The notes under the pieces are model-generated. The model saw only the letters and a program-made list of their open reading frames with translations, was not told the DNA's origin and ran no database searches. Positions 1 to 64,000 of a stretch of DNA of 64,000 bases are shown piece by piece (positions within the stretch are counted from its first letter, which is position 1; each line of letters begins with the position of its first letter). The stretch is taken from positions 248,001-312,000 of the IMG/VR virus record IMGVR_UViG_3300042261_002385; one strand, given 5' to 3'. Position numbers and translations under genes: made by a program.

Positions 1-2
1 TG

Positions 3-1292
3 ACTTACTTACGACTGAATTCTCATAAATTATATGAACACGGACTTACAAAAGAAGACGTTCTTAAGATATGTCAAGAAAGATGGGGCTCAAAAACAAA
101 AATAGAAATTGGTTGGAATTCTGATTTACAGAAGGATATTTTGCATATTTTCAATAATGAAAATTGCTCTGATGAAGAGGTGAAAAGACTGACAATTGAA
201 GACAACAGAGGGTTTGAAGTTCCAATAAGAACATTAGCTGACGTTACGACTTGGAAAGAAGAAGCAATAAAAGATATTGGTGGAGAAGACGCTTTCAATC
301 AAGAGTATGGACTAAGATTTATCAATGCATCCAAATCACTTTTGAATGAAGCAATTATTGATGAACTACTCAAAAGTAAGAAAAACTATGTTTTTGAAGA
401 AATATCAGAATTTGATAAAAAGATTAAATTTAGTTACTCTGATTTAAAATTTGTCGATGATGATGAAATATTTATACCACTAAAAAGAAAAGAATACAAA
501 ATTGTTGTTTCTATTGATATTGCTGAAGGATTAGGACAGGATTATTCCGTTATTAATATTTTTAGAATAAGTAATAAACCTAAAGAGGTTATTGAAAGTC
601 AAAAAAATAACTACAAATCACTAGTTGACTTCTTTAGACTCGAACAAATAGGTATTTTCAGAAATAACATGATTTCAATTAAACAACTAGCTGAGATCCT
701 TTATTTAATTTGCTTTGAATATTTCAATCCAGAGAATGTCAAAGTTGTATTAGAGTTGAATAATTATGGAAATACTTTACTGGCTGAAATGCCACACGTA
801 TTTGACGGAAAAAACGACTATGGTTCATCCATCTTTGTAAGATACAAACACAGAGTAGATTCTACAGAAGAAAAAGTAGGTCTGAAAGTAGGAGAAAACA
901 AAAATCTTTTAGTAAAAGATTATCAAGATCTTATGTATTCTAGAGGATTTGCTATTAATAATGAAGACACAATTAGAGAAATAACAACCTTTGTGAAGCA
1001 TATTACTTCAGCCGGTAACACTAGATACGCAGCTGACGTCGGGCATGATGATTGTGTAATGACTATTGTGAATACAACTTCAATCTTTCAAAAAACAGAA
1101 TTTAAAGAGATGATTGATGAGTGGTCAAGCAAACACACAGATAAGGAAATGCTACAATTTATTAATCAGTGTATGAATAGTATTGATTTTGTAGAAGGTG
1201 TTGATTACGGTTCATTTTTAAGAGCAAAAAATTTAGCAAAACCTAAAACTGGAAAAACTGGCTTGGGAAATAATTGGTTTGGTATAGGTTAA
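3..1292 (+). CDS. terL: Terminase large subunit, C-terminal nuclease half (5'-truncated by the window edge)
   Basis: Frame is open from nt 3. It has WKEE..FNQEY, the RNase H-fold DIAEGLGQDYSV and the C-terminal GHDDCVM motifs of T4 gp17-like terminases. Confidence 0.9.
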   Translation, partial: TYLRLNSHKLYEHGLTKEDVLKICQERWGSKTKIEIGWNSDLQKDILHIFNNENCSDEEVKRLTIEDNRGFEVPIRTLADVTTWKEEAIKDIGGEDAFNQEYGLRFINASKSLLNEAIIDELLKSKKNYVFEEISEFDKKIKFSYSDLKFVDDDEIFIPLKRKEYKIVVSIDIAEGLGQDYSVINIFRISNKPKEVIESQKNNYKSLVDFFRLEQIGIFRNNMISIKQLAEILYLICFEYFNPENVKVVLELNNYGNTLLAEMPHVFDGKNDYGSSIFVRYKHRVDSTEEKVGLKVGENKNLLVKDYQDLMYSRGFAINNEDTIREITTFVKHITSAGNTRYAADVGHDDCVMTIVNTTSIFQKTEFKEMIDEWSSKHTDKEMLQFINQCMNSIDFVEGVDYGSFLRAKNLAKPKTGKTGLGNNWFGIG

Positions 1293-1573
1293 GAATTCTC
1301 TTCCATGGTAACTGACAGACCAGCATTCTGAAGTTTTTCCTTCATAGTAGAAATAGTCTCGAAATCACCATACTTGACGTCACATTTTCCTTTAAAGTGA
1401 ACAATATGTGCACACTGATTAGCTTGTTCATATTCATGCCCGCAAACTTTCATCAAACAAGAGATAACCCAGTCAAAGGAGTTGAAATCATCATTATGTA
1501 AATCCAATCTATAAGGTTTTGAAAGAATTTCTTTTGCTTTACTTTGTGTTTTCTTTTTTGTAATAGTCGCCAT
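1289..1573 (-). CDS. clpS: ATP-dependent Clp protease adaptor ClpS
   Basis: LHNDDFNSFDWVISCLMKVCGH..QANQCAHIVHFKGKCDVK is the ClpS core, in the Bacteroidota-like style. Confidence 0.9.
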   Translation of the reverse strand: MATITKKKTQSKAKEILSKPYRLDLHNDDFNSFDWVISCLMKVCGHEYEQANQCAHIVHFKGKCDVKYGDFETISTMKEKLQNAGLSVTMEENS

Positions 1574-1577
1574 ATAA

Positions 1578-1606
1578 CTTATATTTTATTTTAATTAGAA
1601 AGTTTT
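1578..1606 (-). promoter_or_regulatory. Class II promoter AAAACT-N17-TATAAG, 4 nt upstream of the clpS ATG
   Basis: Read directly from the sequence. The same architecture recurs before 8 other genes. Confidence 0.55.
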
Positions 1607-2110
1607 TAAAGTCTTGTTTACTACATCAACAACAGTTACGGCACAGGATTGATTTTTTGCCCACTCTTCGAAATGTGGAAGATGGTCTTTTCTATCATCA
1701 TACATAACAAAATGTCTACAACCTGTTTTAATTATCATTTTCTCAAATAATTGTGTTTTAAATTTAAAAGTATCTCCTCCCCAGTTTAGATAGATTTCAT
1801 CAAATTCAAATCCATAATTTTTGAGAATTTTAATTACACCATCTCTCATACCTGGAACTGTATCTAACCTACCAGTGGCCAATATCAAATAACCAGTGGG
1901 GTCAGATTTTGCATCAATATATTTTTTATAAGTCCATTCGTTTTTAGGAGTATCAAATATGTTCATATCTAAAGTTTCTACTTTAGACCACCAACCTCTG
2001 TAAGGCCAAGGTTTTCCAGTTTTTTCTTCCCAAATTTTCATACCTGGTTCAGGTAACATAGTGTGTATAAGTGTATCGTCAAAGTCAAAACAATATAGAG
2101 TTTGGTGCAT
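1595..2110 (-). CDS. HAD-superfamily phosphatase, Swiss-Army-Knife RNA-repair/PNKP-like
   Basis: DFDDTL (DxD), GWW, LATGR, FK and YDDR..H motifs match HAD motifs I-IV. Confidence 0.7.
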   Translation of the reverse strand: MHQTLYCFDFDDTLIHTMLPEPGMKIWEEKTGKPWPYRGWWSKVETLDMNIFDTPKNEWTYKKYIDAKSDPTGYLILATGRLDTVPGMRDGVIKILKNYGFEFDEIYLNWGGDTFKFKTQLFEKMIIKTGCRHFVMYDDRKDHLPHFEEWAKNQSCAVTVVDVVNKTLKTF

Positions 2111-2199
2111 TGCAAATTTTATTTTTACAAATATATATAAAAAAAATTAATGTTAATAAGATTTAAAAAATTATATATAATTAAAAATTACACAATAAA

Positions 2200-2616
2200 A
2201 TGAATTTCAAAATTAATCTTCAAACAATCATAATGTTTATATTGTTAGGCTTTTCAATTTTATTCTTTTCTATGTGGTTTCTAAAAGGAACTGGATATAA
2301 AAAGGAATACAAAAAATTAGAACAAGAATTTCAAAAAATTCAGAAAATCAGAGACTCTCTACAAAAATTAAATATCAAATTGAAAGATGACTTTGATAAA
2401 AGAGAAATAGAAATAAAAAAGAGAGACAGTCTAATTAGGCTAGTCGAAAAAGAATTAATTAGAACTAAGCAAGAACTCAAAGAGGCGAAAAAGGATGTAG
2501 CAAAATGGCAATCCGACTATCAAAATACTAAGAAAAAGATTGAACAACTAAAAAAAGATCCTATAAAAAGAGAAGACGAAGAGTTAATGAAGTCTTTATC
2601 CGAAAAATTAAAATAA
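2200..2616 (+). CDS. Membrane-anchored coiled-coil protein (i-spanin-like)
   Basis: A single N-terminal hydrophobic helix is followed by a Lys/Glu heptad coiled coil. Confidence 0.45.
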   Translation: MNFKINLQTIIMFILLGFSILFFSMWFLKGTGYKKEYKKLEQEFQKIQKIRDSLQKLNIKLKDDFDKREIEIKKRDSLIRLVEKELIRTKQELKEAKKDVAKWQSDYQNTKKKIEQLKKDPIKREDEELMKSLSEKLK

Positions 2617-2619
2617 TAT

Positions 2620-3117
2620 ATGAAATCAATTATCCTAACAACATTATTTATGTTACTCTCAATTGTCTGTATTGGACAGAATTATCCAAGAATTGAAAAA
2701 GACTCACTTGGTAACAAATTTGTAATCATGACATATGATCAGGCACAAAAAATAGATAATGCATTTGAACTTGTAGCTTTATTAGAAAAAGCAGGAGCCG
2801 AGTGTGATAGTCTAAGTCTTTCATACGTAAAAGTTATCAGTAAACTTGAAAAACAAGTCTCTCAGTTAGAAACCGATTTAAAACTTTACAAAGGACAAGT
2901 CATTGATAAAGACAATCAAATAGAGAATTTAACACAAAGACTTAAAAACACCGAAGATGATGCCAAACTTTGTAACGACCAAATATCAATTAGAGATAAA
3001 CAAATAGTATTGCTAAATGATGAAATTAAAAGCCTGAAAACGAAAAGAAATATAGCTTACGGAGTTGGTATAGGTGGAACAATATTAGGAATTTTAGTTG
3101 CTATATTAGTTCATTAA
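2620..3117 (+). CDS. Signal peptide + coiled coil + C-terminal TM protein (spanin-like partner)
   Basis: MKSIILTTLFMLLSIVCIG|Q signal, coiled coil, and C-terminal TM IAYGVGIGGTILGILVAILV. Confidence 0.4.
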   Translation: MKSIILTTLFMLLSIVCIGQNYPRIEKDSLGNKFVIMTYDQAQKIDNAFELVALLEKAGAECDSLSLSYVKVISKLEKQVSQLETDLKLYKGQVIDKDNQIENLTQRLKNTEDDAKLCNDQISIRDKQIVLLNDEIKSLKTKRNIAYGVGIGGTILGILVAILVH

Positions 3118-3174
3118 TGAAAAAAGTCATTTTTTTAATATAATATATACTTTACAAAAAAATCATAATTGAAA

Positions 3175-3816
3175 ATGAAACACATTAGAACATTTGAAAG
3201 TTATCGTATTAGAAAGAATAGAGAAGAAATTATCAAAGAATCTGTTCTTCAAGTAAACGATATCTATAAAGTTAAGACAATGATTGATATTCCACAGTCA
3301 TTAATCAATGCTTATGTGAAAAAAGTGAAAGATACTACAGGTAAAAATCTACGTCAATTTTTTGGTGATGTTGACATCGCTGAAGAAATTGTCAAATTCA
3401 TAAATATGAACAACTTAGACGTTGAGAAACTACCAGGAAACGCACTTATGGGTGGAGCACAAGGTCAAGGACAAAGTCAAGGACAAGCACAGGTTCAAAC
3501 TGACGCTGAAGCTCAGACACAATCACAAGGTCAAGAAGAAGGACAAGCACAAGGACAAGGTCAGGGACAAGCTCAGGGTCAGGGACAAGCACAAGGACAA
3601 GCTCAGGGTCAAGGACAAGCTCAGGGTCAAGGACAAGCTCAGGGTCAAGGACAAGCTCAGGGTCAAGGTCAAGCTCAGGGTCAAGGTCAAGCACAAGGAC
3701 AAGCTCAAGGACAAGCTAAAGAAGAAGAGTTTGAAGAACCACAAGGTCAAGCACAAGGTCAAGCACAAGCCCAGGGTGAAGAAGAAAAACTTCCAGAAGA
3801 AGAGGAAGAAGCTTAA
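3175..3816 (+). CDS. Putative internal head protein with a Gly/Gln low-complexity tail
   Basis: ATG at 3175 gives [10 protein letters not shown], then a ~90 aa globular part, GQAQGQ repeats and an acidic end. Confidence 0.6.
3540..3714 (+). repeat. 18-bp coding tandem repeat (GQAQGQ)n
   Basis: Tandem units of the type cagggtcaaggacaagct. Confidence 0.9.
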
Positions 3817-3837
3817 AAATTACTACAGATATACTTC

Positions 3838-3865
3838 AAAACCCATCAGAAATGATGGGTTTTTT
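3838..3865 (+). terminator. Intrinsic terminator
   Basis: ACCCATCA-GAAA-TGATGGGT followed by a T-run. Confidence 0.85.
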
Positions 3866-3881
3866 ATTTAATATATAATTT

Positions 3882-4496
3882 ATGAGATTTATTAAAACAT
3901 TTGAGGCATACAACGAAGATACTCTTATAATAGTAGATGTGCAAAAATCATTTAGGAAGTTTTTTTCAGAGATGTATCTTAATGAATTAAAAAAATACTC
4001 TAAAAACTTCAATAACGTTTATCAAATATGGGACAATCACATTGATGGAAAAAACGTAGATAAAGAATACCTTTATGATATAAATCCAACAATTCCTATT
4101 CACGATGACCTGTTTTATTTTCCCAACCAAAAAGATATAATTGAAAAACGATACAATTATAAAGTCGATGCGGATTTCTACAAAAAGATTTTAGATTCTG
4201 ATATTTACGAAGAGATTAGTAAAAAAGAAGAAGAGAAAACTCTTAAAAAGGGTGATGTCTTTCCAACAAAAGAAGGAACAATTATAACATTTATCAACAA
4301 TAATCATGTTTGGTTTCATTGCCCAAAGAAGTTATATGAACTACTCATAGAATTGAAAGGAAGAGATGTCGTAATAGTAGGTGGTGCAGATTCAGAATGT
4401 TTAGAAGATATAGTTACTACAGCCGAAAGTTTAGATGTTAAGATAAAAAGAAATTATAAATTTATTTACACAGCTTCAAGTTGTCCTATAAAATAG
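3882..4496 (+). CDS. Isochorismatase/cysteine-hydrolase-like protein
   Basis: LIIVDVQKSF near the N-terminus and VVIVGGADSECL near the C-terminus. Begins MRFIKTFEAY. Confidence 0.55.
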   Translation: MRFIKTFEAYNEDTLIIVDVQKSFRKFFSEMYLNELKKYSKNFNNVYQIWDNHIDGKNVDKEYLYDINPTIPIHDDLFYFPNQKDIIEKRYNYKVDADFYKKILDSDIYEEISKKEEEKTLKKGDVFPTKEGTIITFINNNHVWFHCPKKLYELLIELKGRDVVIVGGADSECLEDIVTTAESLDVKIKRNYKFIYTASSCPIK

Positions 4497-4497
4497 A

Positions 4498-4872
4498 TTA
4501 AAATATAGCGGCATTCACTTCATACCCAGCTATAGTAAAATCAACGGTCATAAACTCTTCATGTTTCTCAGGGTGGTCAAAAAAATTAACCTCAACTGTA
4601 TACTCTATACCTTGAATTTCAGGTATGAATCGATTTATCTGTGATATGATATCAGATTGAACTGATTCAGCCGATAGACGAGTTTCATGAAGTAATTCAT
4701 ATAAATCAGCACCAAGACTTGGCTCTCCAAAAACTTCACCTTTGTTGGTAAAAATTATCATCTCGTATTTCTGAATGATTACTCTAATCACGTCATCCTC
4801 TATGAGATCTAAGTCTCTAAATCTTGGATGACCTGGATAACCTATATAAAAATCTATGAAACTATTTGCCAT
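4498..4872 (-). CDS. gp25: Baseplate wedge protein, gp25-like
   Basis: TNKGEVFGEPSLGADLYELLHE motif, 124 aa. Confidence 0.75.
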   Translation of the reverse strand: MANSFIDFYIGYPGHPRFRDLDLIEDDVIRVIIQKYEMIIFTNKGEVFGEPSLGADLYELLHETRLSAESVQSDIISQINRFIPEIQGIEYTVEVNFFDHPEKHEEFMTVDFTIAGYEVNAAIF

Positions 4873-4883
4873 AGACTTATATA

Positions 4884-5849
4884 TTATATTAAATTATCTC
4901 TATATTTACCAATGACAGTCATAGCTAAGATGAGTGGGTCTGAAACTGATTCTAATTTTGAAGAATAGTCGGAAAGTATATAGTTGCACAAAAATAACTT
5001 TTCAATATCCTTACCATTTTCAATAGACCAATCTACAAAAGGCTTACCTAATAATTTAAATAAAACATCTATTTTCTCAGGTCCAAATATATTGTTTGTG
5101 AAGTGCCAAACTCTTTCATAGTCATAGCTATCATCATATAACATCTCATATAGTTCAGATTTGACTTTATTAGAAACAGAGGTATATTGACTTGATAAAT
5201 GTCCAGTAGATAAGAAATTTTGTAATTCTACCATGATACTTCTAAAATCTGGAAATTTTTTAGTAATTATCGATACTAAATCTTCCTTCGTAACACTAGC
5301 GTTTTCTGAAGTAAGAATTACATTTTTAATTCTTTTGAACATCTCTTGTTTTAGATATCTCTCTTCACTAGTGTCCAAACAATCAAAATTTATTTGAGGA
5401 ATTCGTGATTTTATACCATCTGATATTTTGTTGATATGATTGGTAGTAATTATAAATCTTACATTTTTGTTATACTTTTCAATAAAGGCTTTAAAGGCAT
5501 CTTGGAATTGAGCGGAAACTCTTTCAAACTCATCTAAGAAAATATACTTTACATCAGATTCAGTCTCCATCATAGGTGTATATTTACAAAAATCTTCAAT
5601 TTGGGTTCTTAATATATCAATAGAGGTGAAGAGGGATGAATTTAACTCAAGAAACGGCTTATCTTTTGTATACTTACCTATCAATATTCTAGCTAAACTT
5701 GTTTTTCCTGTTCCATAGTGGCCATAAAATATATAATTACCAGTAACTCCATTTTCAAAATGTTTTCTTATTCTAGGTAAGAGAACTATGTCATCTATAG
5801 ACTTTGGCCTCCATTTTTCCCATAAAAGTAATTGATTGATTGAACTCAT
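4884..5849 (-). CDS. gp44: Sliding-clamp loader AAA+ subunit (gp44/RFC-like)
   Basis: LWEKWRPKSIDDIVL, GHYGTGKTS, FLDEFE and SR motifs. The true start is likely the ATG at 5849. Confidence 0.92.
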   Translation of the reverse strand: MSSINQLLLWEKWRPKSIDDIVLLPRIRKHFENGVTGNYIFYGHYGTGKTSLARILIGKYTKDKPFLELNSSLFTSIDILRTQIEDFCKYTPMMETESDVKYIFLDEFERVSAQFQDAFKAFIEKYNKNVRFIITTNHINKISDGIKSRIPQINFDCLDTSEERYLKQEMFKRIKNVILTSENASVTKEDLVSIITKKFPDFRSIMVELQNFLSTGHLSSQYTSVSNKVKSELYEMLYDDSYDYERVWHFTNNIFGPEKIDVLFKLLGKPFVDWSIENGKDIEKLFLCNYILSDYSSKLESVSDPLILAMTVIGKYRDNLI

Positions 5850-5853
5850 AAAA

Positions 5854-5882
5854 CTTATATCAAAAAAAGTCAACAAAGTTAA
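5854..5882 (-). promoter_or_regulatory. Class II promoter TTAACT-N17-TATAAG, 4 nt upstream of the ATG
   Basis: Read directly. Spacing is identical to the clpS promoter. Confidence 0.55.
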
Positions 5883-5918
5883 AAATAAATGTAAGAGATG
5901 ACTTTTTATATATAATTT

Positions 5919-7112
5919 ATGATAGGAGAAAGATTTAATTTTGAAGATGTCTTCTTTAGAGATTTGACAGTTTGTGTTTTAGACACATTCGAGGGTCAAG
6001 TCAGATGGACAAATAGATTTTCATCAGGAGATGTTCCTGTAAACGTTCCATTCTACTACTCATTAACTGGTGATGAAAGGTTTTTACTTGATTCATTTGC
6101 TGATGATGTAGTTTCTGAGAATAGATTTGTCGAGCTAAACACTGATGAAATTCCAAGAGGTCACTTAACAATGACAGGATTCAACATCAAATCAGATGAA
6201 TTTGCTAATCCAAATGTTTGGCTGAGAATGGTCGTTGAAAACGAAATTGAAATCAGAAAAGTTTTAGCTAAAGTCAGAGCAATTCCAATAACTGTAAATT
6301 ACGAATTAACAATACTACTTTCAAGTGAAATTGATACATTTAAGTGCGCACAAGCAATAATGGATACAATGTGGATTTACAAGTTCATGTATTTTGAACA
6401 CAACTTCATGAATATCGACGCTGTTATCTTGATGCCAGATACTAATCAAATTGAAATGAGCAGAGAAAAAAATCTAACATCTGATAATAATATTAAATTA
6501 AAGGCATCATTTGAAGTTAGCACTTACTATCCAGCATTTAGAAAAGATAGAATAAGTATGACTGGTTATCCAAGACAATACGGAACAGGTATGTCTGATT
6601 TGAACGGATTTCCAGTTGACGGCGGTTTCAGTGACTTATTTCCACAACCAGGTATTCCGAGAGACAGGCCAGGTGCTGAGCCATGGAATTTTCCAAGTCC
6701 CTCATCTTTAGGAGCAGCAGGCAGTGTCGGCGGAACAGAAACAACAGATCAAGGAGGAGTAAGGACTTCTCCAGAGACTTCAGATGGAACAGATCCAAAC
6801 TATCCGGAAAATACAGGACCTGTATTTCCTGGGGCTCCGGTTCCACCAGGATATCCAATTGGAGCTACAACAAGTAGTTTCTTTGGCAGAAGCACAACTC
6901 TAGGTTCAGATCCATCTCAGAGAATAATTAATGGATCCTTTGCTAATGATCCAGACTATTATCTAATAGCCCCTAAAAGGACTAGATGGTTTAATAATAT
7001 TTTACAAGCTAGACAAAAGGCAGCCACTCCACCGAGTAATCCAAATGCTGGCAATCCTGCTCCTGGTAATAATGGCGGGTCTAACCCACCTACAAATCCC
7101 AATCCAATCTAA
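5919..7112 (+). CDS. gp15: Tail terminator/sheath stabiliser, gp15-like, with a Pro/Gly-rich C-terminal extension
   Basis: VPFYY, IPRGHL and PITVNYELTI follow the T4 gp15 pattern. The last ~190 aa are low-complexity. Confidence 0.65.
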   Translation: MIGERFNFEDVFFRDLTVCVLDTFEGQVRWTNRFSSGDVPVNVPFYYSLTGDERFLLDSFADDVVSENRFVELNTDEIPRGHLTMTGFNIKSDEFANPNVWLRMVVENEIEIRKVLAKVRAIPITVNYELTILLSSEIDTFKCAQAIMDTMWIYKFMYFEHNFMNIDAVILMPDTNQIEMSREKNLTSDNNIKLKASFEVSTYYPAFRKDRISMTGYPRQYGTGMSDLNGFPVDGGFSDLFPQPGIPRDRPGAEPWNFPSPSSLGAAGSVGGTETTDQGGVRTSPETSDGTDPNYPENTGPVFPGAPVPPGYPIGATTSSFFGRSTTLGSDPSQRIINGSFANDPDYYLIAPKRTRWFNNILQARQKAATPPSNPNAGNPAPGNNGGSNPPTNPNPI

Positions 7113-7183
7113 AAATAAAATGGTAAAAATTGACTTTTTTGTCTTAATATATAGTTTAATAAAGAAAAAAAAATATCATAAAT

Positions 7184-8467
7184 ATGAAGAATCTTAAACT
7201 CGAGTTGTTTAATTTCAGAAAGAATCTCTCCCTTGATCAAGAAGAGATTTCTACTATAGTAGAAGGTCACATGAATGCTTGCAACGATCATTCTGAAAAG
7301 ACTATCATCAATTCTCTTAATGAGAAACTTAAAGCCTATACATACGATAAGACTGTAAAATCTCTTTTAGAGTCATTAAATGATGATATGTCTAACTATG
7401 AGTTACTGTATGAATTGAAAAATCTATATAACGTATTAAACTCAAAAAATCAGGGTGAACTTTATCGCCAACCAATCAACGTTCTTCTACAAACAATTAA
7501 TTTAGAGAACGATCAAGATAGAATGTCTAAAGTTTTGAACGAATTAGCGGTTTATGACTGGGTTCCTGAAATTAAATTGTTTGTTCATAATTTAACTACA
7601 ACTCCTGAAAAAAGATCTAATCTTTTAAGTGGTGGTAAAGGTGAGTCAGTTTATTCACTTGTAGAATCTGTTGAAGACGGACACATTGCTTTGATTAGAG
7701 ATTCATGGTTTCTTTTAACTGAGAACTCAATTGAAAAAACTCTTCTTGAAACTCACGTAAAGGATGAAGAGGAACTTCTTAGCTTAAGAACTTTAGAAAC
7801 AGCTATGAAATACGCTTCAATCTCCGAAGATAGAATTAATTTCAGAATATCTGAATATTTAACTCTAGGTCTTTCAGTAGCTAAAAAAGGTGGAATATAC
7901 ATCAACGATGATGAGTTAAATGATGAGACAACCTTAGAGTCTTTATTTTCTTCTCCAATCGTTCCAATTGTAAACAAAAACTTTTATCCTGTTTTATTAG
8001 AAGTATCTAAAAATTTGGATAAATTCGTAGAGTTAGATGTTGTTAAAAGAATTGGAAATTTGATAAACCCTTATTTAGAGTGTTATGCATTCAATTACAA
8101 AAACAACACTTACTTATACAGATGTGATGAAAGATATGGTAACTCATTCTTTAAGTATGAATCAGCATTGGAATTAGTAAATGAAGTTAGAAACGAATTA
8201 AATTATGACCTAACTTATTTCTATGAGAATAAACTTTCAAAAGAATTAGTAGTTAAGAGAAAATTAGAGGATAAAGAAAGAGAAATTACTTTAAAACTTG
8301 AAGATGTAAACTTCAACATAGATAAAGTAAACGGTTCAATTCAATTAATAGGTGAATCAGAAGTCTTAACAACAGCTCTAAAAAATCTAAAGAAAAGAGC
8401 TAAAGTTCTTACAGCTGAATTAGATGGTGTAAAAGAACTTCAGTATAAAGAAAGAATTAAATTGTAA
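7184..8467 (+). CDS. Hypothetical helical protein, possibly head-associated
   Basis: Long ORF with a late-type promoter and a terminator. Several LxE/LxES sites. No family recognised. Confidence 0.5.
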   Translation: MKNLKLELFNFRKNLSLDQEEISTIVEGHMNACNDHSEKTIINSLNEKLKAYTYDKTVKSLLESLNDDMSNYELLYELKNLYNVLNSKNQGELYRQPINVLLQTINLENDQDRMSKVLNELAVYDWVPEIKLFVHNLTTTPEKRSNLLSGGKGESVYSLVESVEDGHIALIRDSWFLLTENSIEKTLLETHVKDEEELLSLRTLETAMKYASISEDRINFRISEYLTLGLSVAKKGGIYINDDELNDETTLESLFSSPIVPIVNKNFYPVLLEVSKNLDKFVELDVVKRIGNLINPYLECYAFNYKNNTYLYRCDERYGNSFFKYESALELVNEVRNELNYDLTYFYENKLSKELVVKRKLEDKEREITLKLEDVNFNIDKVNGSIQLIGESEVLTTALKNLKKRAKVLTAELDGVKELQYKERIKL

Positions 8468-8485
8468 ATACAATTTTTATAACAG

Positions 8486-8512
8486 AAACCCTCTTAATTA
8501 AGAGGGTTTTTT
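8486..8512 (+). terminator. Intrinsic terminator
   Basis: Perfect 24-bp palindrome AAACCCTCTTAATTAAGAGGGTTT followed by Ts. Confidence 0.85.
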
Positions 8513-8518
8513 AATTTA

Positions 8519-8547
8519 TAAACTTTTTTAGTAAATTAATATATAAC
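8519..8547 (+). promoter_or_regulatory. Class II promoter TAAACT-N17-TATAAC overlapping a late-type ATATATA, upstream of the sigma gene
   Basis: Read directly from the sequence. Confidence 0.55.
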
Positions 8548-8598
8548 ATGAAAGTTAATAGCTTCAGAGTTTTACTCTCAAAAAAATAAGCTATATGA

Positions 8599-8964
8599 AT
8601 GTATTTAAATAACAAAGACCTCTACGTAGAGATAATCGTATCAAAAGCGCAAGGAAAACTAACAAGAAACGCAGAAAAAATGCTAGAGCTACTAGCTAAG
8701 AAAACAATCAAAAAAATGAGATACTGGTCAAACGACGATAAACTAGACTGCTATCAATCAGGTCTACTAGATATGTTCCAAAATTGGTATAATTTCAATG
8801 AAGAAAAATCAGTAAACGCCTTCGCTTACTTTACAGAGGTATTTAAAAGAGGAATAGCTAAGGGATTCAATGAATTATATAAGAAAAAGGGAGACAATGA
8901 TAATTTAATTAAACTATTATCAATAGAAGGAAGCAACGACGGCCAAGGACTCCATTCAATCTAA
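8599..8964 (+). CDS. gp55: Late-transcription sigma factor, gp55-like
   Basis: YLNNKDL, DCYQSG and NFNEEKSVNAFAYFT parallel T4 gp55 YVNNKEL...NFDETK..NPHAYIT. Confidence 0.85.
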   Translation: MYLNNKDLYVEIIVSKAQGKLTRNAEKMLELLAKKTIKKMRYWSNDDKLDCYQSGLLDMFQNWYNFNEEKSVNAFAYFTEVFKRGIAKGFNELYKKKGDNDNLIKLLSIEGSNDGQGLHSI

Positions 8965-8980
8965 AATATAAAATAAATAA

Positions 8981-9008
8981 AAAAACCACTCTTATGAGTG
9001 GTTTTTTT
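8981..9008. terminator. Bidirectional terminator between the convergent gp55 and glnII genes
   Basis: AAAAACCACTC-TTAT-GAGTGGTTTTT. Confidence 0.85.
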
Positions 9009-9022
9009 ATTAAGTAGGAATA

Positions 9023-10102
9023 CTAAACTGTTTCTTCTACAAGAACGGTGGTCAACATTCTATTAGAAACTAAATATGGATCACAATTGGAAGCTGGTCT
9101 TCTATCTTCAAAATAACCTCTACCATCAACTTGTGCTTGTGCTGGAATTCTAATAGAAGTATCTCGTGTGCTGTGACCATAGCTAAAATCATTAATTCCG
9201 GATGTTTCATGTGCACCGGTCAGTCTTTCTTCATTATGCAATCCATAGACTTCAATGTGTTGGATATGGTTGTTTTGTAATTTTTCCATAGATTTCATTA
9301 TTACATCAATACCACCAGATTGCCTCATATCTTTAGTTGAGAAATTTACGTGACAACCTGTGCCATTCCAATCACCTTTAATTGGCTTAGGATGTAAAGA
9401 TACATTCACATTGTGTCTTTCAGCGACTCTTCCTAAGATATATCTTGACATCCAAAGTTGGTCTGAACCATTTAGTGAAGTAACTGGACCAATTTGATAT
9501 TCCCATTGTCCCAATAATACTTCAGCATTTATACCTGAAATATCAAGTCCTATCTCAATACACTTATCCATGTGTTCTTCAACGATTTCACGTCCAATAA
9601 CTGTATCAGCTCCGATTCCACAATAATAGTCTCCTTGTGGACGAGGAACTATACCAGGTTCAAATCCTAGTGGTAAACCAATACCTTCACCAAAAGGTGT
9701 TAGTGGTTTGTGCGTAAGAGTATACTCTTGTTCCCAACCAAACCACGGAGAATCTGTCTTTGACAAACTATCAATTCCGAGTGATTTGACCGTCTCTTGT
9801 AGTTTTCTTCTGTTATTCGATTTGTGTGGTGTTCCATCTGGATTCAATACCTCACAAAGAACTAATTTATTAGGAATTCCTCTAAATGGATCATCACAAA
9901 CAAAGACAGGTTTCAGAAGACAATCTGTATTCTCGCCTTTACCTGCTTTAGCCTGTAAAGTTGAACTACCATCAAAAGACCACATTGAGTAATTTTCAAC
10001 ATTGTTATCTAATGAAGTCTCTTCAGAGACAATTTTTGTTTTACTTCTGAGTTGTTGGGGCTCAGACCCATCTAACCAAATATACTCTTGTTTAATTTTC
10101 AT
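9023..10102 (-). CDS. glnII: Glutamine synthetase type II
   Basis: EYIWLDG, LRSKT, WSFDGSST, EQEY, INAEV..GQWEYQ, HPKP..GDWNGTGCH, RLTGAHET and YFEDRRPASNCDPY. Confidence 0.95.
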   Translation of the reverse strand: MKIKQEYIWLDGSEPQQLRSKTKIVSEETSLDNNVENYSMWSFDGSSTLQAKAGKGENTDCLLKPVFVCDDPFRGIPNKLVLCEVLNPDGTPHKSNNRRKLQETVKSLGIDSLSKTDSPWFGWEQEYTLTHKPLTPFGEGIGLPLGFEPGIVPRPQGDYYCGIGADTVIGREIVEEHMDKCIEIGLDISGINAEVLLGQWEYQIGPVTSLNGSDQLWMSRYILGRVAERHNVNVSLHPKPIKGDWNGTGCHVNFSTKDMRQSGGIDVIMKSMEKLQNNHIQHIEVYGLHNEERLTGAHETSGINDFSYGHSTRDTSIRIPAQAQVDGRGYFEDRRPASNCDPYLVSNRMLTTVLVEETV

Positions 10103-10120
10103 AAAGTGTTTTTTTTATTT

Positions 10121-10160
10121 TATATATTTTTGAAACAAAGTTGAGTTTGTTCCATATATT
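10121..10160. promoter_or_regulatory. Overlapping divergent class II promoters
   Basis: Minus strand: CAAACT-N17-TATATA (10149-10121). Plus strand: GAAACA-N17-TATATT (10132-10160). Confidence 0.55.
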
Positions 10161-10176
10161 TGTAATAACAAAAATT

Positions 10177-10437
10177 ATGAACTTAGCACTAATACAACTT
10201 TGGGAAAACTTTGAAGACAACTCTCATCAATCTGATGGTTGTTCACTACATATTGATTTAACACATAGAGATAATTTCATTAAAAACGAAACTGATACTG
10301 AACTACCAGTTGGTCTTCCTTCAGAAGTTCACTTATCAGACTCACTCTGGAATATCCTACAGAATCAAGGTAGCATTAGATTATCCGAAATAGAAATGAA
10401 TAATTTAACTGGATTAACTGACATTACTTCATTATGA
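10177..10437 (+). CDS. Hypothetical protein
   Basis: The ATG at 10177 lies downstream of a promoter motif. No family recognised. Confidence 0.55.
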   Translation: MNLALIQLWENFEDNSHQSDGCSLHIDLTHRDNFIKNETDTELPVGLPSEVHLSDSLWNILQNQGSIRLSEIEMNNLTGLTDITSL

Positions 10438-10754
10438 TTCTAAAAATACTGTCGTTGTTTTTTTTACTAAACAATTTATACTACATCTTCAACTACAAAA
10501 GGTTAGACGAGCCTTTCAAAATGAGAGATGAGAATAAAAAATTAGATTTACTTCATTACATTCTTAAGGTTTTATATTTAGTATGGTTGTGTATACTAGT
10601 CTTTATACAACAATCTTTACTAATTTGGATACTAATCTCTATAATCACTTTAAGAATACCAATCTATTATACAAATAAACGGTCGTCAATTGTATATCAC
10701 AGATTAGTTCCAATACTAAACATTATTATTCTGATTCTTTATCTTTTTTCTTAA
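10434..10754 (+). CDS. Small polytopic membrane protein
   Basis: Three to four hydrophobic segments. ATGA overlap with the upstream gene. Confidence 0.55.
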   Translation: MILKILSLFFLLNNLYYIFNYKRLDEPFKMRDENKKLDLLHYILKVLYLVWLCILVFIQQSLLIWILISIITLRIPIYYTNKRSSIVYHRLVPILNIIILILYLFS

Positions 10755-11278
10755 AGATTGAATTTTTTTAGATGGTCTTCTGTTATGATTATAAACTCAT
10801 ATCCCTTTAAACTACACCAATTTATCATAGTTTCCCACTTTTGCTTATTCTTATAAGCCATTTTTAAATCATATTCAAAGTTTTTGAGTTTTTTTCCTTT
10901 ATTCTCAGGAACTGTTAGTCTTCCTTCATTCAAAGCCAGAACCATATTATACTCTTTCATAGGTTTGACTTCGACTACGACTTGTTTTAAAACACCAGAC
11001 TCTAATCTCATCTCATAATAGAAATCAGGATAGTAACAGTGCTCTTTAACTTTAGTATCACCTTTATCAAAGTGTGTCATTTGATAAGGTATTCTCATAC
11101 ACTCAGCTCCCCATCTAGATATCTTTTCGTTATGGTCTAACCAAGTCATTATTTTCTTTTCCCAAGAACTTCTAAAATAAACTCCGCCATTACTGTTCAG
11201 TTTTAGAACTTTATCTTTATTTTTCGGAATATAATTACCTTGATTATAATTGCTGTTATTTGGTTTAGAATTCAACAT
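10751..11278 (-). CDS. gp4: Head completion nuclease, gp4-like (TnsA-type PD-(D/E)xK)
   Basis: FRSSWE, W..E...IPY, YYPDF, VEVKP, NK.KW and FIIITEDHL motifs. Confidence 0.9.
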   Translation of the reverse strand: MLNSKPNNSNYNQGNYIPKNKDKVLKLNSNGGVYFRSSWEKKIMTWLDHNEKISRWGAECMRIPYQMTHFDKGDTKVKEHCYYPDFYYEMRLESGVLKQVVVEVKPMKEYNMVLALNEGRLTVPENKGKKLKNFEYDLKMAYKNKQKWETMINWCSLKGYEFIIITEDHLKKFNL

Positions 11279-11296
11279 AATACATAATATGATTTA

Positions 11297-11310
11297 TTTT
11301 ATATATAAAA
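11297..11310. promoter_or_regulatory. Palindromic bidirectional late-type promoter TTTTATATATAAAA
   Basis: Perfect 14-bp palindrome between the divergent starts at 11278 (-) and 11325 (+). Confidence 0.55.
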
Positions 11311-11324
11311 TAAATCAGAATCTT

Positions 11325-12041
11325 ATGGGGGAACTATACGAAAGACTTAAACTTAACAAACTTGTAAAAGCAAATGATATTCCAAACTATTTTAAACAAA
11401 ATTGTTTAGAATTTTATCAAAGATACTTCAAAACAGATGATTATGTAAAACTAACTCCTTTAAAAAATATAATTAAAGGTCAATTCTTTTTTTTTCACTA
11501 CTTAGATGATTCGAATTGGGTTAAATGGTCTCCTGTTTTCGTAGCAGATGTGAAACAATACGGAACTCAGACTATATTACTTTGTGTTAATTTTAATTTT
11601 TTACCACTTGAAGTAAGAGTTGCTATTTTTGACAAATATATTACAGAACAAGATTTTGAAAAGTGTGAAAGACTAAAAGGAAAACACTTCATCAAAGTTA
11701 AATTCGAACCAATGTATAATGAGTTAAAGAGGATGAGACTTGAATATTGTCTTATGGAATATAACGCTATTCAAATCGTCAAAGCTCATAGAATACATTT
11801 TTCACTTCTTCCACAATTCTTATATTCACAACATCCGAAAAATAAATATGATCCAAAAAAATTGATTCAAATTTGGAAAAAGAAGGCAGAAACGTCTGAA
11901 CAAAGAGACAACGAAATGTCACAGCTGACAATTGATGATTTGTATGATTTTAATAAAGATTTTACTCAAAAGTTTTCGGTCTTAGAAGGACATATAAAAA
12001 GAATTAGAGCAAGTATTGAAAAATACGGAGGTGGTCAATAA
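11325..12041 (+). CDS. gp2: DNA end-protector protein, gp2-like
   Basis: GQFFFFHY..WSPVFV..LCVNFNFLPLEVR resembles gp2 GRIYAFAY..FPLII..GLNLHYIPPKAR. It is adjacent to gp4. Confidence 0.6.
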   Translation: MGELYERLKLNKLVKANDIPNYFKQNCLEFYQRYFKTDDYVKLTPLKNIIKGQFFFFHYLDDSNWVKWSPVFVADVKQYGTQTILLCVNFNFLPLEVRVAIFDKYITEQDFEKCERLKGKHFIKVKFEPMYNELKRMRLEYCLMEYNAIQIVKAHRIHFSLLPQFLYSQHPKNKYDPKKLIQIWKKKAETSEQRDNEMSQLTIDDLYDFNKDFTQKFSVLEGHIKRIRASIEKYGGGQ

Positions 12042-12391
12042 AATAAGTTATCTAAATTTAAATCTCTATAGACTCTGCTAGTAATATCACCAAGATTTGA
12101 GTCTTGTAATTTATCTAAATTTTTAGAATTTGAATCAATTTCAAAGTCTTTCAAGTTATCTAAATTTTTGTTATACCACGAGTAGAAAAAGTCACAAGCA
12201 GTTTCAATAACTTCTTCATAAGAAACAGAGTCGGATAGGTGATAATTACAAAATAAAATCTTGATATCAAACGGAAATTGATTGTTAATACCATCATATT
12301 GTTGTATATCAAAATTTATCTCAAAGGATTTATTCCAGTTCAATATCGGATTAAAACCTAATTTTTCAATTCTATCTAAATGATCAATCAT
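12035..12391 (-). CDS. Hypothetical protein
   Basis: ORF in an operon. Ends RDLNLDNLFY. Confidence 0.55.
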   Translation of the reverse strand: MIDHLDRIEKLGFNPILNWNKSFEINFDIQQYDGINNQFPFDIKILFCNYHLSDSVSYEEVIETACDFFYSWYNKNLDNLKDFEIDSNSKNLDKLQDSNLGDITSRVYRDLNLDNLFY

Positions 12392-12639
12392 TTTTTAAAT
12401 ATTTTATTAAGCTTATACTCTCTTCTATCTTCTACTGTAGTTGGTTCAATGAGAAACTCACCATCACAAATTTTTATATTCCATTTGTTGCCAGTAATAC
12501 TATCACGTATAACAAGTTTCTCAACTACAACAGAACCATCAGACTCTACAACAAGTGAATTAGAACCAGCCGCAGATACTTTAAATAGATCGTCATCTAC
12601 AGAATAGATTACTGAATTATTTTTATATTTTGATGCCAT
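12388..12639 (-). CDS. Hypothetical protein
   Basis: ORF in an operon. Ends RREYKLNKIFKK. Confidence 0.55.
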   Translation of the reverse strand: MASKYKNNSVIYSVDDDLFKVSAAGSNSLVVESDGSVVVEKLVIRDSITGNKWNIKICDGEFLIEPTTVEDRREYKLNKIFKK

Positions 12640-13567
12640 TGTCAGGATTATAATTCATAATTAGTAATTCTACACCTTTAGCTTGTTCTGTTTTCAAATC
12701 AGAATTATTTCCACCTTGAGCAGAACTTCTAAAAACTTCTTTTTCAGTCCATACGTATTTATCTTTAGGTAATAACTCTTCTAAAAGTGGAAAATAATAG
12801 TATGAAAGTGACCAACGACACTTAGTCGTTTTAAGTAGCTCAAGTAATCTTCTGTGAGAAGCAGGTCCAAAAACTCCATCTTTATCAGCTCCATACCAGA
12901 ATAATCTCTTCGCATCATCTTCACCTTTAGCCTCATCAAATCGAGCATAAGGTGGGTCTAAATATAGATAAGTATCTTCAGAATCATATTTATTGATTAA
13001 TTCTTCAAAATCAATATTTAAAAATTCAGTTATAGATTGAAGCTTTTGAGTATATTTGTTTTTCTTTAGTTTGTCAATAAGAACCTCTAATTTTAAACGG
13101 TCTTTATCTTTTTTATAACCATTAAAACCAGCTCCTCTTGGATATACAGAATTATGAGCTGATGTAATGAGAAAAGCATAAATAGCAGCTTTTTCAAAAT
13201 CTCCAATTTCAAAATTCATATCGTCTAGAAAGTCATTCTTTTGGTAATCTTTATAAATTCCTTTATAAAAATCCCATTTTTTAAGAGGATCTGTATCAGT
13301 TGTGAACAGCAATGTATTTTTAAGATTTTCTAAGTAAGGCAAGAATTTTTCAGGTTCAGACGCACACTTATATAAGTTCACCTGGTGACGATTTTTGTCA
13401 TTGTAAATGACTGTATCAAATTTTAGTCGATCGTCATCCATATACGTTCCCATTGAACCAGAGAAGGGTTCTAAATATGTTTTGATTCCTGTTTTAGGAA
13501 TTTTAGTATTGATTAATTCTTGAAACACTGAAGAACTTTTTCCTCCAAAATAACTTATTACTGCCAT
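12623..13567 (-). CDS. dam: D12-class N6-adenine DNA methyltransferase
   Basis: SYFGGKS, YLEPFSGS, YND and the catalytic LDPPY. Confidence 0.92.
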   Translation of the reverse strand: MAVISYFGGKSSSVFQELINTKIPKTGIKTYLEPFSGSMGTYMDDDRLKFDTVIYNDKNRHQVNLYKCASEPEKFLPYLENLKNTLLFTTDTDPLKKWDFYKGIYKDYQKNDFLDDMNFEIGDFEKAAIYAFLITSAHNSVYPRGAGFNGYKKDKDRLKLEVLIDKLKKNKYTQKLQSITEFLNIDFEELINKYDSEDTYLYLDPPYARFDEAKGEDDAKRLFWYGADKDGVFGPASHRRLLELLKTTKCRWSLSYYYFPLLEELLPKDKYVWTEKEVFRSSAQGGNNSDLKTEQAKGVELLIMNYNPDNGIKI

Positions 13568-13573
13568 AGTATT

Positions 13574-14092
13574 TTATTTTAATTTATTTTTAATTTCTTC
13601 TTCTATAGAAGGTTTTACGTTTTGTTGAGAAAGTTCTGTTCTAATTCTCATTAGAATCTTACCTAAGTAATTTAATCCACCATTACCACACTTTGGACAA
13701 GAGCAAGAACCCCAGAAATTATCATGCCAATTATTACCTTCAATTAGTTGTAATTCGCCAGTTTCTAAGAGGTCTTGTGCCAGTTTTTGATTTTTAAACT
13801 TTTCTCTAATTCCCCACTCCATAAATCCAAGTTTTTTCTCTTCCCAATCACTTCTGACCTTAACGACTTTACCGACCTTTTTAGCATCTGACGGATCTTT
13901 GATTCTAGCGACTAATTCTCTAAAATCAGGCGCAGTATAATAAACACCATCGATAAACTGCATTCCAGTGACTTTTAGAGCAACGTAGTAGTGCTCAACA
14001 CTCGGATATGTAATACCTTTATGTTCTATTTCACAGGGATAAAAATTACTTAAGAAAACATATCGACCACGAAATGAATTGATATAACTCAT
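13574..14092 (-). CDS. NADAR (YbiA-like) hydrolase
   Basis: FLSNFY, YPSVEHYY, KF..LL.TG..LIE..D.FWG and N.LGKILM.IR motifs. Confidence 0.9.
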   Translation of the reverse strand: MSYINSFRGRYVFLSNFYPCEIEHKGITYPSVEHYYVALKVTGMQFIDGVYYTAPDFRELVARIKDPSDAKKVGKVVKVRSDWEEKKLGFMEWGIREKFKNQKLAQDLLETGELQLIEGNNWHDNFWGSCSCPKCGNGGLNYLGKILMRIRTELSQQNVKPSIEEEIKNKLK

Positions 14093-14096
14093 ACTA

Positions 14097-14124
14097 AATA
14101 TATCAAAGTATATTTAAAAGTTTA
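14097..14124 (-). promoter_or_regulatory. Class II promoter TAAACT-N16-TATATT, 4 nt upstream of the NADAR ATG
   Basis: Read directly from the sequence. Confidence 0.5.
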
Positions 14125-14319
14125 ATAAATCTTCCAATCAGTGATGTGATAAACTCCTCTTTCATCTTGATAAACTTTATTATCATTTTCAAAGAAATCT
14201 GTTTTCAAAACATCATCAACTGTCTTATCAGAAGTTTCTGTCTCAAAATCTAATTCTGGTTCTAATATTTCTTGTTCATATTTGAAATCTTCATATAGCT
14301 TTATCCATTTCATAGTCAA
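14122..14319 (-). CDS. Small acidic protein with the KWIKLYEDF N-terminal tag
   Basis: 65 aa, carries the shared N-terminal motif. Confidence 0.6.
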   Translation of the reverse strand: MTMKWIKLYEDFKYEQEILEPELDFETETSDKTVDDVLKTDFFENDNKVYQDERGVYHITDWKIY

Positions 14320-14321
14320 TA

Positions 14322-15068
14322 TTAATTTTTAAGTATAGGAATTACAACTTCTTCTACAAATTGTTTCATATCTTCAACCGATATTGTATCTAAAGTGTCT
14401 TTTGGAGTATGACAGTTAAATAATAGTTTGAAATCTAAGTAGGTATTATCATCCCATTTGACAATTGATTCTTCTTTATTCTGAGTAGGAGGTAGTGGAT
14501 TTATAACAACCGAGTCTATACCATTTCTTCTGAAAGTAACGGAGTCGTTAAATGGTGTTTTAACAATTGGACAATCAAAAATAGATTTGATATGATTAGT
14601 TAGATTTCCAGGATAATCACCTATGAAAAAGTATTTTCCTCCTTTACCAGTAAGTTCTAAATTTAATACCCATTCGATATTTCCGAAAAATCCATCATTT
14701 ATCAATTCAGAACATCTTTGAGACCCTAAACCACCAACTTCTTCACCATCTAATAAAACAACTGTAATCTCAGGCATCAATTTTTTTATCATAATAGCAT
14801 TAATAACAGACGCTGAGTTATCATTTGCATTATCTATATCAGGATTCACGATATCATGATGAGCAACTACCATTCTACTTGAGTTACCACGTAAGACTAT
14901 ATTAAAACAATTTGATTTACCAGATTGAAATGTGTCTAATTTCCATTCTATTCCAATAGAGTCAAGTAAATTAGTAATGTATTGAACTCTTGGAGTAGGT
15001 TCTAAACCATTTTTATAAACATTACCGATATTTCTAATGGAGCAGAACTCATATATCTTATCATACAT
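14322..15068 (-). CDS. M28-family zinc peptidase
   Basis: AHHD, ANDNSAS, DGEE.G..GS, NLE and CHT..DT motifs. The real start is the ATG at 15068, because the longer ORF call overlaps the tmRNA. Confidence 0.85.
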   Translation of the reverse strand: MYDKIYEFCSIRNIGNVYKNGLEPTPRVQYITNLLDSIGIEWKLDTFQSGKSNCFNIVLRGNSSRMVVAHHDIVNPDIDNANDNSASVINAIMIKKLMPEITVVLLDGEEVGGLGSQRCSELINDGFFGNIEWVLNLELTGKGGKYFFIGDYPGNLTNHIKSIFDCPIVKTPFNDSVTFRRNGIDSVVINPLPPTQNKEESIVKWDDNTYLDFKLLFNCHTPKDTLDTISVEDMKQFVEEVVIPILKN

Positions 15069-15079
15069 AGTGTATATAT

Positions 15080-15105
15080 AAAAAAACCCACTTAAAAAGT
15101 GGGTT
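15080..15105 (-). terminator. Intrinsic terminator after the tmRNA
   Basis: AACCCACT-TTTTA-AGTGGGTT followed by a T-run on the minus strand. Confidence 0.85.
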
Positions 15106-15113
15106 AATCTTTG

Positions 15114-15488
15114 TGGAGATGACGATGTACTGCCCATCGTGTCTTCCCTAGCTAACAATAATTATTCATTCACAGGCTTAGAAAGTTTCTCTAAACTTAC
15201 AAAGTAGTTAGTTGAACAACCCATCACTCTAACAATTCTGGTTTCACATTTTAAACTGTGTGATTCAGCTGGAGAATTTTTGCGATAAGCTTAAAAGATT
15301 AAACTACTGCTAGCTCTTCTACCTTAAGCATGTTGTTTTGTAGCGCCGCTACTAAATCTTCACGGGATGCTACTTCATTTGTTTTGCCATTTACGACTTT
15401 TGCCATCTAATTTATTAGTCGGTTACTTGACCATCCGACACCTGCATAATTACCACTACTCTATGAATCTATACTAAAAAACATCCCC
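15114..15488 (-). ncRNA. ssrA: tmRNA (one-piece, ~375 nt)
   Basis: GGGGAUG/CAUCUCC-A acceptor stem with G3.U70, T-arm ACGAUG-GGCAGUA-CAUCGU, P2 GCAGGU/GCCUGU with an AAGCCUGUGAA motif, and a tag frame UAAAU|GGC...UAA (15388-15299). CCA is not encoded. Confidence 0.9.
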
Positions 15489-15539
15489 ATAGTTTTATAA
15501 TTACAAATGTATATATAATATTTGAAAATATAAAAAAGT

Positions 15540-15806
15540 TTAGAAATTTTCAGAACCTTCTTCGAGTTCATACTCATCAGAATCTAAAGAATTTATAATA
15601 TTCTCAGCCTCTTCATAGGAATCATAATTAATCCAAAGAGAACCTTTACCAAATAATTCCTCAGCGTCAACCGCATCTTTATATGTTAAACCATCAGACA
15701 TCATTTTTGGTGTGAGAGCAAATATTCTAAAAGAATCACCAACTCTGTTTATAAAATATTTAACTTTATCGTTACTAAAATCTTCAAATAATTTAATGTA
15801 TTTCAT
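15540..15806 (-). CDS. Small protein with the MKYIKLFEDF N-terminal tag
   Basis: 88 aa, carries the shared N-terminal motif. Confidence 0.65.
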   Translation of the reverse strand: MKYIKLFEDFSNDKVKYFINRVGDSFRIFALTPKMMSDGLTYKDAVDAEELFGKGSLWINYDSYEEAENIINSLDSDEYELEEGSENF

Positions 15807-15820
15807 ATTAGTTCTTTTTT

Positions 15821-16402
15821 TTAGAAAGGCATGTTATCATCATCTAATCCTTCATCTAAAGTAAAACCAAAAGTAAGGATTCCTCTATTATCTTTTGACT
15901 GCCACATTTCAAATTCTGAATCATATTGAGCCAATATATCTCTTTTTAATTTGTTAGCGACTTCAAAAACTTTAATTACATTTCTAAGAGTTTCTTTTTT
16001 ACCCATGTAAACCTCTATTAAAATTTCATCATTTTTACGAGCGGTCACTCTTACATCTGAAACTCCAGCATTTCTAAACATCTGTCTTAAAAGATAAGTT
16101 AAATGTTCGATATCATCATCTTGTTCATCTTCATATATGTCATATTCATCGTCATCATCGTCATCATCAAATTTAGGATTTGAAGATTTTCTGCCATATT
16201 TGTTATTATCATCATCGTCATCATACCAATCATCAAAATCTCCATAATCTTTAGTAGAGTCATCAGCATAATCATAATCATCATCATCATCAGGCCATCT
16301 AGCTTCGTTTTTCTTATTAGCCGGTAAATTATCATTAAGATGACTTAAGTCATCTTTTCTAATATTTTCTTTAAGATAGTCTAAAAAATTATTTATGTTC
16401 AT
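15821..16402 (-). CDS. Acidic low-complexity protein with a small C-terminal alpha/beta domain
   Basis: Poly-Asp tracts in the N-terminal half. Confidence 0.6.
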   Translation of the reverse strand: MNINNFLDYLKENIRKDDLSHLNDNLPANKKNEARWPDDDDDYDYADDSTKDYGDFDDWYDDDDDNNKYGRKSSNPKFDDDDDDDEYDIYEDEQDDDIEHLTYLLRQMFRNAGVSDVRVTARKNDEILIEVYMGKKETLRNVIKVFEVANKLKRDILAQYDSEFEMWQSKDNRGILTFGFTLDEGLDDDNMPF

Positions 16403-17934
16403 TATCTCAATTCTATTTTTAAGTAAGTTTCACTAAAGAAACAATCATCCGCTATTTTATATTTTGCTAAGATTGTTTGAACTCTTATCAATGCATCATA
16501 TATTTCAGCCATATCAGACTCTTCTAAGTCTAAACTTACAAATATTCTATCGTCACTACCAACTACTTTAACATCTATACCAAAAACATTTTTCTTAACT
16601 TCATTAATTAGTTCTTTGTGTTTTGCAAACAACTCTTGATTGTATCCGACTTTTCTTTTGACTGGAAGATTATTCCAATCAACTTTTATAGAAGCTTCGG
16701 CTAATTTTTTCAAATAAGTTATATTCTGCATTTCAGTTCCTCTATGTTCATTATAATATCCAACAGATATGTTCGTGCACTCAGCTATATCTTCCATTAG
16801 AGATGCTGAATCAGTATAAACTCCAGTCGTATCTAAAGAAAGATTTAAACCATTTTTGTTATATTCATCACAAAGAGCTTGTGCAAAATCATTTGAACAA
16901 CATTGTCTACCTAATTGGTGAGTAATAACTGACGTGGTTCTTCTTCTATCAAAAGAAACACAATATTTAACATCTGTCAAATAGTCACATTTATCATATA
17001 CAGATGAAAGTGCATTTGAACCAATTCCTCCTCTTTCTTCTCCAATGAAGAAGTAGTAGATACCAGGAACATTGTTAGCCATCATATAAAGCATTACTGT
17101 AGTTCCAGCTTTATCATCGGCTCCAAGTATACTTGAACCATCTGTATAAATTATTTCATCACCTGAACCAGTCTTGATTAGTCTAAATGAATATCCCTCT
17201 TCCTCAACCCTTCCATTTGCTTGAAATAAACGAGTTGTTTTTTGTTCTCTGTCTGCAGTGTCTAAGTGACAAGTAAACATTACCTTTTGTTTATCATTAC
17301 CAATAATCTTATAATAATTACCGACTCTATCTTGTTTTAAATCAGGTAAGAATTTAAGCACTTCTTTTTCATGTCTACAATCAGAAAAATGTGGGTAAGT
17401 TTTAGTAGTAAGTGAAAGAAAAGTTGCTTTAACATCCTTCGGATTGTAACTAAATTCAGGAACAACTATTCTTTGAGCGGACGTGGTATCTTCTTCACCA
17501 ATATTATCAGCTACGATTGCGTTATATTGATGGATAAATGATTTAATCTCATCTTCTGTTAGTAGACCGGGCCAGTAATATCTAAAAAATTTACCAATCT
17601 TCATATCATACTTTTTATCAGCTATTTTCACTTCAAAACAGTATGGTTTTTTTGAAATAGTGACATCACTAATTCCCAATCCATTAAAATATTTAGAACC
17701 CTCTTCTCCTAACCAAAGCATTTCAAAGGCAAGATAGTTGTCATTATCTTCCATATTTTTTAATACTTTACAGAGGTCTTTTGATAATTTTATTTTGATA
17801 CCAGTATCTTTTGTAGATGACTTTGTGTCAAAAATTTCTTCTTTTGATTTATAACCACCACCTGTGTAATTACGTTCACCTGGGAAAGATTGAGTTCCAG
17901 CTTCAAATAGTTGATTATATTTAAATAATTCCAT
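16402..17934 (-). CDS. Zinc peptidase (M28/M20/M42 clan) with an unknown N-terminal domain
   Basis: CHLDT, LGADDKAG, GEERGGIGS, SFDRR, YTDS, NISVGYYNEH..E motifs. Confidence 0.85.
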   Translation of the reverse strand: MELFKYNQLFEAGTQSFPGERNYTGGGYKSKEEIFDTKSSTKDTGIKIKLSKDLCKVLKNMEDNDNYLAFEMLWLGEEGSKYFNGLGISDVTISKKPYCFEVKIADKKYDMKIGKFFRYYWPGLLTEDEIKSFIHQYNAIVADNIGEEDTTSAQRIVVPEFSYNPKDVKATFLSLTTKTYPHFSDCRHEKEVLKFLPDLKQDRVGNYYKIIGNDKQKVMFTCHLDTADREQKTTRLFQANGRVEEEGYSFRLIKTGSGDEIIYTDGSSILGADDKAGTTVMLYMMANNVPGIYYFFIGEERGGIGSNALSSVYDKCDYLTDVKYCVSFDRRRTTSVITHQLGRQCCSNDFAQALCDEYNKNGLNLSLDTTGVYTDSASLMEDIAECTNISVGYYNEHRGTEMQNITYLKKLAEASIKVDWNNLPVKRKVGYNQELFAKHKELINEVKKNVFGIDVKVVGSDDRIFVSLDLEESDMAEIYDALIRVQTILAKYKIADDCFFSETYLKIELR

Positions 17935-17950
17935 AGAGTATATATTAAAT

Positions 17951-18520
17951 TTAAATATGTATTATATTTCTATCTTTATTCTCTATGAATGCTCTACCCA
18001 CGGTCGGTTGATGAGATTCAATAAAAGCATCTTCTTCTTTGGTTCTATAACTTTTATTTTTTAGTTCTTTTATTTTATTTTCAACTTCGATTGGTGGATT
18101 AATACTCACCCTATCTTTGTAACACCAAACTATCTCAGCGAAATTGTTATCTTTGGCTTTGCTGTTCTTTTTAGCAATCTCTGCTGCTTTTTTTAGAATG
18201 TGGTCTGGAATAATATCATCTTTAATTGCTTTAACTAAAACGTGACTTCCCGGATATCCGGATGCATGTAACCAAATGTCCTGAACACTCGAAGCAACTC
18301 CTCCGATAGATTTAGCATATTTACCACAAAAATTACTAGTCAAAAAATGATTTGACTCTTTATTTCTACCCCAGTAAACATCATATGAATTATCAAGATT
18401 CAAATCGTCTATGATTTTTTTATGTTTTATATCAACACCACTCTTACTGAACTCTTTTAATTGACTGTTTATGAGATTTTCTTTTAATACAAAATCACTG
18501 TAATTTCTAGTTATCTTCAT
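17951..18520 (-). CDS. Stand-alone NFACT-R (RqcH/Rqc2 C-terminal RNA-binding) domain protein
   Basis: YWGRNKESNHFLT, DIWLHASGYPGSHVLVK and AAEIAKKNSKAK match RqcH VGKNN.QN..LT, DIWLH.K.IPGSHV and AA..AA..SKAK. Start is the ATG at 18520. Confidence 0.85.
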   Translation of the reverse strand: MKITRNYSDFVLKENLINSQLKEFSKSGVDIKHKKIIDDLNLDNSYDVYWGRNKESNHFLTSNFCGKYAKSIGGVASSVQDIWLHASGYPGSHVLVKAIKDDIIPDHILKKAAEIAKKNSKAKDNNFAEIVWCYKDRVSINPPIEVENKIKELKNKSYRTKEEDAFIESHQPTVGRAFIENKDRNIIHI

Positions 18521-18547
18521 AACATATATATAAATTATCTTAAACAA

Positions 18548-18571
18548 AAAACCCTCTAAAAAGAGGGTTTT
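18548..18571 (-). terminator. Intrinsic terminator
   Basis: AAAACCCTCT-AAAA-AGAGGGTTTT on the plus strand, with a T-run on the minus strand. Confidence 0.8.
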
Positions 18572-18592
18572 ATCTATTTAAGACTTTAAATA

Positions 18593-19321
18593 TTAACTCA
18601 AATTGAATACAAAACTTTCAAGTTGACCGAAGTTAGTAGCACTAACAGGAACAGTAATAGTCGTTACACCACCAGACCAAGTTCCACTATAATATGCAGT
18701 TGAATGTGTCCAAGCATTTGAAGGTGTGCCTGAACCTGAAGGTAGAATCTTTGCAATTTGGTTATTGTAGTAAGCTCCAGTTGAAGCGGGTGCTTGTATA
18801 ATAAGTGAATTACCACTTGTTGTTGCTGTAGCTCCAGTAGGTAATGCAACAATGTTAGCCGCTAAAGTAGCAACGGCAGTTTCTGCACTTTGAGTAGCTG
18901 AAAAAGTATATCCAAATGGTCCAAAAATATTCCAGTTTGATGCTGTTACAGAACCAGTACCGTGTGATCCCCAGACTTGTATTTTGACGTTTGTTGCGTG
19001 AGCTAGAAGAGCTCCTGAACCTCCTGTAGCTGTTCCACCGAATGTAAAAGTAGCGGTCGCTGGTGAAAAAGTAGGTGCTACACCATTCGCTCCAGTAAGG
19101 TTATTAGATGATGTTCCATTAACATTCGCTGAAAATGTAAAATTACCACTATCTTCAGTTAAAAATCGTCCATCTGTCAAAGATATAGTTCTAGATTCCG
19201 TGAATCCAGCAACTGTAAGAGATGTTTCACCTCTTAGTCTCAAAGCTGTAACATCAAAAGTGATGACATCAGTTGTGCTGTTATAACTAGCAGAGTTAAT
19301 GTTTATGTAAGGTCTTGACAT
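18593..19321 (-). CDS. Ser/Thr/Gly-rich beta protein downstream of the capsid gene, candidate decoration protein
   Basis: Structural-protein composition, its own late-type promoter, and its position next to the capsid gene. Confidence 0.45.
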   Translation of the reverse strand: MSRPYININSASYNSTTDVITFDVTALRLRGETSLTVAGFTESRTISLTDGRFLTEDSGNFTFSANVNGTSSNNLTGANGVAPTFSPATATFTFGGTATGGSGALLAHATNVKIQVWGSHGTGSVTASNWNIFGPFGYTFSATQSAETAVATLAANIVALPTGATATTSGNSLIIQAPASTGAYYNNQIAKILPSGSGTPSNAWTHSTAYYSGTWSGGVTTITVPVSATNFGQLESFVFNLS

Positions 19322-19387
19322 AATATTTATTTTTTCTTTTATATATTTAGTTTCAAAAGTGATTTTTTTCTATTCTGAAAAGTTTTA

Positions 19388-19415
19388 TAAAAAAAAAGAG
19401 TCCCAATTGGAACTC
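19388..19415 (-). terminator. Terminator after the major capsid gene
   Basis: GAGTTCC-AATT-GGGACTC followed by a long T-run. Confidence 0.8.
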
Positions 19416-19435
19416 TTTTTTCAGAACTTATTCTA

Positions 19436-21208
19436 TTAGTTCAAGTATTGATTACCATCAACAACTTTAATAGTCATAAATTGTTTTTGTGGATACCAAC
19501 CAACTTCAGTTACTGCATATCTAGATCTTAGTAACATTCTTGGTGCGAATGTTGCCTCAGAAATGATAGAGATTGATTGAGCCATCAAATAAGGAACGAA
19601 AATGATACCTGGTTGGTCAGGATTGTTCTTTCTACCAAGAACGATTCTGTTATCGTTATATCTCATATATGGGTCAACATAGATAGAAATATCACCGATA
19701 GAACCTACTGGGTAAAGTTGACCAGAAGCATTCATTTTAGCTTTAACTGGATTAATAGTATAACCAGAGATATCAGAAAGAGCTGCAGCAAGACCCCCGT
19801 TTGTGATAAGGTATTGAGCTGGACCTACACGACCTTCAGTAGCGATGTAGTTAGAAGCGTGAGCAATCTTAGTGATAAGTTTTCTTTGAACAGCGTGAGT
19901 TGTCTCACCACCGATACCACCACCTGCAGTTACATATGATGTATCTAAGTCAAAGATTGTTGGACTAGTAACTCCTGTGTAAGCAGCAGGACCAGAGTAA
20001 AGTGGAGCTGTAGTTCTGTTCAAATCACCCAATTCAAAGATTTTAGCAACGATTTGCTTAGAAATTGTTTGAGATAATTCGTTAACAAGAATTGATTCCA
20101 TTTTTTGAACGATATCCATACCTGTGTTAGCTTTGATATCTTCGATTTCAGTTCTTCTAAGAGCTGAAGATACTTCAATAGTACCTACTGCTACTGACTT
20201 AGAAGAAATTTTAGGACCGATAACTCCAGCATAACTGTTATCATCTGTGTCTCTATCCATTGGATAGTTACCATTGAAACCATCACCACCTTGAGTCCAG
20301 TTTGCAGAGAAACCAGGGATGTGATCTTCAAGAGCTGAAATCAACTCAATTGAAGCGAATCCACTGTTAATTGTAATTCCAGCTACACTTGTGATTTGAG
20401 AAATCATTGATTGTGTAGGGTTGAATGAGTTTCTATTTTGGTCAAAACTCCACATCGCAAGTGTTCCTGTAGTAGAAGTGTAAGGATTTGTTCCTGTATG
20501 AGCAGTGTTAGCTTGTCTGTAAGCTTTGAACATAGGGAAACCATCGATACGAGAGAAACCTAAGAACTCAACAATACCTTGTTTAGAAGCTGTTCCATTC
20601 AATGTAGTTGAAATAGTTGAACCTAAGTTATTTTGTCCTGTAGTTCCTAATGAGAAAAAGAATTGTCCATTTTGTAAACCACCAGAAGACTGAAGGATAG
20701 TAGCTCCGTTTCCAGTTTGCATAGCAGTTGCTAACGTAGATGATGTAGCACCAGCGTTTAATTTAAATACTTGTGGTCTTTCATCAGCGTCACCAGATTT
20801 AGTGTCGTCATAACGGAAATCTACATAAAGTAAATCGATTTTCGGACCTGGAGATGGCTTAACAGCAACAAGGTCAAGTCCGATAGTTTGAGCTGCGATT
20901 TTCATTGCAACTGGTAATAAGTTTTGACCAACATCACCAGAACCAGCAACACCACCTGAACCATATGAGAATGATGTAGCAGAGTTACCGTAAGGTGAAG
21001 TTTGACCAGCAAGTGTAGATGGTTGTGGAGATACAACACTACCCATACCTGATACGTTAGAAGCGTTAACGTAAGCGTTCTCGTTGATTGAGTGGAATTC
21101 AGCATATTCAGCCATCCATTCCATTCTATCACCAGTAACACCCATGTTTTCCAAAACTGGAGACCACTTCTTAATAGCTTTTGATTTGTCTATTCTAATG
21201 TGTGACAT
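19436..21208 (-). CDS. gp23: Major capsid protein, T4 gp23-like
   Basis: KKWSPVLE, AAQTIGLDLVAVKP, EDIKANTGMD, ELSQTISKQI, VGSIG..YVDPY and FVPY..PRMLLRSRY motifs. Confidence 0.95.
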   Translation of the reverse strand: MSHIRIDKSKAIKKWSPVLENMGVTGDRMEWMAEYAEFHSINENAYVNASNVSGMGSVVSPQPSTLAGQTSPYGNSATSFSYGSGGVAGSGDVGQNLLPVAMKIAAQTIGLDLVAVKPSPGPKIDLLYVDFRYDDTKSGDADERPQVFKLNAGATSSTLATAMQTGNGATILQSSGGLQNGQFFFSLGTTGQNNLGSTISTTLNGTASKQGIVEFLGFSRIDGFPMFKAYRQANTAHTGTNPYTSTTGTLAMWSFDQNRNSFNPTQSMISQITSVAGITINSGFASIELISALEDHIPGFSANWTQGGDGFNGNYPMDRDTDDNSYAGVIGPKISSKSVAVGTIEVSSALRRTEIEDIKANTGMDIVQKMESILVNELSQTISKQIVAKIFELGDLNRTTAPLYSGPAAYTGVTSPTIFDLDTSYVTAGGGIGGETTHAVQRKLITKIAHASNYIATEGRVGPAQYLITNGGLAAALSDISGYTINPVKAKMNASGQLYPVGSIGDISIYVDPYMRYNDNRIVLGRKNNPDQPGIIFVPYLMAQSISIISEATFAPRMLLRSRYAVTEVGWYPQKQFMTIKVVDGNQYLN

Positions 21209-21235
21209 AGTTTAATTTTATTTTTTTTTGTTATC

Positions 21236-21242
21236 TATATAT
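21236..21242 (-). promoter_or_regulatory. Late-type ATATATA promoter of the major capsid gene
   Basis: One of ~27 intergenic ATATATA sites upstream of gene starts. Confidence 0.55.
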
Positions 21243-21287
21243 AACCCTTTATTTGCCTTATTTTTAAAGGTGTGGATTTTTTATAGA

Positions 21288-23387
21288 TTAAATGTTTTTG
21301 AATCTTTCTAAAATTGCTTGAGCTTCTTTATCAGAAAGTTTATCCTCTTGGATAAGAGCTTCGTGAGAAACTAATTTTTTAGTAACAGATTCATTCTTTT
21401 TGAGATTTCTAGTCAACCAGAAATGCTCAACTTGTGATTCAGTCTTCAATACATCTTCTGGATAAAGTCTAGCTTGTGACAAGATAGATTTTTTAGAAGT
21501 GTCGTTCAACTGTTCCCAGATTGGCTTAACGTTTTCAGGCATCAATCTGATTACTCTTTCTTCAAGAGATTCATTCTTTGTAGACAGTGCTTCAGCAATC
21601 AATGTAAGAACTTCCTTCTGTGTAAAATAACTTCTTTCGTTTATGTGAAGTTTAACAGTTTCTTGTTCATCGTTAGATAATGCATAAAAGCTATCAACTT
21701 GTGACTTGTTTAAGAATTTTAAGAAATTCAAGTCAGTTGTTTCAGAAACTTTACGTTTTTTAGCTTCTTCAATTAATTTATTAATAGACTCAGATAATTC
21801 AGAATCATCGTGACCATGAACCTCATGAGATTCGTGTCCATATTTTTCTTCGTTGTCATCATCATTGTTTTCGTGAGAATAAGCTTCTTCGTCATGTGAA
21901 GCAGGAACTCCGTGATAATTTTCTTCATTATCATCATCGTTGTTGTGATTCTCTTCTTCGTGATTTTCAAAACCATAAGCTGATAGCGAAGCGAAAGCCT
22001 CTTCATCATGGTTTTCAAATAATTTACCACCTTTAGAATTTAATTTTTCAACAATCATTCCTTGATAAGAAATTGATCTATCAAGATTTTCAGCGATATA
22101 CTCAGAGTAGGCGATGTTATCATCTAAATGCTCCGCGATATACTCAGAGTAAGCGATGTTACCTTCAACATGCTCAGCTAAGTATTCAGAATACGCGATA
22201 GAGTTATCAACGTGCTCAGCTAAGTATTCAGAGTAAGCGATGTTTTTATCAAGATTCTCAGCAATATACTCAGAGTAAGCGATGTTTTTATCAAGATTCT
22301 CAGCAATATACTCAGAGTAAGCGATGTTCTTATCAAGGTTTTCTGCTAAGTATTCTGAGTAAGAAATGTTTTTGTCTAAGTTTTCAGCGATATACTCAGA
22401 ATAAGAGATATTCTTATCTAAGTTTTCAGCTAGATACTCAGAATATTCAATATTCTTATCTAAATTTTCAGCAACATACTCAGTATAGTTAATTGCTTTT
22501 TCAAGATTTTCTGCTAAATAGTCATTATGTTTAGCAAGTTTTTCAGTTGTGTTTCTAAGAGATTTGTTCTCATTAACAACAACTTGGATTTTTTCAGCTA
22601 AGTAGTCAAGATATTTAACTACTTGTGAATTAGTTGAGTTCAATTCTTCGTAGTATTCAAGTAATTGCTCTAATTTCTTAGGAGCCATATTACCTTTAGA
22701 AATTGCACTCTTAACTTCTTTTTTAGTTGAAGCAATCTCGTTTACTAAATACTTTGAATAATCAGTCAACTGTTTCTTAGTAACAAAGTCGTTTCTGTTC
22801 ATGTTGAATAATTCATTTATTTTTGACTCGTCGGACATTTCATATATCCTAAAGTTAGATTTTGGGTTTGTATAACCTAAAGACTCATTAAGTGTTTTTA
22901 CTGACATTTTTGCTGAAGCAAAACCTGGATCAGCTACAATGTCATATGTGAATAATTTTTTCAATGAAACAGATCCGTCAGATTCAGTGATACCAGCCGC
23001 TCTAGAAGAAACGAATACCGGACAACCATCATCAACTAATGCTTTCGCTTCTTTACCCCAATAAGTGCTAAGAAGTCTAATTTCACCAGCAACAATGTTT
23101 TGTTCTTTAAGATAGTTTGCTTTAGTGATAATGTGTGATGCTCTTGCTAAAGAAGTGTCAAAAACATCTGGGTGATCAAACTCACCATAAACAGCTCCTA
23201 AACTGTTCATTCTTTCATTCAACTCATCCAACGCTGGTAAGAATCTGTCTGCTGTATAGATACGTTCATTACGGTTTTTCACTCCAAATTCAGTGAAAGT
23301 TCCACCTAAAACGTAATCTTTTTTACCAGATGCATTTTCTCGTATTAGAGCATTCGTTGAATTTTCTACGATTAATACTGATTTCAT
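21288..23387 (-). CDS. gp21: Prohead protease (gp21-like) fused to a scaffold/core protein
   Basis: KNRNERIY, GEFDHP, SHII, VSSRAAG and TYDIVADPGF in the N-terminal ~170 aa, followed by a long coiled-coil region. Confidence 0.92.
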   Translation of the reverse strand: MKSVLIVENSTNALIRENASGKKDYVLGGTFTEFGVKNRNERIYTADRFLPALDELNERMNSLGAVYGEFDHPDVFDTSLARASHIITKANYLKEQNIVAGEIRLLSTYWGKEAKALVDDGCPVFVSSRAAGITESDGSVSLKKLFTYDIVADPGFASAKMSVKTLNESLGYTNPKSNFRIYEMSDESKINELFNMNRNDFVTKKQLTDYSKYLVNEIASTKKEVKSAISKGNMAPKKLEQLLEYYEELNSTNSQVVKYLDYLAEKIQVVVNENKSLRNTTEKLAKHNDYLAENLEKAINYTEYVAENLDKNIEYSEYLAENLDKNISYSEYIAENLDKNISYSEYLAENLDKNIAYSEYIAENLDKNIAYSEYIAENLDKNIAYSEYLAEHVDNSIAYSEYLAEHVEGNIAYSEYIAEHLDDNIAYSEYIAENLDRSISYQGMIVEKLNSKGGKLFENHDEEAFASLSAYGFENHEEENHNNDDDNEENYHGVPASHDEEAYSHENNDDDNEEKYGHESHEVHGHDDSELSESINKLIEEAKKRKVSETTDLNFLKFLNKSQVDSFYALSNDEQETVKLHINERSYFTQKEVLTLIAEALSTKNESLEERVIRLMPENVKPIWEQLNDTSKKSILSQARLYPEDVLKTESQVEHFWLTRNLKKNESVTKKLVSHEALIQEDKLSDKEAQAILERFKNI
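22065..22526 (-). repeat. Eleven tandem 42-bp (14-aa) repeats of the type SEY(I/L)AENLDKNIAY
   Basis: 462 bp = 11 x 42, read from the protein and the DNA. Confidence 0.92.
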
Positions 23388-23435
23388 TCAAAAATAATTA
23401 TTTTTTACCTTTTACAGTTGGATTATATATTACAT

Positions 23436-23469
23436 AAAAAACCACCTAATTTACAAAGGTGGATTTTTT
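23436..23469. terminator. Hairpin terminator upstream of the protease promoter
   Basis: CCACCT-N9-AGGTGG flanked by A- and T-runs. Confidence 0.7.
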
Positions 23470-23564
23470 ATAGTCGATTAAAACCTTTATCAATAATAAG
23501 TCATGTAGAATTAAGAGGAAGAGCTGGTTTTTTAATAAATAACCTAAAAAATAAGTGGTTTTTT

Positions 23565-23966
23565 ATGATTCTCACTAGAGAAATATCTATCAAAATAACA
23601 GAGTCCAATATGCAATACTATGAGGACTTAGGATATGACGTTTCAATTGGTGAAAATTTATTAATTCCAGTCGAACTAATGTCAAGAGGGTCTCATTACA
23701 AAATAAAATGTAAGTGTGATAGTTGTTCAATTGAGAAAGATGTGATTTTTAAAAATTATGTAAAATACGACAATGACTGGGGACAATACTACTGTAGAAA
23801 ATGTTCTGAGAAGAAAAGAAAGGATACTCTTCAGAGAAATTACGGAGTAGACTATCCTATTCAGAATAAAAAAGTTATGTCTAAAATGAAAAAAACACTT
23901 ATGAAAAAATATGGAGTAGACAATATCTCTAAGAGAGATATTAAACAAAACAATTCTCCTGAATAA
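23565..23966 (+). CDS. Zinc-ribbon/YGV-repeat protein resembling a homing-endonuclease DNA-binding N-terminus without a nuclease domain
   Basis: CxCDxC...CxxC plus T..(K/N)YGV repeats. Likely start is the ATG at 23565. Confidence 0.5.
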   Translation: MILTREISIKITESNMQYYEDLGYDVSIGENLLIPVELMSRGSHYKIKCKCDSCSIEKDVIFKNYVKYDNDWGQYYCRKCSEKKRKDTLQRNYGVDYPIQNKKVMSKMKKTLMKKYGVDNISKRDIKQNNSPE

Positions 23967-23973
23967 AATTCCT

Positions 23974-25851
23974 ATGATACAAATATTAGAAGGAGAAAGA
24001 CACATCGGTCAGATTGATTTCTCCACAAATGGCCACGCGACTATCGTGGTTGGTGAAAAAAATCTTTTCATACATAAAAAGAATACTTTGAACGCATTAC
24101 ACTTAGATAAAGTAAAAATTGAAATATTTAAAGCAGAAAAAAAATTAGAAGCAAAAGTAATTGAAGTTATTTCAAGATTCAGAACAGAATTTGTTGGTAG
24201 AGTTCAAGTTGGAAAAAAGTCCACTTTTGTTATACCTGATAGTAACAAAATATCAGTAGACTTTTATATAAAAGGTGGATTAGTTGCCAATGATGGTCAA
24301 AAAGTTTTAGTTGAACTTACAAAATGGGAAGATTCAAAATCCCCTCAAGGTAAAATAAATAAAATTCTTGGTGATTCAGGTGAAAACGAAACAGAAATGA
24401 ACTCAATAATGTATGAGTATAATTTACCTGTTGAGTTTCCACAAGAAGTAATTAATGAATCCGAATTAATATCAGAAGTAATAACTGAAAAAGAAATCCA
24501 GAAAAGAAAAGATTTAAGAGATATAGTGACACTTACTATAGACCCAGTAGACGCTAGAGATTTTGATGATGCTCTTTCAATAAAATTAATTAACGAAAAT
24601 AAGATAGAAGTAGGCGTTCATATAGCAGATGTAAGTCACTACGTAAAAATCGGAACTAAACTAGATGACGAAGCTCTTAAAAGAGCAACATCAGTATATC
24701 TTGTTGATAGATGTGTCCCAATGTTACCAGAAAGATTAAGTAACGGAATATGCTCACTTAAACCAAATGAGGACAGATTAGCATTTTCTGTAATTTTTAC
24801 GTTAGATAAAGATGGTAGAGTCATAGAAGAATGGCATGGAAAAACAATTATTCATTCTAATAGAAGATTCACGTATGAAGAAGCTCAAGAAATAATTGAA
24901 GGTTCTGAAGGTGAATACAAAAGTGAAATTCTAACACTAAATCAGTTAGCTAAAAAAATAAGAAAAAAGAGAATAGGTGAAGGTTCAATAGAAATGGGTG
25001 GCATCGAAGTCCGTTTCAAATTAGCAGAGGATAATAAAAAACCAATCGGAGTCTACTTCAAGGAACAAAAAGAATCAAATAAACTTATTGAAGAGTTTAT
25101 GTTACTAGCTAACAAATCCGTGGCTAAACTACTCTCTAAAAATCAATGGCACAATGTATATAGAGTTCATGATACTCCAAACTACGATAAACTTCAACAA
25201 TTAGTGAATGTTTGTAATAACTTCGGATACAATGTAGAAGTAGAAGGTGAACCTGAAGACATTAAAAAGTCTCTTAATCAACTACTAAGAGACATCAAAG
25301 AAACTCCAGAAGAAAATATGATTCAAACATTAGTAACAAGATGTATGGCAAAAGCGACATATACAATTAACAATATAGGTCATTATGGACTTGGGTTCAC
25401 ACATTACTCTCATTTCACTAGTCCAATAAGGAGATACCCCGATTTAATCACACACAGGATTCTTTTTGATTTTCTAAACAAGGGAAAACAAGGTAATCCA
25501 ATAAAAATCGAAAAACAATCTAAATGGTGTTCTTCAAGAGAATTAATTGCAGCAAAAGCTCAAAGAGATTCTATTAAATATAAGCAAGCTGAATATCTGA
25601 TTGATAAAATCGGCCAAGTTTTTGATGGTGTAATTTCAGGAGTGACAGACTGGGGTATCTATGTTGAACTCTTAGAATCAAAGTGTGAAGGTATGATTAG
25701 ATTCAATTCTATCGGTAAGGTAAAAGTAGATTTAGAACAGTTTTTGGTGACTGATGAATTAGGTAACAAATTAAGACTTGGAGATTCAATAAAAATAGTT
25801 GTAAACTCAGTCGATTTAGAGAAAAAACAAATTGACTTTATTCCGTTCTAA
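23974..25851 (+). CDS. rnr: Ribonuclease R
   Basis: Cold-shock domains, RNB motifs TIDP.DARDFDDA, VHIADV, LIEEFMLLAN, GHYGL..YSHFTSPIRRYPD and an S1 domain. It lacks the N-terminal HTH. Confidence 0.96.
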   Translation: MIQILEGERHIGQIDFSTNGHATIVVGEKNLFIHKKNTLNALHLDKVKIEIFKAEKKLEAKVIEVISRFRTEFVGRVQVGKKSTFVIPDSNKISVDFYIKGGLVANDGQKVLVELTKWEDSKSPQGKINKILGDSGENETEMNSIMYEYNLPVEFPQEVINESELISEVITEKEIQKRKDLRDIVTLTIDPVDARDFDDALSIKLINENKIEVGVHIADVSHYVKIGTKLDDEALKRATSVYLVDRCVPMLPERLSNGICSLKPNEDRLAFSVIFTLDKDGRVIEEWHGKTIIHSNRRFTYEEAQEIIEGSEGEYKSEILTLNQLAKKIRKKRIGEGSIEMGGIEVRFKLAEDNKKPIGVYFKEQKESNKLIEEFMLLANKSVAKLLSKNQWHNVYRVHDTPNYDKLQQLVNVCNNFGYNVEVEGEPEDIKKSLNQLLRDIKETPEENMIQTLVTRCMAKATYTINNIGHYGLGFTHYSHFTSPIRRYPDLITHRILFDFLNKGKQGNPIKIEKQSKWCSSRELIAAKAQRDSIKYKQAEYLIDKIGQVFDGVISGVTDWGIYVELLESKCEGMIRFNSIGKVKVDLEQFLVTDELGNKLRLGDSIKIVVNSVDLEKKQIDFIPF

Positions 25852-26279
25852 TGTCAAATGTATTTGAAATAGATTCATTAAATTCCAGAATAGATAACTA
25901 TGAAGATATTCTATCAAAATTTAGCAATTGGAAAAAGTATAAAAGAGAAATTAATCTAAGTCTTCTTTTAGAAGAAGGTAAAAAAATTCAATTTGACGTC
26001 GAAATAACAAATCAACAAAATGTATTTTATGTAAGTGTAATCGAAGATGACATATCATCTCTAAACAATGTGTGCGCAACAATCAACAAGTTTACTTTTA
26101 TAATTTGTAATAACAATGTCATCAAATTAAACGTATTGATAACCACGATAGATACTAAATGGGGCAAAATAATAAGAAATTTAATTGATTCTGGTATTGA
26201 ATTGAAACTAAACCAAAGTAAAAATATAAAAAATCAAGTAGATAAATTTTATTTTGAAATTCCAAAAGTAGCAGCATGA
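25851..26279 (+). CDS. Hypothetical protein
   Basis: Translationally coupled to rnr. Contains an internal KREINLSLLL motif. Confidence 0.55.
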   Translation: MSNVFEIDSLNSRIDNYEDILSKFSNWKKYKREINLSLLLEEGKKIQFDVEITNQQNVFYVSVIEDDISSLNNVCATINKFTFIICNNNVIKLNVLITTIDTKWGKIIRNLIDSGIELKLNQSKNIKNQVDKFYFEIPKVAA

Positions 26280-26710
26280 AATTTTATAATTTAATTACAG
26301 AACACAATCAAGCTGAAATAGACAGACTAATAAGTAAAATGTCAAATACCGAGCTAGAAATAGTAAACTCAATCTATCGAGAATTTTCTTCTGTTGAATA
26401 CACAAACGAATTAGGTCTAGAATGTATGTTCGCTATACTAGATGAACATTTAGTAGATAAGATATCAACACTTTATAATTCATATAACTTAAAATTTAAA
26501 CTTTTAGACTTCACAGATAAAGTCAAATATGATGACCACTTCAAAATTGACTTTATAAATGAAAAAGGAAGGTCAGTGAAAAAAGATATTTTAGATTTAG
26601 TCAAGAAGTATAAATCAGACTGGATTTCAAAAGATGATGTGTTGGATAAAATTATTGAAAAGGGTATAGACTCCTTAACAGACTTCGATTTAGATATACT
26701 AAGCTCTTAG
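26276..26710 (+). CDS. Hypothetical protein with a C-terminal DUF6576-like helical motif
   Basis: DDVLDKIIEKGIDSLTDFDLDIL resembles the 'ILDKI...G..SLT..E..FL' motif. Confidence 0.5.
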   Translation: MKFYNLITEHNQAEIDRLISKMSNTELEIVNSIYREFSSVEYTNELGLECMFAILDEHLVDKISTLYNSYNLKFKLLDFTDKVKYDDHFKIDFINEKGRSVKKDILDLVKKYKSDWISKDDVLDKIIEKGIDSLTDFDLDILSS

Positions 26711-28371
26711 AACTCAAACTCACCTCCACCTTCAGCAGGAGCTTCTCCACCACCTTCAGCAGGAGCTTCGGCAGCTGGTGCCTCTTCAGCAGGAGCTTCT
26801 CCACCTTCAGCAGGAGCTTCTCCACCTTCAGCAGGAGCACCACCTTCAGCAGGAGCACCAGCCGCGGCCTGAGCCGCATCTTTAGCCCAATACTTTTGAT
26901 TTTCTGACTTTTCCTCAGGTGTAAGCTTGAAGACATGATCCATAATCCACTCAATGTGAAAGTAAGGCTTCTCACCATTCATAATACCAGTAAGTGTAGT
27001 AATTGCTTCTGCTCTTTTAGCCAAAGTATTAATCTTTTTCCACTCTTCGAAAATCTGGTTTGTGTAAAAGATAATGTCTACCGAGTTAATGAATACTTCA
27101 TCGTCTTTCAACTCAGGAAATTCAATTAACATCTGTAGTTTTAGTGGCTTAACGACCAACTCTTTGAAATTGGTTCTTAGTCTCATAATGAAATTATGAA
27201 ACTTGATCTCATCTCTGGTCATTTCAGCTGAATCTTGAATAAGATTACCACCACCAGATTCACCCTCAAAACGAGTAAGTGGAATTTTAGAGGCTCTTTT
27301 TAATGCTTGGTGAAACCACTTCAACATAGACTCTTCATTCAAGTCATGACCCTGTGGTCCAACTAGCTCCATTTGTGGAGTTCCGGCATCACCTTCTGGA
27401 AACCATATTTGTTTATTATAAGGTAAGTGCTTAGAACCATTAATTGATAAAGTTCCCAATGTATCATCCCATTCAACTTCTTCTGAGTAATCCTGAATCA
27501 ATTGACCAATTTGTTCCTCAGCTCTTTGACGAGATAAACCTTTTACAGGAATGACGAATTTCTGATAAATTGTAGCGTTAATAACGTTATACATAATTCT
27601 TGTTTGCTCAAGAATTTTTAATTGATTATATGGTTTAATCAAACCCTCAACATATGAAGTTTCTGAAAAATCATTTTGAGTTGAATAGGAAATAAATACA
27701 ATCTGTGAATCTAAGAATATTCTTCTTAACTGTGGATCCTCAGGAAATTGAATCCAAAGATGTCCAACGTTTGGCTCATAAGCTGGAACTAATGTTTCCG
27801 GACGCAATCTATTGAATCCTATGATGTTTTTCTTTTTATCATCATAGATAATCTCAACAGCAACGAATCCATCAACTAAAAAATCTTTCATCATTGACCA
27901 AGCAGTGATGTTGTCTGAAAATCCAAATTTATTATAAATCTTTTCAAAATATTCTTGATATTTATCTTGAATTTCTTGTGAATAATCATTTGGCAACGGT
28001 CTTGGTGAACAAAAGTCTCTTTCATCGTTGTATACAACACACTCATCAGATACAGAACTAACAAAATCTCTGATTTCATCTTTAATAGAATATTCTCTTA
28101 ATATTCTTCTTTTATCAGCGTAGGCTTTATCTAAATAGGGTATAGATTTTCTATTTAAAACAGAAGCAACAGCTCTTGATGAAAAGAAATCATACATTGA
28201 ACTACCTCTCGCTGAATATGGATCCTCGTTAATACCAACCCCAACTTGATTTCTTATGATCATATCATCATAATTCATCCCATAATTTGAAAGAGTTCTA
28301 AGAATTCTACTAAATAATCCTCTATTTTCTATTGCTGAGTTAAGACCAAGATTATTATTATTTTCAGCCAT
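26707..28371 (-). CDS. gp20: Portal protein, T4 gp20-like
   Basis: RILREYS, FLVDG..EI, SYVEGLIKPYNQLKILE, IWFPEGDAG and RASKIP.TRF motifs, with a GGEAPAE-repeat tail. Confidence 0.93.
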   Translation of the reverse strand: MAENNNNLGLNSAIENRGLFSRILRTLSNYGMNYDDMIIRNQVGVGINEDPYSARGSSMYDFFSSRAVASVLNRKSIPYLDKAYADKRRILREYSIKDEIRDFVSSVSDECVVYNDERDFCSPRPLPNDYSQEIQDKYQEYFEKIYNKFGFSDNITAWSMMKDFLVDGFVAVEIIYDDKKKNIIGFNRLRPETLVPAYEPNVGHLWIQFPEDPQLRRIFLDSQIVFISYSTQNDFSETSYVEGLIKPYNQLKILEQTRIMYNVINATIYQKFVIPVKGLSRQRAEEQIGQLIQDYSEEVEWDDTLGTLSINGSKHLPYNKQIWFPEGDAGTPQMELVGPQGHDLNEESMLKWFHQALKRASKIPLTRFEGESGGGNLIQDSAEMTRDEIKFHNFIMRLRTNFKELVVKPLKLQMLIEFPELKDDEVFINSVDIIFYTNQIFEEWKKINTLAKRAEAITTLTGIMNGEKPYFHIEWIMDHVFKLTPEEKSENQKYWAKDAAQAAAGAPAEGGAPAEGGEAPAEGGEAPAEEAPAAEAPAEGGGEAPAEGGGEFEF

Positions 28372-28423
28372 TTTTTAGTTCAATTTGATTTTATATATTA
28401 AATTTTAGATATTCCTCCAGAAT

Positions 28424-29071
28424 TTACTTTTTAAGAGCGATTGTAATCTCAGCTTGCTTATCACCATATCTATCCTCGGTTATATTTTTTTTGACATTGA
28501 AGTCAGAAAAATCTATACCTCTAAAAAGACCATTCCATTTTCTATCCGTGTAAGAACCATCTCCATACCCATTACAATTTACTGTAATTTTTAACTCTTC
28601 TTTATTTAGTTTTTTAACCATACCATTGACGAAGTCACTCTTTGCAGCAGATGTTCTTTTAGTCATTTCATTATATAACTTTTGAATCTTAAATAAATCA
28701 CCTTCTACTTTTGCATTTTGAATAAAACTAACTACAATATTATATTTAAATGACTGAGCAATTGATACTTGAACACTCTCTAATCTGTTTTTAAACGCAA
28801 TAAGTTCGTCTAAAAATTCCCAAAATCTTTCATCAATTATCATTTCGGTATAACCACCCATTGGTCCGGTTTTAAAATTACTTCTAAAAACAATGTTCAT
28901 TGAAGTAAAACCCTCATATTCACCTTCCGTGATTGTTCTTGGTTCTGTAAAAGAGTATTCTATTTCTAAATCTTTTATCGGAAGTAACATCTCATCTAAC
29001 TCTTCTTTAGAAAGGTCTGTGATGTCTTGAGATTCGTTAAGATGATGTAAAAACTTATGTAGATACTTCAT
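28424..29071 (-). CDS. Hypothetical protein (starts MKYLHKFLHHLNES)
   Basis: ORF in an operon upstream of the portal gene. Confidence 0.6.
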   Translation of the reverse strand: MKYLHKFLHHLNESQDITDLSKEELDEMLLPIKDLEIEYSFTEPRTITEGEYEGFTSMNIVFRSNFKTGPMGGYTEMIIDERFWEFLDELIAFKNRLESVQVSIAQSFKYNIVVSFIQNAKVEGDLFKIQKLYNEMTKRTSAAKSDFVNGMVKKLNKEELKITVNCNGYGDGSYTDRKWNGLFRGIDFSDFNVKKNITEDRYGDKQAEITIALKK

Positions 29072-29769
29072 TATTTGTTCTTAAGTTTTTTATCCAAAAC
29101 TTTTGCTATGTGGTCTCCGATGAAGAAGTGCATGTTTTTGAGTGTATCCGTTTCAAAAGTCTCAATATCATCCATAAATCTGAATTGATATTTATAAGTG
29201 TCTACTTCTTCTTTGTCGTGTTTATCTATTTTCCAGATAGATAACTCCATATCATAATTGTTATTAATATTTAATTTAAAATCAAATGTAGTTTTATCAC
29301 AAGGTGTAGTTTTAAACTTAGGTTGATACTCTACCTCAAAAACTGAATAGTCTGTAATTTTTGCCCGTCTCATATAATAGTTTAAGAACATCGAAGGTGC
29401 TTCGATAAAGTCAGATAGTATCTGTAAGTCTTGACCAAAGTTATTAGATTCAATAATATCTTCTATTTTAGTTTTTAGGTCTAAAACATTATCAAATTCC
29501 ATTTTATGATAGACACAATTTATATCAAATAGATAAATAAACGTATCTTCAATCAAATTCTTTTTTTCTAAATCGACTTTGAAAATGAATTTAGTGTGGA
29601 TAATAGATATATCTTCGGTCTCTAATCCCTGTATTGAGATTACCATTTTATAAAACTTCTCATCTGTTGAAAGTTCGTAAACAGTTTCAACAGATGAAGC
29701 CATTCCTTCATCTTCATCTTCAAATAATCCTTTAAAAACTTCTTGTATGTCTGAAATTTTAGTTTCCAT
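29071..29769 (-). CDS. Hypothetical protein
   Basis: ORF in an operon. No family recognised. Confidence 0.6.
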   Translation of the reverse strand: METKISDIQEVFKGLFEDEDEGMASSVETVYELSTDEKFYKMVISIQGLETEDISIIHTKFIFKVDLEKKNLIEDTFIYLFDINCVYHKMEFDNVLDLKTKIEDIIESNNFGQDLQILSDFIEAPSMFLNYYMRRAKITDYSVFEVEYQPKFKTTPCDKTTFDFKLNINNNYDMELSIWKIDKHDKEEVDTYKYQFRFMDDIETFETDTLKNMHFFIGDHIAKVLDKKLKNK

Positions 29770-29770
29770 A

Positions 29771-30535
29771 TTATTTAAATTGTTTATCGTATAGATTTCT
29801 CTTTAGTTCCATAACTTTACTTATGTAACCATTTCTTCTAAGGAGTTTAAATACTAAATTTCCAATAGAAAATTCACCACTTTCGGATTCTAAACCACTT
29901 TTTCTATAGTTTTTAATTTTCTGCCAAACCTTTTTGATTTTTGGTTCTAACTCATCATAGTCTTTTTCTTTTGATTCATCAATGATATCATCAATTACCA
30001 TAATTATTGTTTTGGATTTCTCTTTAATCATTCTTTCATCCGGTTTGAAGTCAACTTTTACTGGTTTCTTAACCCATTTATCATTTAGTAGAGAGTAAAC
30101 ACCTCCCATTTTACCATCTTTGATTTCTTCATGCATTATTTCATCATCTTGTATACATACTTCAACTTCATATCCTTTAATCTTAATATCATGTTGTTCG
30201 TTCCAGACTTTTTTTGCATAATCACAAAGTTTTTCGACTAAATCGTAGTCCTCATCAACTTCTTTAAAATCTATTGTGATGTGTAGGTCATAATCTGAAT
30301 ACTTCTCAGACCAATTGTAGTTACAAAGTGAACCACAAAGAACAATATCTTTGACTTCTGCTTGAATTTCAGTTCCATTGAAAAAATCTTGACCAATTTG
30401 TAACAGTTGCTCTCTGACTTCTTTGTCTAATTCAAAATTATCCCACAACTTCTCATTCAATTCTTTTTGAATCTTAAATGATTTAATTGGGGTGAATGTT
30501 CCTCTTCTAAACTCAAAAAATTTTTCCATTTTCAT
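29771..30535 (-). CDS. Pol-beta-superfamily nucleotidyltransferase
   Basis: hGS-x-DhDh signature (LCGSLCNYNWSEKYSDYDLH) and a third acid in YEVEVCIQD. Start is the ATG at 30535. Confidence 0.7.
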   Translation of the reverse strand: MKMEKFFEFRRGTFTPIKSFKIQKELNEKLWDNFELDKEVREQLLQIGQDFFNGTEIQAEVKDIVLCGSLCNYNWSEKYSDYDLHITIDFKEVDEDYDLVEKLCDYAKKVWNEQHDIKIKGYEVEVCIQDDEIMHEEIKDGKMGGVYSLLNDKWVKKPVKVDFKPDERMIKEKSKTIIMVIDDIIDESKEKDYDELEPKIKKVWQKIKNYRKSGLESESGEFSIGNLVFKLLRRNGYISKVMELKRNLYDKQFK

Positions 30536-30552
30536 AATAAGTAAAGTATATA

Positions 30553-32865
30553 TTAAAAACTCCACTCATTATTTGTTTCATATTGATTAAGAATACCAGA
30601 CTTTTCTATCTGTGAAATAACCATTTCAGCCGTTATTGATTTTGTGCATTCAAACTGTCTTTGAGTTCCTTTATGTGTAGGACACCAATTCCAATCTCCT
30701 GGATCCAATCTAAAGTCATTAAAGCAACCTGAACATTTTCCTTCTGAAGCATTTATTCTAATTACGCCATTTTGTGGCTCAGTATAGTTATAACTAAATC
30801 CTGAAATTAAAACAGTAGGTGTTTTTGTTGCCCAACTTAACCAACTTAATCCAGACCCTATACCAATAAATAAAGTAGACCTTTGCATATATTTAATGAC
30901 TTCTTCAATAGAAGATGTGTTGGCCTTTTTTGCTCCTTTAGGATGTTTGTTACCCATATAATCATCACCTTCTTTCGAAAGAATGATGACTTCATATCCC
31001 TGAGAAATAAAGTGATCAGTAATCTTTTGCCATCCATCTGGATTATTCCAATACTTAGTCTGTGCGGTTCCGTGTATACCAATTGTGATAATTTTCTCTC
31101 TTGTAATATTAGTATCTAAATTTAGTTTTGGTTTTATTTCAGTAAAATCTAATCCCAATATATCAGTAGCCGTTTTTTGCATCGGTTGAAGTCTAAAATT
31201 ATTCTTATGATGTGTAATTCTTACTTGTTCACCATCATAGAACCAACCTATTCTATAGACTCCTAAAACGTTTGGAACAGATTGTCCGGGTTTTATAAAA
31301 TTAATCTCTGGATAGCTATTTTCAAATAAATTATTCCAGAAAGTAGAGCAGAATACTTGACAATTCCACCTTTTTCTAAACTCATCAACGTAAGGTATCC
31401 AAGCTAGTGTGTCTCCAAGTGCCGATGATTCAAACGTTATCAAAACCCTTTGTCCAGTAAAATCCAACTCGTATTCAAATTTATCCTCGTCATTTTCCGC
31501 GACTATCTTCCAATGAACAAAATACTGCAAACTAGTTTTGGCCCACGAGTTGTTTTGTAGTTTTAAATCATAAACTATATTTTCGGTCGATTTATCGATA
31601 AACTTGACATCGTAGTCTTTTAGTGTGTTCCTCACTTCTAAAAAGGCGCCATCATGAAACAATACTGAAAAGTTTGGTTTTAATTTTTTGATTGATTTTT
31701 TGTTATCAATATTTTTATAGAAATTAATTAACTTATCTTTGAATGTATTTTCATTATTCTTTTTACAATCATTCATTTCAATTATTTGATTTATGTTGTC
31801 AGCAATATCAGACTCTTTGACACAATGAAAGAACAAAATATCATTTTTATCAAACGGAATGTGTGATTGACTATAGTGTCCCAATTTCCAATCATTCATA
31901 TCTAATAAAAAATCTCCGGTCAAATTTGGATGTTGATAGAAGAAATTTACATCTTTTTCATTTCTAACATTAAGTCCAACTGTAATTAAATTAGGTGGCA
32001 TTTGATTTTTCCACAACAAACAGTTAAGTAAAAGTTCGTCATGTAGAAATTCAGTTTTACGTATTGTTTGTATTTCATCAGAGAAACATACTTTCTTCCA
32101 CTCTTTAAACAATTCTAAATGTGAGGAATTGAAAATTACTAAAAAGGTTATGCCGTTAGGATATGGTTGTTTAAAATTATCAATATCAAACCCCATAAAA
32201 TTCGAAACTTGAGGACCGGGTATGTATATACCATTCGCGATTACGTAATCCCACCTTTGTTTCTGAATAATTGGACCCGGTGTGATTTGAGGTATATCGA
32301 ATAACTCATCTATATTAGGTCTAACTTGAATATCCGAATCTAAAAAGACAGCATTTTGAATTCCTCTTTCAATGACATCTATGAATACAGGTGCTTTCAT
32401 AAATTGCATATATTGTTGGTCTGAATCACCAGGAACATCGAATCTTATATTTGTCAAATTTTTATAATTTAACTTAGATTCATAATTGATGCTGTAATGT
32501 AAAATAGGTATATTTGAGTATTTTTGCAGACCATCTAATAACTTTGATGTTATTTCTTCATATTTATCGTTAGATATCAAAATAAAAGCCCTCTCGATAT
32601 TAGTAGACACAAAGTCATCCACAACTTTAATACCATTCTCATAAATTCTCAGCGTCATTTTGTGTGACATATCAACTTCATGAAAAGGAGATATCATCAT
32701 ACCAAATATCTTTTCTTCAAATGGTTCAAACTTAGCTTCTGTATCAATGATACATTGATAACTTACTCCAAAAAGTAAAATTTTAGTTGATACTTTTCTA
32801 TTTTCTAAATTTTTTATAGATAAAAAACCATCTTTTATGATATAGTTAAACAATCCTTTCTGCAT
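30553..32865 (-). CDS. Bifunctional glycosyltransferase: GT-A (GT8-like) + TibC/Aah-type protein O-glycosyltransferase
   Basis: FLDSD (DxD) domain. The C-terminal half has the TibC-like beta region, ALGDTLAWIPY, FIG.GSGLSWL.WA, PTVLISGF and an iron-finger CSGC..WCPTHKGTQRQFECT. Confidence 0.85.
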   Translation of the reverse strand: MQKGLFNYIIKDGFLSIKNLENRKVSTKILLFGVSYQCIIDTEAKFEPFEEKIFGMMISPFHEVDMSHKMTLRIYENGIKVVDDFVSTNIERAFILISNDKYEEITSKLLDGLQKYSNIPILHYSINYESKLNYKNLTNIRFDVPGDSDQQYMQFMKAPVFIDVIERGIQNAVFLDSDIQVRPNIDELFDIPQITPGPIIQKQRWDYVIANGIYIPGPQVSNFMGFDIDNFKQPYPNGITFLVIFNSSHLELFKEWKKVCFSDEIQTIRKTEFLHDELLLNCLLWKNQMPPNLITVGLNVRNEKDVNFFYQHPNLTGDFLLDMNDWKLGHYSQSHIPFDKNDILFFHCVKESDIADNINQIIEMNDCKKNNENTFKDKLINFYKNIDNKKSIKKLKPNFSVLFHDGAFLEVRNTLKDYDVKFIDKSTENIVYDLKLQNNSWAKTSLQYFVHWKIVAENDEDKFEYELDFTGQRVLITFESSALGDTLAWIPYVDEFRKRWNCQVFCSTFWNNLFENSYPEINFIKPGQSVPNVLGVYRIGWFYDGEQVRITHHKNNFRLQPMQKTATDILGLDFTEIKPKLNLDTNITREKIITIGIHGTAQTKYWNNPDGWQKITDHFISQGYEVIILSKEGDDYMGNKHPKGAKKANTSSIEEVIKYMQRSTLFIGIGSGLSWLSWATKTPTVLISGFSYNYTEPQNGVIRINASEGKCSGCFNDFRLDPGDWNWCPTHKGTQRQFECTKSITAEMVISQIEKSGILNQYETNNEWSF

Positions 32866-34420
32866 AAATTATTCCCATTTTATTTTGTATTACATAATCT
32901 CCACATTTATCAGTCCACTTTGATAATTTGAATTTAAAATTATTTTTAGTCAATTTTTTTATTATTGACATTGCTTTGATACCATCATTATTATGAAATT
33001 CAATTATAAATCTTTTAATTTTTTTTAAATTATTATCGGTTATAGTTTCAAAGAAATCATATTCAGCTCCTTCTATGTCAACTTTCATTAAATCAATAAA
33101 TTCTTCGTCAATATAACTCTCTACTAAAGTATTAGGTGTTATAGACTCTACTGTAATTTTAGATCTTTGTATACTATTTCCATTTGCGTCTATTTCATAT
33201 AAAGAAGAAACAACTGAACCCTGACCAGGAGTTATCCAAAAGTCAACAGTTCCATCAGATGTGGTGATTGCCTTATCAATTATCTTAATCAGTGAGTTGC
33301 TATCCCACATTCTTTTAATTATTTTTGTATTATCAACATCAGCTTCTATCAGATAAGTTTTTATATCTCTTTCAATAAATGAAACAGCCGCCATACCATA
33401 ACAGGAACCGACGTCAACAAAATTTTTAATTTTAGTAATATCGAAATCAAATATACTATACATACTAAGGTCATTAAAGTCGGAAAATTCGTTGAATTTA
33501 ACTTCAGTGTCTTTGATTAATTTGAATTTTTTAGATAGTTTATATTTATAATCAAAATCTTTTACTAAAATATTTTTGACTATTGTTCTATCTTCTAAGT
33601 AAACCTCTAGATAAAAACCATTTATAGCCTTTTGAATATTATCTGGGTATGGTGGAAGTATCCAAAAAGTTACACCATCACTTAAGTTGAAAGATTGATT
33701 AATATAAATACATAAATCGGTATAGTAGTCAAAAATTCTCAAATGAACTTGCTTGTCTAAATTTGACTTTATATAAAATTTGTTATCGTCAAATGAATAC
33801 CAGAATTCAATCTGATTATAATCATAGAAAAGTTTATCAATTTTGTTAACTCCATAAAAGGTTTGCTTATCAGCGAACGCAAAGGTTTTGTGTAGTAAAT
33901 TTTTAGTCTTTAAATCATGCTCCCAACAATTTTCTAACACGGTATTTACAGAAAACATCTCATCAATAGTTCTATAAAAAGTAATATTCTCAAGTAGAAA
34001 ATTCACATTTGAATAAAAAGAATTTGTGCATATTACATTATTACCCCAATTACAAGAAACAAATTCATAATCTTTGATAATCCATTTTTTAAATTCTGAA
34101 ACATCAGATATTTCAATATCATATGAAACTTTGTAAGTAGAACCAATTTTTTGGTCTTTAAGGTGTTTTAGCGAAATTTCAATTAAATTACTTTCAGCCA
34201 CTCCATGAGAATACTTTCTATCATCTACTATATTTTTAGACTGATAGAAATAATAGTCACATAATTTTTGAAAATTACTATCAAGTGGCGAGTGAGATGC
34301 TAGTATCAAGTAGTAATCTTCTCTCGACAAAATCCTTAAGTTTTCTCGTAGTAGTTCTAATCCTTCACTTGAGTTGTGAAAGTAAGTTATAATAAATCCT
34401 ATTTTAGTATCTTTCTTCAT
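32846..34420 (-). CDS. Glycosyltransferase-like N-terminal domain fused to an FkbM-family methyltransferase
   Basis: C-terminal DVGSCYG, IEAD, KVDIEGAE and IIEFH motifs. The N-terminal assignment is weaker. Confidence 0.75.
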   Translation of the reverse strand: MKKDTKIGFIITYFHNSSEGLELLRENLRILSREDYYLILASHSPLDSNFQKLCDYYFYQSKNIVDDRKYSHGVAESNLIEISLKHLKDQKIGSTYKVSYDIEISDVSEFKKWIIKDYEFVSCNWGNNVICTNSFYSNVNFLLENITFYRTIDEMFSVNTVLENCWEHDLKTKNLLHKTFAFADKQTFYGVNKIDKLFYDYNQIEFWYSFDDNKFYIKSNLDKQVHLRIFDYYTDLCIYINQSFNLSDGVTFWILPPYPDNIQKAINGFYLEVYLEDRTIVKNILVKDFDYKYKLSKKFKLIKDTEVKFNEFSDFNDLSMYSIFDFDITKIKNFVDVGSCYGMAAVSFIERDIKTYLIEADVDNTKIIKRMWDSNSLIKIIDKAITTSDGTVDFWITPGQGSVVSSLYEIDANGNSIQRSKITVESITPNTLVESYIDEEFIDLMKVDIEGAEYDFFETITDNNLKKIKRFIIEFHNNDGIKAMSIIKKLTKNNFKFKLSKWTDKCGDYVIQNKMGIIYAERIV

Positions 34421-36053
34421 GGTAAACTTTATCTAAAATTGAAAGACCAGCTGCTTGTTTAGTAATTGGTTTTTCAAATATTCCTGTTTTATACATATCT
34501 AACTTCTCAGCGAAAAGTAAATCTGTTACGTTCCACTTGCAACTTTGATACATTTTATCAATTATGTCGAATGAACGTCTTGGCACTAAATAAGCATGAG
34601 CTCCATAGAACTTATTTACTACCCAATATCCTTCTTTTTTATCTACAATATTAGTATTGTTGTGATATCCAAATGAAAACATTAATAAATTTTCGTTTTT
34701 ATTTAGAATATCAATTGCAAAATTCATTTTATCTATAAATTCTTGATAACTTACGTCTAAAATAGCATCACATTCGAATATCATAATGAAATCACTTTCA
34801 GAATTAACTCCTTGATAAAATGCTGACTTGTGAGCTAAATAACATCCATAATGACCAGGAGTCAACTTTCCGCCTGGTTCCATAGATATTTTGTCAGGAT
34901 ATTCACAGTTATCTGAAGGTGGTAATTCGGTATATCTTTTGTTAATACAGGTATTATATTCTATACCCCAATCAGGAAGTTTTGAAAGAGATATTAAAGA
35001 AGAAATTTCTCTATCAGAGTCAATATCAGTCAGCATATGATAAGCTGAAATTTTATGTTCTGGTATTTTACTAAAACTCTCTAAGACTACACTTTTAGTT
35101 TTCTCAACTACTGACATTTGTTTATTTTTATATGAGGTTGATAGAATCTGTTTAATTTTGTCGACATTTTCTTGTTTATCATCAGACATAAAACTGACAT
35201 TTTCATAAGTGAAGATGTCAGAATAGTTTGGTAACCACTTCATAAGAACAGGCAACTTGTAATTTAAAGCCTCACTTATACAAAGTGGTTTATTTTCTAA
35301 ATTTGATGTGAACAGAAACAAATCACATACAGTGTAGAACTTATAAACGTCACTTCTTTCACCCCAAACTTGACAGTTTTTAGGTTTAGTTTCCATTAGT
35401 GGTTTCCAATAATACTCAAAGTTTCCTGCTTGATTACCTAAAAAATGAAATTGATAATCATCACTAAACTCTTTAGCAATTTCAAATATTTCACTTTGAT
35501 TTTTTCCTTGTGTAAAAAGGCCAACATTCAATATGTGTTTTTTTGATGGATCTAAACCGAGCTCTGTTTGATAGATTTTCTTTAATTCATCACTATTAAT
35601 TGGATATTCGATTAAGTCAAAATCTGATTTTGGATTAAAATACTGAGAAAGATTATACTTAGAGACAAAATGTAGTTTATCTGGTGTTGTCAATTTTTCG
35701 AGAGGATTGAATAGAGTGCCGTGTGTGGTTTCACAAATCTTATAATTTGAATTATATAATTTTATCAATGAGTCATATGGAATAAATGTCTCTGGAAATT
35801 CTTCAAAGTGAATAACATCAGGATTAATTTCATCAACGATAGAAATAAATTTATCCTTATCATTAAGAGTAATTAGTTTATGACCAAGAAAGCTTTCTAT
35901 TTTATTTCTTTGAACAACAAGTTGACCTCCTGTTATATTATCCCACTCAATACACCAAATATCAAATTCGTCAATTAAAACTTCTATTTTTTTTAACAAA
36001 AATTGTGGTAAACCACCTGTTGATAAATGTGGAGTAATAAATAATAATCTCAT
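34404..36053 (-). CDS. GT4 glycosyltransferase fused to a GT25-like domain
   Basis: PHLSTGG, NVG..KNQ, DLFLFTS.LE.KP..SEAL (GT4), then GHYGCYLAH, FECD and GAHAYLV (GT25-like). Confidence 0.8.
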   Translation of the reverse strand: MRLLFITPHLSTGGLPQFLLKKIEVLIDEFDIWCIEWDNITGGQLVVQRNKIESFLGHKLITLNDKDKFISIVDEINPDVIHFEEFPETFIPYDSLIKLYNSNYKICETTHGTLFNPLEKLTTPDKLHFVSKYNLSQYFNPKSDFDLIEYPINSDELKKIYQTELGLDPSKKHILNVGLFTQGKNQSEIFEIAKEFSDDYQFHFLGNQAGNFEYYWKPLMETKPKNCQVWGERSDVYKFYTVCDLFLFTSNLENKPLCISEALNYKLPVLMKWLPNYSDIFTYENVSFMSDDKQENVDKIKQILSTSYKNKQMSVVEKTKSVVLESFSKIPEHKISAYHMLTDIDSDREISSLISLSKLPDWGIEYNTCINKRYTELPPSDNCEYPDKISMEPGGKLTPGHYGCYLAHKSAFYQGVNSESDFIMIFECDAILDVSYQEFIDKMNFAIDILNKNENLLMFSFGYHNNTNIVDKKEGYWVVNKFYGAHAYLVPRRSFDIIDKMYQSCKWNVTDLLFAEKLDMYKTGIFEKPITKQAAGLSILDKVYHEERY

Positions 36054-36068
36054 TAGTGAGTTTTATTT

Positions 36069-36097
36069 ATTATAAATAAAAAAATTGACTTTGTTTA
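36069..36097 (-). promoter_or_regulatory. Class II promoter TAAACA-N17-TATAAT driving the glycosyltransferase operon
   Basis: Read directly from the sequence. Confidence 0.6.
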
Positions 36098-36103
36098 ATT
36101 AAA

Positions 36104-36763
36104 TTAACTGACTGGTGTTCCATCACCTTCTGCTTTACCAGAGACCTTAATCCACTCACATCTTATTGGCGAAGAACCGACATTTGCGGTATATCCAGCA
36201 ATTATAATTCTATGGTCTTCACCACCCCAATTCGGAGAAGTGGTGGAAATTTCAGACATCGCTCCTGTGCTTGTGCTGTATGTTCCATTCTGACCAATTC
36301 TATTATATGTGAAAGGTTCTCCAAGATTACCATAGGCATAATGGTCATGTGTGGAAGCAGTCCCGTTTGCAAATCTCCAATCATAGTCAAAAACTTTTGT
36401 TCCGTCTCCAGAACCATCTGTTTCAACAATATGTAGCCTTCTAAGAATAAAAGAGTATGTAAGACTACTATTATCCGGTTTATTATTCATGCAATAACCA
36501 ATCAATTTGGCAGAATTTAAACTTGCAGATGTGTTTATAAACATACCTAAGTACCAAGGATCTACTGTTCCCGATTTTGTGCAAACTGATTCAACAGTGA
36601 CAACATCTCCACTTAAAAAAAATCCAGTTGGAACTAAAACAGAACCCAAAATAACCCATTCACCAGTGACTGATGATTGTGTCTGAGACGTTCCGGGACC
36701 GACATAATTGAAATACTGATATGATTCTCCTACACCAAAAGAGTTTAATACGTTAAATGACAT
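36104..36763 (-). CDS. Beta-rich virion accessory protein, paralogue 1 of 3
   Basis: Shares the F..(G)D.V.V....K.GT..N.....RR(L/I).I..W..II.G pattern with its two neighbours. Confidence 0.55.
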   Translation of the reverse strand: MSFNVLNSFGVGESYQYFNYVGPGTSQTQSSVTGEWVILGSVLVPTGFFLSGDVVTVESVCTKSGTVDPWYLGMFINTSASLNSAKLIGYCMNNKPDNSSLTYSFILRRLHIVETDGSGDGTKVFDYDWRFANGTASTHDHYAYGNLGEPFTYNRIGQNGTYSTSTGAMSEISTTSPNWGGEDHRIIIAGYTANVGSSPIRCEWIKVSGKAEGDGTPVS

Positions 36764-36766
36764 GAC

Positions 36767-37276
36767 TTACTTTCTATTTACATATATATATTGACCTCTA
36801 TCCCCCGTAACACCACCTCTTACAAAAAAATAACCAGCCACTGTCCAATCAATATTTACTGTTACTAATGCATTTATCATTTCAGAACCACTATTGTTTA
36901 GACTACTCATCTGAGTCAAATATGATTGAGCAGTAGCTCCTACAAATGACTGTGTAGGCGAAGCAATGTGTATAAATCTTGTTACGGGTTGAAATCCTGA
37001 ATTGCTTGTGCTTGAAGCATAATAAGCAACTACTACAGCGTTTGTAACACTTGTAGTTCCCGCATTCCAGTAACAAAATTTAGTACCAACACTATTCGTA
37101 TTTGCATCAGTTACTAAAAAAGATAACTCAACTGTATCTCCAACTCTAAACAAGTTTGGTGGAATATAAACTGAAATATATTCTATAGTAGTTCCACTAG
37201 CGGTGGTTCCTGGACTGGTTTGGACAGATACAGGATAAGAATAGGTAGCAAAGGTGTATGTGTTTACTCTTGACAT
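36767..37276 (-). CDS. Beta-rich virion accessory protein, paralogue 2 of 3
   Basis: FRVGDTVEL, YWNA, RFIHI and IDWTVAGY segments. Confidence 0.55.
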   Translation of the reverse strand: MSRVNTYTFATYSYPVSVQTSPGTTASGTTIEYISVYIPPNLFRVGDTVELSFLVTDANTNSVGTKFCYWNAGTTSVTNAVVVAYYASSTSNSGFQPVTRFIHIASPTQSFVGATAQSYLTQMSSLNNSGSEMINALVTVNIDWTVAGYFFVRGGVTGDRGQYIYVNRK

Positions 37277-37277
37277 A

Positions 37278-37832
37278 TTAATTTGAAATTTGTAGAGAAA
37301 TAGATCTTAAAAAATCTGAAGAGGACGAGTTTTGACCACCAAGTATGATGTAACCGGTAGTAGTCCAGTTAACTGCTGTGTAAAATACTCCTCTTCCAGT
37401 AGCTCCGTGACCCTCTATAAGACCACCATTCAATGAAGGAACCATATCATTTAGAGCATTGACAGCTGGATTAAGTGTCATAGTTCCATTACCGCCGCCT
37501 GTGATGTTACTAATTGCAAGTCTTCTTTGAAATAAGAATGTAACAGCATTAGAACTTGTCGATCTGAAAAATCCAAGACTAGTCGGTGTGTCTAAATCAT
37601 CAGTATTATTCCAGTAAAGTTGCAAACTACAAGTTCCGTTAGTTCCTGTTTTTGTAGTCATTGCTGTGACAGTAAGGATCTCAGATGCTGTAAACACATT
37701 ATCAACCCTGACACTTGACAATTTATAAAAAGCGGTCGAACTGTTTGTAGCTCCGTTGACCGAAGCAGTTGCAACTACCTTTTTAACTTTCAATCTATCT
37801 GGAAATTTTTGTCCATTTATTCTATTTGGCAT
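37278..37832 (-). CDS. Beta-rich virion accessory protein, paralogue 3 of 3
   Basis: TKTGTNG, YWNN, QRRLAI and VNWTTTGYIILGG segments. Confidence 0.55.
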   Translation of the reverse strand: MPNRINGQKFPDRLKVKKVVATASVNGATNSSTAFYKLSSVRVDNVFTASEILTVTAMTTKTGTNGTCSLQLYWNNTDDLDTPTSLGFFRSTSSNAVTFLFQRRLAISNITGGGNGTMTLNPAVNALNDMVPSLNGGLIEGHGATGRGVFYTAVNWTTTGYIILGGQNSSSSDFLRSISLQISN

Positions 37833-37847
37833 TTTATTTCTTAAATT

Positions 37848-40800
37848 TTAAATTTCTATCCAAGTATTATCAGGACAGAAGTATATAGTATTACTAGATA
37901 TCGCAAAACCAACTATTCTAATTATATCAAGTGTTGCAGTAGGAGCAGATTGTGTCATCGAACCAGCGACTGTGGATAAGTAAATTGCTCCTCCAACAGT
38001 CCAAGACCAAGAAGTATTTTCTACATAACCTCTAAGTAGCATACCAGAACTAGGTGTAGCACCTAAAGCTAACGATATAAGACCAGTTGCCGAAGACGCC
38101 GCATCGGCATCCGTAGCAGCCCAAGTAGAAGTAGATGTAAAATAGTAGGTGCTAAATGTCGCAATCGAAGTAGCAGCATTACCAAATGTTACAATGTCAC
38201 CATAACCACCATTAGCACTTAATACTGTTAATGGATTGTGTGTGAACCTATATCCACCGGATACACTTACTGTTCCTGTTACACCAAGTGTATTACCATC
38301 AAATGTTAAATTCGATTCAACTGTTGCGTTAGGAGCAGTAGAATCTAAAGTTATAAGACCATTATTAGTAGTCCCGGTCAGTGATAATAATCCACTAGTT
38401 CCAGAGGTTCCATTGGCACCATTAACTACCCATGATAAAGTATATGTTCTTCCACTTGTCAGTGAGCCATTACCACTTACATATGTTACAGAAATATCAA
38501 AATAAGTTGTGTTATTTTGCATATTAGAAATTCGAAAATGACCAATAACACTATTACTTCCAACTTCAGTTATCTGTAAAGTAGTTCTGGTAACGTATGA
38601 ACTAGTAATAAGTAAATTCCACCAAGCATTATAATTAGTAGTGTTTGAGTAATCTGTTTGGTGCACTGAAACCTTAATAATAGAAGATATAGTACTGGAA
38701 TCAGTTCTAAAGTATGTAGCTCCTGGGTCAGACCAAGCGAGAGTTGAGTCATAAAACCATCTACCACTATTTGAACCGTCATTTCCAGTTCCGGAAGTTC
38801 CTGATGTTCCAGCGCCTGATGTTCCTGATGTTCCGGTGGTTCCGGAAGAACCGGAAGTTCCTGATGTTCCTGATGTTCCAGTGGTTCCGGAAGAACCGGA
38901 AGTTCCTGATGTTCCAGTGGTTCCGGAAGAACCGGAAGTTCCTGATGTTCCTGATGTTCCAGTGGTTCCGGAAGAACCGGAAGTTCCTGATGTTCCAGTG
39001 GTTCCGGAAGAACCGGAAGTTCCTGATGTTCCTGATGTTCCAGTGGTTCCGGAAGAACCGGAAGTTCCAGTTGTGCCAGAAGTTCCTCTTGTCCCAGAAG
39101 ATCCACTAGTGCCGGAAGATCCACTAGTGCCGGAAGATCCACTTGAACCAGAAGATCCACTTGAACCAGAAGATCCACTTGAACCAGAAGATCCACTTGA
39201 ACCTGAAGATCCACTTGTGCCGGATGTTCCAGCAGCTGAGTTAATTGTTAATATATTTCCATTTGAGTCAAATCCAAGAGCTCCAAGCGCGGAACCTGGG
39301 AAATTACTTACATTATTATAACTTGGTAGTTGTAATTGACCAGTGATGTGATTTATTTGTAAATCCACAGCACTTGAAGTTGTATCAGATCCTTTTAATA
39401 TTCTAAAAGAATTCTGATAATTATCAATAGAAGATGCAGTGTTATAAACACCACCTCCAGACTGAAGTGTGATTTGACCTCCCTCACCAGAACCTGATCT
39501 TGCTCCTAAAAATAAATTTGCTTCAGTAGATGTCGTAGTTGTTCCAATAGCGACTGAGATTGAATTCTGAGTCGAAGACTGAGTAACTGTCAAATATGTC
39601 GCACCAACAGCAGAGTTTACCGAACCGTCAGATAACAGGACACGAAGGTTTCCAGGATTCGAAATTGTGTTAAAACCAGTTCCAGATGTACCACTTGTAC
39701 CCGAGCTACCACTTGAACCAGAGCTACCACTTGAACCTGAAGATCCACTTGAACCAGAGCTACCACTTGTACCCGAGCTACCACTTGAACCAGAGCTACC
39801 ACTTGAACCTGAAGATCCACTTGAACCAGAGCTACCACTAGTGCCGGAAGTTCCACTTGTGCCAGAAGATCCACTTGAACCTGAAGATCCACTTGAACCA
39901 GAGCTACCACTAGTGCCGGAAGTTCCACTTGTGCCAGAAGATCCACTTGAACCTGAAGATCCACTTGAACCAGAGCTACCACTAGTCCCGGAAGTTCCAG
40001 AACTACCAGAAGTTCCAGATGAACCACTAGTGCCGGATGTTCCGGGAACTGAAGCTGTCCAGAATGCCAAACCTGTCGCATCGGACATTAATATGTAGTT
40101 TGCCTGAGCTCCGGTAGTTAACTTAATTTGAGAGGCTGTAATTCCATTAACTCTCAAATTAGAATAAGACGAAATAGTAATATCACCCTGAGTCGTTGCA
40201 GAATTATTAGTTGAAACAGCAGCAAACTCATCAGCTGATTCATCCCAAATAAATGCTTGAGTTGCTCCAGTTCCTCGATTCACCATAAATCCAGAGTCTA
40301 ATGTTGGTGACCCAGATTGAGTTGATGCTAAAAGTATCAACGGATCTTGAACAGTAAGATTTGTTGTGTTGACTGTTGTAGCCGTTCCACTTATAGTCAA
40401 ATTACCAGAGACAGTGACGTTACCAGTTACCGCTAGTGTTGTGCCATCAAAGGTTAGATTAGATTCAACAGTAGCGTTTGGAGCTGATCCATCTAAAGTT
40501 ATAACTCCATTATTTGTTGTTCCAGTTAGTGATAATAAACCGCTAGAACCGGAGGTTCCTCTTGTACCTGAGGATCCAGAGGAACCACTAGAACCGGATG
40601 TTCCAGAAGATCCACTAGAACCTGATGAACCGGAAGAACCACTTGAACCTGATGTTCCACTTGTTGCGGAAGTTCCAGATGAACCAGAAGAACCACTAGA
40701 ACCAGAAGTTCCAGAGGAACCACTAGAACCAGAAGATCCACTAGAACCGGATGTCCCAGAGGAACCACTAGAACCAGAAGATCCGCTAGAACCGGATGTC

Positions 40801-42935
40801 CCAGAGGAACCTGAGGTGCCAGAAGTACCATTTGGACCAGCCACATTAAAACTAACAAAACATAAATCGTTGTTAGTAAAATTCGCATCACTAATAACAT
40901 TATTTAGTGTAATAGTCCACCAACCAGTGTTATCAGTAGTAGCACTGAACTCATAAGTTTGAAACCAAGTCAGGTCTGTCTGTTTAGTTATCTTAATGAA
41001 TCCTCTTCTAGAAACAGAACCGTAGTTTGATAATGAATTAAAAAATCCTTGTAAATCATTACTGAAACTATCAAATCGATCAATATATAGTGACGTAGCA
41101 CTACCCATCGTCAAGTTGTTTAATCTAAATATACCAACTCCTGGATCCCCAGCAGTCGTTGTAGTGCTATAAGTATATTCGAAACTAGCGGAGTCTATAC
41201 CATTAGCACCAGAGCTTCCAGATGTGCCAGATGAACCAGATGTTCCTCTCGAACCAGAAGTGCCAGAAGAACCAGAAGTGCCAGAGGTACCGGAAGTTCC
41301 TGAAGAACCTGAGGTGCCGGATGATCCACTCGAACCAGAAGTTCCTGAAGAACCTGAGGTGCCGGAAGTTCCAGAGGTGCCGGAAGTTCCGGATGAACCA
41401 GAGGAACCACTTGATCCAGAAGAACCTGAAGATCCAGAAGAACCACTTGATCCAGAAGAACCTGAAGATCCAGAAGAACCACTTGATCCAGAGGTGCCAG
41501 AGGTGCCTGATGTTCCCGAGGAACCAGAGGTGCCGCTAGAACCCGAGGTACCTGATGATCCACTCGAACCAGAAGTGCCAGAAGAGCCTGAGGTGCCGCT
41601 AGAACCTGAAGTGCCACTAGTACCAGAAGATCCACTAGAGCCAGAGGAACCACTCGAACCGGAAGTTCCTGATGTTCCGGAAGTTCCGCTAGAACCAGAA
41701 GATCCAGAGGTCCCGGATGTTCCAGGGATAGAAGCTGTCCAAAATGCTAATCCTGTTGCATCAGACATTAGTATGTAGTTTGCTTGAGCACCAGTAGTTA
41801 TCTTTATTTGAGATGTTGTTATACCAGCAGCTCTGAAATTAGAATAAGCAGTTATAGTAACGTCGCCCTGTGTTGTCGCTGAATTGTTAGTAGTTATTAC
41901 AGAAAACTCATCAGCTGATTCATCCCAAATAAATGCTTGAGTTGCCCCGGTTCCTCGATTTATCATGAACCCAGAGTCCAATGTGGGTGCTCCTGATTGT
42001 GTAGATGCTAATAATATTATAGGGTCCTGAACTGTTAAATTAGTTGTGTTGACTGTTGTTGCCGTTCCACTTATAGTTAAATTACCAGAGACAGTGACGT
42101 TACCAGTTACCGCTAATGTCGAACCATCGAAAGTCAGATTCGACTCAACAGTAGCATTAGGAGCCGAACCATCTAAGGTTATTACACCATTATTAGTTGT
42201 TCCTGTCAAACTTAGAGATCCACTGGATCCAGATGTGCCACTAGATCCAGAAGAGCCGGAAGAACCAGATGTTCCAGAAGACCCGGAAGTTCCAGATGTA
42301 CCACTTGTGCCTGATGAACCGGATGTACCACTTGTTCCAGAAGACCCACTAGATCCAGAAGACCCGCTAGATCCTGAGGAACCACTTGTGCCTGATGAAC
42401 CACTTGTGCCTGATGAACCACTTGTGCCTGATGAACCGGATGTGCCACTTGAACCAGATGACCCAGTTGTACCACTTGTTCCAGAAGACCCGCTAGATCC
42501 TGAGGAACCACTTGTGCCTGATGAACCGGATGTACCGCTTGAACCAGATGATCCAGATGAGCCACTTGAACCTGATGATCCGGATGTACCACTAGTTCCA
42601 CTAATACCAGATACAACTGATAAAACCCAATTGGTTCCATTACTTTCTAATGTTATTGATTGATACTGTGTGAGAGTTTGTGTTAAAGATCCATCTATTG
42701 TTTGAGAAAGAACTGTATTTACCGTTATTGTGCCGGATCCGCTGTTTTTTACAACATATATTTTACCGGCTATACTAACAGCAGATGGCAACGTAACTGT
42801 AAAAGTTCCAGAGCAGTCAATAAAATAATCAGTATCGATTATAGTATATGTAGATGTCTTACTTACATATGGAAAAGTTATTCCACCTAAAGATACGAGA
42901 CCTCTTCTGGTCACAAATTCGTTTGTTCCTGCCAT
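37848..42935 (-). CDS. 1695-aa fibre protein with Gly-[Ser/Thr]-Ser tracts and repeated beta modules
   Basis: Five G-X-Y tracts, two full and one truncated LSLTGTTNNG...AFWTAS modules, and a phage fibre-like C-terminus. Confidence 0.8.
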   Translation of the reverse strand: MAGTNEFVTRRGLVSLGGITFPYVSKTSTYTIIDTDYFIDCSGTFTVTLPSAVSIAGKIYVVKNSGSGTITVNTVLSQTIDGSLTQTLTQYQSITLESNGTNWVLSVVSGISGTSGTSGSSGSSGSSGSSGSSGTSGSSGTSGSSGSSGSSGTSGTTGSSGSSGTSGSSGTSGSSGTSGSSGTSGSSGSSGSSGSSGSSGTSGTSGSSGTSGTSGTSGSSGTSGSSGSSGSSGTSGSSGSLSLTGTTNNGVITLDGSAPNATVESNLTFDGSTLAVTGNVTVSGNLTISGTATTVNTTNLTVQDPIILLASTQSGAPTLDSGFMINRGTGATQAFIWDESADEFSVITTNNSATTQGDVTITAYSNFRAAGITTSQIKITTGAQANYILMSDATGLAFWTASIPGTSGTSGSSGSSGTSGTSGTSGSSGSSGSSGSSGTSGTSGSSGTSGSSGTSGSSGSSGTSGSSGTSGSSGTSGTSGTSGSSGSSGSSGSSGSSGSSGSSGSSGSSGSSGSSGTSGTSGTSGTSGSSGTSGSSGSSGTSGSSGTSGTSGTSGSSGTSGSRGTSGSSGTSGSSGANGIDSASFEYTYSTTTTAGDPGVGIFRLNNLTMGSATSLYIDRFDSFSNDLQGFFNSLSNYGSVSRRGFIKITKQTDLTWFQTYEFSATTDNTGWWTITLNNVISDANFTNNDLCFVSFNVAGPNGTSGTSGSSGTSGSSGSSGSSGSSGTSGSSGSSGSSGSSGTSGSSGSSGSSGTSATSGTSGSSGSSGSSGSSGSSGTSGSSGSSGSSGTRGTSGSSGLLSLTGTTNNGVITLDGSAPNATVESNLTFDGTTLAVTGNVTVSGNLTISGTATTVNTTNLTVQDPLILLASTQSGSPTLDSGFMVNRGTGATQAFIWDESADEFAAVSTNNSATTQGDITISSYSNLRVNGITASQIKLTTGAQANYILMSDATGLAFWTASVPGTSGTSGSSGTSGSSGTSGTSGSSGSSGSSGSSGSSGTSGTSGTSGSSGSSGSSGSSGSSGTSGTSGTSGSSGSSGSSGSSGSSGSSGSSGTSGSSGSSGSSGSSGSSGSSGSSGTSGTSGTGFNTISNPGNLRVLLSDGSVNSAVGATYLTVTQSSTQNSISVAIGTTTTSTEANLFLGARSGSGEGGQITLQSGGGVYNTASSIDNYQNSFRILKGSDTTSSAVDLQINHITGQLQLPSYNNVSNFPGSALGALGFDSNGNILTINSAAGTSGTSGSSGSSGSSGSSGSSGSSGSSGSSGSSGTSGSSGTSGSSGTRGTSGTTGTSGSSGTTGTSGTSGTSGSSGTTGTSGTSGSSGTTGTSGTSGTSGSSGTTGTSGTSGSSGTTGTSGTSGTSGSSGTTGTSGTSGAGTSGTSGTGNDGSNSGRWFYDSTLAWSDPGATYFRTDSSTISSIIKVSVHQTDYSNTTNYNAWWNLLITSSYVTRTTLQITEVGSNSVIGHFRISNMQNNTTYFDISVTYVSGNGSLTSGRTYTLSWVVNGANGTSGTSGLLSLTGTTNNGLITLDSTAPNATVESNLTFDGNTLGVTGTVSVSGGYRFTHNPLTVLSANGGYGDIVTFGNAATSIATFSTYYFTSTSTWAATDADAASSATGLISLALGATPSSGMLLRGYVENTSWSWTVGGAIYLSTVAGSMTQSAPTATLDIIRIVGFAISSNTIYFCPDNTWIEI
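38836..39067 (-). repeat. Exact alternating 45/36-bp (81-bp period) tandem repeat inside a G-X-Y tract
   Basis: Units start at 38836, 38881, 38917, 38962, 38998 and 39043. Confidence 0.9.
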
Positions 42936-43032
42936 TTATACAATTCTTTTTTCACTTTCCAAAAGAAATCAACATTATATATTAATTTAGTAAGACCTAA
43001 AAAGACTTATATTAATTTTTTCTGATCAAATA

Positions 43033-46000
43033 TTAAATACTTCTTAGAATTGTTTTGACTATCCAACCAGATGCATCGGCTGATGCTTGTAAAACCGCAT
43101 AAGTTCCTGAAATAATAAACGAGAATGTCACACCATTAGTTGTGCCAATATCTAATGTTGAATTATCAGTGAATTTCAAGTTGCTGCCATTCCATATCGC
43201 CATCAAATTTCCAGATCTGGCATTTCCTCCACTTGATAAGGTGTAATCCACAAAGGCTCCTGTATACGAAGCTGTCGCGAAAGAATAAATTGAATTGTTA
43301 CCAGAACTAAGTGTTACTTTTTTAGTTGTGTAAAGAGAAGGAACTTGCGAGTCACCAATCAAAGTAACGTCTCCAATGGAAAACACTTGTCCTGCTGGTG
43401 TATTTATTGTAAGAGAATTACCACTTGGAGTTCCAGATATAGTCATAGAACCAGTCAAACTCAACAATTGAGTATTAGGATTAAAAGTAAAATTAGGCTG
43501 AGCAACTGCTGAATTTGTAGAAGATCCAGTAGCTGTCAATATTCTAAAGTCAAGTGGTTGTAGTATAGTATTAAATCCTGTTCCAGAGGAACCACTTGTA
43601 CCGGATGTTCCACTAGAACCAGAAGATCCACTAGAACCGGATGTTCCACTAGAACCAGAAGATCCACTCGTTCCGGAACTACCAGATGTTCCACTTGTGC
43701 CGGATGTTCCACTAGAACCAGAAGATCCACTAGAACCGGATGTTCCACTAGAACCAGAAGATCCACTCGTTCCGGAACTACCAGATGTTCCACTTGTGCC
43801 GGATGTTCCACTAGAACCAGAAGATCCACTAGTCCCGGAAGTTCCAGGAACTGAGGCTGTCCAGAATGCCAACCCTGTCGCATCGGACATCAATATGTAG
43901 TTTGCTTGAGCTCCGGTTGTTATCTTAATCTGGGATGCGGTCAGGCCATTCACTTGTAAATTTGAATAACTACTTATATTTACAACATTTGTAGTAGAAG
44001 AGTCATTTGTGCTTACAACTGCAAAAGATTTTGCTGATTCATCCCAGATAAATGCTTGAGTTGCTCCTGTTCCTCGATTTATCATAAAACCTGAATCTAA
44101 GGTAGGAGCACCAGATTGAGTTGAAGCTAACAAAATCAGTGAGTCTTCAACTGTCAAATTGGTTGTATTTACAGTTGTTGATGTTCCACTAATAGTCAAA
44201 TTACCAGAGACCGTAACATCACCAGTAACTGCTAGTGTTGAACCGTCAAATGTTAGATTAGTTTCAACCGTAGCATTTGGAGCTGATCCGTCTAAGGTTA
44301 TTACACCATTATTTGTTGTTCCAGTGAGTGATAATAAACCACTTGAACCCGAGGTTCCAGAAGAACCGGAAGTTCCGCCTGTACCAGAAGAGCCGGATGT
44401 TCCAGAAGAACCAGAAGTTCCAGAAGTTCCTGAAGAACCGGATGTTCCGGATGAACCGGATGTTCCGGATGAACCGGATGTTCCTGATGTGCCGGATGTT
44501 CCCGAAGAACCGGATGTGCCGGATGATCCTGAGGATCCACTTGAACCTGATGTTCCACGAGTTCCAGAGCTACCAGCGGTTCCAGCCGAACCACTTGTTC
44601 CGTCAACTCCACTAAATCCACTTGTTCCGGATGTTCCTGTTGTGCCAGAAGAACCGGTGGTTCCTGAAGAACCTGACGAACCACTTGAACCAGAAGTTCC
44701 GGACGAACCAGAAGTTCCTGATGTTCCCGAAGATCCACTTGAACCACTAGAACCTGAAGTTCCAGATGAACCAGAAGTTCCTGATGTTCCCGAAGATCCA
44801 CTTGAGCCAGATGACCCTGAAGTCCCAGATGAACCCGAAGTTCCACTTGAGCCAGATGAGCCTGAAGTTCCTGAGGATCCACTAGTCCCGGTAGAACCAG
44901 AAGTGCCTGAGGATCCACTTGAACCTGATGTTCCTGATGTTCCACTAGAACCAGAGGATCCACTTGTTCCAGAGGTGCCACTTGTTCCAGAGCTGCCCGC
45001 TGATCCACTTGTTCCAGTAGAACCAGAGGTGCCACTTGAACCAGAAGTTCCAGAACTACCAGAAGTTCCAGAAGATCCACTAGTGCCGGATGTTCCGGGA
45101 ACTGAAGCTGTCCAGAATGCCAAACCTGTCGCATCGGACATTAATATGTAGTTTGCCTGAGCCCCGGTTGTTATCTTAATCTGGGATGCAGTCAGACCAT
45201 TCACTTGTAAATTTGAATAACCAGAAATAGTAATTGGACTAGATGTTGAATTGTCATTTGTAGAAACAGCGGCAAAGGACTGAGCTGATTCATCCCAGAT
45301 GAAGGCTTGTGTCAAACCAGTTCCCCTTCTAACCATGAAACCAGAGTCTAACGTTGGTGAACCAGATTGAGTTGACGCCAACAAAATTATTGGATCCTCT
45401 ACAGTCAAGTTGACAGTATCTATTGTTGTAGTTGTCCCACTTATAGTTAAATCTCCAGTTGCAACAATATTACCAGTAACAGTTAGTGTCGAACCATCAA
45501 ATGTTAGATTAGATTCAACCGTAGCATTTGGAGCTGAACCATCTAAGGTTATTACACCATTATTTGTTGTTCCCGTAAGTGATAATAGACCACTTGAACC
45601 CGAGGTCCCTCTTGTTCCAGAAGTACCTGAGGATCCACTAGTGCCGGTAGATCCAGAAGTACCTGACGATCCACTAGAGCCGGACGAACCACTAGAGCCG
45701 GATGTTCCAGAAGTGCCTGAGGTGCCACTAGAACCGGATGTGCCTGAGGTGCCACTAGAACCGGATGTGCCTGAGGTGCCACTAGAACCGGATGTGCCTG
45801 AGGTGCCACTAGAACCAGACGTTCCAGATGAGCCACTAGAACCAGAAGTTCCAGAACTACCAGAACTACCAGAAGTTCCTGATGATCCACTGGAACCAGA
45901 GGATCCACTTGAACCACTAGATCCAGAAGTTCCAGTAGAACCACTAGAACCAGAAGTTCCGCTTGAACCAGAAGATCCACTAGATCCAGAAGTACCGGAG

Positions 46001-49000
46001 GTTCCGTTTGTCCCTGAAGTTCCGGACGTTCCTGAAGAACCAGAGCTACCAGAAGTTCCTGAGGTGCCACTTGTACCCGTAGATCCAGATGTTCCACTAC
46101 TACCTGCGGATCCGGATGTTCCAAAAGTTCCAGATGTTCCATCAACTCCACTAAGACCACTAGTTCCTGATGATCCACTCGTTCCAGTAGATCCACTCGT
46201 TCCAGCAGATCCACTTGTTCCTGAAGTTCCTGATGTTCCACGAGTCCCGGATGAACCGGAAGTTCCACTAGAACCAGATGTGCCGCTTGTTCCAGAAGTC
46301 CCGGCTGAACCGGAAGTTCCACTAGAACCAGATGATCCACTCGTTCCAGAGGTTCCAGGAACAGAAGATGTCCAAAATCCTAATCCGGTCGAGTCAGACA
46401 TTAATATGTAGTTTGCTTGAGCTCCAGTAGTAATTTTTATTTGAGATGTAGTCAATCCACCAACTTGTAAATTTGAATAATTTAAAATACTAAGGGTTGT
46501 ATTTGTTGAACTATCATTCGTAGAAATAGCGACAAAAGATTTTGCTGATTCATCCCAGATAAATGCTTGAGTCGCTCCTGTTCCGCGATTTATCATAAAT
46601 CCAGAGTCTAGTGTTGGTGTTCCAGATTGAGTTGATGCTAAAAGTATCAACGGATCTTGAACTGTCAAATTAGTAGTATTAACTGTTGTAGAGGTTCCTG
46701 ATATAATTAAATTACCAGAGACAGTAACGTCTCCTGTCACAGCTAGTGTATTACCATCAAATGTTAGATTAGATTCGACAGTTGCATTAGGAGCCGAACC
46801 ATCTAAAGTTATTACACCGTTGTTAGTTGTTCCGGTAAGTGATAGTAAACCACTTGAACCAGATGTGCCGCTAGATCCCGATGTTCCTGTTGTTCCAGAT
46901 GAACCAGAAGATCCGGACGAACCGGAAGATCCACTTGAACCAGATGAACCAGAAGATCCACTAGTTCCAGAAGATCCACTAGTTCCAGCCGAACCTGATG
47001 TCCCATCAACACCACTAAAACCACTTGAGCCCGAAGTGCCTGAACTTCCCGAGGTTCCAGTAGAACCGGAGGTTCCTCTTGTTCCTGATGTTCCACTAGA
47101 TCCTGATGTGCCACTAGATCCAGATGTGCCACTAGATCCAGAAAAGCCAGATGTTCCAGAAGTGCCAGCTGTTCCAGAAGTGCCTGTAGTTCCAGATGAT
47201 CCTGAAGATCCACTTGAACCAGAAGATCCACTGGTTCCCGAGCTACCGGTTGAACCTGACGTTCCAGATGATCCACTAGTTGCGGAAGTTCCACTGGTGC
47301 CTGAAGATCCAGATGACCCGCTAGTTCCGGATGATCCACTTGAACCTGATGTGCCAGAACTTCCCGAGGTTCCAGAAGATCCAGATGTTCCGCTAGTTCC
47401 AGAAGAACCAGATGTTCCACTAGATCCAGAAGAACCAGATGTTCCGCTAGTTCCAGATGAGCCGGATGTTCCACTTGAACCGGATGATCCAGAAGTTCCT
47501 GATGATCCGCTAGATCCGGACGTTCCACTAGAACCAGATGCTCCACTGGTTCCCGAGGTTCCACTAGAACCAGACGACCCACTAGAACCAGAGCTACCTG
47601 ATGAGCCAGATGTTCCAGTTGTTCCACTAGAACCGGATGTTCCACTAGTACCTGATGAACCAGATGTTCCACTGGTTCCAGGAGTTGAAGATGTCCAGAA
47701 TGCTAATCCTGTTGAATCAGACATAAGTATGTATCCAGACTGAGCACCGGTTGTCAGTTTAAGTTGGGAAGCGGTGAGACCATTTAGTCTCAAATTAGAG
47801 TAAGAAGAAATATTCACATTTCCATTTACTGTGTGGTCATCATTTGTTGAAATTAGAGCGAATGTGTCATCAGATTCATCCCAAATAAAGGCTTGTGTCA
47901 CTCCAGTGCCACGAACAAACATGAAACCTTCATCTAGGCTTGGTGATCCACTTTGACTGTGCCCCAATGCTATTATCGGATCACTTACTACTAAACTACT
48001 TGTGTTTACAACTGAGGCCGAACCTAATACTGAGAAAGAACCAGTAACTACTAAATTTCCACTAATATTTAAAGTTGAACCATCAAATGTCAAATTAGAC
48101 TCAGCATTAGCAGCATTGACTGTCCCATCGGAAGTAAGTATTCTATTATCACCAGGGTTAGAAACTGTATTGAATCCAGTTCCACTAGAACCAGATGTCC
48201 CACTTGAACCTGATGATCCACTAGATCCAGAAGTTCCAGATGATCCTATCGGCGCTGGCATAACTTGCCAGTAAGCACCGGATGCTGACCATCCTAAGTA
48301 AGACATATCACTAATACTAGAAGTAGCATAATTTAATACATCATGTAATTCACTTAACTCATATCCTGTTTCTGGTCTTATAAAAATTGAACCCACTGAC
48401 GCATGAACTCTTACTACCCAACCGACTAAATTAGAGTGTAAAGGAGCATCTAATGGATTTTGAGTATAAGTTCCCGGAGTCGTGGATAAGTAGATTGGTA
48501 AACCGGCGGTTAGTCCAATTGTATTTAAGTTATTTACTATTCCGAAGTCTGTAACAAAACCTTCATTACCAGCTGGTATTGTTTCAGTTACCATTCCTAA
48601 AACATTTTGAGTCGATTCATTAGAAGCCGATGCTAGTTTCACTGATGGTCTATTACCTTGTGCTCCACTTATATAAACTAAATCACCATCATTCAGAGTT
48701 GTTCCGGAATCGTTATAAACTAAAACAACATTTTCAGAACCTATCTGTAAATTAACATTTCCTCCTTTAAGCACGACAGATGGAACACCATTACCATCAT
48801 CCCATCTTATTTCACCAGCAACTTGAGCAGGAACCCCACTATAAGTAAATCCAGTATCGAATTTTATAGACCCGGTTATACCTAATTGACTATATTGGTT
48901 AAATGTAAGATTTGTTTGTGCAACTGCCGAATTAGTAGAAGAACCTGTTGCGGTCAATATTCTATAGTCGGCTGGTTGTAATATTGTATTAAAACCAGTT

Positions 49001-52000
49001 CCACTTGAGCCTGAGGTTCCACTAGTTCCACTAGAACCTGAAGAGCCTGAAGTTCCACTTGTGCCAGAAGAGCCTGAAGTTCCACTTGTGCCAGAAGATC
49101 CACTTGTGCCACTAGTTCCAGAAGATCCACTTGTGCCACTTGAACCGGACGAACCAGATGTTCCACTCGATCCAGATGATCCACTGCTTCCCGATGTTCC
49201 TGAAGTTCCACTTGAACCGGATGAACCAGAAGTTCCAGAGGAACCAGAGCTACCGGAAGTTCCACTAGAACCAGAAGAACCGGAAGTTCCACTAGAACCA
49301 GAAGTTCCAGAGGAACCAGAGCTACCGGAAGTTCCACTTGTTCCAAAAGAGCCTGAGGTTCCAGATGATCCACTAGAACCAGAAGTGCCGGACGAACCAC
49401 TTGATCCACTAGAACCAGATGATCCGGAGGAACCACTTGAACCAGATGTTCCACTAGAACCAGATGTTCCAGATGAACCTGAGGTTCCAGAATTCCCAGA
49501 AGATCCAGATGTTCCACTCTCACCAGAAGTTCCAGATACTCCCGAAATACCAGAAGATCCAGATGTTCCAAAAGAACCTGAGGTTCCTGACGATCCACTA
49601 GAACCAGAAGTGCCGGACGAACCGCTTGTTCCACTAGAACCAGATGATCCAGAGGAACCACTAGTTCCGCTAGAACCAGATGATCCACTAGAACCAGAAG
49701 TTCCACTTGTGCCTGGAATTGAAGAGGTCCAACTTGCTAAACCATTCGAATCAGATACCAGTATATAACCATTCTGAGCACCATCTGTTATTTTTATTTG
49801 AGATGTAGTCAAACCACCAACTTGTAGATTTGAATAGCCATTTATACTCACAATACCAGAAACATCCGAATCGTTCGTGCTAACGGCAGCGAATGACTTT
49901 GCAGATTCATCCCATATGAACGCCTGTGTCAAACCGGTTCCTCTTTTGACCATAAAACCTGAATCAAGAGTTGGAGAACCAGACTGAGTTGATGCTAGTA
50001 ATATAATAGAATCCTCAACTGTTAGGTTTACTGTGTTTACAGTAGTTGAAGTTCCACTTATCGTTAGATTACCAGACACAGTTAAATCCCCAGTGACTGA
50101 TAGTGTATTTCCATCAAATGTCAAATTTGATTCTACTGTAGCATTCGGAGCAGAACCATTCAAAGTTATCACTCCATTATCTGTTGTGCCACTAAGTGAC
50201 AACAAACCACTAGAACCAGAAGTTCCAGATGAACCACTTGAGCCAGATGAACCACTTGTTCCAGTAGAGCCGGACGAACCACTTGTTCCAGAAGATCCAG
50301 AAGATCCACTAGTCCCAGAGCTACCTGATGATCCACTTGTTCCAGAAGATCCAGAGGATCCGGATGTTCCACTTGAGCCAGAAGAACCACTTGAGCCAGA
50401 AGAACCACTTGTTCCAGCAGTTCCGGAAGTTCCACTAGAACCACTAGATCCAGAAGAACCACTAGATCCAGAGGATCCAGAGGATCCGGATGTTCCACTA
50501 GATCCAGATGATCCTGACGTTCCTGAACTTCCACTAGTTCCTGAACTACCGGATGTTCCACTAGTTCCGGAACTACCAGATGAACCACTAGTTCCGGATG
50601 TTCCACTAGTTCCGGAACTACCAGATGAACCACTAGATCCAGATGATCCAGATGATCCACTAGATCCAGATGATCCAGATGATCCACTAGATCCATCAAC
50701 TCCATCAATACCTGATAGACCTGAGGTTCCGCTTGAACCAGAGGTGCCTGAGCTACCAGAAGTACCACTAGATCCAGATGTGCCTCTAGTGCCCGATGAA
50801 CCGGATGTTCCGGAACTACCGGATGAACCACTTGTGCCTGATGAGCCGGATGTTCCACTTGTTCCGGAACTACCAGATGAACCGGATGTTCCACTAGAAC
50901 CAGAAGAACCACTTGTTCCGGAAGTTCCAGGAACTGAGGCTGTCCAGAATGCTAAACCTGTCGCATCGGACATTAATATGTAGTTTGCCTGAGCACCAGT
51001 CGTTATCTTAATTTGTGAGGTAGTCAAACCACCTACTTGTAAATTAGAGTAAGAGGATATATTAATAGAGTTAGCAGTAGCTGGATCATTCGTAGATACA
51101 GCAGCAAAGGACTGAGCTGATTCATCCCAAATAAAAGCCTGTGTGGATCCAGTGCCTCTTCTAACCATGAAACCCGAATCCAGTGTAGGAGAACCAGACT
51201 GTGTTGAAGCTAATAAAATTATTGGATCTTCAACCGTAAGGTTAATCGTATCAATAGTTGTAGTTGTTCCACTAATAGTCAAATTACCAGATACTGTAAC
51301 ATCACCAGTAACCGCTAGTGTTGATCCATCAAAGGTTAGATTAGATTCAACAGTAGCATTTGGAGCAGTCCCATCTAAGGTTATTACACCGTTGTTAGTT
51401 GTTCCAGTGAGTGATAATAAACCACTTGAACCCGAGGTTCCGGATGAACCACTTGTGCCTGAGCTACCACTAGAACCGCTTGTTCCAGAAGATCCACTTG
51501 AACCAGAAGAACCGGATGTGCCACTAGATCCAGATGTGCCAGATGTCCCGCTAGAACCCGAAGTTCCACTAGAACCGGATGTTCCACTTGTTCCAGATGT
51601 TCCTGAAGTTCCTTCAGTTCCTGAAGTGCCACTAGAACCGGAAGATCCACTAGAACCGGATGTTCCACTAGAACCGGAAGATCCACTAAGACCGGATGTT
51701 CCACTAGATCCAGAGGTTCCTTCAGTTCCTGACGTGCCACTAGATCCGGATGTTCCTGAAGATCCACTTGTTCCTGATGTGCCAGTCGAACCAGATGTTC
51801 CTGAAGATCCACTTGTTCCCGCGGTTCCACTTGTACCTGATGAACCTGAAGATCCAGAAGTTCCAGAAGTTCCGCTCTCTCCAGAAGTTCCAGACACACC
51901 AGATATACCGGACGTGCCTGATGAACCTGAAGATCCACTTGTTCCAGACGAACCTGAAGTTCCAGATGTGCTTGGAATTGAGGCCGTCCAACTTGCGTTA

Positions 52001-52200
52001 CCAACAAGGTCAGAAACTAAATAGTATCCATACTGTTGATTTCCGTCAATATATTGAAAAGTTCCGTTAACTACTAACTTTTGATTTGCATTATCCCAAC
52101 GTAAATTATTAAAATTCTCACTAACAACACTATTGGTGCCAAGAAAAAGAATCGAACCTTGCGAGGCACCTCGTATTTGTTTAATATTCATTTGAGCCAT
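43033..52200 (-). CDS. 3055-aa giant fibre protein with eight Gly-[Ser/Thr]-Ser tracts and six ~160-aa beta modules
   Basis: The GNLTISGT.TTV.T.NLTV.D.II.L..G..RG....WDES module is typical of T4-like phage fibres, with Gly at every third residue between modules. Confidence 0.85.
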   Translation of the reverse strand: MAQMNIKQIRGASQGSILFLGTNSVVSENFNNLRWDNANQKLVVNGTFQYIDGNQQYGYYLVSDLVGNASWTASIPSTSGTSGSSGTSGSSGSSGTSGISGVSGTSGESGTSGTSGSSGSSGTSGTAGTSGSSGTSGSTGTSGTSGSSGTSGSSGTSGTEGTSGSSGTSGLSGSSGSSGTSGSSGSSGSSGTSGTEGTSGTSGTSGTSGSSGTSGSSGTSGTSGSSGTSGSSGSSGSSGTSGSSGSSGTSGSSGTSGSSGLLSLTGTTNNGVITLDGTAPNATVESNLTFDGSTLAVTGDVTVSGNLTISGTTTTIDTINLTVEDPIILLASTQSGSPTLDSGFMVRRGTGSTQAFIWDESAQSFAAVSTNDPATANSINISSYSNLQVGGLTTSQIKITTGAQANYILMSDATGLAFWTASVPGTSGTSGSSGSSGTSGSSGSSGTSGTSGSSGTSGSSGSSGTSGSSGTRGTSGSSGTSGSSGTSGSSGTSGLSGIDGVDGSSGSSGSSGSSGSSGSSGSSGSSGSSGTSGTSGTSGSSGSSGTSGTSGSSGTSGSSGTSGSSGSSGTSGSSGSSGSSGSSGSSGSSGTSGTAGTSGSSGSSGSSGSSGTSGSSGSSGTSGSSGSSGTSGSSGSSGTSGSSGSTGTSGSSGSSGSSGTSGSSGLLSLSGTTDNGVITLNGSAPNATVESNLTFDGNTLSVTGDLTVSGNLTISGTSTTVNTVNLTVEDSIILLASTQSGSPTLDSGFMVKRGTGLTQAFIWDESAKSFAAVSTNDSDVSGIVSINGYSNLQVGGLTTSQIKITDGAQNGYILVSDSNGLASWTSSIPGTSGTSGSSGSSGSSGTSGSSGSSGSSGTSGSSGTSGSSGSSGTSGSFGTSGSSGISGVSGTSGESGTSGSSGNSGTSGSSGTSGSSGTSGSSGSSGSSGSSGSSGSSGTSGSSGSSGTSGSFGTSGTSGSSGSSGTSGSSGTSGSSGSSGTSGSSGSSGTSGSSGSSGTSGTSGSSGSSGSSGTSGSSGSSGTSGSSGTSGTSGSSGTSGTSGSSGTSGTSGSSGSSGTSGTSGSSGTGFNTILQPADYRILTATGSSTNSAVAQTNLTFNQYSQLGITGSIKFDTGFTYSGVPAQVAGEIRWDDGNGVPSVVLKGGNVNLQIGSENVVLVYNDSGTTLNDGDLVYISGAQGNRPSVKLASASNESTQNVLGMVTETIPAGNEGFVTDFGIVNNLNTIGLTAGLPIYLSTTPGTYTQNPLDAPLHSNLVGWVVRVHASVGSIFIRPETGYELSELHDVLNYATSSISDMSYLGWSASGAYWQVMPAPIGSSGTSGSSGSSGSSGTSGSSGTGFNTVSNPGDNRILTSDGTVNAANAESNLTFDGSTLNISGNLVVTGSFSVLGSASVVNTSSLVVSDPIIALGHSQSGSPSLDEGFMFVRGTGVTQAFIWDESDDTFALISTNDDHTVNGNVNISSYSNLRLNGLTASQLKLTTGAQSGYILMSDSTGLAFWTSSTPGTSGTSGSSGTSGTSGSSGTTGTSGSSGSSGSSGSSGSSGTSGTSGASGSSGTSGSSGSSGTSGSSGSSGTSGSSGTSGTSGSSGSSGTSGSSGTSGTSGSSGTSGSSGTSGSSGSSGTSGSSGSSGTSGTSATSGSSGTSGSTGSSGTSGSSGSSGSSGSSGTTGTSGTAGTSGTSGFSGSSGTSGSSGTSGSSGTSGTRGTSGSTGTSGSSGTSGSSGFSGVDGTSGSAGTSGSSGTSGSSGSSGSSGSSGSSGSSGSSGTTGTSGSSGTSGSSGLLSLTGTTNNGVITLDGSAPNATVESNLTFDGNTLAVTGDVTVSGNLIISGTSTTVNTTNLTVQDPLILLASTQSGTPTLDSGFMINRGTGATQAFIWDESAKSFVAISTNDSSTNTTLSILNYSNLQVGGLTTSQIKITTGAQANYILMSDSTGLGFWTSSVPGTSGTSGSSGSSGTSGSAGTSGTSGTSGSSGTSGSSGTRGTSGTSGTSGSAGTSGSTGTSGSSGTSGLSGVDGTSGTFGTSGSAGSSGTSGSTGTSGTSGTSGSSGSSGTSGTSGTNGTSGTSGSSGSSGSSGTSGSSGSTGTSGSSGSSGSSGSSGSSGTSGSSGSSGTSGSSGSSGTSGSSGTSGTSGSSGTSGTSGSSGTSGTSGSSGTSGTSGTSGSSGSSGSSGSSGTSGSTGTSGSSGTSGTRGTSGSSGLLSLTGTTNNGVITLDGSAPNATVESNLTFDGSTLTVTGNIVATGDLTISGTTTTIDTVNLTVEDPIILLASTQSGSPTLDSGFMVRRGTGLTQAFIWDESAQSFAAVSTNDNSTSSPITISGYSNLQVNGLTASQIKITTGAQANYILMSDATGLAFWTASVPGTSGTSGSSGTSGSSGTSGSSGTSGSTGTSGSAGSSGTSGTSGTSGSSGSSGTSGTSGSSGSSGTSGSTGTSGSSGTSGSSGSSGTSGSSGTSGSSGSSGSSGTSGTSGSSGTSGSSGSSGSSGTSGTSGSSGTSGSSGSSGSSGTTGSSGTTGTSGTSGFSGVDGTSGSAGTAGSSGTRGTSGSSGSSGSSGTSGSSGTSGTSGTSGSSGTSGSSGTSGSSGTSGTSGSSGTSGSSGTGGTSGSSGTSGSSGLLSLTGTTNNGVITLDGSAPNATVETNLTFDGSTLAVTGDVTVSGNLTISGTSTTVNTTNLTVEDSLILLASTQSGAPTLDSGFMINRGTGATQAFIWDESAKSFAVVSTNDSSTTNVVNISSYSNLQVNGLTASQIKITTGAQANYILMSDATGLAFWTASVPGTSGTSGSSGSSGTSGTSGTSGSSGTSGSSGSSGTSGSSGSSGSSGTSGTSGTSGSSGTSGSSGSSGTSGSSGSSGSSGTSGTSGSSGTGFNTILQPLDFRILTATGSSTNSAVAQPNFTFNPNTQLLSLTGSMTISGTPSGNSLTINTPAGQVFSIGDVTLIGDSQVPSLYTTKKVTLSSGNNSIYSFATASYTGAFVDYTLSSGGNARSGNLMAIWNGSNLKFTDNSTLDIGTTNGVTFSFIISGTYAVLQASADASGWIVKTILRSI
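43611..43810 (-). repeat. Exact 99-bp tandem duplication
   Basis: The sequence at 43611 recurs at 43710. Confidence 0.88.
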
Positions 52201-52308
52201 TAATGACTATATCTTTTTTACTTACTATATATAAAAAAAAGATTGTCTAAAATAATGGAGACTAGTCAAAACAAAATTATTTTGAACAAAAAAATTAGTC
52301 AATAAATT

Positions 52309-53733
52309 TTAATTTTCATAGACTATGATAACCTCATCATTGTTATCCAACTCGAATTTAGCTGTAAAACCATTCCAATATAGAGTATTGCCAGATGAAA
52401 CACTCCCTAAAACAAGAGCCGAAAGACCACCGTCGTTTGAGAAATAACAGTCTACATTTGAAAATGTGCCATCTCCTAACTTCTGTAACTGACCATTGAT
52501 AAAGACTTGAATTCTTGAATATTGATTGGGAGTTGATGTTATGGCTAAACCAGTTGTAGAATTATTACCCACAGTCACAGATGAGGTTCCATATTGGGAA
52601 ACTGGTGTTCCATTTATACCTAAAATATCTACACTAATTTGATTTCCATTGTGAGTTAAACCAGTTCCAACTATTGAATTGAAATCTAAAGAAACAGTAG
52701 GTCCAGATTTAGTGAGACCTAAACCAGCATTCAGAAGAATGTCTACCTCTGAACCAGAAAGACCTGCTGTCCACGTATCTGTTGATTCATTCCATATAAG
52801 TGCCGCTGTTGGTTGATTACCCCTAATCACTTCAATACCAGCATTCAAAAATGGAGAACCAGAAAACGTTGCATTTAAAGTTATGATATTATCCTCAATT
52901 AGTAGAGTTTCAGTTTGGATATACGATACGGTTCCGTTTACAATCAAACTACCATTTACTGTTAAAGAGTCTTGAAAAATTCGGTCTCCATCTATTGTAT
53001 CTTTTAATCTTAATAAATCATTTGAAATCTCTAATGAGTCAGAATTGACATTTACATCCAAACTATAACCGTTCGCGGTAAGACCGTTTCCAGGAATAAT
53101 GGTATTATCTATGATAATTTCATCTCCAGAGAAAGTAAGTCCACTATTCACACCTAAATTAACATCTAAAGTAATATAGTTTGCGGTTCCTCCTCCGGAT
53201 AAGCCATTTCCAGCTGTCACACCAGCTATAGTTCCACTTGAAGTAGAAACCCCTTTTGAACCAAGATATTTGTAAAATGAAATTTTAGGAGGTAAAACAC
53301 TTGTGACTCCAGATGGTAAAGTTCCATAAAATGTCAATAATCCAGCAGCAGTATCAACTAACCAATCACCATCACCAAAAGCAATTGATGTAGTTCCATC
53401 ATTCTTATATAAAGAGTAATTGTAAGTTCCATCACCGAAATTAAATGATATAGCATCAATTAAATTGGCACTGAAATAAGCTCGATTGTTAGAACCAGCC
53501 AAGTGAGTAAGGGTTTGTTTCTCAAAATATTGAACAACGCCAGACGAAGCACCCGAAACTAATGACGGTGCCGTAGTCGGTATTAAAGAACTTTCAGACC
53601 AAATTTGGTCACTAAAAATAATTTCTCTTCCAAGTTTCGGCTCTTCGAAGAAATCCCTAGATGTCAAAGTTTCTCCAGCTCCAAATGACTTTTTGAATAA
53701 TCTACTTGCTTGTTGTGACGCTGTTAATGCCAT
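52309..53733 (-). CDS. Tail/fibre-associated structural protein
   Basis: VTAGNGLSGGG and GLGLT repeats, plus one diverged copy of the fibre module (GSLIVNGT..IEDNIITLN..RG..WNES). Confidence 0.7.
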   Translation of the reverse strand: MALTASQQASRLFKKSFGAGETLTSRDFFEEPKLGREIIFSDQIWSESSLIPTTAPSLVSGASSGVVQYFEKQTLTHLAGSNNRAYFSANLIDAISFNFGDGTYNYSLYKNDGTTSIAFGDGDWLVDTAAGLLTFYGTLPSGVTSVLPPKISFYKYLGSKGVSTSSGTIAGVTAGNGLSGGGTANYITLDVNLGVNSGLTFSGDEIIIDNTIIPGNGLTANGYSLDVNVNSDSLEISNDLLRLKDTIDGDRIFQDSLTVNGSLIVNGTVSYIQTETLLIEDNIITLNATFSGSPFLNAGIEVIRGNQPTAALIWNESTDTWTAGLSGSEVDILLNAGLGLTKSGPTVSLDFNSIVGTGLTHNGNQISVDILGINGTPVSQYGTSSVTVGNNSTTGLAITSTPNQYSRIQVFINGQLQKLGDGTFSNVDCYFSNDGGLSALVLGSVSSGNTLYWNGFTAKFELDNNDEVIIVYEN

Positions 53734-53749
53734 TTATTTCTTCTTTTTT

Positions 53750-56700
53750 TTAAACTATACTTGTCGCTGTTATCGAACTAAATTGTATTCCAGTTCCACT
53801 TCCAGTAATTCCTATTCTAACTATTATCGATCCAGAGTGCGTCACAGCTCCAAAAGTAATCCTTCTAGCTGTTGCAGTTGATGAAGCTACAACTACTGAT
53901 GCCACACCGTTACTCGTTGAACCTGGATTTCCTACTCCTGAGTAAGCACTATCACCATCAACCCAATAAGATGAACCTTCTATTTTGACCTCAACTAACA
54001 AATTTGTCACTCCGGTTGAAGTTGAAATACCAGAAGAACTGACAAAATTGAGAGTAAATGCACTATTGTTAGTGAATGTTCCAACGTTGAAAGTTGCCCA
54101 TCTTGTGCCAGATGCTGAAGAGTAATCCGGTCCACCAACAGAAGTGTAATTAACCGTTGGATATAAGTATATGCCGTTTCTTAATTGTAACTCCTCTGTA
54201 TAAGTTCCTACCAGAGATTGTGAAGAATCATATGATGCCGTGTAACCAGTAGCTGGATAACTACCTGATCCAGAGGTCTTTCTTGACGTTTCATTAGAAA
54301 CTGTATCTACTCTATGAGAGGTGCTTGTAAATGTTGTGTTAGAACCATAAGTTCCAATCGAGTTTCTACCTCTAACCGTGAAAAAGAACGATAAGTCGCT
54401 AAACTGACTCGCCTGAATTGCTCCAGATTTTCCAGTTACACTTCCAGTCTGACCATATGATGTAGGTATTGAATCAGGATCCCCAGTGGAACCAGCGATA
54501 TGACCAGCGTTAATTTGGTATACCGATGTAGCCGCGTAAAAGTAACTACTAACATTACTAACACTGAAACCTATAGATGTGACTGTTTGAGAAGTTGTTA
54601 ATGTAGGAACACCTGAAATATAAGATGTCATTGAAGGAACACTTGCTGTTATTGATGTAATAGATACAGTAAGTGGTGAATCAATATAATAACTGAATGT
54701 TTCTGGTGAGTCATTTCCTGGGTGAAACAATTGTAGTGTCCTCTGAGTGGAAGACGGTGTTATTGTTGGAAGTGTTCCAGCCAATGAGAAATCGATAATG
54801 CCTGTCCAGAAACCAGCTTGTCCTGATATTCCAGTATACGGATCCGTGCTAGCACTGTGTCTTATATTTCCTGTATTTTTAAGTGTAGTCGCTGTTCCAG
54901 CTAATGTGACAGTCTCTATTGTAACACTTTGATCTATTAAAGAGAACGTCAAACCTGAGGTATCAACTCTTGCACTTGAACCAGTAGAAACCGAATCAAC
55001 ATCTGTCAATGTAGGAGTTGTTGATGTATACATATTTGTAACTGTCGAACCTGAAGTCAGAGCTCGTGGTGAATATGAAGTATTTGTAAATGAAATAGAT
55101 GTAATTGCATTATTCCAGTTTGAAGGTGGTGTTGGAGCCAACAACAAAAACATTTCATTAAATCTATCAATAGCTGTTCCTATTGGTGTAGTTGGTGTGA
55201 AATCAGTAAATATTCCATCCGTATATGAGCCATCTTCTGCGTCTCCAATAACTCCTATACCACCAAGTGATATAGTTCCAACATCTGTTAAACGACCCTG
55301 TGAGTCGACTGTAAAGAAAGGAATAGATTGGGAATTACCATATGAACCAGCTGTCACTCCTGTGTTTGTCAATGTCACAGCATCTGAAGAAATCGTAATA
55401 CCTGTTCCTACATTAACATCCAATGTTATATAAGATGAAGTTCCACCACCTATTAATCCATCACCGGCTGTTACTCCAATTAAGTTTCCAGAACCCAAAC
55501 CACCAATTAATAAATCTACATAATTCTTATCAATTAAGGAATGGGTTACAAATCCAGCTGAGTAATCAGCCATATATACTAATCCTCTTCCATCAGCAAT
55601 AGCAACCAGACTAGTTGTTCCTAAAAGTGATAACTGACCTGAAGCAGATAAAGTTAGATCATTATCCGTTAATATTTGAGCAGATGTTGTCGAGTCAATA
55701 CTAAAAAAACCACTCAATACATCAAATACGGAAGAGGTAATAGTTATATTATCATAACCGGTAAGGGTTAAATCATAATTGTTACCAGATAAATCTAAAT
55801 TTTGACTTAGCGTTCCACCTATCTGAACATAATCAGAAACTATTTCCAAACCATTACCAACATTTATATCTAAAACTCCACCATTTTGAGTCAAACCATT
55901 TCCAGCACCAGCCACTGAATTAGACCACACAAATTTACCAGAGGAATCAACTGAAAGAAAGTATCCGGCTGTTGCTCCACCATTTGTTCCAGAATCTAAT
56001 TTAGAAGCAGTCAGAGATCCATCTTTCACAATAGCCGACACAGAAAGTCCATAAATTGTATTCTGAGTTGTAAAATCGATTGTTGATGAATCATTATAAG
56101 AAGAAGTTGCACCACCTCCTCCAGACAAACTGACTAAAGCTAAACTACCATAGTTTGAAAAGGTTCCACCTGTCAATAAAACCGAGCCATTAGCTATGAT
56201 CACTTGACCATAATTCACAAGAGTCCCAGAAATAGTCAAATCAGCATAGACCCAATATTGATAGTTCTGTGGTACTACAATATAATCCGTTGGTTCAATG
56301 ATATATTTAACATTAAATAAATCCTCATTTACAAAAGACCTATTCAGTTGAAAAAAGGTTCCGTCATAAACCATATTATACACTATACCAACTTCAATAT
56401 CAAAAGGATTAAAGTTTGTGAGTCCGGACACACTTGGTTTTTTTAACAGAACTGGACCGACTCCATTAATATTGACAGAAACCGTATTACCAATATTGGT
56501 TGAAGAGAACTTGGTCAGAAATATCATATCACTAACATAAGTGGAGAAAACCGGAGTTGAAGAACCGGAAAATGTAGCTCCATTAGATGTTCCTAATGTA
56601 ATATCTCTTATCTGACCTATTCTTTCTTTTGTCCAAGTTCCATAAGGAAATGGATAAGTCCCACCTTGTGTTTCATACCTGTATATTGCTCCATCTTCAT

Positions 56701-57181
56701 TATCAACTACCAATGACATACCATCAGTCGGAGTCGTAGAGTCCCATTGAGTGAGAACTGAGTTCCATTGAACTATTAAACCACTGTTTAGAGCAGACCA
56801 AGCACCCGCAGGACTACTCCCTACAATATACCTATCACCAGATGTAGGAGAACCAGGAGGAGAATTTTGAATAGAAATAACAGAATCAACCCACTCGTTA
56901 CCAGAACCACCACCAGAACCACTGAATTCAACCCAGTTGTTATTGTCCATAATCGATGTTGATGAATAATTATAAGTCAACTGATACGTTTTATCTTGAT
57001 TGATTACATAACACATCATACCCCACTCTCTTCTTTCGAATATGATGGCGTTTCTAGCTGTATTATCAGCCGCTGTATGTAATCCACCTTTGATTTCCTT
57101 CGCGTAAGCAGAGGCAATTGGATCATTTGTATCCACTGGTCTTATCGCTGATGAAACTAAAGTTCCTACATTTTTACTCAT
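53750..57181 (-). CDS. Large tail/fibre protein with a DUF2793-like segment
   Basis: RREWGMMCYV N-terminal module, PPGSPTSGDRYIVG..GAW..W..P.DG segment and AGNGL repeats. Confidence 0.7.
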   Translation of the reverse strand: MSKNVGTLVSSAIRPVDTNDPIASAYAKEIKGGLHTAADNTARNAIIFERREWGMMCYVINQDKTYQLTYNYSSTSIMDNNNWVEFSGSGGGSGNEWVDSVISIQNSPPGSPTSGDRYIVGSSPAGAWSALNSGLIVQWNSVLTQWDSTTPTDGMSLVVDNEDGAIYRYETQGGTYPFPYGTWTKERIGQIRDITLGTSNGATFSGSSTPVFSTYVSDMIFLTKFSSTNIGNTVSVNINGVGPVLLKKPSVSGLTNFNPFDIEVGIVYNMVYDGTFFQLNRSFVNEDLFNVKYIIEPTDYIVVPQNYQYWVYADLTISGTLVNYGQVIIANGSVLLTGGTFSNYGSLALVSLSGGGGATSSYNDSSTIDFTTQNTIYGLSVSAIVKDGSLTASKLDSGTNGGATAGYFLSVDSSGKFVWSNSVAGAGNGLTQNGGVLDINVGNGLEIVSDYVQIGGTLSQNLDLSGNNYDLTLTGYDNITITSSVFDVLSGFFSIDSTTSAQILTDNDLTLSASGQLSLLGTTSLVAIADGRGLVYMADYSAGFVTHSLIDKNYVDLLIGGLGSGNLIGVTAGDGLIGGGTSSYITLDVNVGTGITISSDAVTLTNTGVTAGSYGNSQSIPFFTVDSQGRLTDVGTISLGGIGVIGDAEDGSYTDGIFTDFTPTTPIGTAIDRFNEMFLLLAPTPPSNWNNAITSISFTNTSYSPRALTSGSTVTNMYTSTTPTLTDVDSVSTGSSARVDTSGLTFSLIDQSVTIETVTLAGTATTLKNTGNIRHSASTDPYTGISGQAGFWTGIIDFSLAGTLPTITPSSTQRTLQLFHPGNDSPETFSYYIDSPLTVSITSITASVPSMTSYISGVPTLTTSQTVTSIGFSVSNVSSYFYAATSVYQINAGHIAGSTGDPDSIPTSYGQTGSVTGKSGAIQASQFSDLSFFFTVRGRNSIGTYGSNTTFTSTSHRVDTVSNETSRKTSGSGSYPATGYTASYDSSQSLVGTYTEELQLRNGIYLYPTVNYTSVGGPDYSSASGTRWATFNVGTFTNNSAFTLNFVSSSGISTSTGVTNLLVEVKIEGSSYWVDGDSAYSGVGNPGSTSNGVASVVVASSTATARRITFGAVTHSGSIIVRIGITGSGTGIQFSSITATSIV

Positions 57182-57185
57182 TCAT

Positions 57186-58199
57186 TTATCTTATTTCTAT
57201 ATCAACAGGTGAAAAATACCTGGTATTGCTCACCCAAACTTCATAATCTGTTCCACTAAAACCATAAACATTAGCCATTGGAGATGCGGTTCTCACATTC
57301 GAAAATGCAGTGCTGATGTTTCCATTTACTCTAAACACAGGAGAAGTAGCATCAGGTACTGTGCTTGGCCAAGCAAACAACAAATACTGACCCTGACCAT
57401 CAATATCTTTATAAATCTTCTCTTTAGTTACAGACAATTCATTCCCATACATCAAACCATTAGCACCAGCTCCATTCAACGATAAAATTGCACCATCTGT
57501 GCAAAGTGTAGCGACAGATGCAATTGAGCCAGGACTCTCAGTTAAATTTGGATTACTTATAGCCGTCAAATTGATTCGACCCCAGTAAATTCTATTCAAC
57601 CAGTAAAAAGACTGAGTAAAAGTGACAACATTACTACCATCATTCACACTGATAACAAAAGAACTACTCTGTGACACAGTCAACGGAGACACACTATGAG
57701 TAGAAGTCGTCGATTGAACGCCGGAGTAGGGAGGAAATATTTTAGGAACACCTGCTACTACTAGGGTCGCCGGAATCAACGAATCAGACCCAAGAGTAAC
57801 ACTATAATTAAGAGAAACCGACAACGGTGCACCAAACTCTCGATTCGACAAAGAGTTAATAAACGGAGATGGTGCTACATATGGGTAAAAAATCCGATCC
57901 AAGACATTTTGAATACTACCAGAGAAAGTAGAACCACTAGTAACCCCACCCACAGGTGTTTGATTAGTAGACGGAGTAGCGGAAGAATACTCTGTAGCAG
58001 CAGTGCCAGAAACAGCCAAACTAGCAGATAATCCATCGATTCGTTCCCATACTGTATAGGCCACATTTCTGACGTCAATAGCCTTAATACTACCAGAGGT
58101 ATTATCCAACAAACCTAACAAAAGTTCATCTAGAGTAGAGAATTCATAACTCAAAGAAGATGAAGCACCAGAAATACTATATGAACTTACCGTAGCCAT
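57186..58199 (-). CDS. Virion structural protein at the head of the fibre operon
   Basis: VGGV.SGSTF..LDRIFYPYVAP and YWG..YLLFAWP segments, with its own late-type promoter. Confidence 0.6.
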   Translation of the reverse strand: MATVSSYSISGASSSLSYEFSTLDELLLGLLDNTSGSIKAIDVRNVAYTVWERIDGLSASLAVSGTAATEYSSATPSTNQTPVGGVTSGSTFSGSIQNVLDRIFYPYVAPSPFINSLSNREFGAPLSVSLNYSVTLGSDSLIPATLVVAGVPKIFPPYSGVQSTTSTHSVSPLTVSQSSSFVISVNDGSNVVTFTQSFYWLNRIYWGRINLTAISNPNLTESPGSIASVATLCTDGAILSLNGAGANGLMYGNELSVTKEKIYKDIDGQGQYLLFAWPSTVPDATSPVFRVNGNISTAFSNVRTASPMANVYGFSGTDYEVWVSNTRYFSPVDIEIR

Positions 58200-58273
58200 T
58201 TAAAATATAATTTAGTTATATATTAAATCCGAACGGCCAAAACTTAAGAAATTATATCATGATGTTTCATGAA

Positions 58274-58984
58274 TTAACAAACCCAAATGTGGTAACCTTT
58301 ATATTCCGTTTCAAATGACCAATCCTCACCCAAGCACTCACATATTAATTCATTTACCTTTTCTTGAACCAATAGTTTAGAAGAACTTAATCGAAATTTA
58401 TCTTCGTCAATCAACTTTTCTAATTTCAATTTCATCTCACCAGGTAATTCTATTTCCTTATTGGAAATTTCTTCAAACAAATAGTCTACTAAATTTTCTT
58501 TTATTATTTCTATTTCTTCTTCAGAGTAGATTACTATTTTCCAGTCGTCATTTTTCCAATCTTCTATTCTAAATTTGTGTTTATCTGAGTCAATAACATC
58601 AATTGCTCCAAGATTTATATCGAAATAGTCTGCTAATATTTTTTCCATTTTAATATCAGCCTTTTCGATACCTTTATATATACATTCTCTGATATTTGAG
58701 ATTTTCCACTCTGTAGACTCATACATTTTAAAAGACTCAAAAGTTATCACTCCATCTCTCTCCATATGCACTCTATCTTCGATTACATCTCTTAAAATTC
58801 TCTCAGAACCAACTATATCTTTAAGTTTATTTCTTTCTAAAAATTTATTAAATCTTTGGCCTCCGGGTTTCAAATATTCGATTAATCTTGAAGGTCTGAT
58901 TTTGTGACCATCAATATACTCATCAACTAATTGGTTAACTAGTTTGTAATATTGGTTAGCTTCTTCGCTATTAGTAATTGACAT
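58274..58984 (-). CDS. Hypothetical protein
   Basis: ORF with an internal ITFESF motif. No family recognised. Confidence 0.55.
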   Translation of the reverse strand: MSITNSEEANQYYKLVNQLVDEYIDGHKIRPSRLIEYLKPGGQRFNKFLERNKLKDIVGSERILRDVIEDRVHMERDGVITFESFKMYESTEWKISNIRECIYKGIEKADIKMEKILADYFDINLGAIDVIDSDKHKFRIEDWKNDDWKIVIYSEEEIEIIKENLVDYLFEEISNKEIELPGEMKLKLEKLIDEDKFRLSSSKLLVQEKVNELICECLGEDWSFETEYKGYHIWVC

Positions 58985-58985
58985 C

Positions 58986-59294
58986 TTAATTAATTGAATT
59001 TTTATTCAAAGTATGAAGGTCTAAAAAATCGTCCTCTTCTATTTCTCTTTCTACGCTTAAGCCTTCTATTTCATCATCATCTAAACGGTCCCCTACAGTT
59101 TCATACCATTCATCTTTGCTCAATTCTTCAATTGTTGAACTTTTACAGAATTTACAGTTATCAACCTCGTTGTTTAGAACTTTCCATAGAGCATCACAAT
59201 CATCACAGTGATAATATAGTGTCAAATCTGCTTTAGATGCTAATGGCAAAGTCTGGCTAAAATCAAAAGTCTCAAATTTCTTAATCCATCTCAT
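58986..59294 (-). CDS. Small zinc-ribbon protein with the MRWIKKFETF tag
   Basis: CxxC...CxxC. Confidence 0.65.
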   Translation of the reverse strand: MRWIKKFETFDFSQTLPLASKADLTLYYHCDDCDALWKVLNNEVDNCKFCKSSTIEELSKDEWYETVGDRLDDDEIEGLSVEREIEEDDFLDLHTLNKNSIN

Positions 59295-59366
59295 ACACTC
59301 TATATATAAAAATTAGTAATTCATTTTATTTTCAAAATTAGAGTTGACCTGATTAATATATACTTT

Positions 59367-60269
59367 ATGAATCTAAAACAACTAAAAGATTTCTACAATA
59401 AGAAGCCTGTTGAATTTGTTATTAAAGAACACTACGACTTAATTGAAGACAATGAGTATATTCCAAGATTTTCACTTAAGAATGTAAAAGATATTTCTAA
59501 TATTCCTATTAACAAACCGATTAAGTATTCCGATGATATAATGGCAAAAGCTATAAAATTTGGAATGATATTCTTAATCAACTATAAAGGTGAAGATGAT
59601 AAACATTTTGCTGGTCATGAGCGCGTAATTTACCCAATGGTTTTAGGTAGGAGTTCAAAAGGTAAAACTCTCTTAAGAGCTTGGCACTTAAACGGATGGT
59701 CTGTTTCACAAAAAAGACACATCAATAAGATTTGGAGACTATTTAGAACAGACAGAATTCTATCTATGACTTTCACTGGTTCGTTTTATAGACTTCCTCC
59801 TTCAGGTTATAATATGAATGATAAAGGTATGAGAGGTGGTTTTATAGCTAAGGCAGACTTTAATGAGATTAGAAGAAATCAACAGAACTTAGTTAATCAA
59901 AATAAGATTCAAAATAGAGAAGAAGTTACTATGGGTGACCAAGATAGGAAATTTGTTTCTATAAAAGTCAGTGAAACATCTACTATCTTAGATTTAACAA
60001 AAGCTATGGATAATGCCTATATCAACAATATAAAAGATATGGCTAACGTAAGATTATCTTTTCTTCGCAGCATCTATGGAAACAAATACATTGCTATATT
60101 AGGAGCCTTAGGGCAACCAGGCAACACCGTTAAAGTTTTCACAGATAAAGGAGTTCAAGTTGGTGTTTTTAAAGTATTAGATTCAATAACTGGTCAAGTG
60201 TTGAGAAGTATAAAGAACGTTAAAGGAAACACAATATACGACCTATACTTATTTGACTCTAAGGTATAA
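59367..60269 (+). CDS. WYL-like domain protein
   Basis: INY..ERVIYPMVLG..LLRAWH..WRLFRTDRILSM follows the WYL strand pattern. Confidence 0.65.
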   Translation: MNLKQLKDFYNKKPVEFVIKEHYDLIEDNEYIPRFSLKNVKDISNIPINKPIKYSDDIMAKAIKFGMIFLINYKGEDDKHFAGHERVIYPMVLGRSSKGKTLLRAWHLNGWSVSQKRHINKIWRLFRTDRILSMTFTGSFYRLPPSGYNMNDKGMRGGFIAKADFNEIRRNQQNLVNQNKIQNREEVTMGDQDRKFVSIKVSETSTILDLTKAMDNAYINNIKDMANVRLSFLRSIYGNKYIAILGALGQPGNTVKVFTDKGVQVGVFKVLDSITGQVLRSIKNVKGNTIYDLYLFDSKV

Positions 60270-60270
60270 A

Positions 60271-60296
60271 AAAACCTCTCAATCTTGAGAGGTTTT
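60271..60296. terminator. Bidirectional terminator
   Basis: AAAACCTCTCA-ATCT-TGAGAGGTTTT between convergent genes. Confidence 0.85.
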
Positions 60297-60313
60297 ATTT
60301 TTTTTATATCATA

Positions 60314-60913
60314 TTATTTAATATCACTAGACTCAATAAGTGTGTATGTGAACGAGTTTCCGTGAATATCTCTAGCTTTTCTACAGATTTTCATTAACGC
60401 TTCAAAGTCTGCTGATTTCTTGAAAACTTGACACCCTTCAGACCAGTTTTCAACATACGTTGAATCAGCACCAGCTTTATGTATATTAATACCAAAAACA
60501 CCTTCAGCAATTTTATTCTCATCATAATTCAAATCTTTGTTAGCATCCCTATAAACCTTAACATTTTTTAATTGTCTTAGAGCCTCATATTTACCTTGAT
60601 GCAAACCAATTCCATGTGAACCCCTATATTGACCTTCAACAAGTCTTGCAACACCAGCCGCATTGTGATATTCTAGAACTCCCTTTTTACCAGGATCAGT
60701 TGTTGCTGGCCAGCAGTGAAATTTCCACTCACCATTTTCTTTGTAAGATAAAGTAATACAATCATCAAAAGCATTTGTTACTTTTTGACCTGTTGATGAA
60801 TTTCTAATACCAATAATATTAACATCAAAACCCTTATTATTTATATCTTCAAAGTAGACATATCCTTTTGATTTGACCGCTACCTCAACTTGTTCTCTTG
60901 TATAACAACTCAT
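60314..60913 (-). CDS. L,D-transpeptidase-like (His/Cys) protein, candidate endolysin
   Basis: ATTDPG, VYRD and GINIH-x-WSEGCQV motifs. No signal peptide. Confidence 0.55.
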   Translation of the reverse strand: MSCYTREQVEVAVKSKGYVYFEDINNKGFDVNIIGIRNSSTGQKVTNAFDDCITLSYKENGEWKFHCWPATTDPGKKGVLEYHNAAGVARLVEGQYRGSHGIGLHQGKYEALRQLKNVKVYRDANKDLNYDENKIAEGVFGINIHKAGADSTYVENWSEGCQVFKKSADFEALMKICRKARDIHGNSFTYTLIESSDIK

Positions 60914-60923
60914 ATTTTATAAT

Positions 60924-61637
60924 TTATTTTTTGAAATCTACGAAACTTTTTATTCCTCTCATCTCATCTTCTAAATCTTTGTTAGCTAAATGACCTTCAG
61001 TTTCTTCATGAGATGGCTCTTCATAATGTGTGTAATTGAGGTCTTCACTTGGAACATCGTGACCTGCAACAAAGTTAAAAACATGTTCAATGTTCTCAGC
61101 TGCTACAGAGATGTGGTCTGAAGCCCAATCGTGCTCAGACAACATGTTATCTAAAGTGTGCTCATCCATTTCTAGCATTTCATCTACTAATCTTTTGATA
61201 GTCTCTAAATTTGAGAAAAACATATAATTTTGAGTTTCTTGATGTTCTCTAAGTCTTTTAACTGTTCTAGATCTCTTGTAGTTTCTAGACTCACTTAGTA
61301 ATGCTTCATCGTTATTATAAGCATCCTGTTCCTCGTGATCCTTACACATAAGTCTCAATTCTTCATCTGAACACATCTCTAATTCATCTTCTGAGTAACC
61401 ACATCTGCAAAGGTAGTTACACATTGATTCTCTGTCCATAGAATTCATATTTTCGTTATGTGAATTCATATGAGAGTGATCATCGTGACTATCAGCCATA
61501 GTTCTACACATCATTTCTAACTCATCATCAGACTTGTCATGTAATTCATGCATGCTACAACCACATACATTACATAAGTATTTACACATCTCTTCTCTAT
61601 CTTGAGAATAAGATTCAAATTTTTTAATTAACCTCAT
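60924..61637 (-). CDS. Cys/Met/His-rich protein with an internal duplication and the MRLIKKFESY tag
   Basis: Two DRExMCxYLC..C..EL...SDxEL.MC repeats and a C-terminal HDWASDHI domain. Confidence 0.6.
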   Translation of the reverse strand: MRLIKKFESYSQDREEMCKYLCNVCGCSMHELHDKSDDELEMMCRTMADSHDDHSHMNSHNENMNSMDRESMCNYLCRCGYSEDELEMCSDEELRLMCKDHEEQDAYNNDEALLSESRNYKRSRTVKRLREHQETQNYMFFSNLETIKRLVDEMLEMDEHTLDNMLSEHDWASDHISVAAENIEHVFNFVAGHDVPSEDLNYTHYEEPSHEETEGHLANKDLEDEMRGIKSFVDFKK

Positions 61638-61669
61638 ATTAAGTGTTATTTTTTAGTATATATTAAATT

Positions 61670-62815
61670 TTAAAATAAAATATTGACCACCTCAGGATAG
61701 TATTTTGTCATCTCAATATTTCTATCTTCGTATTTAATAACCGACAAAACATATCTCATAGCATTTAGTCTACCTATTTTTTTATCATTTGAATTTATTA
61801 TGACCCAAGGTGACAAAGCCGAAGAAGTTTGTTGAAACATTTGTCTTTTAAAGTTACCTATGATTTCCCATTTGTCTAAAACCTTAGCGTCGTTCGGAGA
61901 AAACTTCCAATATTTTAATGGGGATTTTTGTCTTAACTCAAATCTCTTTATTTGTTTATCCTGAGTAATAGAAAACCAAAACTTAATTAAAATAACACCA
62001 CTTCTTATTAGCTTTTCTTCCCAATCTACAACATTGTCCATAAAGTCTTCATACTGTTCTTCACTACAATATCCCATAGCTGGTTCTACTACTGCTCTAT
62101 TATACCAACTTCTATCAAAGAAAACAATTTCGCCAGATTTCGGTAAATGTTTTTCATATCTTTTGAACCAATTATTTTTTTCTTCTTCAGTTGGAACCCC
62201 AAGAGCGACAACTCTAAAACCATTTGGATTGAGATACTCAACAAACCTTTTTATTGTCGAACCTTTACCAGCAGCATCTCTACCCTCAAAAACTATCGCT
62301 ACCTTTTGACCGGTTTTTTTAACCCATTCTTGTAGTTTTAGTAATTCAACTTGTAGCTGATATTTCTCTGACTCATATTGTCTTCTACCAATTATTGATC
62401 CTTCACCTTCAAATTCATCAAAGTGGTCTTCTTTCTTACCCTGTTTGTGTATCTGGTCAATTCTCACACCAATAGAAACGTAGTAATCATCAAAAGCTTC
62501 TCTAACTTTTCTTTTAGTATTTCTTTTCTTTAGTTCTAAAAGTTGATTAATTTTACGAAGAAAAGCTTCAATATTCAATTCAGAGACAACTTCTTCAGTA
62601 AATTCATTAGTAAGTTCTCTAATAACAACTTTGACATCAATTGAGTCGAAATTCCTATACTCAACTTTGTTTGTTTCAAAATTATATATGATATTGGCTA
62701 AGATGTATGTTCTATATTCACCGAGTCTAAATATCAGATTTTGTTTCAAAGTCTCTAATGACTTCTCATCCATATCTTCAATCCAAATCTCCTCTAAAAT
62801 CTTTTTATAATTCAT
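61670..62815 (-). CDS. ppk2: Polyphosphate kinase 2 with a ~120-aa N-terminal extension
   Basis: FEGRDAAGKG, FDRSWYNRA..E..MG, KFWFSI, KYWKFSP.D and PWVII.SNDKK motifs. Confidence 0.95.
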   Translation of the reverse strand: MNYKKILEEIWIEDMDEKSLETLKQNLIFRLGEYRTYILANIIYNFETNKVEYRNFDSIDVKVVIRELTNEFTEEVVSELNIEAFLRKINQLLELKKRNTKRKVREAFDDYYVSIGVRIDQIHKQGKKEDHFDEFEGEGSIIGRRQYESEKYQLQVELLKLQEWVKKTGQKVAIVFEGRDAAGKGSTIKRFVEYLNPNGFRVVALGVPTEEEKNNWFKRYEKHLPKSGEIVFFDRSWYNRAVVEPAMGYCSEEQYEDFMDNVVDWEEKLIRSGVILIKFWFSITQDKQIKRFELRQKSPLKYWKFSPNDAKVLDKWEIIGNFKRQMFQQTSSALSPWVIINSNDKKIGRLNAMRYVLSVIKYEDRNIEMTKYYPEVVNILF

Positions 62816-62913
62816 AAATAGATAAAAATGTTTATTTATATATTATTTTCAACAGTTGAAAAATGATAATAAAGACATTGACTTATTAATTTTCTGCTAA
62901 TTAAAAATTGACC

Positions 62914-62942
62914 TAAACAAATTATGTCATATCCGATAAAAT
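62914..62942 (+). promoter_or_regulatory. Class II promoter TAAACA-N17-TAAAAT upstream of the uvsY operon
   Basis: Read directly from the sequence. Confidence 0.55.
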
Positions 62943-62984
62943 ATAAATGAAACTTTGCGTTTCAATACTAAATTAAACAACGTA

Positions 62985-63407
62985 ATGAACAAAGTAGATA
63001 AATTTCTAGAATTCTTCTTAGAACACATAGATGACCCAAGAATCTCAGTTTTCAAGAAAATGAAATATGGTCACAGATACTACTATATCAATTTTTATGT
63101 TGACGAAGACCCAACTTCTCAGAATAAACAAGCAGGAATTTTTCAATATAGAGACAATATGGAAATTGTCTTTGACAATAGAAATAATTGCATTGAGGTA
63201 TTCGGTGGTGAAGACAGTAACTCACTAATTATTGAGGATTTAGAATTACTTAAAAAGTGGTCTAATATATTAGAAGAAATAGTTTCTAAAAACCTGGAAG
63301 ATAGAGTAATAAATGTTTTTGAAAAAACTTTGAGCGAATGTTTTAATAAAAATCTACATAGAGAATTACAAATGAAAAAAATATTCAAACAAGATGAACG
63401 CTTATAA
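62985..63407 (+). CDS. Hypothetical protein
   Basis: Likely ATG at 62985. Ends RELQMKKIFKQDERL. Confidence 0.55.
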   Translation: MNKVDKFLEFFLEHIDDPRISVFKKMKYGHRYYYINFYVDEDPTSQNKQAGIFQYRDNMEIVFDNRNNCIEVFGGEDSNSLIIEDLELLKKWSNILEEIVSKNLEDRVINVFEKTLSECFNKNLHRELQMKKIFKQDERL

Positions 63408-63888
63408 TCAGGAAGAAATTGATAGAATCAATAAAGTTAAAGATACTAATGATAAATTAGAAGAGTTTTTCAACGATAAAAGAGCAGAGTGGAATAAAAA
63501 TGTTGAGCCACTTTTCAAAATTATTCGTGTAGACTTGACAAATCCAACTTCTGCTAAAGACATTATGGAAGCTCAATCTTTAGCACTTTCCTATAGACAA
63601 GGTATTAACGAACAAATTAATTTCTTCTTAAATAAAAGAAGTAAAGAAACTACTAAAATTAAAAAACTAAGACAAGATAAGTTTATTTTTTACGCAACAG
63701 GATTCGGAGTCAAAACTAATTTAGGGGAAAAAGGAATTCTAATTGACGGACATTTGGCCGAAAATGACAGAAGTTTAGAACTCATCGAATCTTATATTGA
63801 ATTTCTAAGAGACACCGTTAAGAATTTAGAAAGCTTAAGTTACTCAATCAAAAATATGATTGAACTAATGAACTACTTAGGTCGTTAA
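63394..63888 (+). CDS. uvsY: UvsY-like recombination mediator
   Basis: K..FY..G..EK.ILID..SL..IEFL...L.S.SYSIKNMIE parallels the T4 UvsY C-terminal half. Confidence 0.7.
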   Translation: MNAYNQEEIDRINKVKDTNDKLEEFFNDKRAEWNKNVEPLFKIIRVDLTNPTSAKDIMEAQSLALSYRQGINEQINFFLNKRSKETTKIKKLRQDKFIFYATGFGVKTNLGEKGILIDGHLAENDRSLELIESYIEFLRDTVKNLESLSYSIKNMIELMNYLGR

Positions 63889-63998
63889 TCAATCTTTTTA
63901 TTCCATTTAGTTTCGATTCCCATGTTTCTGAGAACTTGGTGACCACGAGAACAATCCATACATAACTGTTTATCACCATCGTAATCTTTAATAAGAAT
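63885..63998 (-). CDS. 3' end of a gene truncated by the window edge
   Basis: Open frame ILIKDYDGDKQLCMDCSRGHQVLRNMGIETKWNKKID* whose stop overlaps the uvsY stop. Confidence 0.45.
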   Translation of the reverse strand: MLIKDYDGDKQLCMDCSRGHQVLRNMGIETKWNKKID

Positions 63999-64000
63999 AT

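What the first reader, a model, noticed from the sequence alone, without database searches (positions are those of the whole stretch)
3175..61637. Shared 10-residue N-terminal tag on unrelated proteins: a putative capsid-targeting sequence
Six unrelated ORFs begin M-[KR]-[HFWYL]-I-[KR]-[TLK]-[FY]-E-[SADT]-[FY]: starts at 3175, 3882, 14313, 15806, 59294 and 61637. Looser versions occur at 16402, 17934, 18520, 29071 and 30535. T4 internal proteins carry a 10-aa capsid-targeting sequence (MKTYQEFIAE) removed by gp21 after Glu. If analogous, this tag defines an injected proteome that includes a hydrolase, a zinc ribbon, a metal-rich protein and perhaps a peptidase, the NFACT-R protein and the NTase.
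Basis: partly seen in the sequence, partly recalled or inferred. Interest (0 to 1): 0.7.

Follow-up and report, generated by a model that had tools for sequence, protein, structure and literature searches.

The report
Shared N-terminal tag in huge phages
About one in ten proteins of this 436-kb phage, and of its uncultured relatives, starts with the same ten-residue peptide, which most likely addresses them to the inside of the assembling phage head as the T4 capsid-targeting sequence does, though no protein data yet show this.

Summary
All six ORFs start with the tag at the stated coordinates (6 matches against 0.001 in shuffled N-termini). Genome-wide, 52 of 508 called genes (10%) begin M-[KR]-[YHW]-[LIV]-[KR]-x-[FY]-[EK]-x-F. 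About 30 more carry a shorter variant, [KR]-[YF]-x-x-F-[ILV]-x-E-S, very close to T4's MKTYQEFIAE. Only 2 of 2053 internal Met positions match. Beyond the tag the proteins are unrelated. Synonymous codon use inside the tag equals the genome's, so selection acts on the peptide.

The tag is virus-specific. It occurs 14-45 times in each of four related 460-640-kb phages and in at least 120 IMG/VR stretches, but only 57 times in 596 Gb of prokaryote genomes.

The window encodes a T4 gp23-like capsid protein and a gp21-like prohead protease. Many tags end in [LIV]-x-E-[SAG], the T4 cleavage pattern. Tagged genes use the promoter class of structural genes, not host-type promoters. In cultured phage PAU, 18 ORFs share a sister tag, including the annotated scaffolding protein and two annotated internal capsid proteins.

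The best reading is a capsid-targeting propeptide (confidence 0.55). Packaging and cleavage are untested, and the acidic cargo and tagged enzymes remain caveats.

The parts
3175..3816 (+). Tagged ORF, 213 aa. The tag [10 protein letters not shown] is encoded at 3175-3204. The rest is acidic, with a (GQAQ)n low-complexity stretch and a Glu-rich tail.
   Evidence: (PSSM 21.3). No Pfam family. Orthologues in IMG/VR keep the tag.
3882..4496 (+). Tagged ORF, 204 aa. The tag MRFIKTFEAY is encoded at 3882-3911 and sits four residues before the first predicted beta-strand, LIIVDVQ. The protein is highly conserved.
   Evidence: There are 1165 homologues, the best 120 listed being 74-100% identical; all 13 aligned keep the tag. 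The LR756501 orthologue starts MKVIKFSDYLKES. In the AF2 model the tag has pLDDT 35 and lies outside the fold, but the model is poor (pLDDT 60).
14122..14313 (-). Tagged ORF, 63 aa, acidic. The tag MKWIKLYEDF is encoded at 14284-14313.
   Evidence: (PSSM 25.2).
15540..15806 (-). Tagged ORF, 88 aa, acidic. The tag MKYIKLFEDF is encoded at 15777-15806. It is the fifth gene downstream of the capsid gene on the same strand.
   Evidence: (PSSM 24.3).
58986..59294 (-). Tagged ORF, 102 aa, acidic, with four Cys. The tag MRWIKKFETF is encoded at 59265-59294.
   Evidence: (PSSM 19.2). No Pfam family.
60924..61637 (-). Tagged ORF, 237 aa, rich in Cys and His (10 C, 16 H) and acidic. The tag MRLIKKFESY is encoded at 61608-61637.
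   Evidence: (PSSM 16.6). No Pfam or PDB match.
15821..16402 (-). ORF, 193 aa, with a loose T4-like start MNINNFLDYLKEN and long poly-Asp stretches like the acidic T4 prohead core protein gp67.
17951..18520 (-). ORF, 189 aa, with a loose tag MKITRNYSDFVLKEN and an NFACT-R domain. It is the second gene downstream of the capsid gene.
   Evidence: PF05670, E 8.8e-8.
29771..30535 (-). ORF, 254 aa, with a loose tag MKMEKFFEF and weak similarity to a nucleotidyltransferase palm domain.
62985..63407 (+). ORF, 140 aa, with a loose T4-like start MNKVDKFLEFFLE.
19436..21208 (-). T4 gp23-like major capsid protein, 590 aa. Its N-terminus (KKWSPVLE) is homologous to the T4 gp23 propeptide (NKWKPLLE).
   Evidence: (PF07068, E 4.2e-28).
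21288..23387 (-). Prohead protease of the T4 gp21 family in the N-terminal half of a 699-aa protein. The C-terminal half is presumably scaffold, as in annotated relatives.
   Evidence: PF03420, below cut-off; phrog_207 head maturation protease, E 1.3e-30. The capsid gene has the same kind of upstream neighbour in PTm1, pT24 and MA9V-1.

Best explanation
The decapeptide is a lineage-specific form of the T4-type capsid-targeting propeptide. It is a short amphipathic N-terminal helix (basic residues, then aromatic-x-x-aromatic, then Glu). I infer that it docks newly made proteins onto the scaffolding core on which the gp23-like shell assembles. The gp21-family prohead protease, which cuts after Glu, would then remove it, leaving the cargo inside the head to be delivered with the DNA.

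Shown here:
- The tag exists at N-termini only.
- It sits on unrelated proteins.
- It is selected as a peptide, not as DNA.
- It is virus-specific and shared by a clade of huge phages.
- It co-occurs with T4-type head genes.
- It often ends in a T4-like cleavage pattern.
- Tagged genes carry the promoter motif used by structural genes.

Inferred, not shown: binding to the core, cleavage, packaging and injection.
For: 1. Specificity. 52 of 508 N-termini match against 2 of 2053 internal Met positions. A generic aromatic-x-x-aromatic pattern matches 12.6% of N-termini against 0.75% elsewhere.

2. Unrelated cargo. 48 of 52 tagged proteins have no BLASTP relative in the genome beyond residue 15. 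Domains of different kinds carry the tag: Pterin_4a, GATase, an Asp/Glu racemase-like domain, a cyanophycin-synthetase N-domain and DUF5824, plus GH108 on a variant-tagged protein.

3. Peptide-level selection. AAA/AAG, TTT/TTC, TAT/TAC and GAA/GAG ratios inside the tag equal genome-wide ratios.

4. T4-type head. A gp23-like capsid protein and a gp21-family protease lie in the window. Proteases of this group cut after Glu (PMC5694885).

5. Likeness to T4. T4 ipII and ipIII start MKTYQEFIAE|A and gp24 starts MAKINELLRE|S, read from the T4 record. Here there are MISKYLEFINE|S, MIKKFSRFIKE|S and MKHLKSYKLFE|S. [LIV]-x-E-[SAG] in residues 6-17 occurs in 19 of 82 tagged proteins, against 5% of untagged N-termini and 2.6% of internal windows. 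[LIV]-x-E occurs in 66% against 21% and 15%. The helical hydrophobic moment is 0.45, the same as the T4 sequence, against 0.32 for untagged N-termini.

6. Lineage dialects.
- Type A counts are 38 in this genome and 28, 45, 27 and 14 in LR745206, LR756502, LR756504 and LR756500, with controls of 0-1.
- LR756501 has MIKKF-x-x-F-I-N-E instead.
- An orthologue keeps a tag while changing dialect.

7. Cultured phage PAU. 18 ORFs start MK[TS][LI]xxL[YF]E, and 13 of them lie in or beside the head gene block. They include the depositor-annotated scaffolding protein gp152 and internal capsid proteins gp142 and gp154, several ending L-N-E|A/S.

8. Timing. The phage promoter box TTAATATATA, which precedes the capsid, protease and tail genes, lies upstream of 51% of tagged genes against 27% of untagged (odds ratio 2.9, p 2e-5). 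The host-type TAnnTTTG box lies upstream of 3.7% against 14.6% (p 0.006).

9. Like T4 internal-protein genes, tagged genes are small (none over 541 aa), clustered (14 adjacent pairs against 5.2 expected) and depleted among genes shared with a distant relative (8% against 18%).

10. Virus specificity. Only 57 matches occur in 596 Gb of prokaryote genomes.
Against: - No proteomic or structural datum shows packaging or cleavage.
- T4 internal proteins are highly basic. Here 77% of tagged proteins have pI below 6.
- 10-16% of all genes is far more than in T4 (three ORFs). The set includes metabolic-type enzymes that are odd capsid cargo.
- In the main form of the tag the conserved Phe10 lies after the conserved Glu8, and only about half have Leu/Ile/Val at the P3 position, so the cut site is not fixed.
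- T4 gp61.1, not known as a head protein, also starts MKTFKEFIKE, so such a start is not proof of packaging.
- Most tagged genes lie far from the head genes.
- Two of eleven nearly complete tag-bearing records gave no gp23 match and a third only a weak one below the cut-off.
- The PAU labels are the depositor's, and their basis is not known to me.
Confidence: 0.55

Rival explanations
1. The tag is a docking peptide for a destination or partner other than the capsid. Candidates are a phage-encoded chaperone, an assembly factory or compartment, or a protease adaptor that controls the stability of late accessory proteins.
For: - The tag is an amphipathic peptide under peptide-level selection on unrelated proteins.
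- The cargo includes cytoplasmic-type enzymes and is acidic.
- Tagged genes are scattered over the genome.
- The main form of the tag lacks a fixed cleavage site.
Against: - No candidate receptor was found.
- The T4-like variant with [LIV]-x-E-[SAG] ends points to the head.
- So does the PAU sister tag on the annotated scaffolding protein and internal capsid proteins inside the head gene block.
- So does the shared promoter class with structural genes.
Confidence: 0.22
2. The tag serves expression. It would be an A+T-rich start of the reading frame, or a nascent peptide, that favours initiation or early elongation in a host without Shine-Dalgarno pairing.
For: - Upstream regions lack Shine-Dalgarno sequences and are A-rich.
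- Many genes have the promoter box only 0-9 nt from the ATG, suggesting leaderless or near-leaderless mRNAs.
- Lys at position 2 is common in all N-termini of a relative as well.
Against: - Codon choice inside the tag is the same as elsewhere, and residue order is conserved through different codons.
- The capsid, protease and tail proteins all lack the tag.
- Tags change dialect between lineages in step, and orthologues keep them.
- The tag is not tied to either promoter spacing.
Confidence: 0.08
3. The shared start is a historical leftover. Either the proteins are one fast-diverging paralogous family, or new genes were captured behind a mobile promoter-plus-start cassette, with no present function for the peptide.
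For: - Tagged genes form tandem arrays.
- A few pairs, and one family bearing the T4-like variant, are true paralogues.
- Mobile promoter cassettes are known in T4-type phages (PMC2839356, listed).
Against: - Domains of different kinds carry the tag.
- There is no DNA-level conservation beyond what the peptide requires.
- Many tagged genes have no promoter box at all.
- The tag is kept in orthologues at 30-70% identity and across genomes whose capsid proteins are 34-70% identical. That requires purifying selection on the peptide.
Confidence: 0.05

Closest known systems
T4 capsid-targeting sequence of internal proteins IPII and IPIII (MKTYQEFIAE)
   Same: - It is an N-terminal peptide of about 10 residues shared by otherwise unrelated, fast-evolving small proteins.
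- It has the form MK, aromatic-x-x-Phe, then [IL]-x-E followed by Ala or Ser.
- It is amphipathic.
- The phage has a gp23-type shell and a gp21-type protease that cuts after Glu.

The variant tags here (MISKYLEFINES, MIKKFSRFIKES) and in LR756501 (MIKTFDEFINES) are near matches.
   Different: - The main form here (MKYLKLFExF) is longer at the N-terminal side. It has Glu at position 8 and a conserved Phe after it.
- It marks 52-82 genes per genome, not three.
- The cargo is acidic rather than highly basic and includes enzymes.
- Nothing is shown experimentally.
Sphingomonas phage PAU head-module proteins starting MK[TS][LI]xxL[YF]E (gp142, gp152, gp153, gp154 and others)
   Same: PAU is a cultured jumbo phage whose capsid protein is a distant relative (25% identity). 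Eighteen of its ORFs share an N-terminal tag of the same style: MKTLSKLFED in PAU gp146 against MKYLKLFEDN here. Several end in L-N-E|A/S. Tagged proteins include the annotated scaffolding protein and internal capsid proteins.
   Different: - It has one more residue between the first Leu/Ile and the Leu-aromatic-Glu.
- It marks 18 genes, most of them in or beside the head gene block.
- This genome has no exact match to the PAU form and PAU has no match to the form here.
- The annotations are the depositor's.
N-terminal propeptides of phiKZ and SPN3US head and ejection proteins
   Same: These are giant phages that package dozens of proteins. A protease related to T4 gp21 removes the propeptides after Glu, and the N-termini of some paralogues are conserved (PMC5694885).
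   Different: Those propeptides are mostly 100 residues or longer and are cut at [A/S/G]-x-E. They belong to paralogous families, not to one short tag on unrelated proteins.
Encapsulin cargo-loading peptides (from my own knowledge, not tested here)
   Same: A short terminal peptide addresses unrelated enzymes to the interior of a shell built from an HK97-fold protein.
   Different: The peptide is usually C-terminal and is not cleaved. The shells are cellular, with no portal and no DNA.

Membership tests
T4-type capsid-targeting sequence (CTS) | A short N-terminal peptide (10-20 residues) shared by otherwise unrelated proteins of one phage | tested here: met
   52 of 508 N-termini carry it, and 48 of these proteins have no relative beyond residue 15.
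T4-type capsid-targeting sequence (CTS) | The phage builds its head in the T4 way, with a gp23-family shell and a gp21-family prohead protease plus scaffold | tested here: met
   PF07068, E 4.2e-28. phrog_207 head maturation protease, E 1.3e-30. PF03420 is only below its cut-off. The capsid N-terminus is homologous to the T4 gp23 propeptide.
T4-type capsid-targeting sequence (CTS) | The tag ends at a protease site of the form [L/I]-x-E followed by a small residue | tested here: inconclusive
   [LIV]-x-E-[SAG] at residue 11-12 occurs in 19 of 82 tagged proteins, against 5% and 2.6% in controls. [LIV]-x-E occurs in 66%, against 21% and 15% in controls. The main form has no fixed site.
T4-type capsid-targeting sequence (CTS) | Sequence likeness to MKTYQEFIAE | tested here: inconclusive
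   The variant forms match [KR]-[YF]-x-x-F-[ILV]-x-E. The main form matches only in pattern: basic, aromatic-x-x-aromatic, Glu.
T4-type capsid-targeting sequence (CTS) | The cargo is small, highly basic internal protein | tested here: not met
   Tagged proteins are small (median 186 aa), but 77% have pI below 6 and only 4% above 9.
T4-type capsid-targeting sequence (CTS) | Tagged proteins are present in proheads or virions and the tag is removed | not testable with these tools
   No proteomic data are available. Complex prediction gave no answer.
T4-type capsid-targeting sequence (CTS) | The tag is sufficient to package a foreign protein | not testable with these tools
   This needs an experiment.
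phiKZ/SPN3US-type head-protein propeptides | Long propeptides (often over 100 residues) cut at [A/S/G]-x-E, on paralogous inner-body or ejection proteins | tested here: not met
   Conservation ends at residue 10-13 and the cargo proteins are unrelated.
Secretion or lipoprotein signal peptide | A hydrophobic core of about 7-15 residues after a basic N-terminus | tested here: not met
   The tag alternates charged and aromatic residues and is followed by acidic, polar sequence.
Mobile promoter/start cassette (DNA-level repeat) | Conservation at the nucleotide level beyond what the peptide requires, tied to a promoter | tested here: not met
   Synonymous codon use in the tag equals the genome's. 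About half of the tagged genes lack the promoter box.

The most novel reading that the evidence does not exclude
A globally distributed clade of huge (about 0.4-0.65 Mb), probably Bacteroidota-infecting phages loads 50-80 different proteins per genome into the capsid, enzymes included, by means of one ten-residue address label. The packaged and presumably injected proteome of uncultured megaphages could then be read straight from sequence. The label would come in lineage dialects (this clade, LR756501, PAU, T4) that co-evolve with the head core.
Probability: 0.4. Interest if true: 0.8.

Novelty: new variant of a known kind. Interest (0 to 1): 0.68.

Why it matters
If the tag is a capsid address, it gives a sequence-only way to list the proteins that uncultured huge phages carry into the cell. 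It would mean these phages deliver a far larger and more varied protein load than T4, including enzymes and many orphan proteins that are candidates for early host take-over and counter-defence.

It would also show that the T4 targeting principle is old and widespread, with lineage-specific dialects. It would offer a portable tag for loading cargo into large capsids.

If the tag serves another purpose, a ten-residue label on a tenth of a viral proteome is still an unexplained sorting signal worth solving. I found no description of it in the papers searched, including a 2026 review of jumbo phages.

Tried and rejected
- **Complex prediction.** The 699-aa protease-scaffold protein with the 88-aa tagged protein gave no answer (score 0.00). 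It counts neither for nor against binding.
- **AlphaFold2 of the 204-aa tagged protein.** From 13 close homologues the mean pLDDT was 60. The tag was unstructured at pLDDT 35. The model was too poor for a fold search, so none was run.
- **Family and PDB searches.** Pfam found nothing for the six window proteins. PDB sequence searches found nothing useful for three of them; the hits of the 3175 protein are low-complexity matches to its GQ repeat.
- **A tag-specific promoter.** I first thought the box upstream of tagged genes was specific to them. It is the general phage promoter motif and is only enriched there.
- **Paralogy.** Rejected by BLASTP and by the different Pfam domains.
- **DNA-level or RNA-level signal.** Rejected by codon usage.
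- **Cultured relatives with the same tag.** pT24, PTm1, MA9V-1, MaF61, Lak-B5 and a cyanophage gave background counts for all three patterns. Only PAU has a dialect of its own.
- **T4 IPI.** It did not match my T4 pattern. The third T4 match is gp61.1, not ipI.
- **Capsid cleavage site.** Aligning the capsid proteins did not place the T4 gp23 cleavage site reliably in this clade.
- **Literature.** Searches for a described tag found nothing.

Full report
**What the window is.** The window is bases 248001-312000 of a single 436,265-bp viral record with 31% G+C. Its major capsid protein (window 19436-21208, minus strand) belongs to the T4 gp23 family (PF07068, E 4.2e-28).

The closest capsid proteins come from the uncultured huge phages:
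- LR756502 and LR745206: 70% amino-acid identity.
- LR756501 and LR756504: about 51%.
- LR756500: 34%.
- The Prevotella Lak megaphages: 29%.
- Cultured jumbo phages of Bacteroidota and Sphingomonas (pT24, MA9V-1, PAU, PTm1): 25-31%.

The gene just upstream (21288-23387, minus strand, 699 aa) is a head maturation protease of the T4 gp21 type. It matches phrog_207 at E 1.3e-30, and PF03420 at E 5e-4 to 1.5e-5, below that family's cut-off. It resembles the fused "prohead core scaffolding protein and protease" annotated in PTm1. The capsid protein's N-terminus (KKWSPVLE) is homologous to the T4 gp23 propeptide (NKWKPLLE). The phage therefore builds its head in the T4 way.

**The observation.** A looser expression matches 30, against 0.10. 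Without the Met, the core occurs 11 times in all six frames of the genome, and 10 of those follow a start Met directly.

A position matrix built from these starts splits the proteome cleanly. Fifty-two N-termini score 14 or more and the next best scores 7. At score 12 or more, only 2 of 2053 internal Met positions and 6 of 128,215 positions of any kind match. The consensus is M-[KR]-[YHW]-[LIV]-[KR]-x-[FY]-[EK]-x-F, and conservation ends at about residue 10. One sub-form reads MKHLKSYKLFES.

**A second variant.** A further group of N-termini carries a shorter variant, [KR]-[YF]-x-x-F-[ILV]-x-E-S. Examples are MKLKRYLQFIKES, MISKYLEFINES and MIKKFSRFIKES. Twenty N-termini (3.9%) match it, against 0.11% of internal positions. 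With a generic aromatic-x-x-aromatic pattern the total is about 82 genes, or 16%.

The starts at 17934 and 29071 do not.

**What the tag sits on.** Beyond residue 15, 48 of the 52 tagged proteins have no BLASTP relative in the genome. Only six have a Pfam family, and each family is different:
- a Pterin-4a dehydratase domain that begins at residue 11, right after the tag;
- a class-I glutamine amidotransferase;
- a weak Asp/Glu racemase match;
- a cyanophycin-synthetase N-domain;
- DUF5824;
- a weak P-loop kinase match.

A GH108 lysozyme-like protein carries the shorter variant. None of the six window proteins matches any Pfam family.

Tagged proteins are never large (maximum 541 aa, median 186). 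They are mostly acidic: 77% have pI below 6, against 59% of the rest. They are clustered, with 14 adjacent pairs against 5.2 expected (p below 1e-4).

**Peptide or nucleic acid.** Inside the tag, synonymous codon ratios for Lys, Phe, Tyr and Glu are the same as in the rest of the genome. The variable positions change amino acid class in a conservative way through unrelated codons, for example TAT, CAT and TGG at position 3. Selection therefore acts on the peptide. The peptide has the periodicity of an amphipathic helix. Its mean hydrophobic moment is 0.45, against 0.32 for untagged N-termini and 0.34 for shuffled tags. The T4 sequence scores 0.45.

**Distribution.**
- A degenerate DNA pattern for the tag gives 38 matches in this genome. 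It gives 28, 45, 27 and 14 in LR745206, LR756502, LR756504 and LR756500, with 0-1 for the reversed-pattern control.
- It gives background counts in LR756501, Lak-B5, pT24, PTm1, MA9V-1, PAU, MaF61 and a cyanophage.
- In those stretches I find 230 tagged ORFs. Sixty stretches hold two or more and one holds eight.
- CheckV completeness values indicate that most of these contigs are fragments of very large genomes.
- Eight of the eleven records that are at least 75% complete (or are complete published genomes) have a gp23 match over the family cut-off.
- The same pattern finds only 57 places in 596 Gb of prokaryote genomes. Several of those lie on multi-hit contigs that look like mis-binned phage.

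The tag is a viral feature, not a host one.

**Dialects.**
- LR756501 lacks the main form. In 400 kb of it, 42 of 481 called genes start with the short variant, for example MIKTFDEFINES, MIKKYIQFINEA and MVKRYKQFINEG.
- The highly conserved 204-aa tagged protein of the window (3882) has over a thousand homologues; all 13 that I aligned keep the tag.
- Its LR756501 orthologue, 30% identical, starts MKVIKFSDYLKES.
- Other orthologue pairs also keep a tag while changing its form.
- Tagged genes are under-represented among genes shared with LR756501 (8% against 18%, p 0.017).

**Comparison with T4, read from the T4 record.**
- ipII and ipIII start MKTYQEFIAE followed by Ala.
- gp24 starts MAKINELLRE followed by Ser.
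- gp61.1, which is not known as a head protein, starts MKTFKEFIKE.

The literature states that the T4 sequence targets the internal proteins to the scaffolding core and is cut off once by gp21. It also states that gp21 and its giant-phage relatives all cut after Glu.

Here, nineteen tagged proteins have [LIV]-x-E-[SAG] with the Glu at residue 11 or 12 (one at 16). This is 23%, against 5% of untagged N-termini and 2.6% of internal windows. [LIV]-x-E occurs in 66%, against 21% and 15%. In the main form the conserved Glu is at position 8, with Leu, Ile or Val at position 6 in about half the cases and a conserved Phe two residues later. A single fixed cut site cannot be named for it.

**A cultured relative.** In Sphingomonas phage PAU, 18 ORFs start MK[TS][LI]xxL[YF]E, with a control count of 0. 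Thirteen of them lie between 90 and 113 kb, in and next to the head gene block. They include the depositor-annotated scaffolding protein gp152 and the annotated internal capsid proteins gp142 and gp154. Several read ...KLNE followed by Ala or Ser. PAU gp146 starts MKTLSKLFED, and a tagged protein here starts MKYLKLFEDN.

This is the only link to an annotated head-interior role. It rests on the depositor's labels, and I could not check their basis.

**Timing.** One motif dominates upstream regions: TTAATATATA. Of its 169 AATATATA cores in the genome, 129 lie within 50 nt upstream of a gene start. It precedes the capsid, protease and large tail genes.

A second motif, TAnnTTTG, is the known -7 promoter element of Bacteroidota (from established knowledge). 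It precedes 65 other genes.

Tagged genes have the first motif more often than untagged genes: 51% against 27%, odds ratio 2.9, p 2e-5. They have the second far less often: 3.7% against 14.6%, p 0.006. This suggests that tagged proteins are made with the structural proteins and not as host-polymerase early genes. The assignment of the two motifs to temporal classes is an inference.

**Interpretation.** The evidence fits a T4-type capsid-targeting propeptide that has diversified into lineage dialects and expanded to a tenth or more of the proteome in one clade of huge phages.

Several points do not fit a simple copy of T4:
- the acidity of the cargo;
- the presence of enzymes;
- the sheer number of tagged genes;
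- the lack of a fixed cleavage site in the main form.

Acidic, low-complexity proteins are, however, typical of prohead core components. T4 gp67 ends in a long Asp/Glu run. The loosely tagged 193-aa protein three genes beyond the capsid gene has poly-Asp stretches of the same kind. Some tagged proteins may therefore be core or inner-body material rather than injected effectors.

I put the capsid-targeting reading at 0.55. A docking tag for another destination gets 0.22, an expression function 0.08, a functionless leftover 0.05, and the rest is unassigned.

**Limits.**
- Gene calls and starts come from my own simple caller.
- The position matrix was refined on the data.
- IMG/VR counts are lower bounds.
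- The complex prediction gave no answer and the one structure model was poor.
- No proteomic, transcript-start or structural evidence bears on the mechanism.

Noticed in passing
whole genome; in the window, for example upstream of 21208, 23387, 42935, 52200 and 58199: There are two promoter-like motif classes. TTAATATATA has 129 of its 169 AATATATA cores within 50 nt upstream of genes, at two preferred distances from the ATG (0-9 nt and 15-25 nt). The short distance suggests leaderless or near-leaderless mRNAs. TAnnTTTG, the Bacteroidota -7 element, lies upstream of 65 other genes, often with a TTG about 20 nt further up. This points to a Bacteroidota host and to temporal gene classes.
   Followed up: partly
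window 37848-52200 (-): Two giant ORFs of 1695 and 3055 aa have 42-46% G+C in a 30% G+C genome, with many long antisense ORFs. They are probably repetitive fibre or surface proteins. In pT24 the gene next to the capsid gene is a very long repeat-domain protein.
   Followed up: no
window 14322-15158 (-) and 16402-17934 (-): Two M28-family metallopeptidase genes sit in the gene row just downstream of the capsid gene, in addition to the serine prohead protease. They could clear released propeptides or scaffold fragments.
   Followed up: partly
window 23974-25851 (+): A complete RNase II/R-type exoribonuclease (RNB, E 5e-113, with cold-shock and S1 domains) is encoded divergently from the prohead protease gene.
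   Followed up: no
window 3460-3745 (+), inside the 3175 ORF: A long (GQAQ)n low-complexity repeat followed by a Glu-rich tail lies in a tagged protein. It caused spurious PDB matches.
   Followed up: no
window 3882-4496 and its flanks: The same protein and the same neighbours lie on a JGI metagenome contig of 522,324 bp. The 436-kb record, which IMG/VR labels 'provirus' at 95% completeness, may therefore be a trimmed part of a larger genome. The neighbour at 4884-5876 (-) is a T4 gp44-like clamp loader.
   Followed up: partly
genome 382354 (+), outside the window: A tag-like sequence, KRWIRTFESF, lies without a Met seven residues before the C-terminal end of a 325-aa ORF. The ORF follows an array of tagged genes. 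It may be the remnant of a tagged gene start fused to the upstream frame.
   Followed up: no
T4 record NC_000866, 18966-19130 (-), locus L255: T4 gp61.1, a 54-aa hypothetical protein next to the primase gene, starts MKTFKEFIKE. This is almost the capsid-targeting sequence of ipII and ipIII, yet it is not annotated as a head protein.
   Followed up: partly
genome 77294 (+) and 432906 (-), outside the window: Two paralogous proteins of about 545 aa both carry the tag, one with three extra residues before it (MRQLKYLKLFEAF). The tag can therefore sit slightly inside the N-terminus, or the start of that gene is mis-called.
   Followed up: no

What the first reader, a model, noticed from the sequence alone, without database searches (positions are those of the whole stretch)
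15114..15488. Unannotated tmRNA with a GGCAGUA T-loop and a 29-codon tag ending LAVV
This is a one-piece tmRNA with the Ala identity pair G3.U70. Its T-loop is GGCAGUA (as I recall, the signature of two-piece alphaproteobacterial tmRNAs rather than UUCRANU) on a 6-bp stem. The resume codon GGC at 15388 has U at -5 and A at -4, as in E. coli. The tag reads (A)GKTNEVASREDLVAALQNNMLKVEELAVV*, about three times the usual length, with an internal LVAA and no terminal Ala-Ala ClpX degron. It may free ribosomes while sparing or rerouting the product. An in-frame AUG 6 codons upstream (15406) could also yield a free 35-aa peptide.
Basis: partly seen in the sequence, partly recalled or inferred. Interest (0 to 1): 0.75.

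Follow-up and report, generated by a model that had tools for sequence, protein, structure and literature searches.

The report
Hidden tmRNA of huge freshwater phages
The window holds a real, expressed ribosome-rescue RNA (tmRNA) of a 436-kb phage that also encodes the partner protein SmpB; standard tmRNA finders miss it because its T-loop is unusual, and its tag is three times the usual length and lacks the usual Ala-Ala degradation ending.

Summary
On the minus strand, 15488-15114 has a 7-bp acceptor stem with G3.U70, discriminator A, a 6-bp T stem with loop GGCAGUA, and a start-less 29-codon frame (GGC at 15388 to UAA at 15299). ARAGORN and Rfam RF00023 both find nothing. Comparative evidence still shows a tmRNA.

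- About 70 homologous loci (48 distinct sequences) occur in metagenomic phage contigs, including two 634-642 kb GenBank phages.
- Compensatory changes support the acceptor, T stem, long P2 helix, PK1, PK2 and PK4.
- The tag frame is open in 48/48 sequences and is always 84, 87 or 90 nt. It has no upstream in-frame start codon in 27/48.
- Cousins with the same T arm pass RF00023 (51-108 bits).
- The phage and five large relatives all encode SmpB, and none has a canonical tmRNA.
- In four metatranscriptomes, contigs cover only 15118-15472 and not the flanks.

The upstream AUG is not conserved and lies inside PK1. The fate of tagged proteins is unknown: no tag ends in Ala-Ala, and these phages carry their own Clp unfoldase and, in 5 of 6 genomes, ClpP genes. 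I rate this a new structural variant of a known kind.

The parts
15504..15540 (-). Promoter-like element: AACTTTT, a spacer, TATTATATATA, overlapping TAcaTTTG. It ends about 15-20 nt upstream of G1, which implies a short 5' leader.
   Evidence: The motif pair occurs once in the 64-kb window, at this gene. A similar AACTTTTT ... A/T-rich TATATA element lies upstream of most family members by eye; TAnnTTTG is present in 26 of 43. Promoter function is inferred.
15114..15488 (-). tmRNA gene, 375 nt from G1 to discriminator A375. CCA is not encoded; the next bases are CAA.
   Evidence: Sequence. 48 distinct homologues aligned. Covariation. RNA-run contigs confined to 15118-15472.
15482..15488 (-). 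Acceptor stem, 5' strand GGGGAUG (RNA positions 1-7), with G3 of the G3.U70 pair.
   Evidence: 100% canonical pairing in 48 sequences. Pairs 5 and 6 show compensatory changes (A-U, G-C, C-G; U-A, A-U). G3.U is invariant.
15465..15475 (-). D-loop analogue AGUAUAGAUUC (positions 14-24). It corresponds to the GGAUUC of canonical tmRNA, with W-G in place of G-G.
   Evidence: Alignment and variant counts. The correspondence to E. coli is from my own knowledge of its sequence.
15440..15467 (-). P2 helix, 5' strand (positions 22-49; sections P2a, P2b, P2c).
   Evidence: RNAalifold predicts it. P2a-ii, P2b and P2c are 94-100% canonical against 1-49% in slid controls, with 11 pairs showing double changes. 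P2a-i is not discriminated: 95% against 85-99%.
15402..15439 (-). Pseudoknot PK1: P3 is 50-54/67-71 and P4 is 58-61/84-87. The non-conserved AUG (15406-15404) lies in the P4 3' strand.
   Evidence: P3 is 100% canonical with 2 covarying pairs. P4 is 91% canonical with 3 covarying pairs. Slid controls are 1-49%.
15389..15393 (-). Conserved UAAAU upstream of the resume codon (positions -5 to -1).
   Evidence: UAAAY in 47 of 48 sequences. The same UAAAC/UAAAA precedes GCA/GAC in Rfam-positive cousins. ARAGORN's resume-consensus routine picks this site when its thresholds are lowered.
15299..15388 (-). Tag reading frame: resume codon GGC (15388-15386), 29 sense codons, stop UAA (15301-15299).
   Evidence: The frame is open in 48/48, while both other frames are closed in 48/48. 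Length is 84, 87 or 90 nt only, while flanks vary by single bases. The stop is TAA in 47 and TAG in 1. There is no in-frame ATG/GTG/TTG upstream in 27/48.
15341..15372 (-). Hairpin 1 inside the tag frame: outer stem 117-120/145-148, inner stem 124-127/140-143, and a 12-nt loop GAAGAUUUAGUA.
   Evidence: 94-96% canonical. All 4 inner pairs covary (CCGU/GCGG, CAAG/CUUG, CAAA/UUUG).
15313..15329 (-). Hairpin 2 inside the tag frame (160-165/171-176).
   Evidence: 88% canonical, with 5 pairs showing double changes.
15244..15270 (-). Pseudoknot PK2 (stem 1 is 219-223/231-235; stem 2 is 226-230/241-245).
   Evidence: Stem 1 is 87% canonical with 3 covarying pairs. Stem 2 is 75%.
15207..15243 (-). Variable region with a possible PK3 in the window sequence.
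   Evidence: Not supported across the alignment: 48-53% canonical, the same as slid controls. The region is poorly alignable.
15177..15200 (-). Pseudoknot PK4 (stem 1 is 289-293/304-308; stem 2 is 294-298/308-312).
   Evidence: Stem 1 is 92% canonical with 5 covarying pairs. Stem 2 is 85%.
15145..15177 (-). P2 helix, 3' strand (positions 312-344).
   Evidence: As for the 5' strand.
15122..15140 (-). T arm: 6-bp stem ACGAUG/CAUCGU with the 7-nt loop GGCAGUA (15134-15128).
   Evidence: The stem is 97% canonical with 3 covarying pairs. The loop is GGCAGUA in 31/48, and all variants keep GGC plus R-G/A.
15114..15121 (-). Acceptor stem 3' strand CAUCUCC (with U70) and discriminator A (15114).
15078..15105 (-). 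Intrinsic terminator: a 9-bp hairpin followed by a U tract.
   Evidence: Terminator scan. A hairpin plus U tract follows the 3' end in most family members by eye.

Best explanation
This is a functional, phage-encoded one-piece tmRNA (ssrA) of a divergent lineage carried by huge freshwater phages. It works together with the phage's own SmpB.

Shown:
- The RNA has its own promoter-like element and terminator.
- It is present in metatranscriptomes as a discrete species.
- It folds into the tmRNA architecture: a tRNA-Ala-like domain, a long P2 helix, PK1, a start-less tag frame, PK2 and PK4.
- It co-occurs with a full-length SmpB gene in genomes that have no other tmRNA.

Inferred:
- The 5' leader is removed by host RNase P.
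- The 3' end is trimmed and CCA is added by the host enzyme. The phage encodes neither a CCA-adding enzyme nor AlaRS.
- Host AlaRS charges the RNA through G3.U70.
- The phage SmpB-tmRNA complex enters stalled ribosomes, for example on mRNAs cut during infection.
- Translation resumes at GGC (15388) and adds Ala plus 29 residues, ending at UAA.

The tag ends in hydrophobic Val or Ala but never in Ala-Ala. The tagged product is therefore probably not handled like a canonical LAA-tagged protein. I think it most likely still marks products for proteolysis, by another route. Candidates are the phage's own ClpC/ClpA-like unfoldase with ClpP, or host Lon or Prc.
For: - Sequence features.
- Homologues: about 70 loci in IMG/VR contigs plus LR745206.1 and LR756502.1.
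- Structure: RNAalifold recovers the acceptor, P2, P3, the T arm and two tag hairpins, and 24 of 48 pairs show compensatory changes. In my own pair counts on the corrected alignment, the supported helices are 87-100% canonical (PK2 stem 2 75%, PK4 stem 2 85%) against 1-74% in slid controls (mostly under 50%); P2a-i is not discriminated by the controls. 2-5 pairs per helix covary in P1, P12, P2b, P2c, P3, P4, PK2 and PK4.
- Tag frame: open in 48/48, lengths only 84/87/90 nt, stop conserved, and no upstream start in 27/48.
- Link to recognised tmRNAs: Rfam-positive phage tmRNAs share the same T arm, the UAAAY resume motif and the 3' domain.
- SmpB: present in the window's genome at G000:C1:79293-79718, scoring 175 bits against Pfam and 178 bits against the NCBIfam equivalog. 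It aligns to A. aeolicus SmpB over residues 3-142, including the C-terminal tail.
- Co-occurrence: SmpB is in 5/5 other large relatives, and none of the 6 genomes has RF00023 above cut-off.
- Expression: in four RNA runs from three studies, contigs cover only 15118-15472 and there is zero depth in the 1.6 kb and 2 kb flanks.
- Host dependence: no phage AlaRS or CCA-adding enzyme.
Against: - RF00023 gives no hit even at E<=10 on 1 kb, or at E<=1 on nine other members. ARAGORN finds nothing at its default thresholds.
- The T-loop lacks U54, U55 and A58 of the canonical T-loop motif. The T stem plus acceptor is 13 bp rather than 12, so folding of the elbow and binding of EF-Tu and SmpB are unproven.
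- CCA is not encoded.
- Selection at the amino-acid level is only weakly visible. pN/pS is 0.61 against 0.67 and 0.76 in the other frames. Third-position entropy is higher with p=0.076.
- PK3 is not supported.
- RNA evidence comes from assembled contigs, which give no strand information and do not map the ends.
- No aminoacylation, tagging or proteolysis data exist.
Confidence: 0.82

Rival explanations
1. It is a tmRNA-derived decoy. Its tRNA-like domain titrates host SmpB or AlaRS, or blocks host trans-translation, as proposed for the TLD-only RNA of mycobacteriophage DS6A. The tag frame would not be translated.
For: The odd T-loop and the missing encoded CCA could mean loss of normal function. 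A TLD-only phage RNA that inhibits tmRNA is on record (PMC4131195, PMC11915505).
Against: The frame stays open in 48/48 with only 3n length changes and a conserved stop. PK1, the resume motif, PK2 and PK4 are all maintained by covariation. The phage also carries its own full-length SmpB, which a decoy against host SmpB would not need.
Confidence: 0.07
2. It is an mRNA for a small 29-35 aa protein made by ordinary initiation (for example from AUG 15406), with structured untranslated regions that happen to resemble a tRNA.
For: The window has an in-frame AUG 6 codons upstream. The peptide core EDLV..LQNN is conserved.
Against: An upstream in-frame ATG is present in only 2 of 48 members by my own count (3 by the table), and 27 of 48 have no ATG/GTG/TTG before the previous stop. 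One-base indels lie just upstream of the frame. The AUG is buried in PK1 stem P4. The covarying acceptor and T arm with an invariant G3.U70, and the linked SmpB gene, would have no explanation.
Confidence: 0.03
3. It is a passively carried remnant: a host ssrA copy picked up by imprecise excision, or an attachment-site duplicate, now decaying.
For: tmRNA genes are common integration sites, and fragments occur in prophages (PMC9004378). IMG/VR labels the record 'provirus'.
Against: - The gene is full length, has its own promoter-like element and terminator, and is expressed.
- It is under structural selection across about 70 loci in conserved synteny next to structural genes.
- The T-arm pattern is virtually absent from 185,579 bacterial and archaeal species genomes. 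There were 5 hits: 4 on MAG contigs of 2.7-47 kb (three under 7 kb) and 1 by chance.
Confidence: 0.03

Closest known systems
Canonical one-piece bacterial tmRNA (SsrA, Rfam RF00023, e.g. E. coli)
   Same: A 7-bp acceptor stem with G3.U70 and discriminator A. A T arm abutting the acceptor, no anticodon arm, and a long P2 helix. PK1 before a start-less tag frame with U(-5)A(-4). Pseudoknots after the stop. An SmpB partner. Length about 375 nt.
   Different: The T-loop is GGCAGUA instead of UUCRANY. The T stem is 6 bp, giving a 13-bp acceptor/T stack. The D-loop analogue has W-G instead of G-G. The tag is 27-29 aa rather than the commonest 10 aa (PMC11915505), ends in V or A and never in AA, and holds two covarying hairpins, with the stop outside a helix. 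It is not found by RF00023 or ARAGORN.
Rfam-positive metagenomic phage tmRNAs with the same GGCNGUN T arm (loci L154, L126, L166, L099, L164, L137, L182, L184)
   Same: An identical T-arm/acceptor pattern (GAC-A-NNNNG-GGCNGUN-CNNNN-U). A UAAAY resume motif. A shared 3' domain motif UGUGAAUGAAUA (nhmmer E as low as 1e-9). Also missed by ARAGORN. Tags I read as about 10-33 aa.
   Different: They score 51-108 bits on RF00023, encode CCA, have a GAUUCGAC D-loop analogue and mostly sit in tRNA arrays. Their tags end in canonical or near-canonical degrons (YALAA, LLAA, IAA, AVA).
Known phage tmRNAs (Bxz1-like mycobacteriophages, Bacillus phage G, two-piece tmRNA of Melnitz and pelagimyophages)
   Same: Phage-borne ssrA, sometimes with smpB, in large or T4-like phages. 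The proposed role is to keep the hijacked translation apparatus running (PMC4131195, PMC9004378, PMC7162821).
   Different: Those were all found with ARAGORN or Rfam, so they have canonical T-loops. This family is invisible to both tools and has no match among GenBank phage isolates.
Mycoplasma tmRNA with a 27-aa tag read by Lon
   Same: An unusually long tag that does not end in LAA and is rich in hydrophobic residues. It is a precedent for switching protease specificity (PMC8403727).
   Different: It is a cellular tmRNA with a canonical tRNA-like domain, and its tag sequence is unrelated. The phage genome here has no Lon, but has three ClpP-like genes and a ClpC/ClpA-like unfoldase.
Jakobid mitochondrial tmRNA (Reclinomonas americana)
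   Same: The first two T-loop positions are G-G instead of U-U (PMC1168896).
   Different: It is a two-piece, reduced RNA without a tag frame. There is no evidence of relatedness.

Membership tests
tmRNA (biological class) | tRNA-Ala-like acceptor stem of 7 bp with G3.U70 and discriminator A | tested here: met
   100% canonical pairing, G.U invariant in 48/48, and compensatory changes at pairs 5 and 6.
tmRNA (biological class) | T arm directly 5' of the acceptor 3' strand | tested here: met
   the stem is 97% canonical with 3 covarying pairs.
tmRNA (biological class) | Canonical T-loop sequence (UUCRANY) | tested here: not met
   GGCAGUA, with the GGC core invariant. This is not strictly defining, because RF00023-positive cousins carry the same loop and the Reclinomonas mitochondrial tmRNA has GG (PMC1168896).
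tmRNA (biological class) | 3' CCA end | tested here: inconclusive
   The gene encodes CAA after the discriminator. Most members have CAA or CUA, and a few have CCA. Post-transcriptional addition is assumed, and the RNA-run contigs do not reach the end.
tmRNA (biological class) | Long P2 helix joining the tRNA-like domain to a ring of pseudoknots, with no anticodon arm | tested here: met
   P2a-ii, P2b and P2c are 94-100% canonical, with 11 covarying pairs.
tmRNA (biological class) | PK1 upstream of the resume codon | tested here: met
   P3 is 100% and P4 is 91% canonical, with 5 covarying pairs.
tmRNA (biological class) | Short reading frame without a start codon, with a conserved upstream U-A motif and an in-frame stop | tested here: met
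   ARAGORN's resume-consensus routine picks the same site.
tmRNA (biological class) | Pseudoknots PK2-PK4 downstream of the stop | tested here: inconclusive
   PK2 and PK4 are supported. PK3 is no better than the slid controls.
tmRNA (biological class) | SmpB partner available | tested here: met
   SmpB is encoded by the same phage and by 5/5 large relatives.
tmRNA (biological class) | Stable discrete RNA | tested here: met
   Contigs from four metatranscriptomes are confined to 15118-15472. The ends are not mapped.
tmRNA (biological class) | Charged with alanine; adds the tag to stalled nascent chains | not testable with these tools
   Needs biochemistry or mass spectrometry.
Rfam RF00023 (tmRNA covariance model) | Score of at least 47 bits | tested here: not met
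   No hit at gathering, at E<=10 on 1 kb, or at E<=1 on nine other members. I therefore do not file it under RF00023 as currently modelled.
ARAGORN tmRNA | Detected at default thresholds | tested here: not met
   Only at -ps60 does it report a tmRNA, with spurious boundaries but the same tag.
SmpB (NCBIfam NF003843 / TIGR00086, Pfam PF01668), the partner protein outside the window | Score above the curated equivalog cut-off, full length with the C-terminal tail | tested here: met
   177.9 bits against a cut-off of 130. Aligns to 1p6v over residues 3-142.

The most novel reading that the evidence does not exclude
These huge phages may run a private trans-translation and proteolysis circuit. A tmRNA with a remodelled elbow (T-loop GGCAG paired with a W-G D-loop) would be served preferentially by the phage's own SmpB. 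Its 27-29-aa tag, conserved as G-x-x-N-E-V-x-x-x-E-D-L-V-x-A-L-Q-N-N-M and ending in V or A, would not be read by host ClpXP. Instead it would be read by phage-encoded factors: the ClpC/ClpA-like unfoldase with ClpP, or the conserved neighbouring metallopeptidase. Alternatively the tag could serve a purpose other than degradation. Either way the phage would control the fate of rescued products independently of the host. The neighbouring solo NFACT-R (RqcH-like) protein would then belong to the same ribosome-rescue module.
Probability: 0.2. Interest if true: 0.85.

Novelty: new variant of a known kind. Interest (0 to 1): 0.62.

Why it matters
- **Surveys undercount phage tmRNAs.** Phage tmRNA surveys rely on ARAGORN (PMC7162821, PMC9004378). 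That tool misses this whole lineage, about 70 loci here, including two of the largest published phage genomes. It also misses the Rfam-positive cousins. Some huge phages annotated with smpB but no ssrA probably do have a partner RNA.
- **It is a natural experiment on the tRNA elbow.** The RNA shows that the tmRNA elbow can dispense with U54, U55 and A58 of the T-loop, and so with the TrmA and TruB target positions (my inference), and can carry a 13-bp acceptor/T stack. This gives a natural test case for what SmpB, EF-Tu and the ribosome really require.
- **The tag is testable.** A long, conserved tag without a ClpX-type end, in phages that carry their own Clp machinery, allows a direct test of whether a virus can redirect the fate of rescued proteins.
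- **A practical gain.** The 48-sequence alignment could seed a new covariance model.

Tried and rejected
- **Faulty first scan.** My first collection scan had one N too many in the pattern and returned nothing. That result is meaningless.
- **Unrelated hits to the 5' motif.** The 5' motif TTATGCAGGTNTCGGNTGGT also hits an unrelated protein-coding gene in about 45 other viral contigs. I excluded these by requiring GGGGNNG upstream.
- **Chance T-arm hits.** Four T-arm pattern hits (L095, L110, L119, L139) and the Dehalococcoidia chromosome hit (L183) are chance matches in GC-rich coding DNA.
- **Single-sequence folding.** It is uninformative: z = -0.87.
- **Coding tests.** The pN/pS comparison between frames and the third-position entropy gave only weak support for amino-acid selection. 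I rest the coding claim on frame preservation instead.
- **PK3.** My proposed PK3 pairing does not hold across the family.
- **Weak Rfam matches.** The sub-threshold matches near the 3' end (Trp/Thr leaders, toxic sRNA) only reflect the terminator hairpin.
- **Proteins sought in the phage genome.** AlaRS, a CCA-adding enzyme, Lon and ClpX were not found.
- **Structure-counting tool.** I did not type a 407-character structure string into it. Pair counts were computed in Python instead.
- **Complex prediction.** None was run. RNA jobs get no verdict, and neighbourhood alone did not justify a tag-peptidase job.
- **Host identity.** It was not established. A Bacteroidota-type TAnnTTTG motif upstream in 26 of 43 members is only a hint.

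Full report
**1. Observation**

- GGGGAUG at the 5' end pairs with CAUCUCC just before a discriminator A, giving G3.U70.
- Directly 5' of that strand lies ACGAUG-GGCAGUA-CAUCGU, a 6-bp stem with a 7-nt loop.
- GGC at 15388 is preceded by UAAAU.
- It opens a frame of 29 sense codons ending at UAA (15301-15299).
- The gene is followed by CAA rather than CCA, then an intrinsic terminator at 15105-15085.

ARAGORN finds nothing in the whole window. Rfam finds nothing at gathering thresholds. Even a permissive scan of 1 kb at E<=10 gives no tmRNA match. Single-sequence folding is uninformative, with z = -0.87.

**2. What the genome is**

The window is bases 248001-312000 of a 436,265-bp IMG/VR virus record estimated 95% complete. 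It is about 30% G+C and carries a T4-type major capsid gene at 19436-21208.

The only GenBank phage matches to the locus are two uncultured phages of 634,780 bp and 642,428 bp, LR745206.1 and LR756502.1. They match at 78% and 69% identity, and the match is confined to the RNA itself. From my own memory, these sizes correspond to the huge phages of Al-Shayeb et al. 2020. That study used ARAGORN alone for tmRNAs (PMC7162821).

Public runs holding the sequence are lake, river, freshwater, drinking-water and wastewater metagenomes.

**3. A family**

Two pattern scans of IMG/VR plus pairing filters gave about 70 loci and 48 distinct sequences of 363-383 nt. They lie on contigs of up to 483 kb. ARAGORN detects none of them. 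Rfam detects none of nine tested at E<=1.

The same T-arm pattern also picked up six other phage RNAs that do pass RF00023:
- L154 scores 108 bits.
- L126 scores 78 bits.
- L166 scores 76 bits.
- L099 scores 61 bits.
- L164 scores 55 bits.
- L137 scores 51 bits.

ARAGORN misses these too. They share three things with the window's family:
- The GAC-A-stem-GGCNGUN-stem-U-acceptor arrangement.
- A UAAAY motif before the resume codon.
- A 3' domain motif lying beyond the search pattern, with nhmmer E values from 1e-9 to 3e-3.

This ties the window's RNA to bona fide tmRNAs by homology.

In 185,579 bacterial and archaeal species genomes, the T-arm pattern occurs five times. Four hits are on MAG contigs of 2.7-47 kb (three under 7 kb), and one is a chance match. 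No GenBank phage isolate resembles the cousins. The variant T arm is therefore, as far as these collections show, a feature of uncultured phages.

**4. Structure**

RNAalifold on the 48-sequence alignment recovers the acceptor, a three-section P2 helix, PK1 stem P3, two hairpins inside the frame, and the T arm. Of 48 predicted pairs, 24 show compensatory double changes.

MAFFT misplaced the 5' end of sequences that have two extra U after the acceptor. After correcting this, I counted pairs for each proposed helix, including pseudoknot stems, against controls with the 3' strand slid by 1-2 columns:

| Helix | Canonical pairs | Pairs with double changes |
|---|---|---|
| P1 acceptor | 100% | 2 |
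| T stem | 97% | 3 |
| P2b | 94% | 5 |
| P2c | 100% | 3 |
| P3 | 100% | 2 |
| P4 | 91% | 3 |
| PK2 stem 1 | 87% | 3 |
| PK4 stem 1 | 92% | 5 |

Slid controls for these eight helices gave 1-74%, mostly under 50%. One further section, P2a-i, is not discriminated by the controls (95% against 85-99%). A PK3 could not be supported.

The architecture is that of a one-piece tmRNA. The departures are:
- The T-loop (GGCAGUA in 31/48, always with a GGC core).
- An invariant extra A-U at the base of the T stem.
- A D-loop analogue with W-G where E. coli has G-G (the comparison is from my own knowledge).

**5. The tag frame**

From the aligned GGN (or once GAC) codon, the frame is open in 48/48 sequences. 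Both other frames are closed in 48/48.
- Frame length is only 84, 87 or 90 nt, while the segments on either side vary by single bases.
- The stop is TAA in 47 and TAG in 1.
- Only 2 of 48 sequences by my own count (window and L117; L086 carries a far-upstream ATG as well) have an in-frame ATG upstream.
- 27 of 48 have no ATG, GTG or TTG before the previous stop, which can be as close as 4 codons.

So the frame is read, but not by ordinary initiation.

Evidence for the resume site:
- UAAAY precedes the codon in 47/48, matching E. coli's U(-5)A(-4).
- The same motif precedes the resume codon in the Rfam-positive cousins.
- ARAGORN's resume-consensus routine picks the same site and tag once its thresholds are lowered, although its reported gene boundaries there are spurious.

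Amino-acid-level selection is only weakly detectable. Part of the reason is that two covarying hairpins inside the frame force amino-acid changes. Even so, several substitutions in unpaired codons are synonymous or conservative: CUA/UUA/CUC, CAA/CAG, AAC/AAU, and Leu-Val changing to Met-Ile.

Tags are 27-29 aa long. The core is nearly invariant: E-V-x-x-x-E-D-L-V-x-A-L-Q-N-N-M/L. They end in V (28) or A (20) and never in AA.

**6. Partner and expression**

The phage encodes a 144-aa SmpB at G000:C1:79293-79718, about 184 kb from the RNA.
- It scores 175 bits on Pfam and 178 bits on the NCBIfam equivalog model.
- It aligns over residues 3-142 to Aquifex SmpB, including the C-terminal tail.

All five other near-complete relatives carrying the RNA also encode SmpB. 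None of the six genomes has an RF00023 hit above cut-off. The cryptic RNA is therefore the only candidate partner.

I laid four metatranscriptome runs from three studies on 13500-17500. They place contigs only between 15118 and 15472, with zero depth across both protein-coding flanks. One contig is 340 nt long with no mismatch. That argues for a discrete, abundant RNA rather than DNA carry-over. Strand and exact ends are not resolved.

**7. Mechanism and open points**

The most likely reading is ordinary trans-translation run by a phage-supplied tmRNA-SmpB pair. Host RNase P, a host CCA-adding enzyme and host AlaRS would supply processing and charging, since no phage homologues were found.

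What happens to tagged proteins is open. The hydrophobic V/A end without AA argues against canonical ClpX recognition. The phage has no Lon or ClpX. It does have three ClpP-like genes, one of them 2 kb from smpB, and a 710-aa ClpC/ClpA-like unfoldase. The unfoldase is present in 5/5 relatives and ClpP in 4/5. The Mycoplasma precedent, a 27-aa tag read by Lon (PMC8403727), shows that tag and protease can co-evolve.

**8. Context**

The RNA sits in conserved synteny. The minus-strand order is:
- gp23 capsid (19436-21208)
- an unassigned 242-aa ORF (18593-19321)
- NFACT-R protein (17951-18547)
- 510-aa metallopeptidase (16402-17934)
- 193-aa protein (15821-16402)
- an 88-aa ORF (15540-15806)
- tmRNA (15114-15488)
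- NADAR (13574-14092)
- D12 methyltransferase (12623-13567)

The flanking genes were recovered in 37-57 of 73 family loci. An M28 peptidase (14322-15068), lying between the tmRNA and NADAR, is an insertion seen only here and in L046.

**9. Verdict**

The free-peptide idea is rejected, and the functional speculation remains untested. It is a new structural variant of a known kind. It also exposes a blind spot in the tools used to annotate phage genomes.

Noticed in passing
window 17951-18547 (-): A 198-aa protein with a solo NFACT-R_1 domain (Pfam 32.9 bits). Residues 86-139 match residues 478-528 of B. subtilis RqcH, the ribosome-quality-control Ala-tailing factor (E = 3e-4). It lies 2.5 kb upstream of the tmRNA and is recovered in 37 of 73 family loci, so a second ribosome-rescue-related gene may belong to the same neighbourhood.
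   Followed up: partly
window 16402-17934 (-) and 14322-15068 (-): Two metallopeptidase genes flank the tmRNA. The first is a 510-aa protein (PHROG 4191 'peptidase', E = 2e-65, weakly PepT/M28-like) conserved in 49 of 73 loci. The second is a 248-aa M28 peptidase found only here and in L046, so it is an insertion. Any link to the tag is speculation.
   Followed up: partly
window 13574-14092 (-) and 12623-13567 (-): A NADAR-domain protein (88 bits) and a D12-class N6-adenine DNA methyltransferase lie directly downstream of the tmRNA. They are conserved in 57 and 45 of 73 loci and are probably anti-defence functions.
   Followed up: no
window 37848-42935 (-) and 43033-52200 (-): Two giant ORFs of 1695 and 3055 aa are made largely of collagen triple-helix repeats (Pfam 277 and 633 bits). 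They account for the jump in G+C from about 30% to 42-47% between 38 and 52 kb.
   Followed up: partly
G000:C1:31500-35000 (L186:545-2677 -), G000:C1:81468-81875, 326602-327129, 385942-386466: Outside the window, the phage encodes a 710-aa ClpC/ClpA-like double-AAA+ unfoldase with a UVR motif and three ClpP-like proteases. One ClpP lies beside a sigma-70-family gene, 2 kb from smpB. The unfoldase is in all five large relatives and ClpP in four.
   Followed up: partly
L099 3977-4048 (+): ARAGORN calls a tRNA-SeC (anticodon UCA) in the tRNA array of a phage contig that carries an Rfam-positive cousin tmRNA. It could be a UGA suppressor or a selenocysteine tRNA.
   Followed up: no
window 15504-15540 (-): A promoter-like element (AACTTTT, spacer, TATTATATATA, overlapping TAnnTTTG) is unique to this gene within the 64-kb window and recurs upstream of the RNA in most family members. 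The TAnnTTTG part resembles the Bacteroidota -7 motif (my own knowledge) and may hint at the host.
   Followed up: partly
L011, L012, L015 and about 40 other loci: The 20-nt 5' motif of the RNA also matches a conserved stretch (translating to about D-Y-A-G-F-G-W) of an unrelated protein-coding gene in many other viral contigs. This is a coincidence of sequence, not homology.
   Followed up: no

What the first reader, a model, noticed from the sequence alone, without database searches (positions are those of the whole stretch)
17951..18520. Stand-alone RqcH NFACT-R domain two genes from the tmRNA
The motifs align closely with the C-terminal domain of RqcH/Rqc2/NEMF, but the NFACT-N, HhH and coiled-coil parts that position tRNA-Ala are absent. 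It could be a dominant-negative decoy blocking host RQC at the 50S stalk base, or an independent RNA binder. It has a late-type promoter and a loose version of the N-terminal tag, so it may be virion-delivered.
Basis: partly seen in the sequence, partly recalled or inferred. Interest (0 to 1): 0.7.

Follow-up and report, generated by a model that had tools for sequence, protein, structure and literature searches.

The report
Phage stand-alone NFACT-R ribosome-rescue-type protein
A giant freshwater phage carries, right behind its capsid gene, a small protein that is only the ribosome-docking end domain of the bacterial quality-control factor RqcH; it probably acts on stalled host ribosomes and may be packed into the virus head.

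Summary
Window 17951-18520 (-) encodes a 189-aa protein whose only recognisable part is an NFACT-R domain: Pfam is above its cut-off, a family profile hits B. subtilis RqcH at E 1e-8, and the AlphaFold model matches only NFACT-R domains. The 436-kb phage genome has no NFACT-N.

The "tmRNA" is real but divergent. It is a 375-nt RNA at 15114-15488 (-), three ORFs downstream, missed by ARAGORN and Rfam. Support comes from covariation, a G3:U70 acceptor pair, a tag frame, a phage SmpB gene and abundant metatranscriptome contigs.

The order capsid gene, NFACT-R, tmRNA-like RNA recurs in about 30 related megaphage contigs. The N-terminus resembles the T4 capsid-targeting and cleavage signal.

The decoy idea is weak. 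NFACT-R contacts the A-site finger, not the stalk base, and host RqcH is unproven. The pocket residues N57, H85 and H93 are invariant; their proposed counterparts line the active pocket of yeast Jlp2, a solo NFACT-R peptidyl-tRNA release factor.

Best reading: a Jlp2-like binder or releaser of stalled large subunits, possibly capsid-delivered. No function was tested.

The parts
17951..18520 (-). ORF of 189 aa: stand-alone NFACT-R protein
   Evidence: ORF list and sequence. Pfam PF05670 33.1 bits, above the 29.8 cut-off. Profile hit to RqcH 445-537, E 1e-8. AF2 pLDDT 90.6. Fold matches only to NFACT-R domains.
18479..18520 (-). N-terminal tag, residues 1-14 (MKITRNYSDFVLKE). It resembles the T4 capsid-targeting and cleavage signal: Y7, F10, L12-x-E14 followed by N15.
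   Evidence: M1 and F10 are invariant and E14 is at least 90% conserved in the family. Residues 1-12 are disordered in the model. Orthologues carry the exact motif Y-x-x-F-[IL]-x-E-N. T4 CTS = MKTYQEFIAE, with residues 4 and 7 for targeting and 8 and 10 for processing. The motif is enriched about 7-fold at N-termini genome-wide.
18266..18280 (-). DIWLH (D81, W83, H85): the DWH motif of NFACT-R
   Evidence: Invariant in 23 homologues. In RqcH the motif is needed for 50S binding at the A-site finger. By residue spacing, H85 matches Jlp2 H44, which is essential for peptide release; this equivalence is my inference.
18242..18250 (-). G91-S92-H93 (GSH) motif. H93 lies 8 residues after H85, the same spacing as H52 after H44 in Jlp2.
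   Evidence: G91 and H93 are invariant. Aligned to PGSHV of RqcH. Jlp2 pocket residues are listed.
18525..18533 (-). TTATATATA, a variant of the phage-wide upstream motif AATATATA, 4 nt before the ATG
   Evidence: Sequence. AATATATA lies within 100 nt upstream of 131 of 484 ORFs, out of 169 sites in the genome. TTATATATA lies upstream of 27 ORFs.
18548..18571 (-). Intrinsic terminator between the upstream gene (18593-19321) and the NFACT-R gene
   Evidence: sequence.
16402..17934 (-). Downstream neighbour, 510 aa, peptidase-like (M28-type)
   Evidence: phrog_4191 'peptidase', E 1.8e-65. Pfam M28 is weak. Syntenic in relatives.
15821..16402 (-). Acidic 193-aa protein with an exact CTS-like N-terminus (MNINNFLDYLKE|N)
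   Evidence: Syntenic in relatives.
15540..15806 (-). 88-aa protein with the commoner tag form (MKYIKLFEDF)
15114..15488 (-). Divergent tmRNA-like RNA, about 375 nt. It has a 7-bp acceptor stem with G3:U70, a discriminator A, a T-arm, a long P2 helix and a tag frame ending ...EELAVV*.
   Evidence: Sequence. 41 viral contigs carry it. The alignment of 22 distinct copies and RNAalifold give 60 pairs, 25 with compensatory double changes. nhmmer finds one copy per genome, also in LR745206 and LR756502. Metatranscriptome contigs cover only 15118-15456, at depth up to about 467. Phage SmpB scores 175 bits. ARAGORN and Rfam do not call it.
15085..15105 (-). Intrinsic terminator directly after the tmRNA-like RNA
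   Evidence: Equivalent hairpins occur in relatives.
19436..21208 (-). T4 gp23-type major capsid protein, upstream anchor of the conserved block
   Evidence: Pfam Gp23, E 7e-29. Synteny.
21288..23387 (-). Head maturation (prohead) protease fused to a repeat-rich, scaffold-like part
   Evidence: phrog_207, E 1.3e-30. Pfam S77 is weak.

Best explanation
Shown:
- The gene encodes a stand-alone NFACT-R protein of a T4-like freshwater megaphage.
- The domain is closest in sequence to the C-terminal domain of bacterial RqcH. Its solo architecture parallels eukaryotic Jlp2/CCDC25.
- It keeps the conserved NFACT-R pocket: N57, D81-x-W83-x-H85 and G91-S-H93.

Inferred mechanism:
- The protein docks on the intersubunit face of host large ribosomal subunits, or of stalled ribosomes, that still hold peptidyl-tRNA. 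RqcH's NFACT-R docks at the A-site finger in the same way.
- There it either hydrolyses the peptidyl-tRNA, as the solo NFACT-R factor Jlp2 does with its equivalent His, or at least occupies the site. Either action would free or control ribosomes during infection.
- It would work alongside the phage's own trans-translation set: a divergent tmRNA three ORFs downstream and a phage SmpB.

Inferred delivery:
- The gene sits in the head-gene block, directly after the capsid genes.
- Its family has an N-terminus with the same spacing as the T4 capsid-targeting and protease-cleavage signal (Y-x-x-F-[IL]-x-E|N).
- The phage has a T4-type prohead protease.
- The protein may therefore be packed into the head, trimmed after E14 and injected with the DNA.
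For: Domain identity:
- Pfam is above its cut-off. The profile hits RqcH 445-537 at E 1e-8.
- AF2 pLDDT is 90.6. Fold hits are only NFACT-R domains, including CCDC25 at TM 0.55-0.57 and Jlp2 at TM 0.53.

Solo architecture:
- No NFACT_N exists in the genome, and there is a single NFACT-R.

Pocket conserved:
- N57, D81, W83, H85, G91, H93 and S120 are invariant over 23 homologues that are only 41-90% identical.
- The DWH motif is needed for RqcH-50S binding at H38.
- Jlp2 H44 is essential for peptide release on 60S and 80S. N27 and H52 line the same pocket, and their spacing matches N57, H85 and H93.

Rescue context:
- Phage SmpB scores 175 bits and is 88-100% conserved across many megaphage contigs.
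- The tmRNA-like RNA has covariation and abundant RNA contigs.
- The order MCP, NFACT-R, 2-3 kb, tmRNA-like RNA recurs in about 30 loci, including the 634- and 642-kb genomes.

Delivery:
- The CTS-like motif is present; the T4 CTS is documented; a head maturation protease is encoded.
- Tagged genes run from NFACT-R to the tmRNA-like RNA.
- The protein diverges fast (25-62% identity) while MCP stays at 67-89%. T4 internal proteins are similarly poorly conserved.
Against: - No function was tested, and the release-factor precedent is one preprint on a eukaryotic protein that is only about 12-18% identical.
- The same DWH residues serve binding in RqcH, so their conservation cannot separate catalysis from docking.
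- Some syntenic orthologues have lost the His and the GSH motif (DIWLC, DVWLG, DVFLQ, DILIC, DIWMK). There the retained role cannot be His-dependent.
- The tag occurs on 53 of 484 ORFs scattered over the genome. Most of these proteins have no known domain, so equating the tag with capsid targeting is an analogy.
- This particular protein has a one-residue-longer spacing than the exact motif.
- Closeness to the tmRNA may only reflect conserved gene order in the head block.
- No NFACT-R mRNA was seen in the metatranscriptomes laid. Coverage of protein genes was near zero, so this is uninformative.
- The host is unknown.
Confidence: 0.4

Rival explanations
1. Internal head protein that binds the packaged genome. 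The NFACT-R fold is used as a nucleic-acid (dsDNA) binder, as in CCDC25. The protein is packed through its N-terminal signal and co-injected, for example to protect or organise the DNA. It has no ribosomal role.
For: - The best solved-structure matches are CCDC25 and its dsDNA complexes (8woh, 7eof).
- The gene lies in the head block after MCP and has a CTS-like N-terminus.
- The protein is basic, pI 9.0, and diverges fast, like the poorly conserved T4 internal proteins.
- Orthologues that lost the DWH His keep both position and tag.
Against: - Most orthologues keep the whole RqcH-type pocket (N, DxWxH, GSH, SKAK) under strong constraint. A generic DNA binder would not need it.
- Sequence similarity is to RqcH (40-45% in the domain), not to CCDC25 (about 18%).
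Confidence: 0.2
2. Decoy or inhibitor of host ribosome quality control. The solo domain occupies the RqcH NFACT-R site on obstructed 50S and blocks Ala-tailing.
For: It retains the DWH motif that RqcH needs for 50S association. It lacks the tRNA-positioning NFACT-N and HhH parts.
Against: - The site is the A-site finger, not the stalk base.
- Host RqcH is unproven. Related phages are predicted to infect Bacteroidetes, and the B. thetaiotaomicron control lacks NFACT_N and NFACT-R.
- RqcH also holds on through CC-M at uL11/H44, so a single-domain competitor would be weak.
- No benefit to the phage is evident.
Confidence: 0.12
3. Partner of the phage tmRNA or tRNAs. NFACT-R would act as a binder of the tRNA acceptor or CCA end, as proposed for ThiI+DUF814 and modelled for Jlp2. 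It would protect, load or regulate the neighbouring tmRNA-like RNA.
For: - The gene and the tmRNA-like RNA are conserved 2-3 kb apart in about 30 loci.
- The NFACT-R fused to ThiI is predicted to bind tRNA (PMC4075521).
- Jlp2 modelling puts the CCA-peptidyl end in the pocket.
- The genome encodes 28 tRNAs.
Against: - Linkage may be mere synteny of the head block.
- SmpB, the known tmRNA partner, lies about 185 kb away.
- There is no direct evidence of any kind.
Confidence: 0.08

Closest known systems
NFACT-R domain of bacterial RqcH (B. subtilis YloA; PDB 7aqc, 7as8, 8s1u)
   Same: - Same fold.
- Same motifs: GxNxxxN, DIWLH, PGSHV and SKAK.
- Best sequence match: profile E 1e-8 and 40-45% identity to RqcH-type domains.
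   Different: - No NFACT-N, HhH or coiled-coil/M domain in the protein or genome.
- It has an extra N-terminal helix, a 12-16-residue insert before DIWLH and a two-helix insert near the C-terminus.
- It therefore cannot recruit tRNA-Ala the way RqcH does.
Jlp2 (yeast) / CCDC25 (human) solo NFACT-R proteins
   Same: - Solo NFACT-R architecture of similar size (about 190-208 aa).
- Highest TM-scores of all fold matches, 0.53-0.57.
- Pocket His and neighbours conserved, with the same spacing.
- Jlp2 acts on stalled ribosomes as a release factor.
   Different: - Only 12-18% identity.
- It lacks the C-terminal coiled coil.
- It probably arose independently from a bacterial RqcH-type domain.
- The Jlp2 D46 position is not conserved (S87 here).
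- Its activity is untested.
- It is encoded by a virus and carries an N-terminal targeting-like tag.
T4 internal proteins (IPI-III) and Alt: capsid-targeted, protease-trimmed, injected proteins
   Same: - The N-terminal signal has the spacing aromatic-x-x-aromatic-[IL]-x-E (T4: MKTYQEFIAE).
- The phage has a T4-type capsid protein and prohead protease.
- The protein is basic and diverges fast.
   Different: - No sequence relation beyond the signal.
- Packaging and cleavage were not shown.
- The tag is far more widespread here, on 53 ORFs.
tmRNA-SmpB encoded by huge phages (Al-Shayeb et al. 2020, PMC7162821)
   Same: Huge phages are known to carry tmRNA and SmpB. This genome has SmpB and a tmRNA-like RNA.
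   Different: - This RNA is not recognised by ARAGORN, the tool used in that study, nor by Rfam.
- Its T-loop (GGCAGUR) is non-canonical.
- Its tag is long, about 30 aa.

Membership tests
NFACT-R domain (Pfam PF05670 / DUF814) | Profile match above the curated cut-off | tested here: met
   33.1 bits against 29.8. The genome-level search gives 32 bits, over the cut-off.
NFACT-R domain (Pfam PF05670 / DUF814) | NFACT-R fold | tested here: met
   AF2 pLDDT 90.6. All significant Foldseek hits are NFACT-R domains.
NFACT-R domain (Pfam PF05670 / DUF814) | Conserved D-x-W-x-H, G-S-H and downstream Ser (SKAK) motifs of the NFACT lineage | tested here: met
   D81, W83, H85, G91, H93 and S120 are invariant. 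They align to RqcH DIWLH, PGSHV and SKAK.
RqcH / Rqc2 / NEMF (full NFACT proteins) | N-terminal NFACT-N domain | tested here: not met
   Absent from the 189-aa protein and from the whole genome.
RqcH / Rqc2 / NEMF (full NFACT proteins) | HhH pair and long coiled coil with an M domain | tested here: not met
   The model shows only one 20-residue N-terminal helix and a short helical hairpin. No such Pfam hits.
Jlp2 / CCDC25 family (solo NFACT-R release factor) | Solo NFACT-R protein without other NFACT domains | tested here: met
Jlp2 / CCDC25 family (solo NFACT-R release factor) | Catalytic His (Jlp2 H44) and pocket residues | tested here: inconclusive
   H85, H93 and N57 are invariant, with the same spacing as H44, H52 and N27. 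The equivalence was inferred from motifs; no residue-level alignment to Jlp2 was obtained. The D46 position is not conserved.
Jlp2 / CCDC25 family (solo NFACT-R release factor) | C-terminal coiled coil; orthology to the eukaryotic family | tested here: not met
   There is no C-terminal coiled coil. Sequence is closer to bacterial RqcH domains (40-45%) than to CCDC25/Jlp2 (12-18%).
Jlp2 / CCDC25 family (solo NFACT-R release factor) | Peptidyl-tRNA release on stalled ribosomes | not testable with these tools
   Needs biochemistry.
T4-type capsid-targeted internal proteins | N-terminal CTS ending in an [IL]-x-E cleavage site | tested here: inconclusive
   This protein has Y7-x-x-F10-V-L-K-E14, one residue longer than the exact motif. 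Orthologues have the exact Y-x-x-F-[IL]-x-E-N.
T4-type capsid-targeted internal proteins | T4-type prohead protease and gp23 capsid in the same genome | tested here: met
   phrog_207 head maturation protease; Pfam Gp23.
T4-type capsid-targeted internal proteins | Presence in virions with a processed N-terminus | not testable with these tools
   The phage is uncultured and no proteome is available.
tmRNA (for the neighbouring RNA, 15114-15488) | tRNA-Ala-like acceptor stem with G3:U70, a T-arm and a discriminator A | tested here: met
   The third pair is G:U in 21 of 22 sequences. Acceptor and T-stem pairs show compensatory changes. The T-loop sequence is non-canonical.
tmRNA (for the neighbouring RNA, 15114-15488) | Internal tag reading frame ending in a stop, downstream of a PK1 region and enclosed by a long P2 helix | tested here: met
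   A conserved frame ends ...ELV*, ELA* or LAVV*. The P2 helix and PK1 hairpin show covariation. The resume codon is not determined.
tmRNA (for the neighbouring RNA, 15114-15488) | Recognition by the curated models (Rfam clan CL00001, ARAGORN) | tested here: not met
tmRNA (for the neighbouring RNA, 15114-15488) | SmpB partner, and expression as a stable RNA | tested here: met
   SmpB scores 175 bits. RNA contigs are confined to 15118-15456 at high depth.

The most novel reading that the evidence does not exclude
Freshwater megaphages pack a Jlp2-like peptidyl-tRNA release factor into their heads and inject it with the DNA. It would be a solo NFACT-R domain captured from a bacterial RqcH. It would clear host ribosomes that stall when host mRNA is destroyed, working with a phage tmRNA-SmpB pair. 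If true, this would be the first NFACT-R release factor outside eukaryotes and the first capsid-delivered ribosome-rescue enzyme. It would also suggest that the conserved NFACT-R pocket is catalytic across life, RqcH/NEMF included.
Probability: 0.2. Interest if true: 0.85.

Novelty: new variant of a known kind. Interest (0 to 1): 0.66.

Why it matters
- Stand-alone NFACT-R proteins were uncharacterised until a recent preprint made yeast Jlp2 a peptidyl-tRNA release factor.
- A large and diverse viral family of solo NFACT-R proteins would give that idea an independent test outside eukaryotes. The family has at least 50 clusters at 50% identity carrying the phage tag. It is absent from PHROGs and from cellular species representatives.
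- It would add a third piece to the trans-translation set (tmRNA and SmpB) that huge phages carry.
- It points to a T4-like capsid-targeting system in megaphages, which would define their injected proteome.
- The neighbouring RNA shows that standard tmRNA finders miss a whole phage tmRNA lineage.

Tried and rejected
- **tmRNA finders.** ARAGORN at default and lowered thresholds, and Rfam at gathering and E-value thresholds, gave no credible tmRNA call. The low-threshold ARAGORN placements were nonsense. The RNA was established by comparative analysis instead.
- **Cellular relatives.** A scan of genome contigs with the family profile returned only Streptococcus RqcH, so no cellular solo relatives and no host clue.
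- **Host relatives.** The genome search 'relatives' is not available for a virus record. I could not survey RqcH across Bacteroidota.
- **Host from SmpB.** The SmpB homologue search returned only near-identical phage copies.
- **Closest full-length relatives.** They carry names from Caldithrix, Chloroflexota and Firmicutes, which does not identify a donor.
- **Tagged proteins.** Pfam on ten large tagged proteins gave nothing useful, so the tag's role could not be read from its cargo.
- **Sigma-70 promoters.** The scan was at chance level.
- **CCDC25-DNA literature.** The search found no paper on the DNA-binding residues.
- **'Provirus' label.** GC content is uniform and no host flank is visible. 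I treat the label as an artefact.
- **Not run.** I built no covariance model, because about 370 positions exceeds the practical calibration time. I did not run the count of structure pairs, because it needs a long typed structure string; the per-pair counts were used instead. I ran no complex-prediction job, because no protein-protein binding claim is made.
Full report
**What is there.** On the minus strand an ORF runs from ATG 18520 to the stop at 17951-17953 and encodes 189 aa. The longer TTG-initiated reading from 18547 overlaps an intrinsic terminator (18548-18571) and is unlikely. Pfam NFACT-R_1 (PF05670) matches above its curated cut-off: 33.1 against 29.8 bits, E 8.8e-8, residues 79-141. 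A profile of 23 homologues matches the NFACT-R domain of B. subtilis RqcH (residues 445-537) at E 1e-8 over query residues 33-139. The motifs GKNxxxN, DIWLH, PGSHV and SKAK line up.

An AlphaFold2 model built on that alignment is confident: mean pLDDT 90.6, pTM 0.84, with only residues 1-12 disordered. Its significant fold matches, in the PDB and in AlphaFold-DB Swiss-Prot, are exclusively NFACT-R domains. They are CCDC25 (TM 0.55-0.57), RqcH on the 50S, the FBPS C-terminal half, Jlp2 (TM 0.53), NEMF, Rqc2 and archaeal aRqcH. The domain assignment is secure.

**It is truly stand-alone.** The protein has no NFACT-N, HhH or coiled-coil/M part. The window belongs to a 436,265-bp virus record (31% GC, estimated 95% complete). 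That record has no NFACT_N match and only this one NFACT-R. Compared with the RqcH domain, the protein has three additions:
- an N-terminal helix (residues 7-26);
- a 12-16-residue insert before DIWLH;
- a two-helix insert (residues 144-170) before the last strand.

**Who carries it.** The capsid protein is gp23-like. It is 70% identical to those of the 634-kb and 642-kb "huge phage" genomes LR745206 and LR756502. Those genomes belong to the Mahaphage clade, with predicted Bacteroidetes hosts (PMC7162821). The phage is widespread in lake and other freshwater metagenomes. Close homologues of the protein (188-205 aa, 41-99% identity) occur on metagenomic contigs of up to 492 kb.

An exhaustive profile-free search found 317 relatives. 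Among the 173 proteins returned by the two searches, 76 are short (230 aa or less). Of these, 51 carry the phage-type N-terminal tag and 60 keep DxWxH. The remaining 97 are longer, mostly RqcH-type proteins of 450-600 aa, whose domain is 40-45% identical. Named examples come from Caldithrix, Chloroflexota and Firmicutes.

The family is absent from PHROGs. It is also absent from one genome per prokaryotic species, apart from Streptococcus RqcH itself. The ESM Atlas lists automatically named clusters of short NFACT-R proteins in Bacteria, Uroviricota and Nucleocytoviricota. Solo NFACT-R proteins are therefore catalogued, but I found no study of them in phages.

**Gene neighbourhood.** The block is head maturation protease/scaffold, gp23 capsid protein, NFACT-R, a peptidase-like protein of about 450-610 aa, an acidic protein of about 170-190 aa, a conserved non-coding stretch of about 375 nt, then NADAR. 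It recurs in every related locus with enough flank, about 30 loci including LR745206 and LR756502. This window has two extra genes, at 18593-19321 and 15540-15806.

The NFACT-R orthologue is the fast-evolving member of the block: 25-62% identity, against 67-89% for the capsid protein. Most orthologues are compact forms of 127-140 aa with a canonical DIW[LM]H...GVPGSHVVIRV. A minority have lost the His and the GSH motif (DIWLC, DVWLG, DVFLQ, DILIC, DIWMK) while keeping position and tag.

**The "tmRNA".** ARAGORN and Rfam report no tmRNA in the window, the genome or related loci. The genome's 28 tRNAs all lie elsewhere. Reading the 380-nt gap downstream nevertheless shows several tmRNA features:
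- 5'-GGGGAUG (15488-15482) pairs with CAUCUCC (15121-15115), including a G3:U70 wobble.
- A discriminator A and a T-arm-like hairpin follow.
- There is a GAUUCG-type D-loop analogue.
- An internal frame ends ...EELAVV*.
- A terminator follows at 15085-15105.

A pattern from this RNA found 41 viral contigs. Twenty-two distinct copies align at 76% mean column identity, although the flanking proteins are much more divergent. RNAalifold gives 60 pairs, 25 of them with compensatory double changes. They form the 7-bp acceptor (G:U at pair 3 in 21 of 22), a 6-bp T-stem (up to 13 double changes at one pair), a long P2-like helix that encloses the coding part, and a PK1-position hairpin.

An nhmmer profile finds exactly one copy in this genome, and one each in LR745206 and LR756502 about 2 kb downstream of their NFACT-R genes. 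The genome encodes a strong SmpB (175 bits), which is 88-100% conserved across many megaphage contigs. In three freshwater metatranscriptomes, assembled RNA contigs lie only on 15118-15456, at depth up to about 467. One is a 340-nt contig with no differences. The flanking protein genes are at or near zero, which rules out DNA carry-over.

It lies three ORFs from the NFACT-R gene here and two in relatives. The resume codon is not settled. GUC-GUA-AAU-GGC is invariant at the start of the frame.

**The tag.** Fifty-three of 484 predicted ORFs (11%) start with M-[KR]-x-[ILV]-[KR]-x-[FY]-x-x-[FY]. Only 4 of 2,129 internal Met residues are followed by the same pattern. A sub-form, [FYW]-x-x-[FYW]-[ILVM]-x-E within the first 18 residues, occurs in 20 ORFs against 2.7 expected.

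This sub-form has the spacing of the T4 capsid-targeting sequence MKTYQEFIAE (PMC8442874). In that sequence residues 4 and 7 drive targeting and residues 8 and 10 drive cleavage by the prohead protease after Glu (PMC9026906). The NFACT-R family consensus is M-x-x-I-K-x-Y-x-x-F-[L/I]-x-E-N. M1 and F10 are invariant and E14 is at least 90% conserved, although the segment is disordered. This window's copy has one extra residue (YSDFVLKE|N).

The acidic protein two genes downstream has the exact motif (MNINNFLDYLKE|N). The capsid protein has a similar ...EFHSINE|NAY... where a gp23-type propeptide would end; that is my reading. The genome has a T4-type head maturation protease. Capsid targeting is therefore a reasonable inference, but still an analogy. 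The tagged genes are scattered over the genome, and ten large ones gave no informative Pfam hits.

**The promoter claim.** AATATATA is a striking phage motif. It has 169 sites in the genome, and 131 ORFs have one within 100 nt upstream, often less than 10 nt from the ATG. It precedes capsid, protease, portal-region and tail genes, but also genes all over the genome, so it does not mark "late". The NFACT-R gene has the variant TTATATATA 4 nt before its ATG, just after a terminator. The gene probably starts its own transcription unit. Its timing is unknown.

**How it most likely works.** Two published facts frame the mechanism. First, in B. subtilis RqcH the NFACT-R domain sits at the A-site finger (H38). 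Its DWH motif is required for 50S association, whereas the stalk base is held by the CC-M domain (bioRxiv 10.1101/2020.09.03.281279; PMC8012679). Second, yeast Jlp2, the homologue of CCDC25 and a solo NFACT-R protein, directly releases peptides from peptidyl-tRNA on 60S and 80S complexes. Jlp2 H44 is essential for that release but not for ribosome binding. N27, D46 and H52 line the same conserved pocket, which is modelled to hold the CCA-peptidyl end (bioRxiv 10.1101/2025.09.04.673968).

By motif spacing, Jlp2 N27, H44 and H52 correspond to N57, H85 and H93 here, and all three are invariant. This equivalence is my inference. I could not obtain a residue-level alignment to Jlp2, and the CCDC25 motif is from memory. 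The D46 position is not conserved.

I therefore favour a Jlp2-like factor that docks on peptidyl-tRNA-bearing large subunits or stalled ribosomes and releases or occupies them. It would sit within a phage rescue set, since tmRNA-like RNA and SmpB are present but RF-1/ArfB, Pth and S4/RqcP are not. It may also be delivered from the capsid.

Shown: domain, fold, solo state, conserved pocket, synteny, the tag, tmRNA expression and SmpB. Inferred: ribosome binding, hydrolysis, packaging and cleavage.

**Rivals.**
- A DNA-binding internal head protein. CCDC25-dsDNA complexes are the top structural hits, the protein has pI 9.0, and His-less orthologues persist.
This is possible only if the host has RqcH. 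The one Bacteroidota control genome lacks it, and the proposed site was wrong.
- A partner for the acceptor end of the tmRNA or of tRNAs. Linkage is the only support.

**Novelty and verdict.** The domain family and the solo architecture are known, and tmRNA and SmpB in huge phages are known. Four things are new:
- a large tagged viral family of solo RqcH-type NFACT-R proteins, fixed next to the capsid gene;
- its possible reading as a Jlp2-like rescue factor;
- the T4-like targeting signal in megaphages;
- a tmRNA lineage invisible to the standard finders.

I rate this a new variant of a known kind, interest about 0.66.

Noticed in passing
window 15114-15488 (-); also L061:11321-11702 and L062:11352-11731: A divergent tmRNA-like RNA that ARAGORN and Rfam miss. 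It is conserved in at least 41 viral contigs, has strong covariation and a non-canonical T-loop (GGCAGUR), encodes a tag of about 30 aa, and is abundant in freshwater metatranscriptomes. The resume codon is undetermined.
   Followed up: yes
own genome G000:C1:79293-79718 (-) (L014:1498-1932): Phage-encoded SmpB (175 bits), 88-100% identical across more than 100 metagenomic clusters on contigs up to 522 kb. It is far more conserved than the NFACT-R protein.
   Followed up: partly
whole genome G000; in the window e.g. 3175-3816 (+), 3882-4496 (+), 15540-15806 (-), 58986-59294 (-), 60924-61637 (-): An N-terminal tag M-[KR]-x-[ILV]-[KR]-x-[FY]-E-x-[FY] and its variants occur on 53 of 484 ORFs. A sub-form, [FY]-x-x-[FY]-[ILV]-x-E, occurs on 20 ORFs and has the spacing of the T4 capsid-targeting sequence. 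Almost all cargo proteins have no known domain.
   Followed up: partly
whole genome; in the window e.g. upstream of 17934, 21208, 23387, 28371, 30535 and 42935: The upstream motif (T)AATATATA has 169 sites, and 131 ORFs have one within 100 nt upstream. In 57 cases it ends less than 10 nt from the ATG, which suggests very short or absent leaders.
   Followed up: partly
window 15500-15515 (-), upstream of the tmRNA-like RNA; same place in most related loci: A conserved TAcaTTTG / TAtcTTTG box about 15-25 nt before the RNA 5' end. It resembles the Bacteroidota -7 promoter element TAnnTTTG (consensus from my own knowledge) and is consistent with a Bacteroidota host.
   Followed up: no
window 14322-15158 (-): The long readings of this M28-peptidase ORF (TTG 15158 or ATG 15137) overlap the tmRNA-like RNA and its terminator. 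The real start is probably the ATG at about 15068 (MYDKIYEF...).
   Followed up: partly
L023, L036, L046, L050, L057 (syntenic NFACT-R orthologues): In some related phages the orthologue has lost the DxWxH His and the GSH motif, but keeps the tag and the position after the capsid gene.
   Followed up: partly
window 37848-52200 (-): Two giant ORFs (1695 and 3055 aa) lie in a stretch of raised GC (up to 0.44, against 0.31 for the genome), with many long overlapping ORFs in other frames. They look like repeat-rich fibre-type proteins.
   Followed up: no
own genome G000:C1:37118-37204 (-): ARAGORN reports a tRNA with a four-base anticodon (agta) next to a tRNA-Met. None of the 28 phage tRNAs is tRNA-Ala.
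   Followed up: no
window 16402-17934 (-) and 14322-15068 (-): Two M28-type peptidase-like genes flank the tmRNA-like RNA inside the head-gene block. The first is conserved in synteny across the clade (phrog_4191).
   Followed up: no
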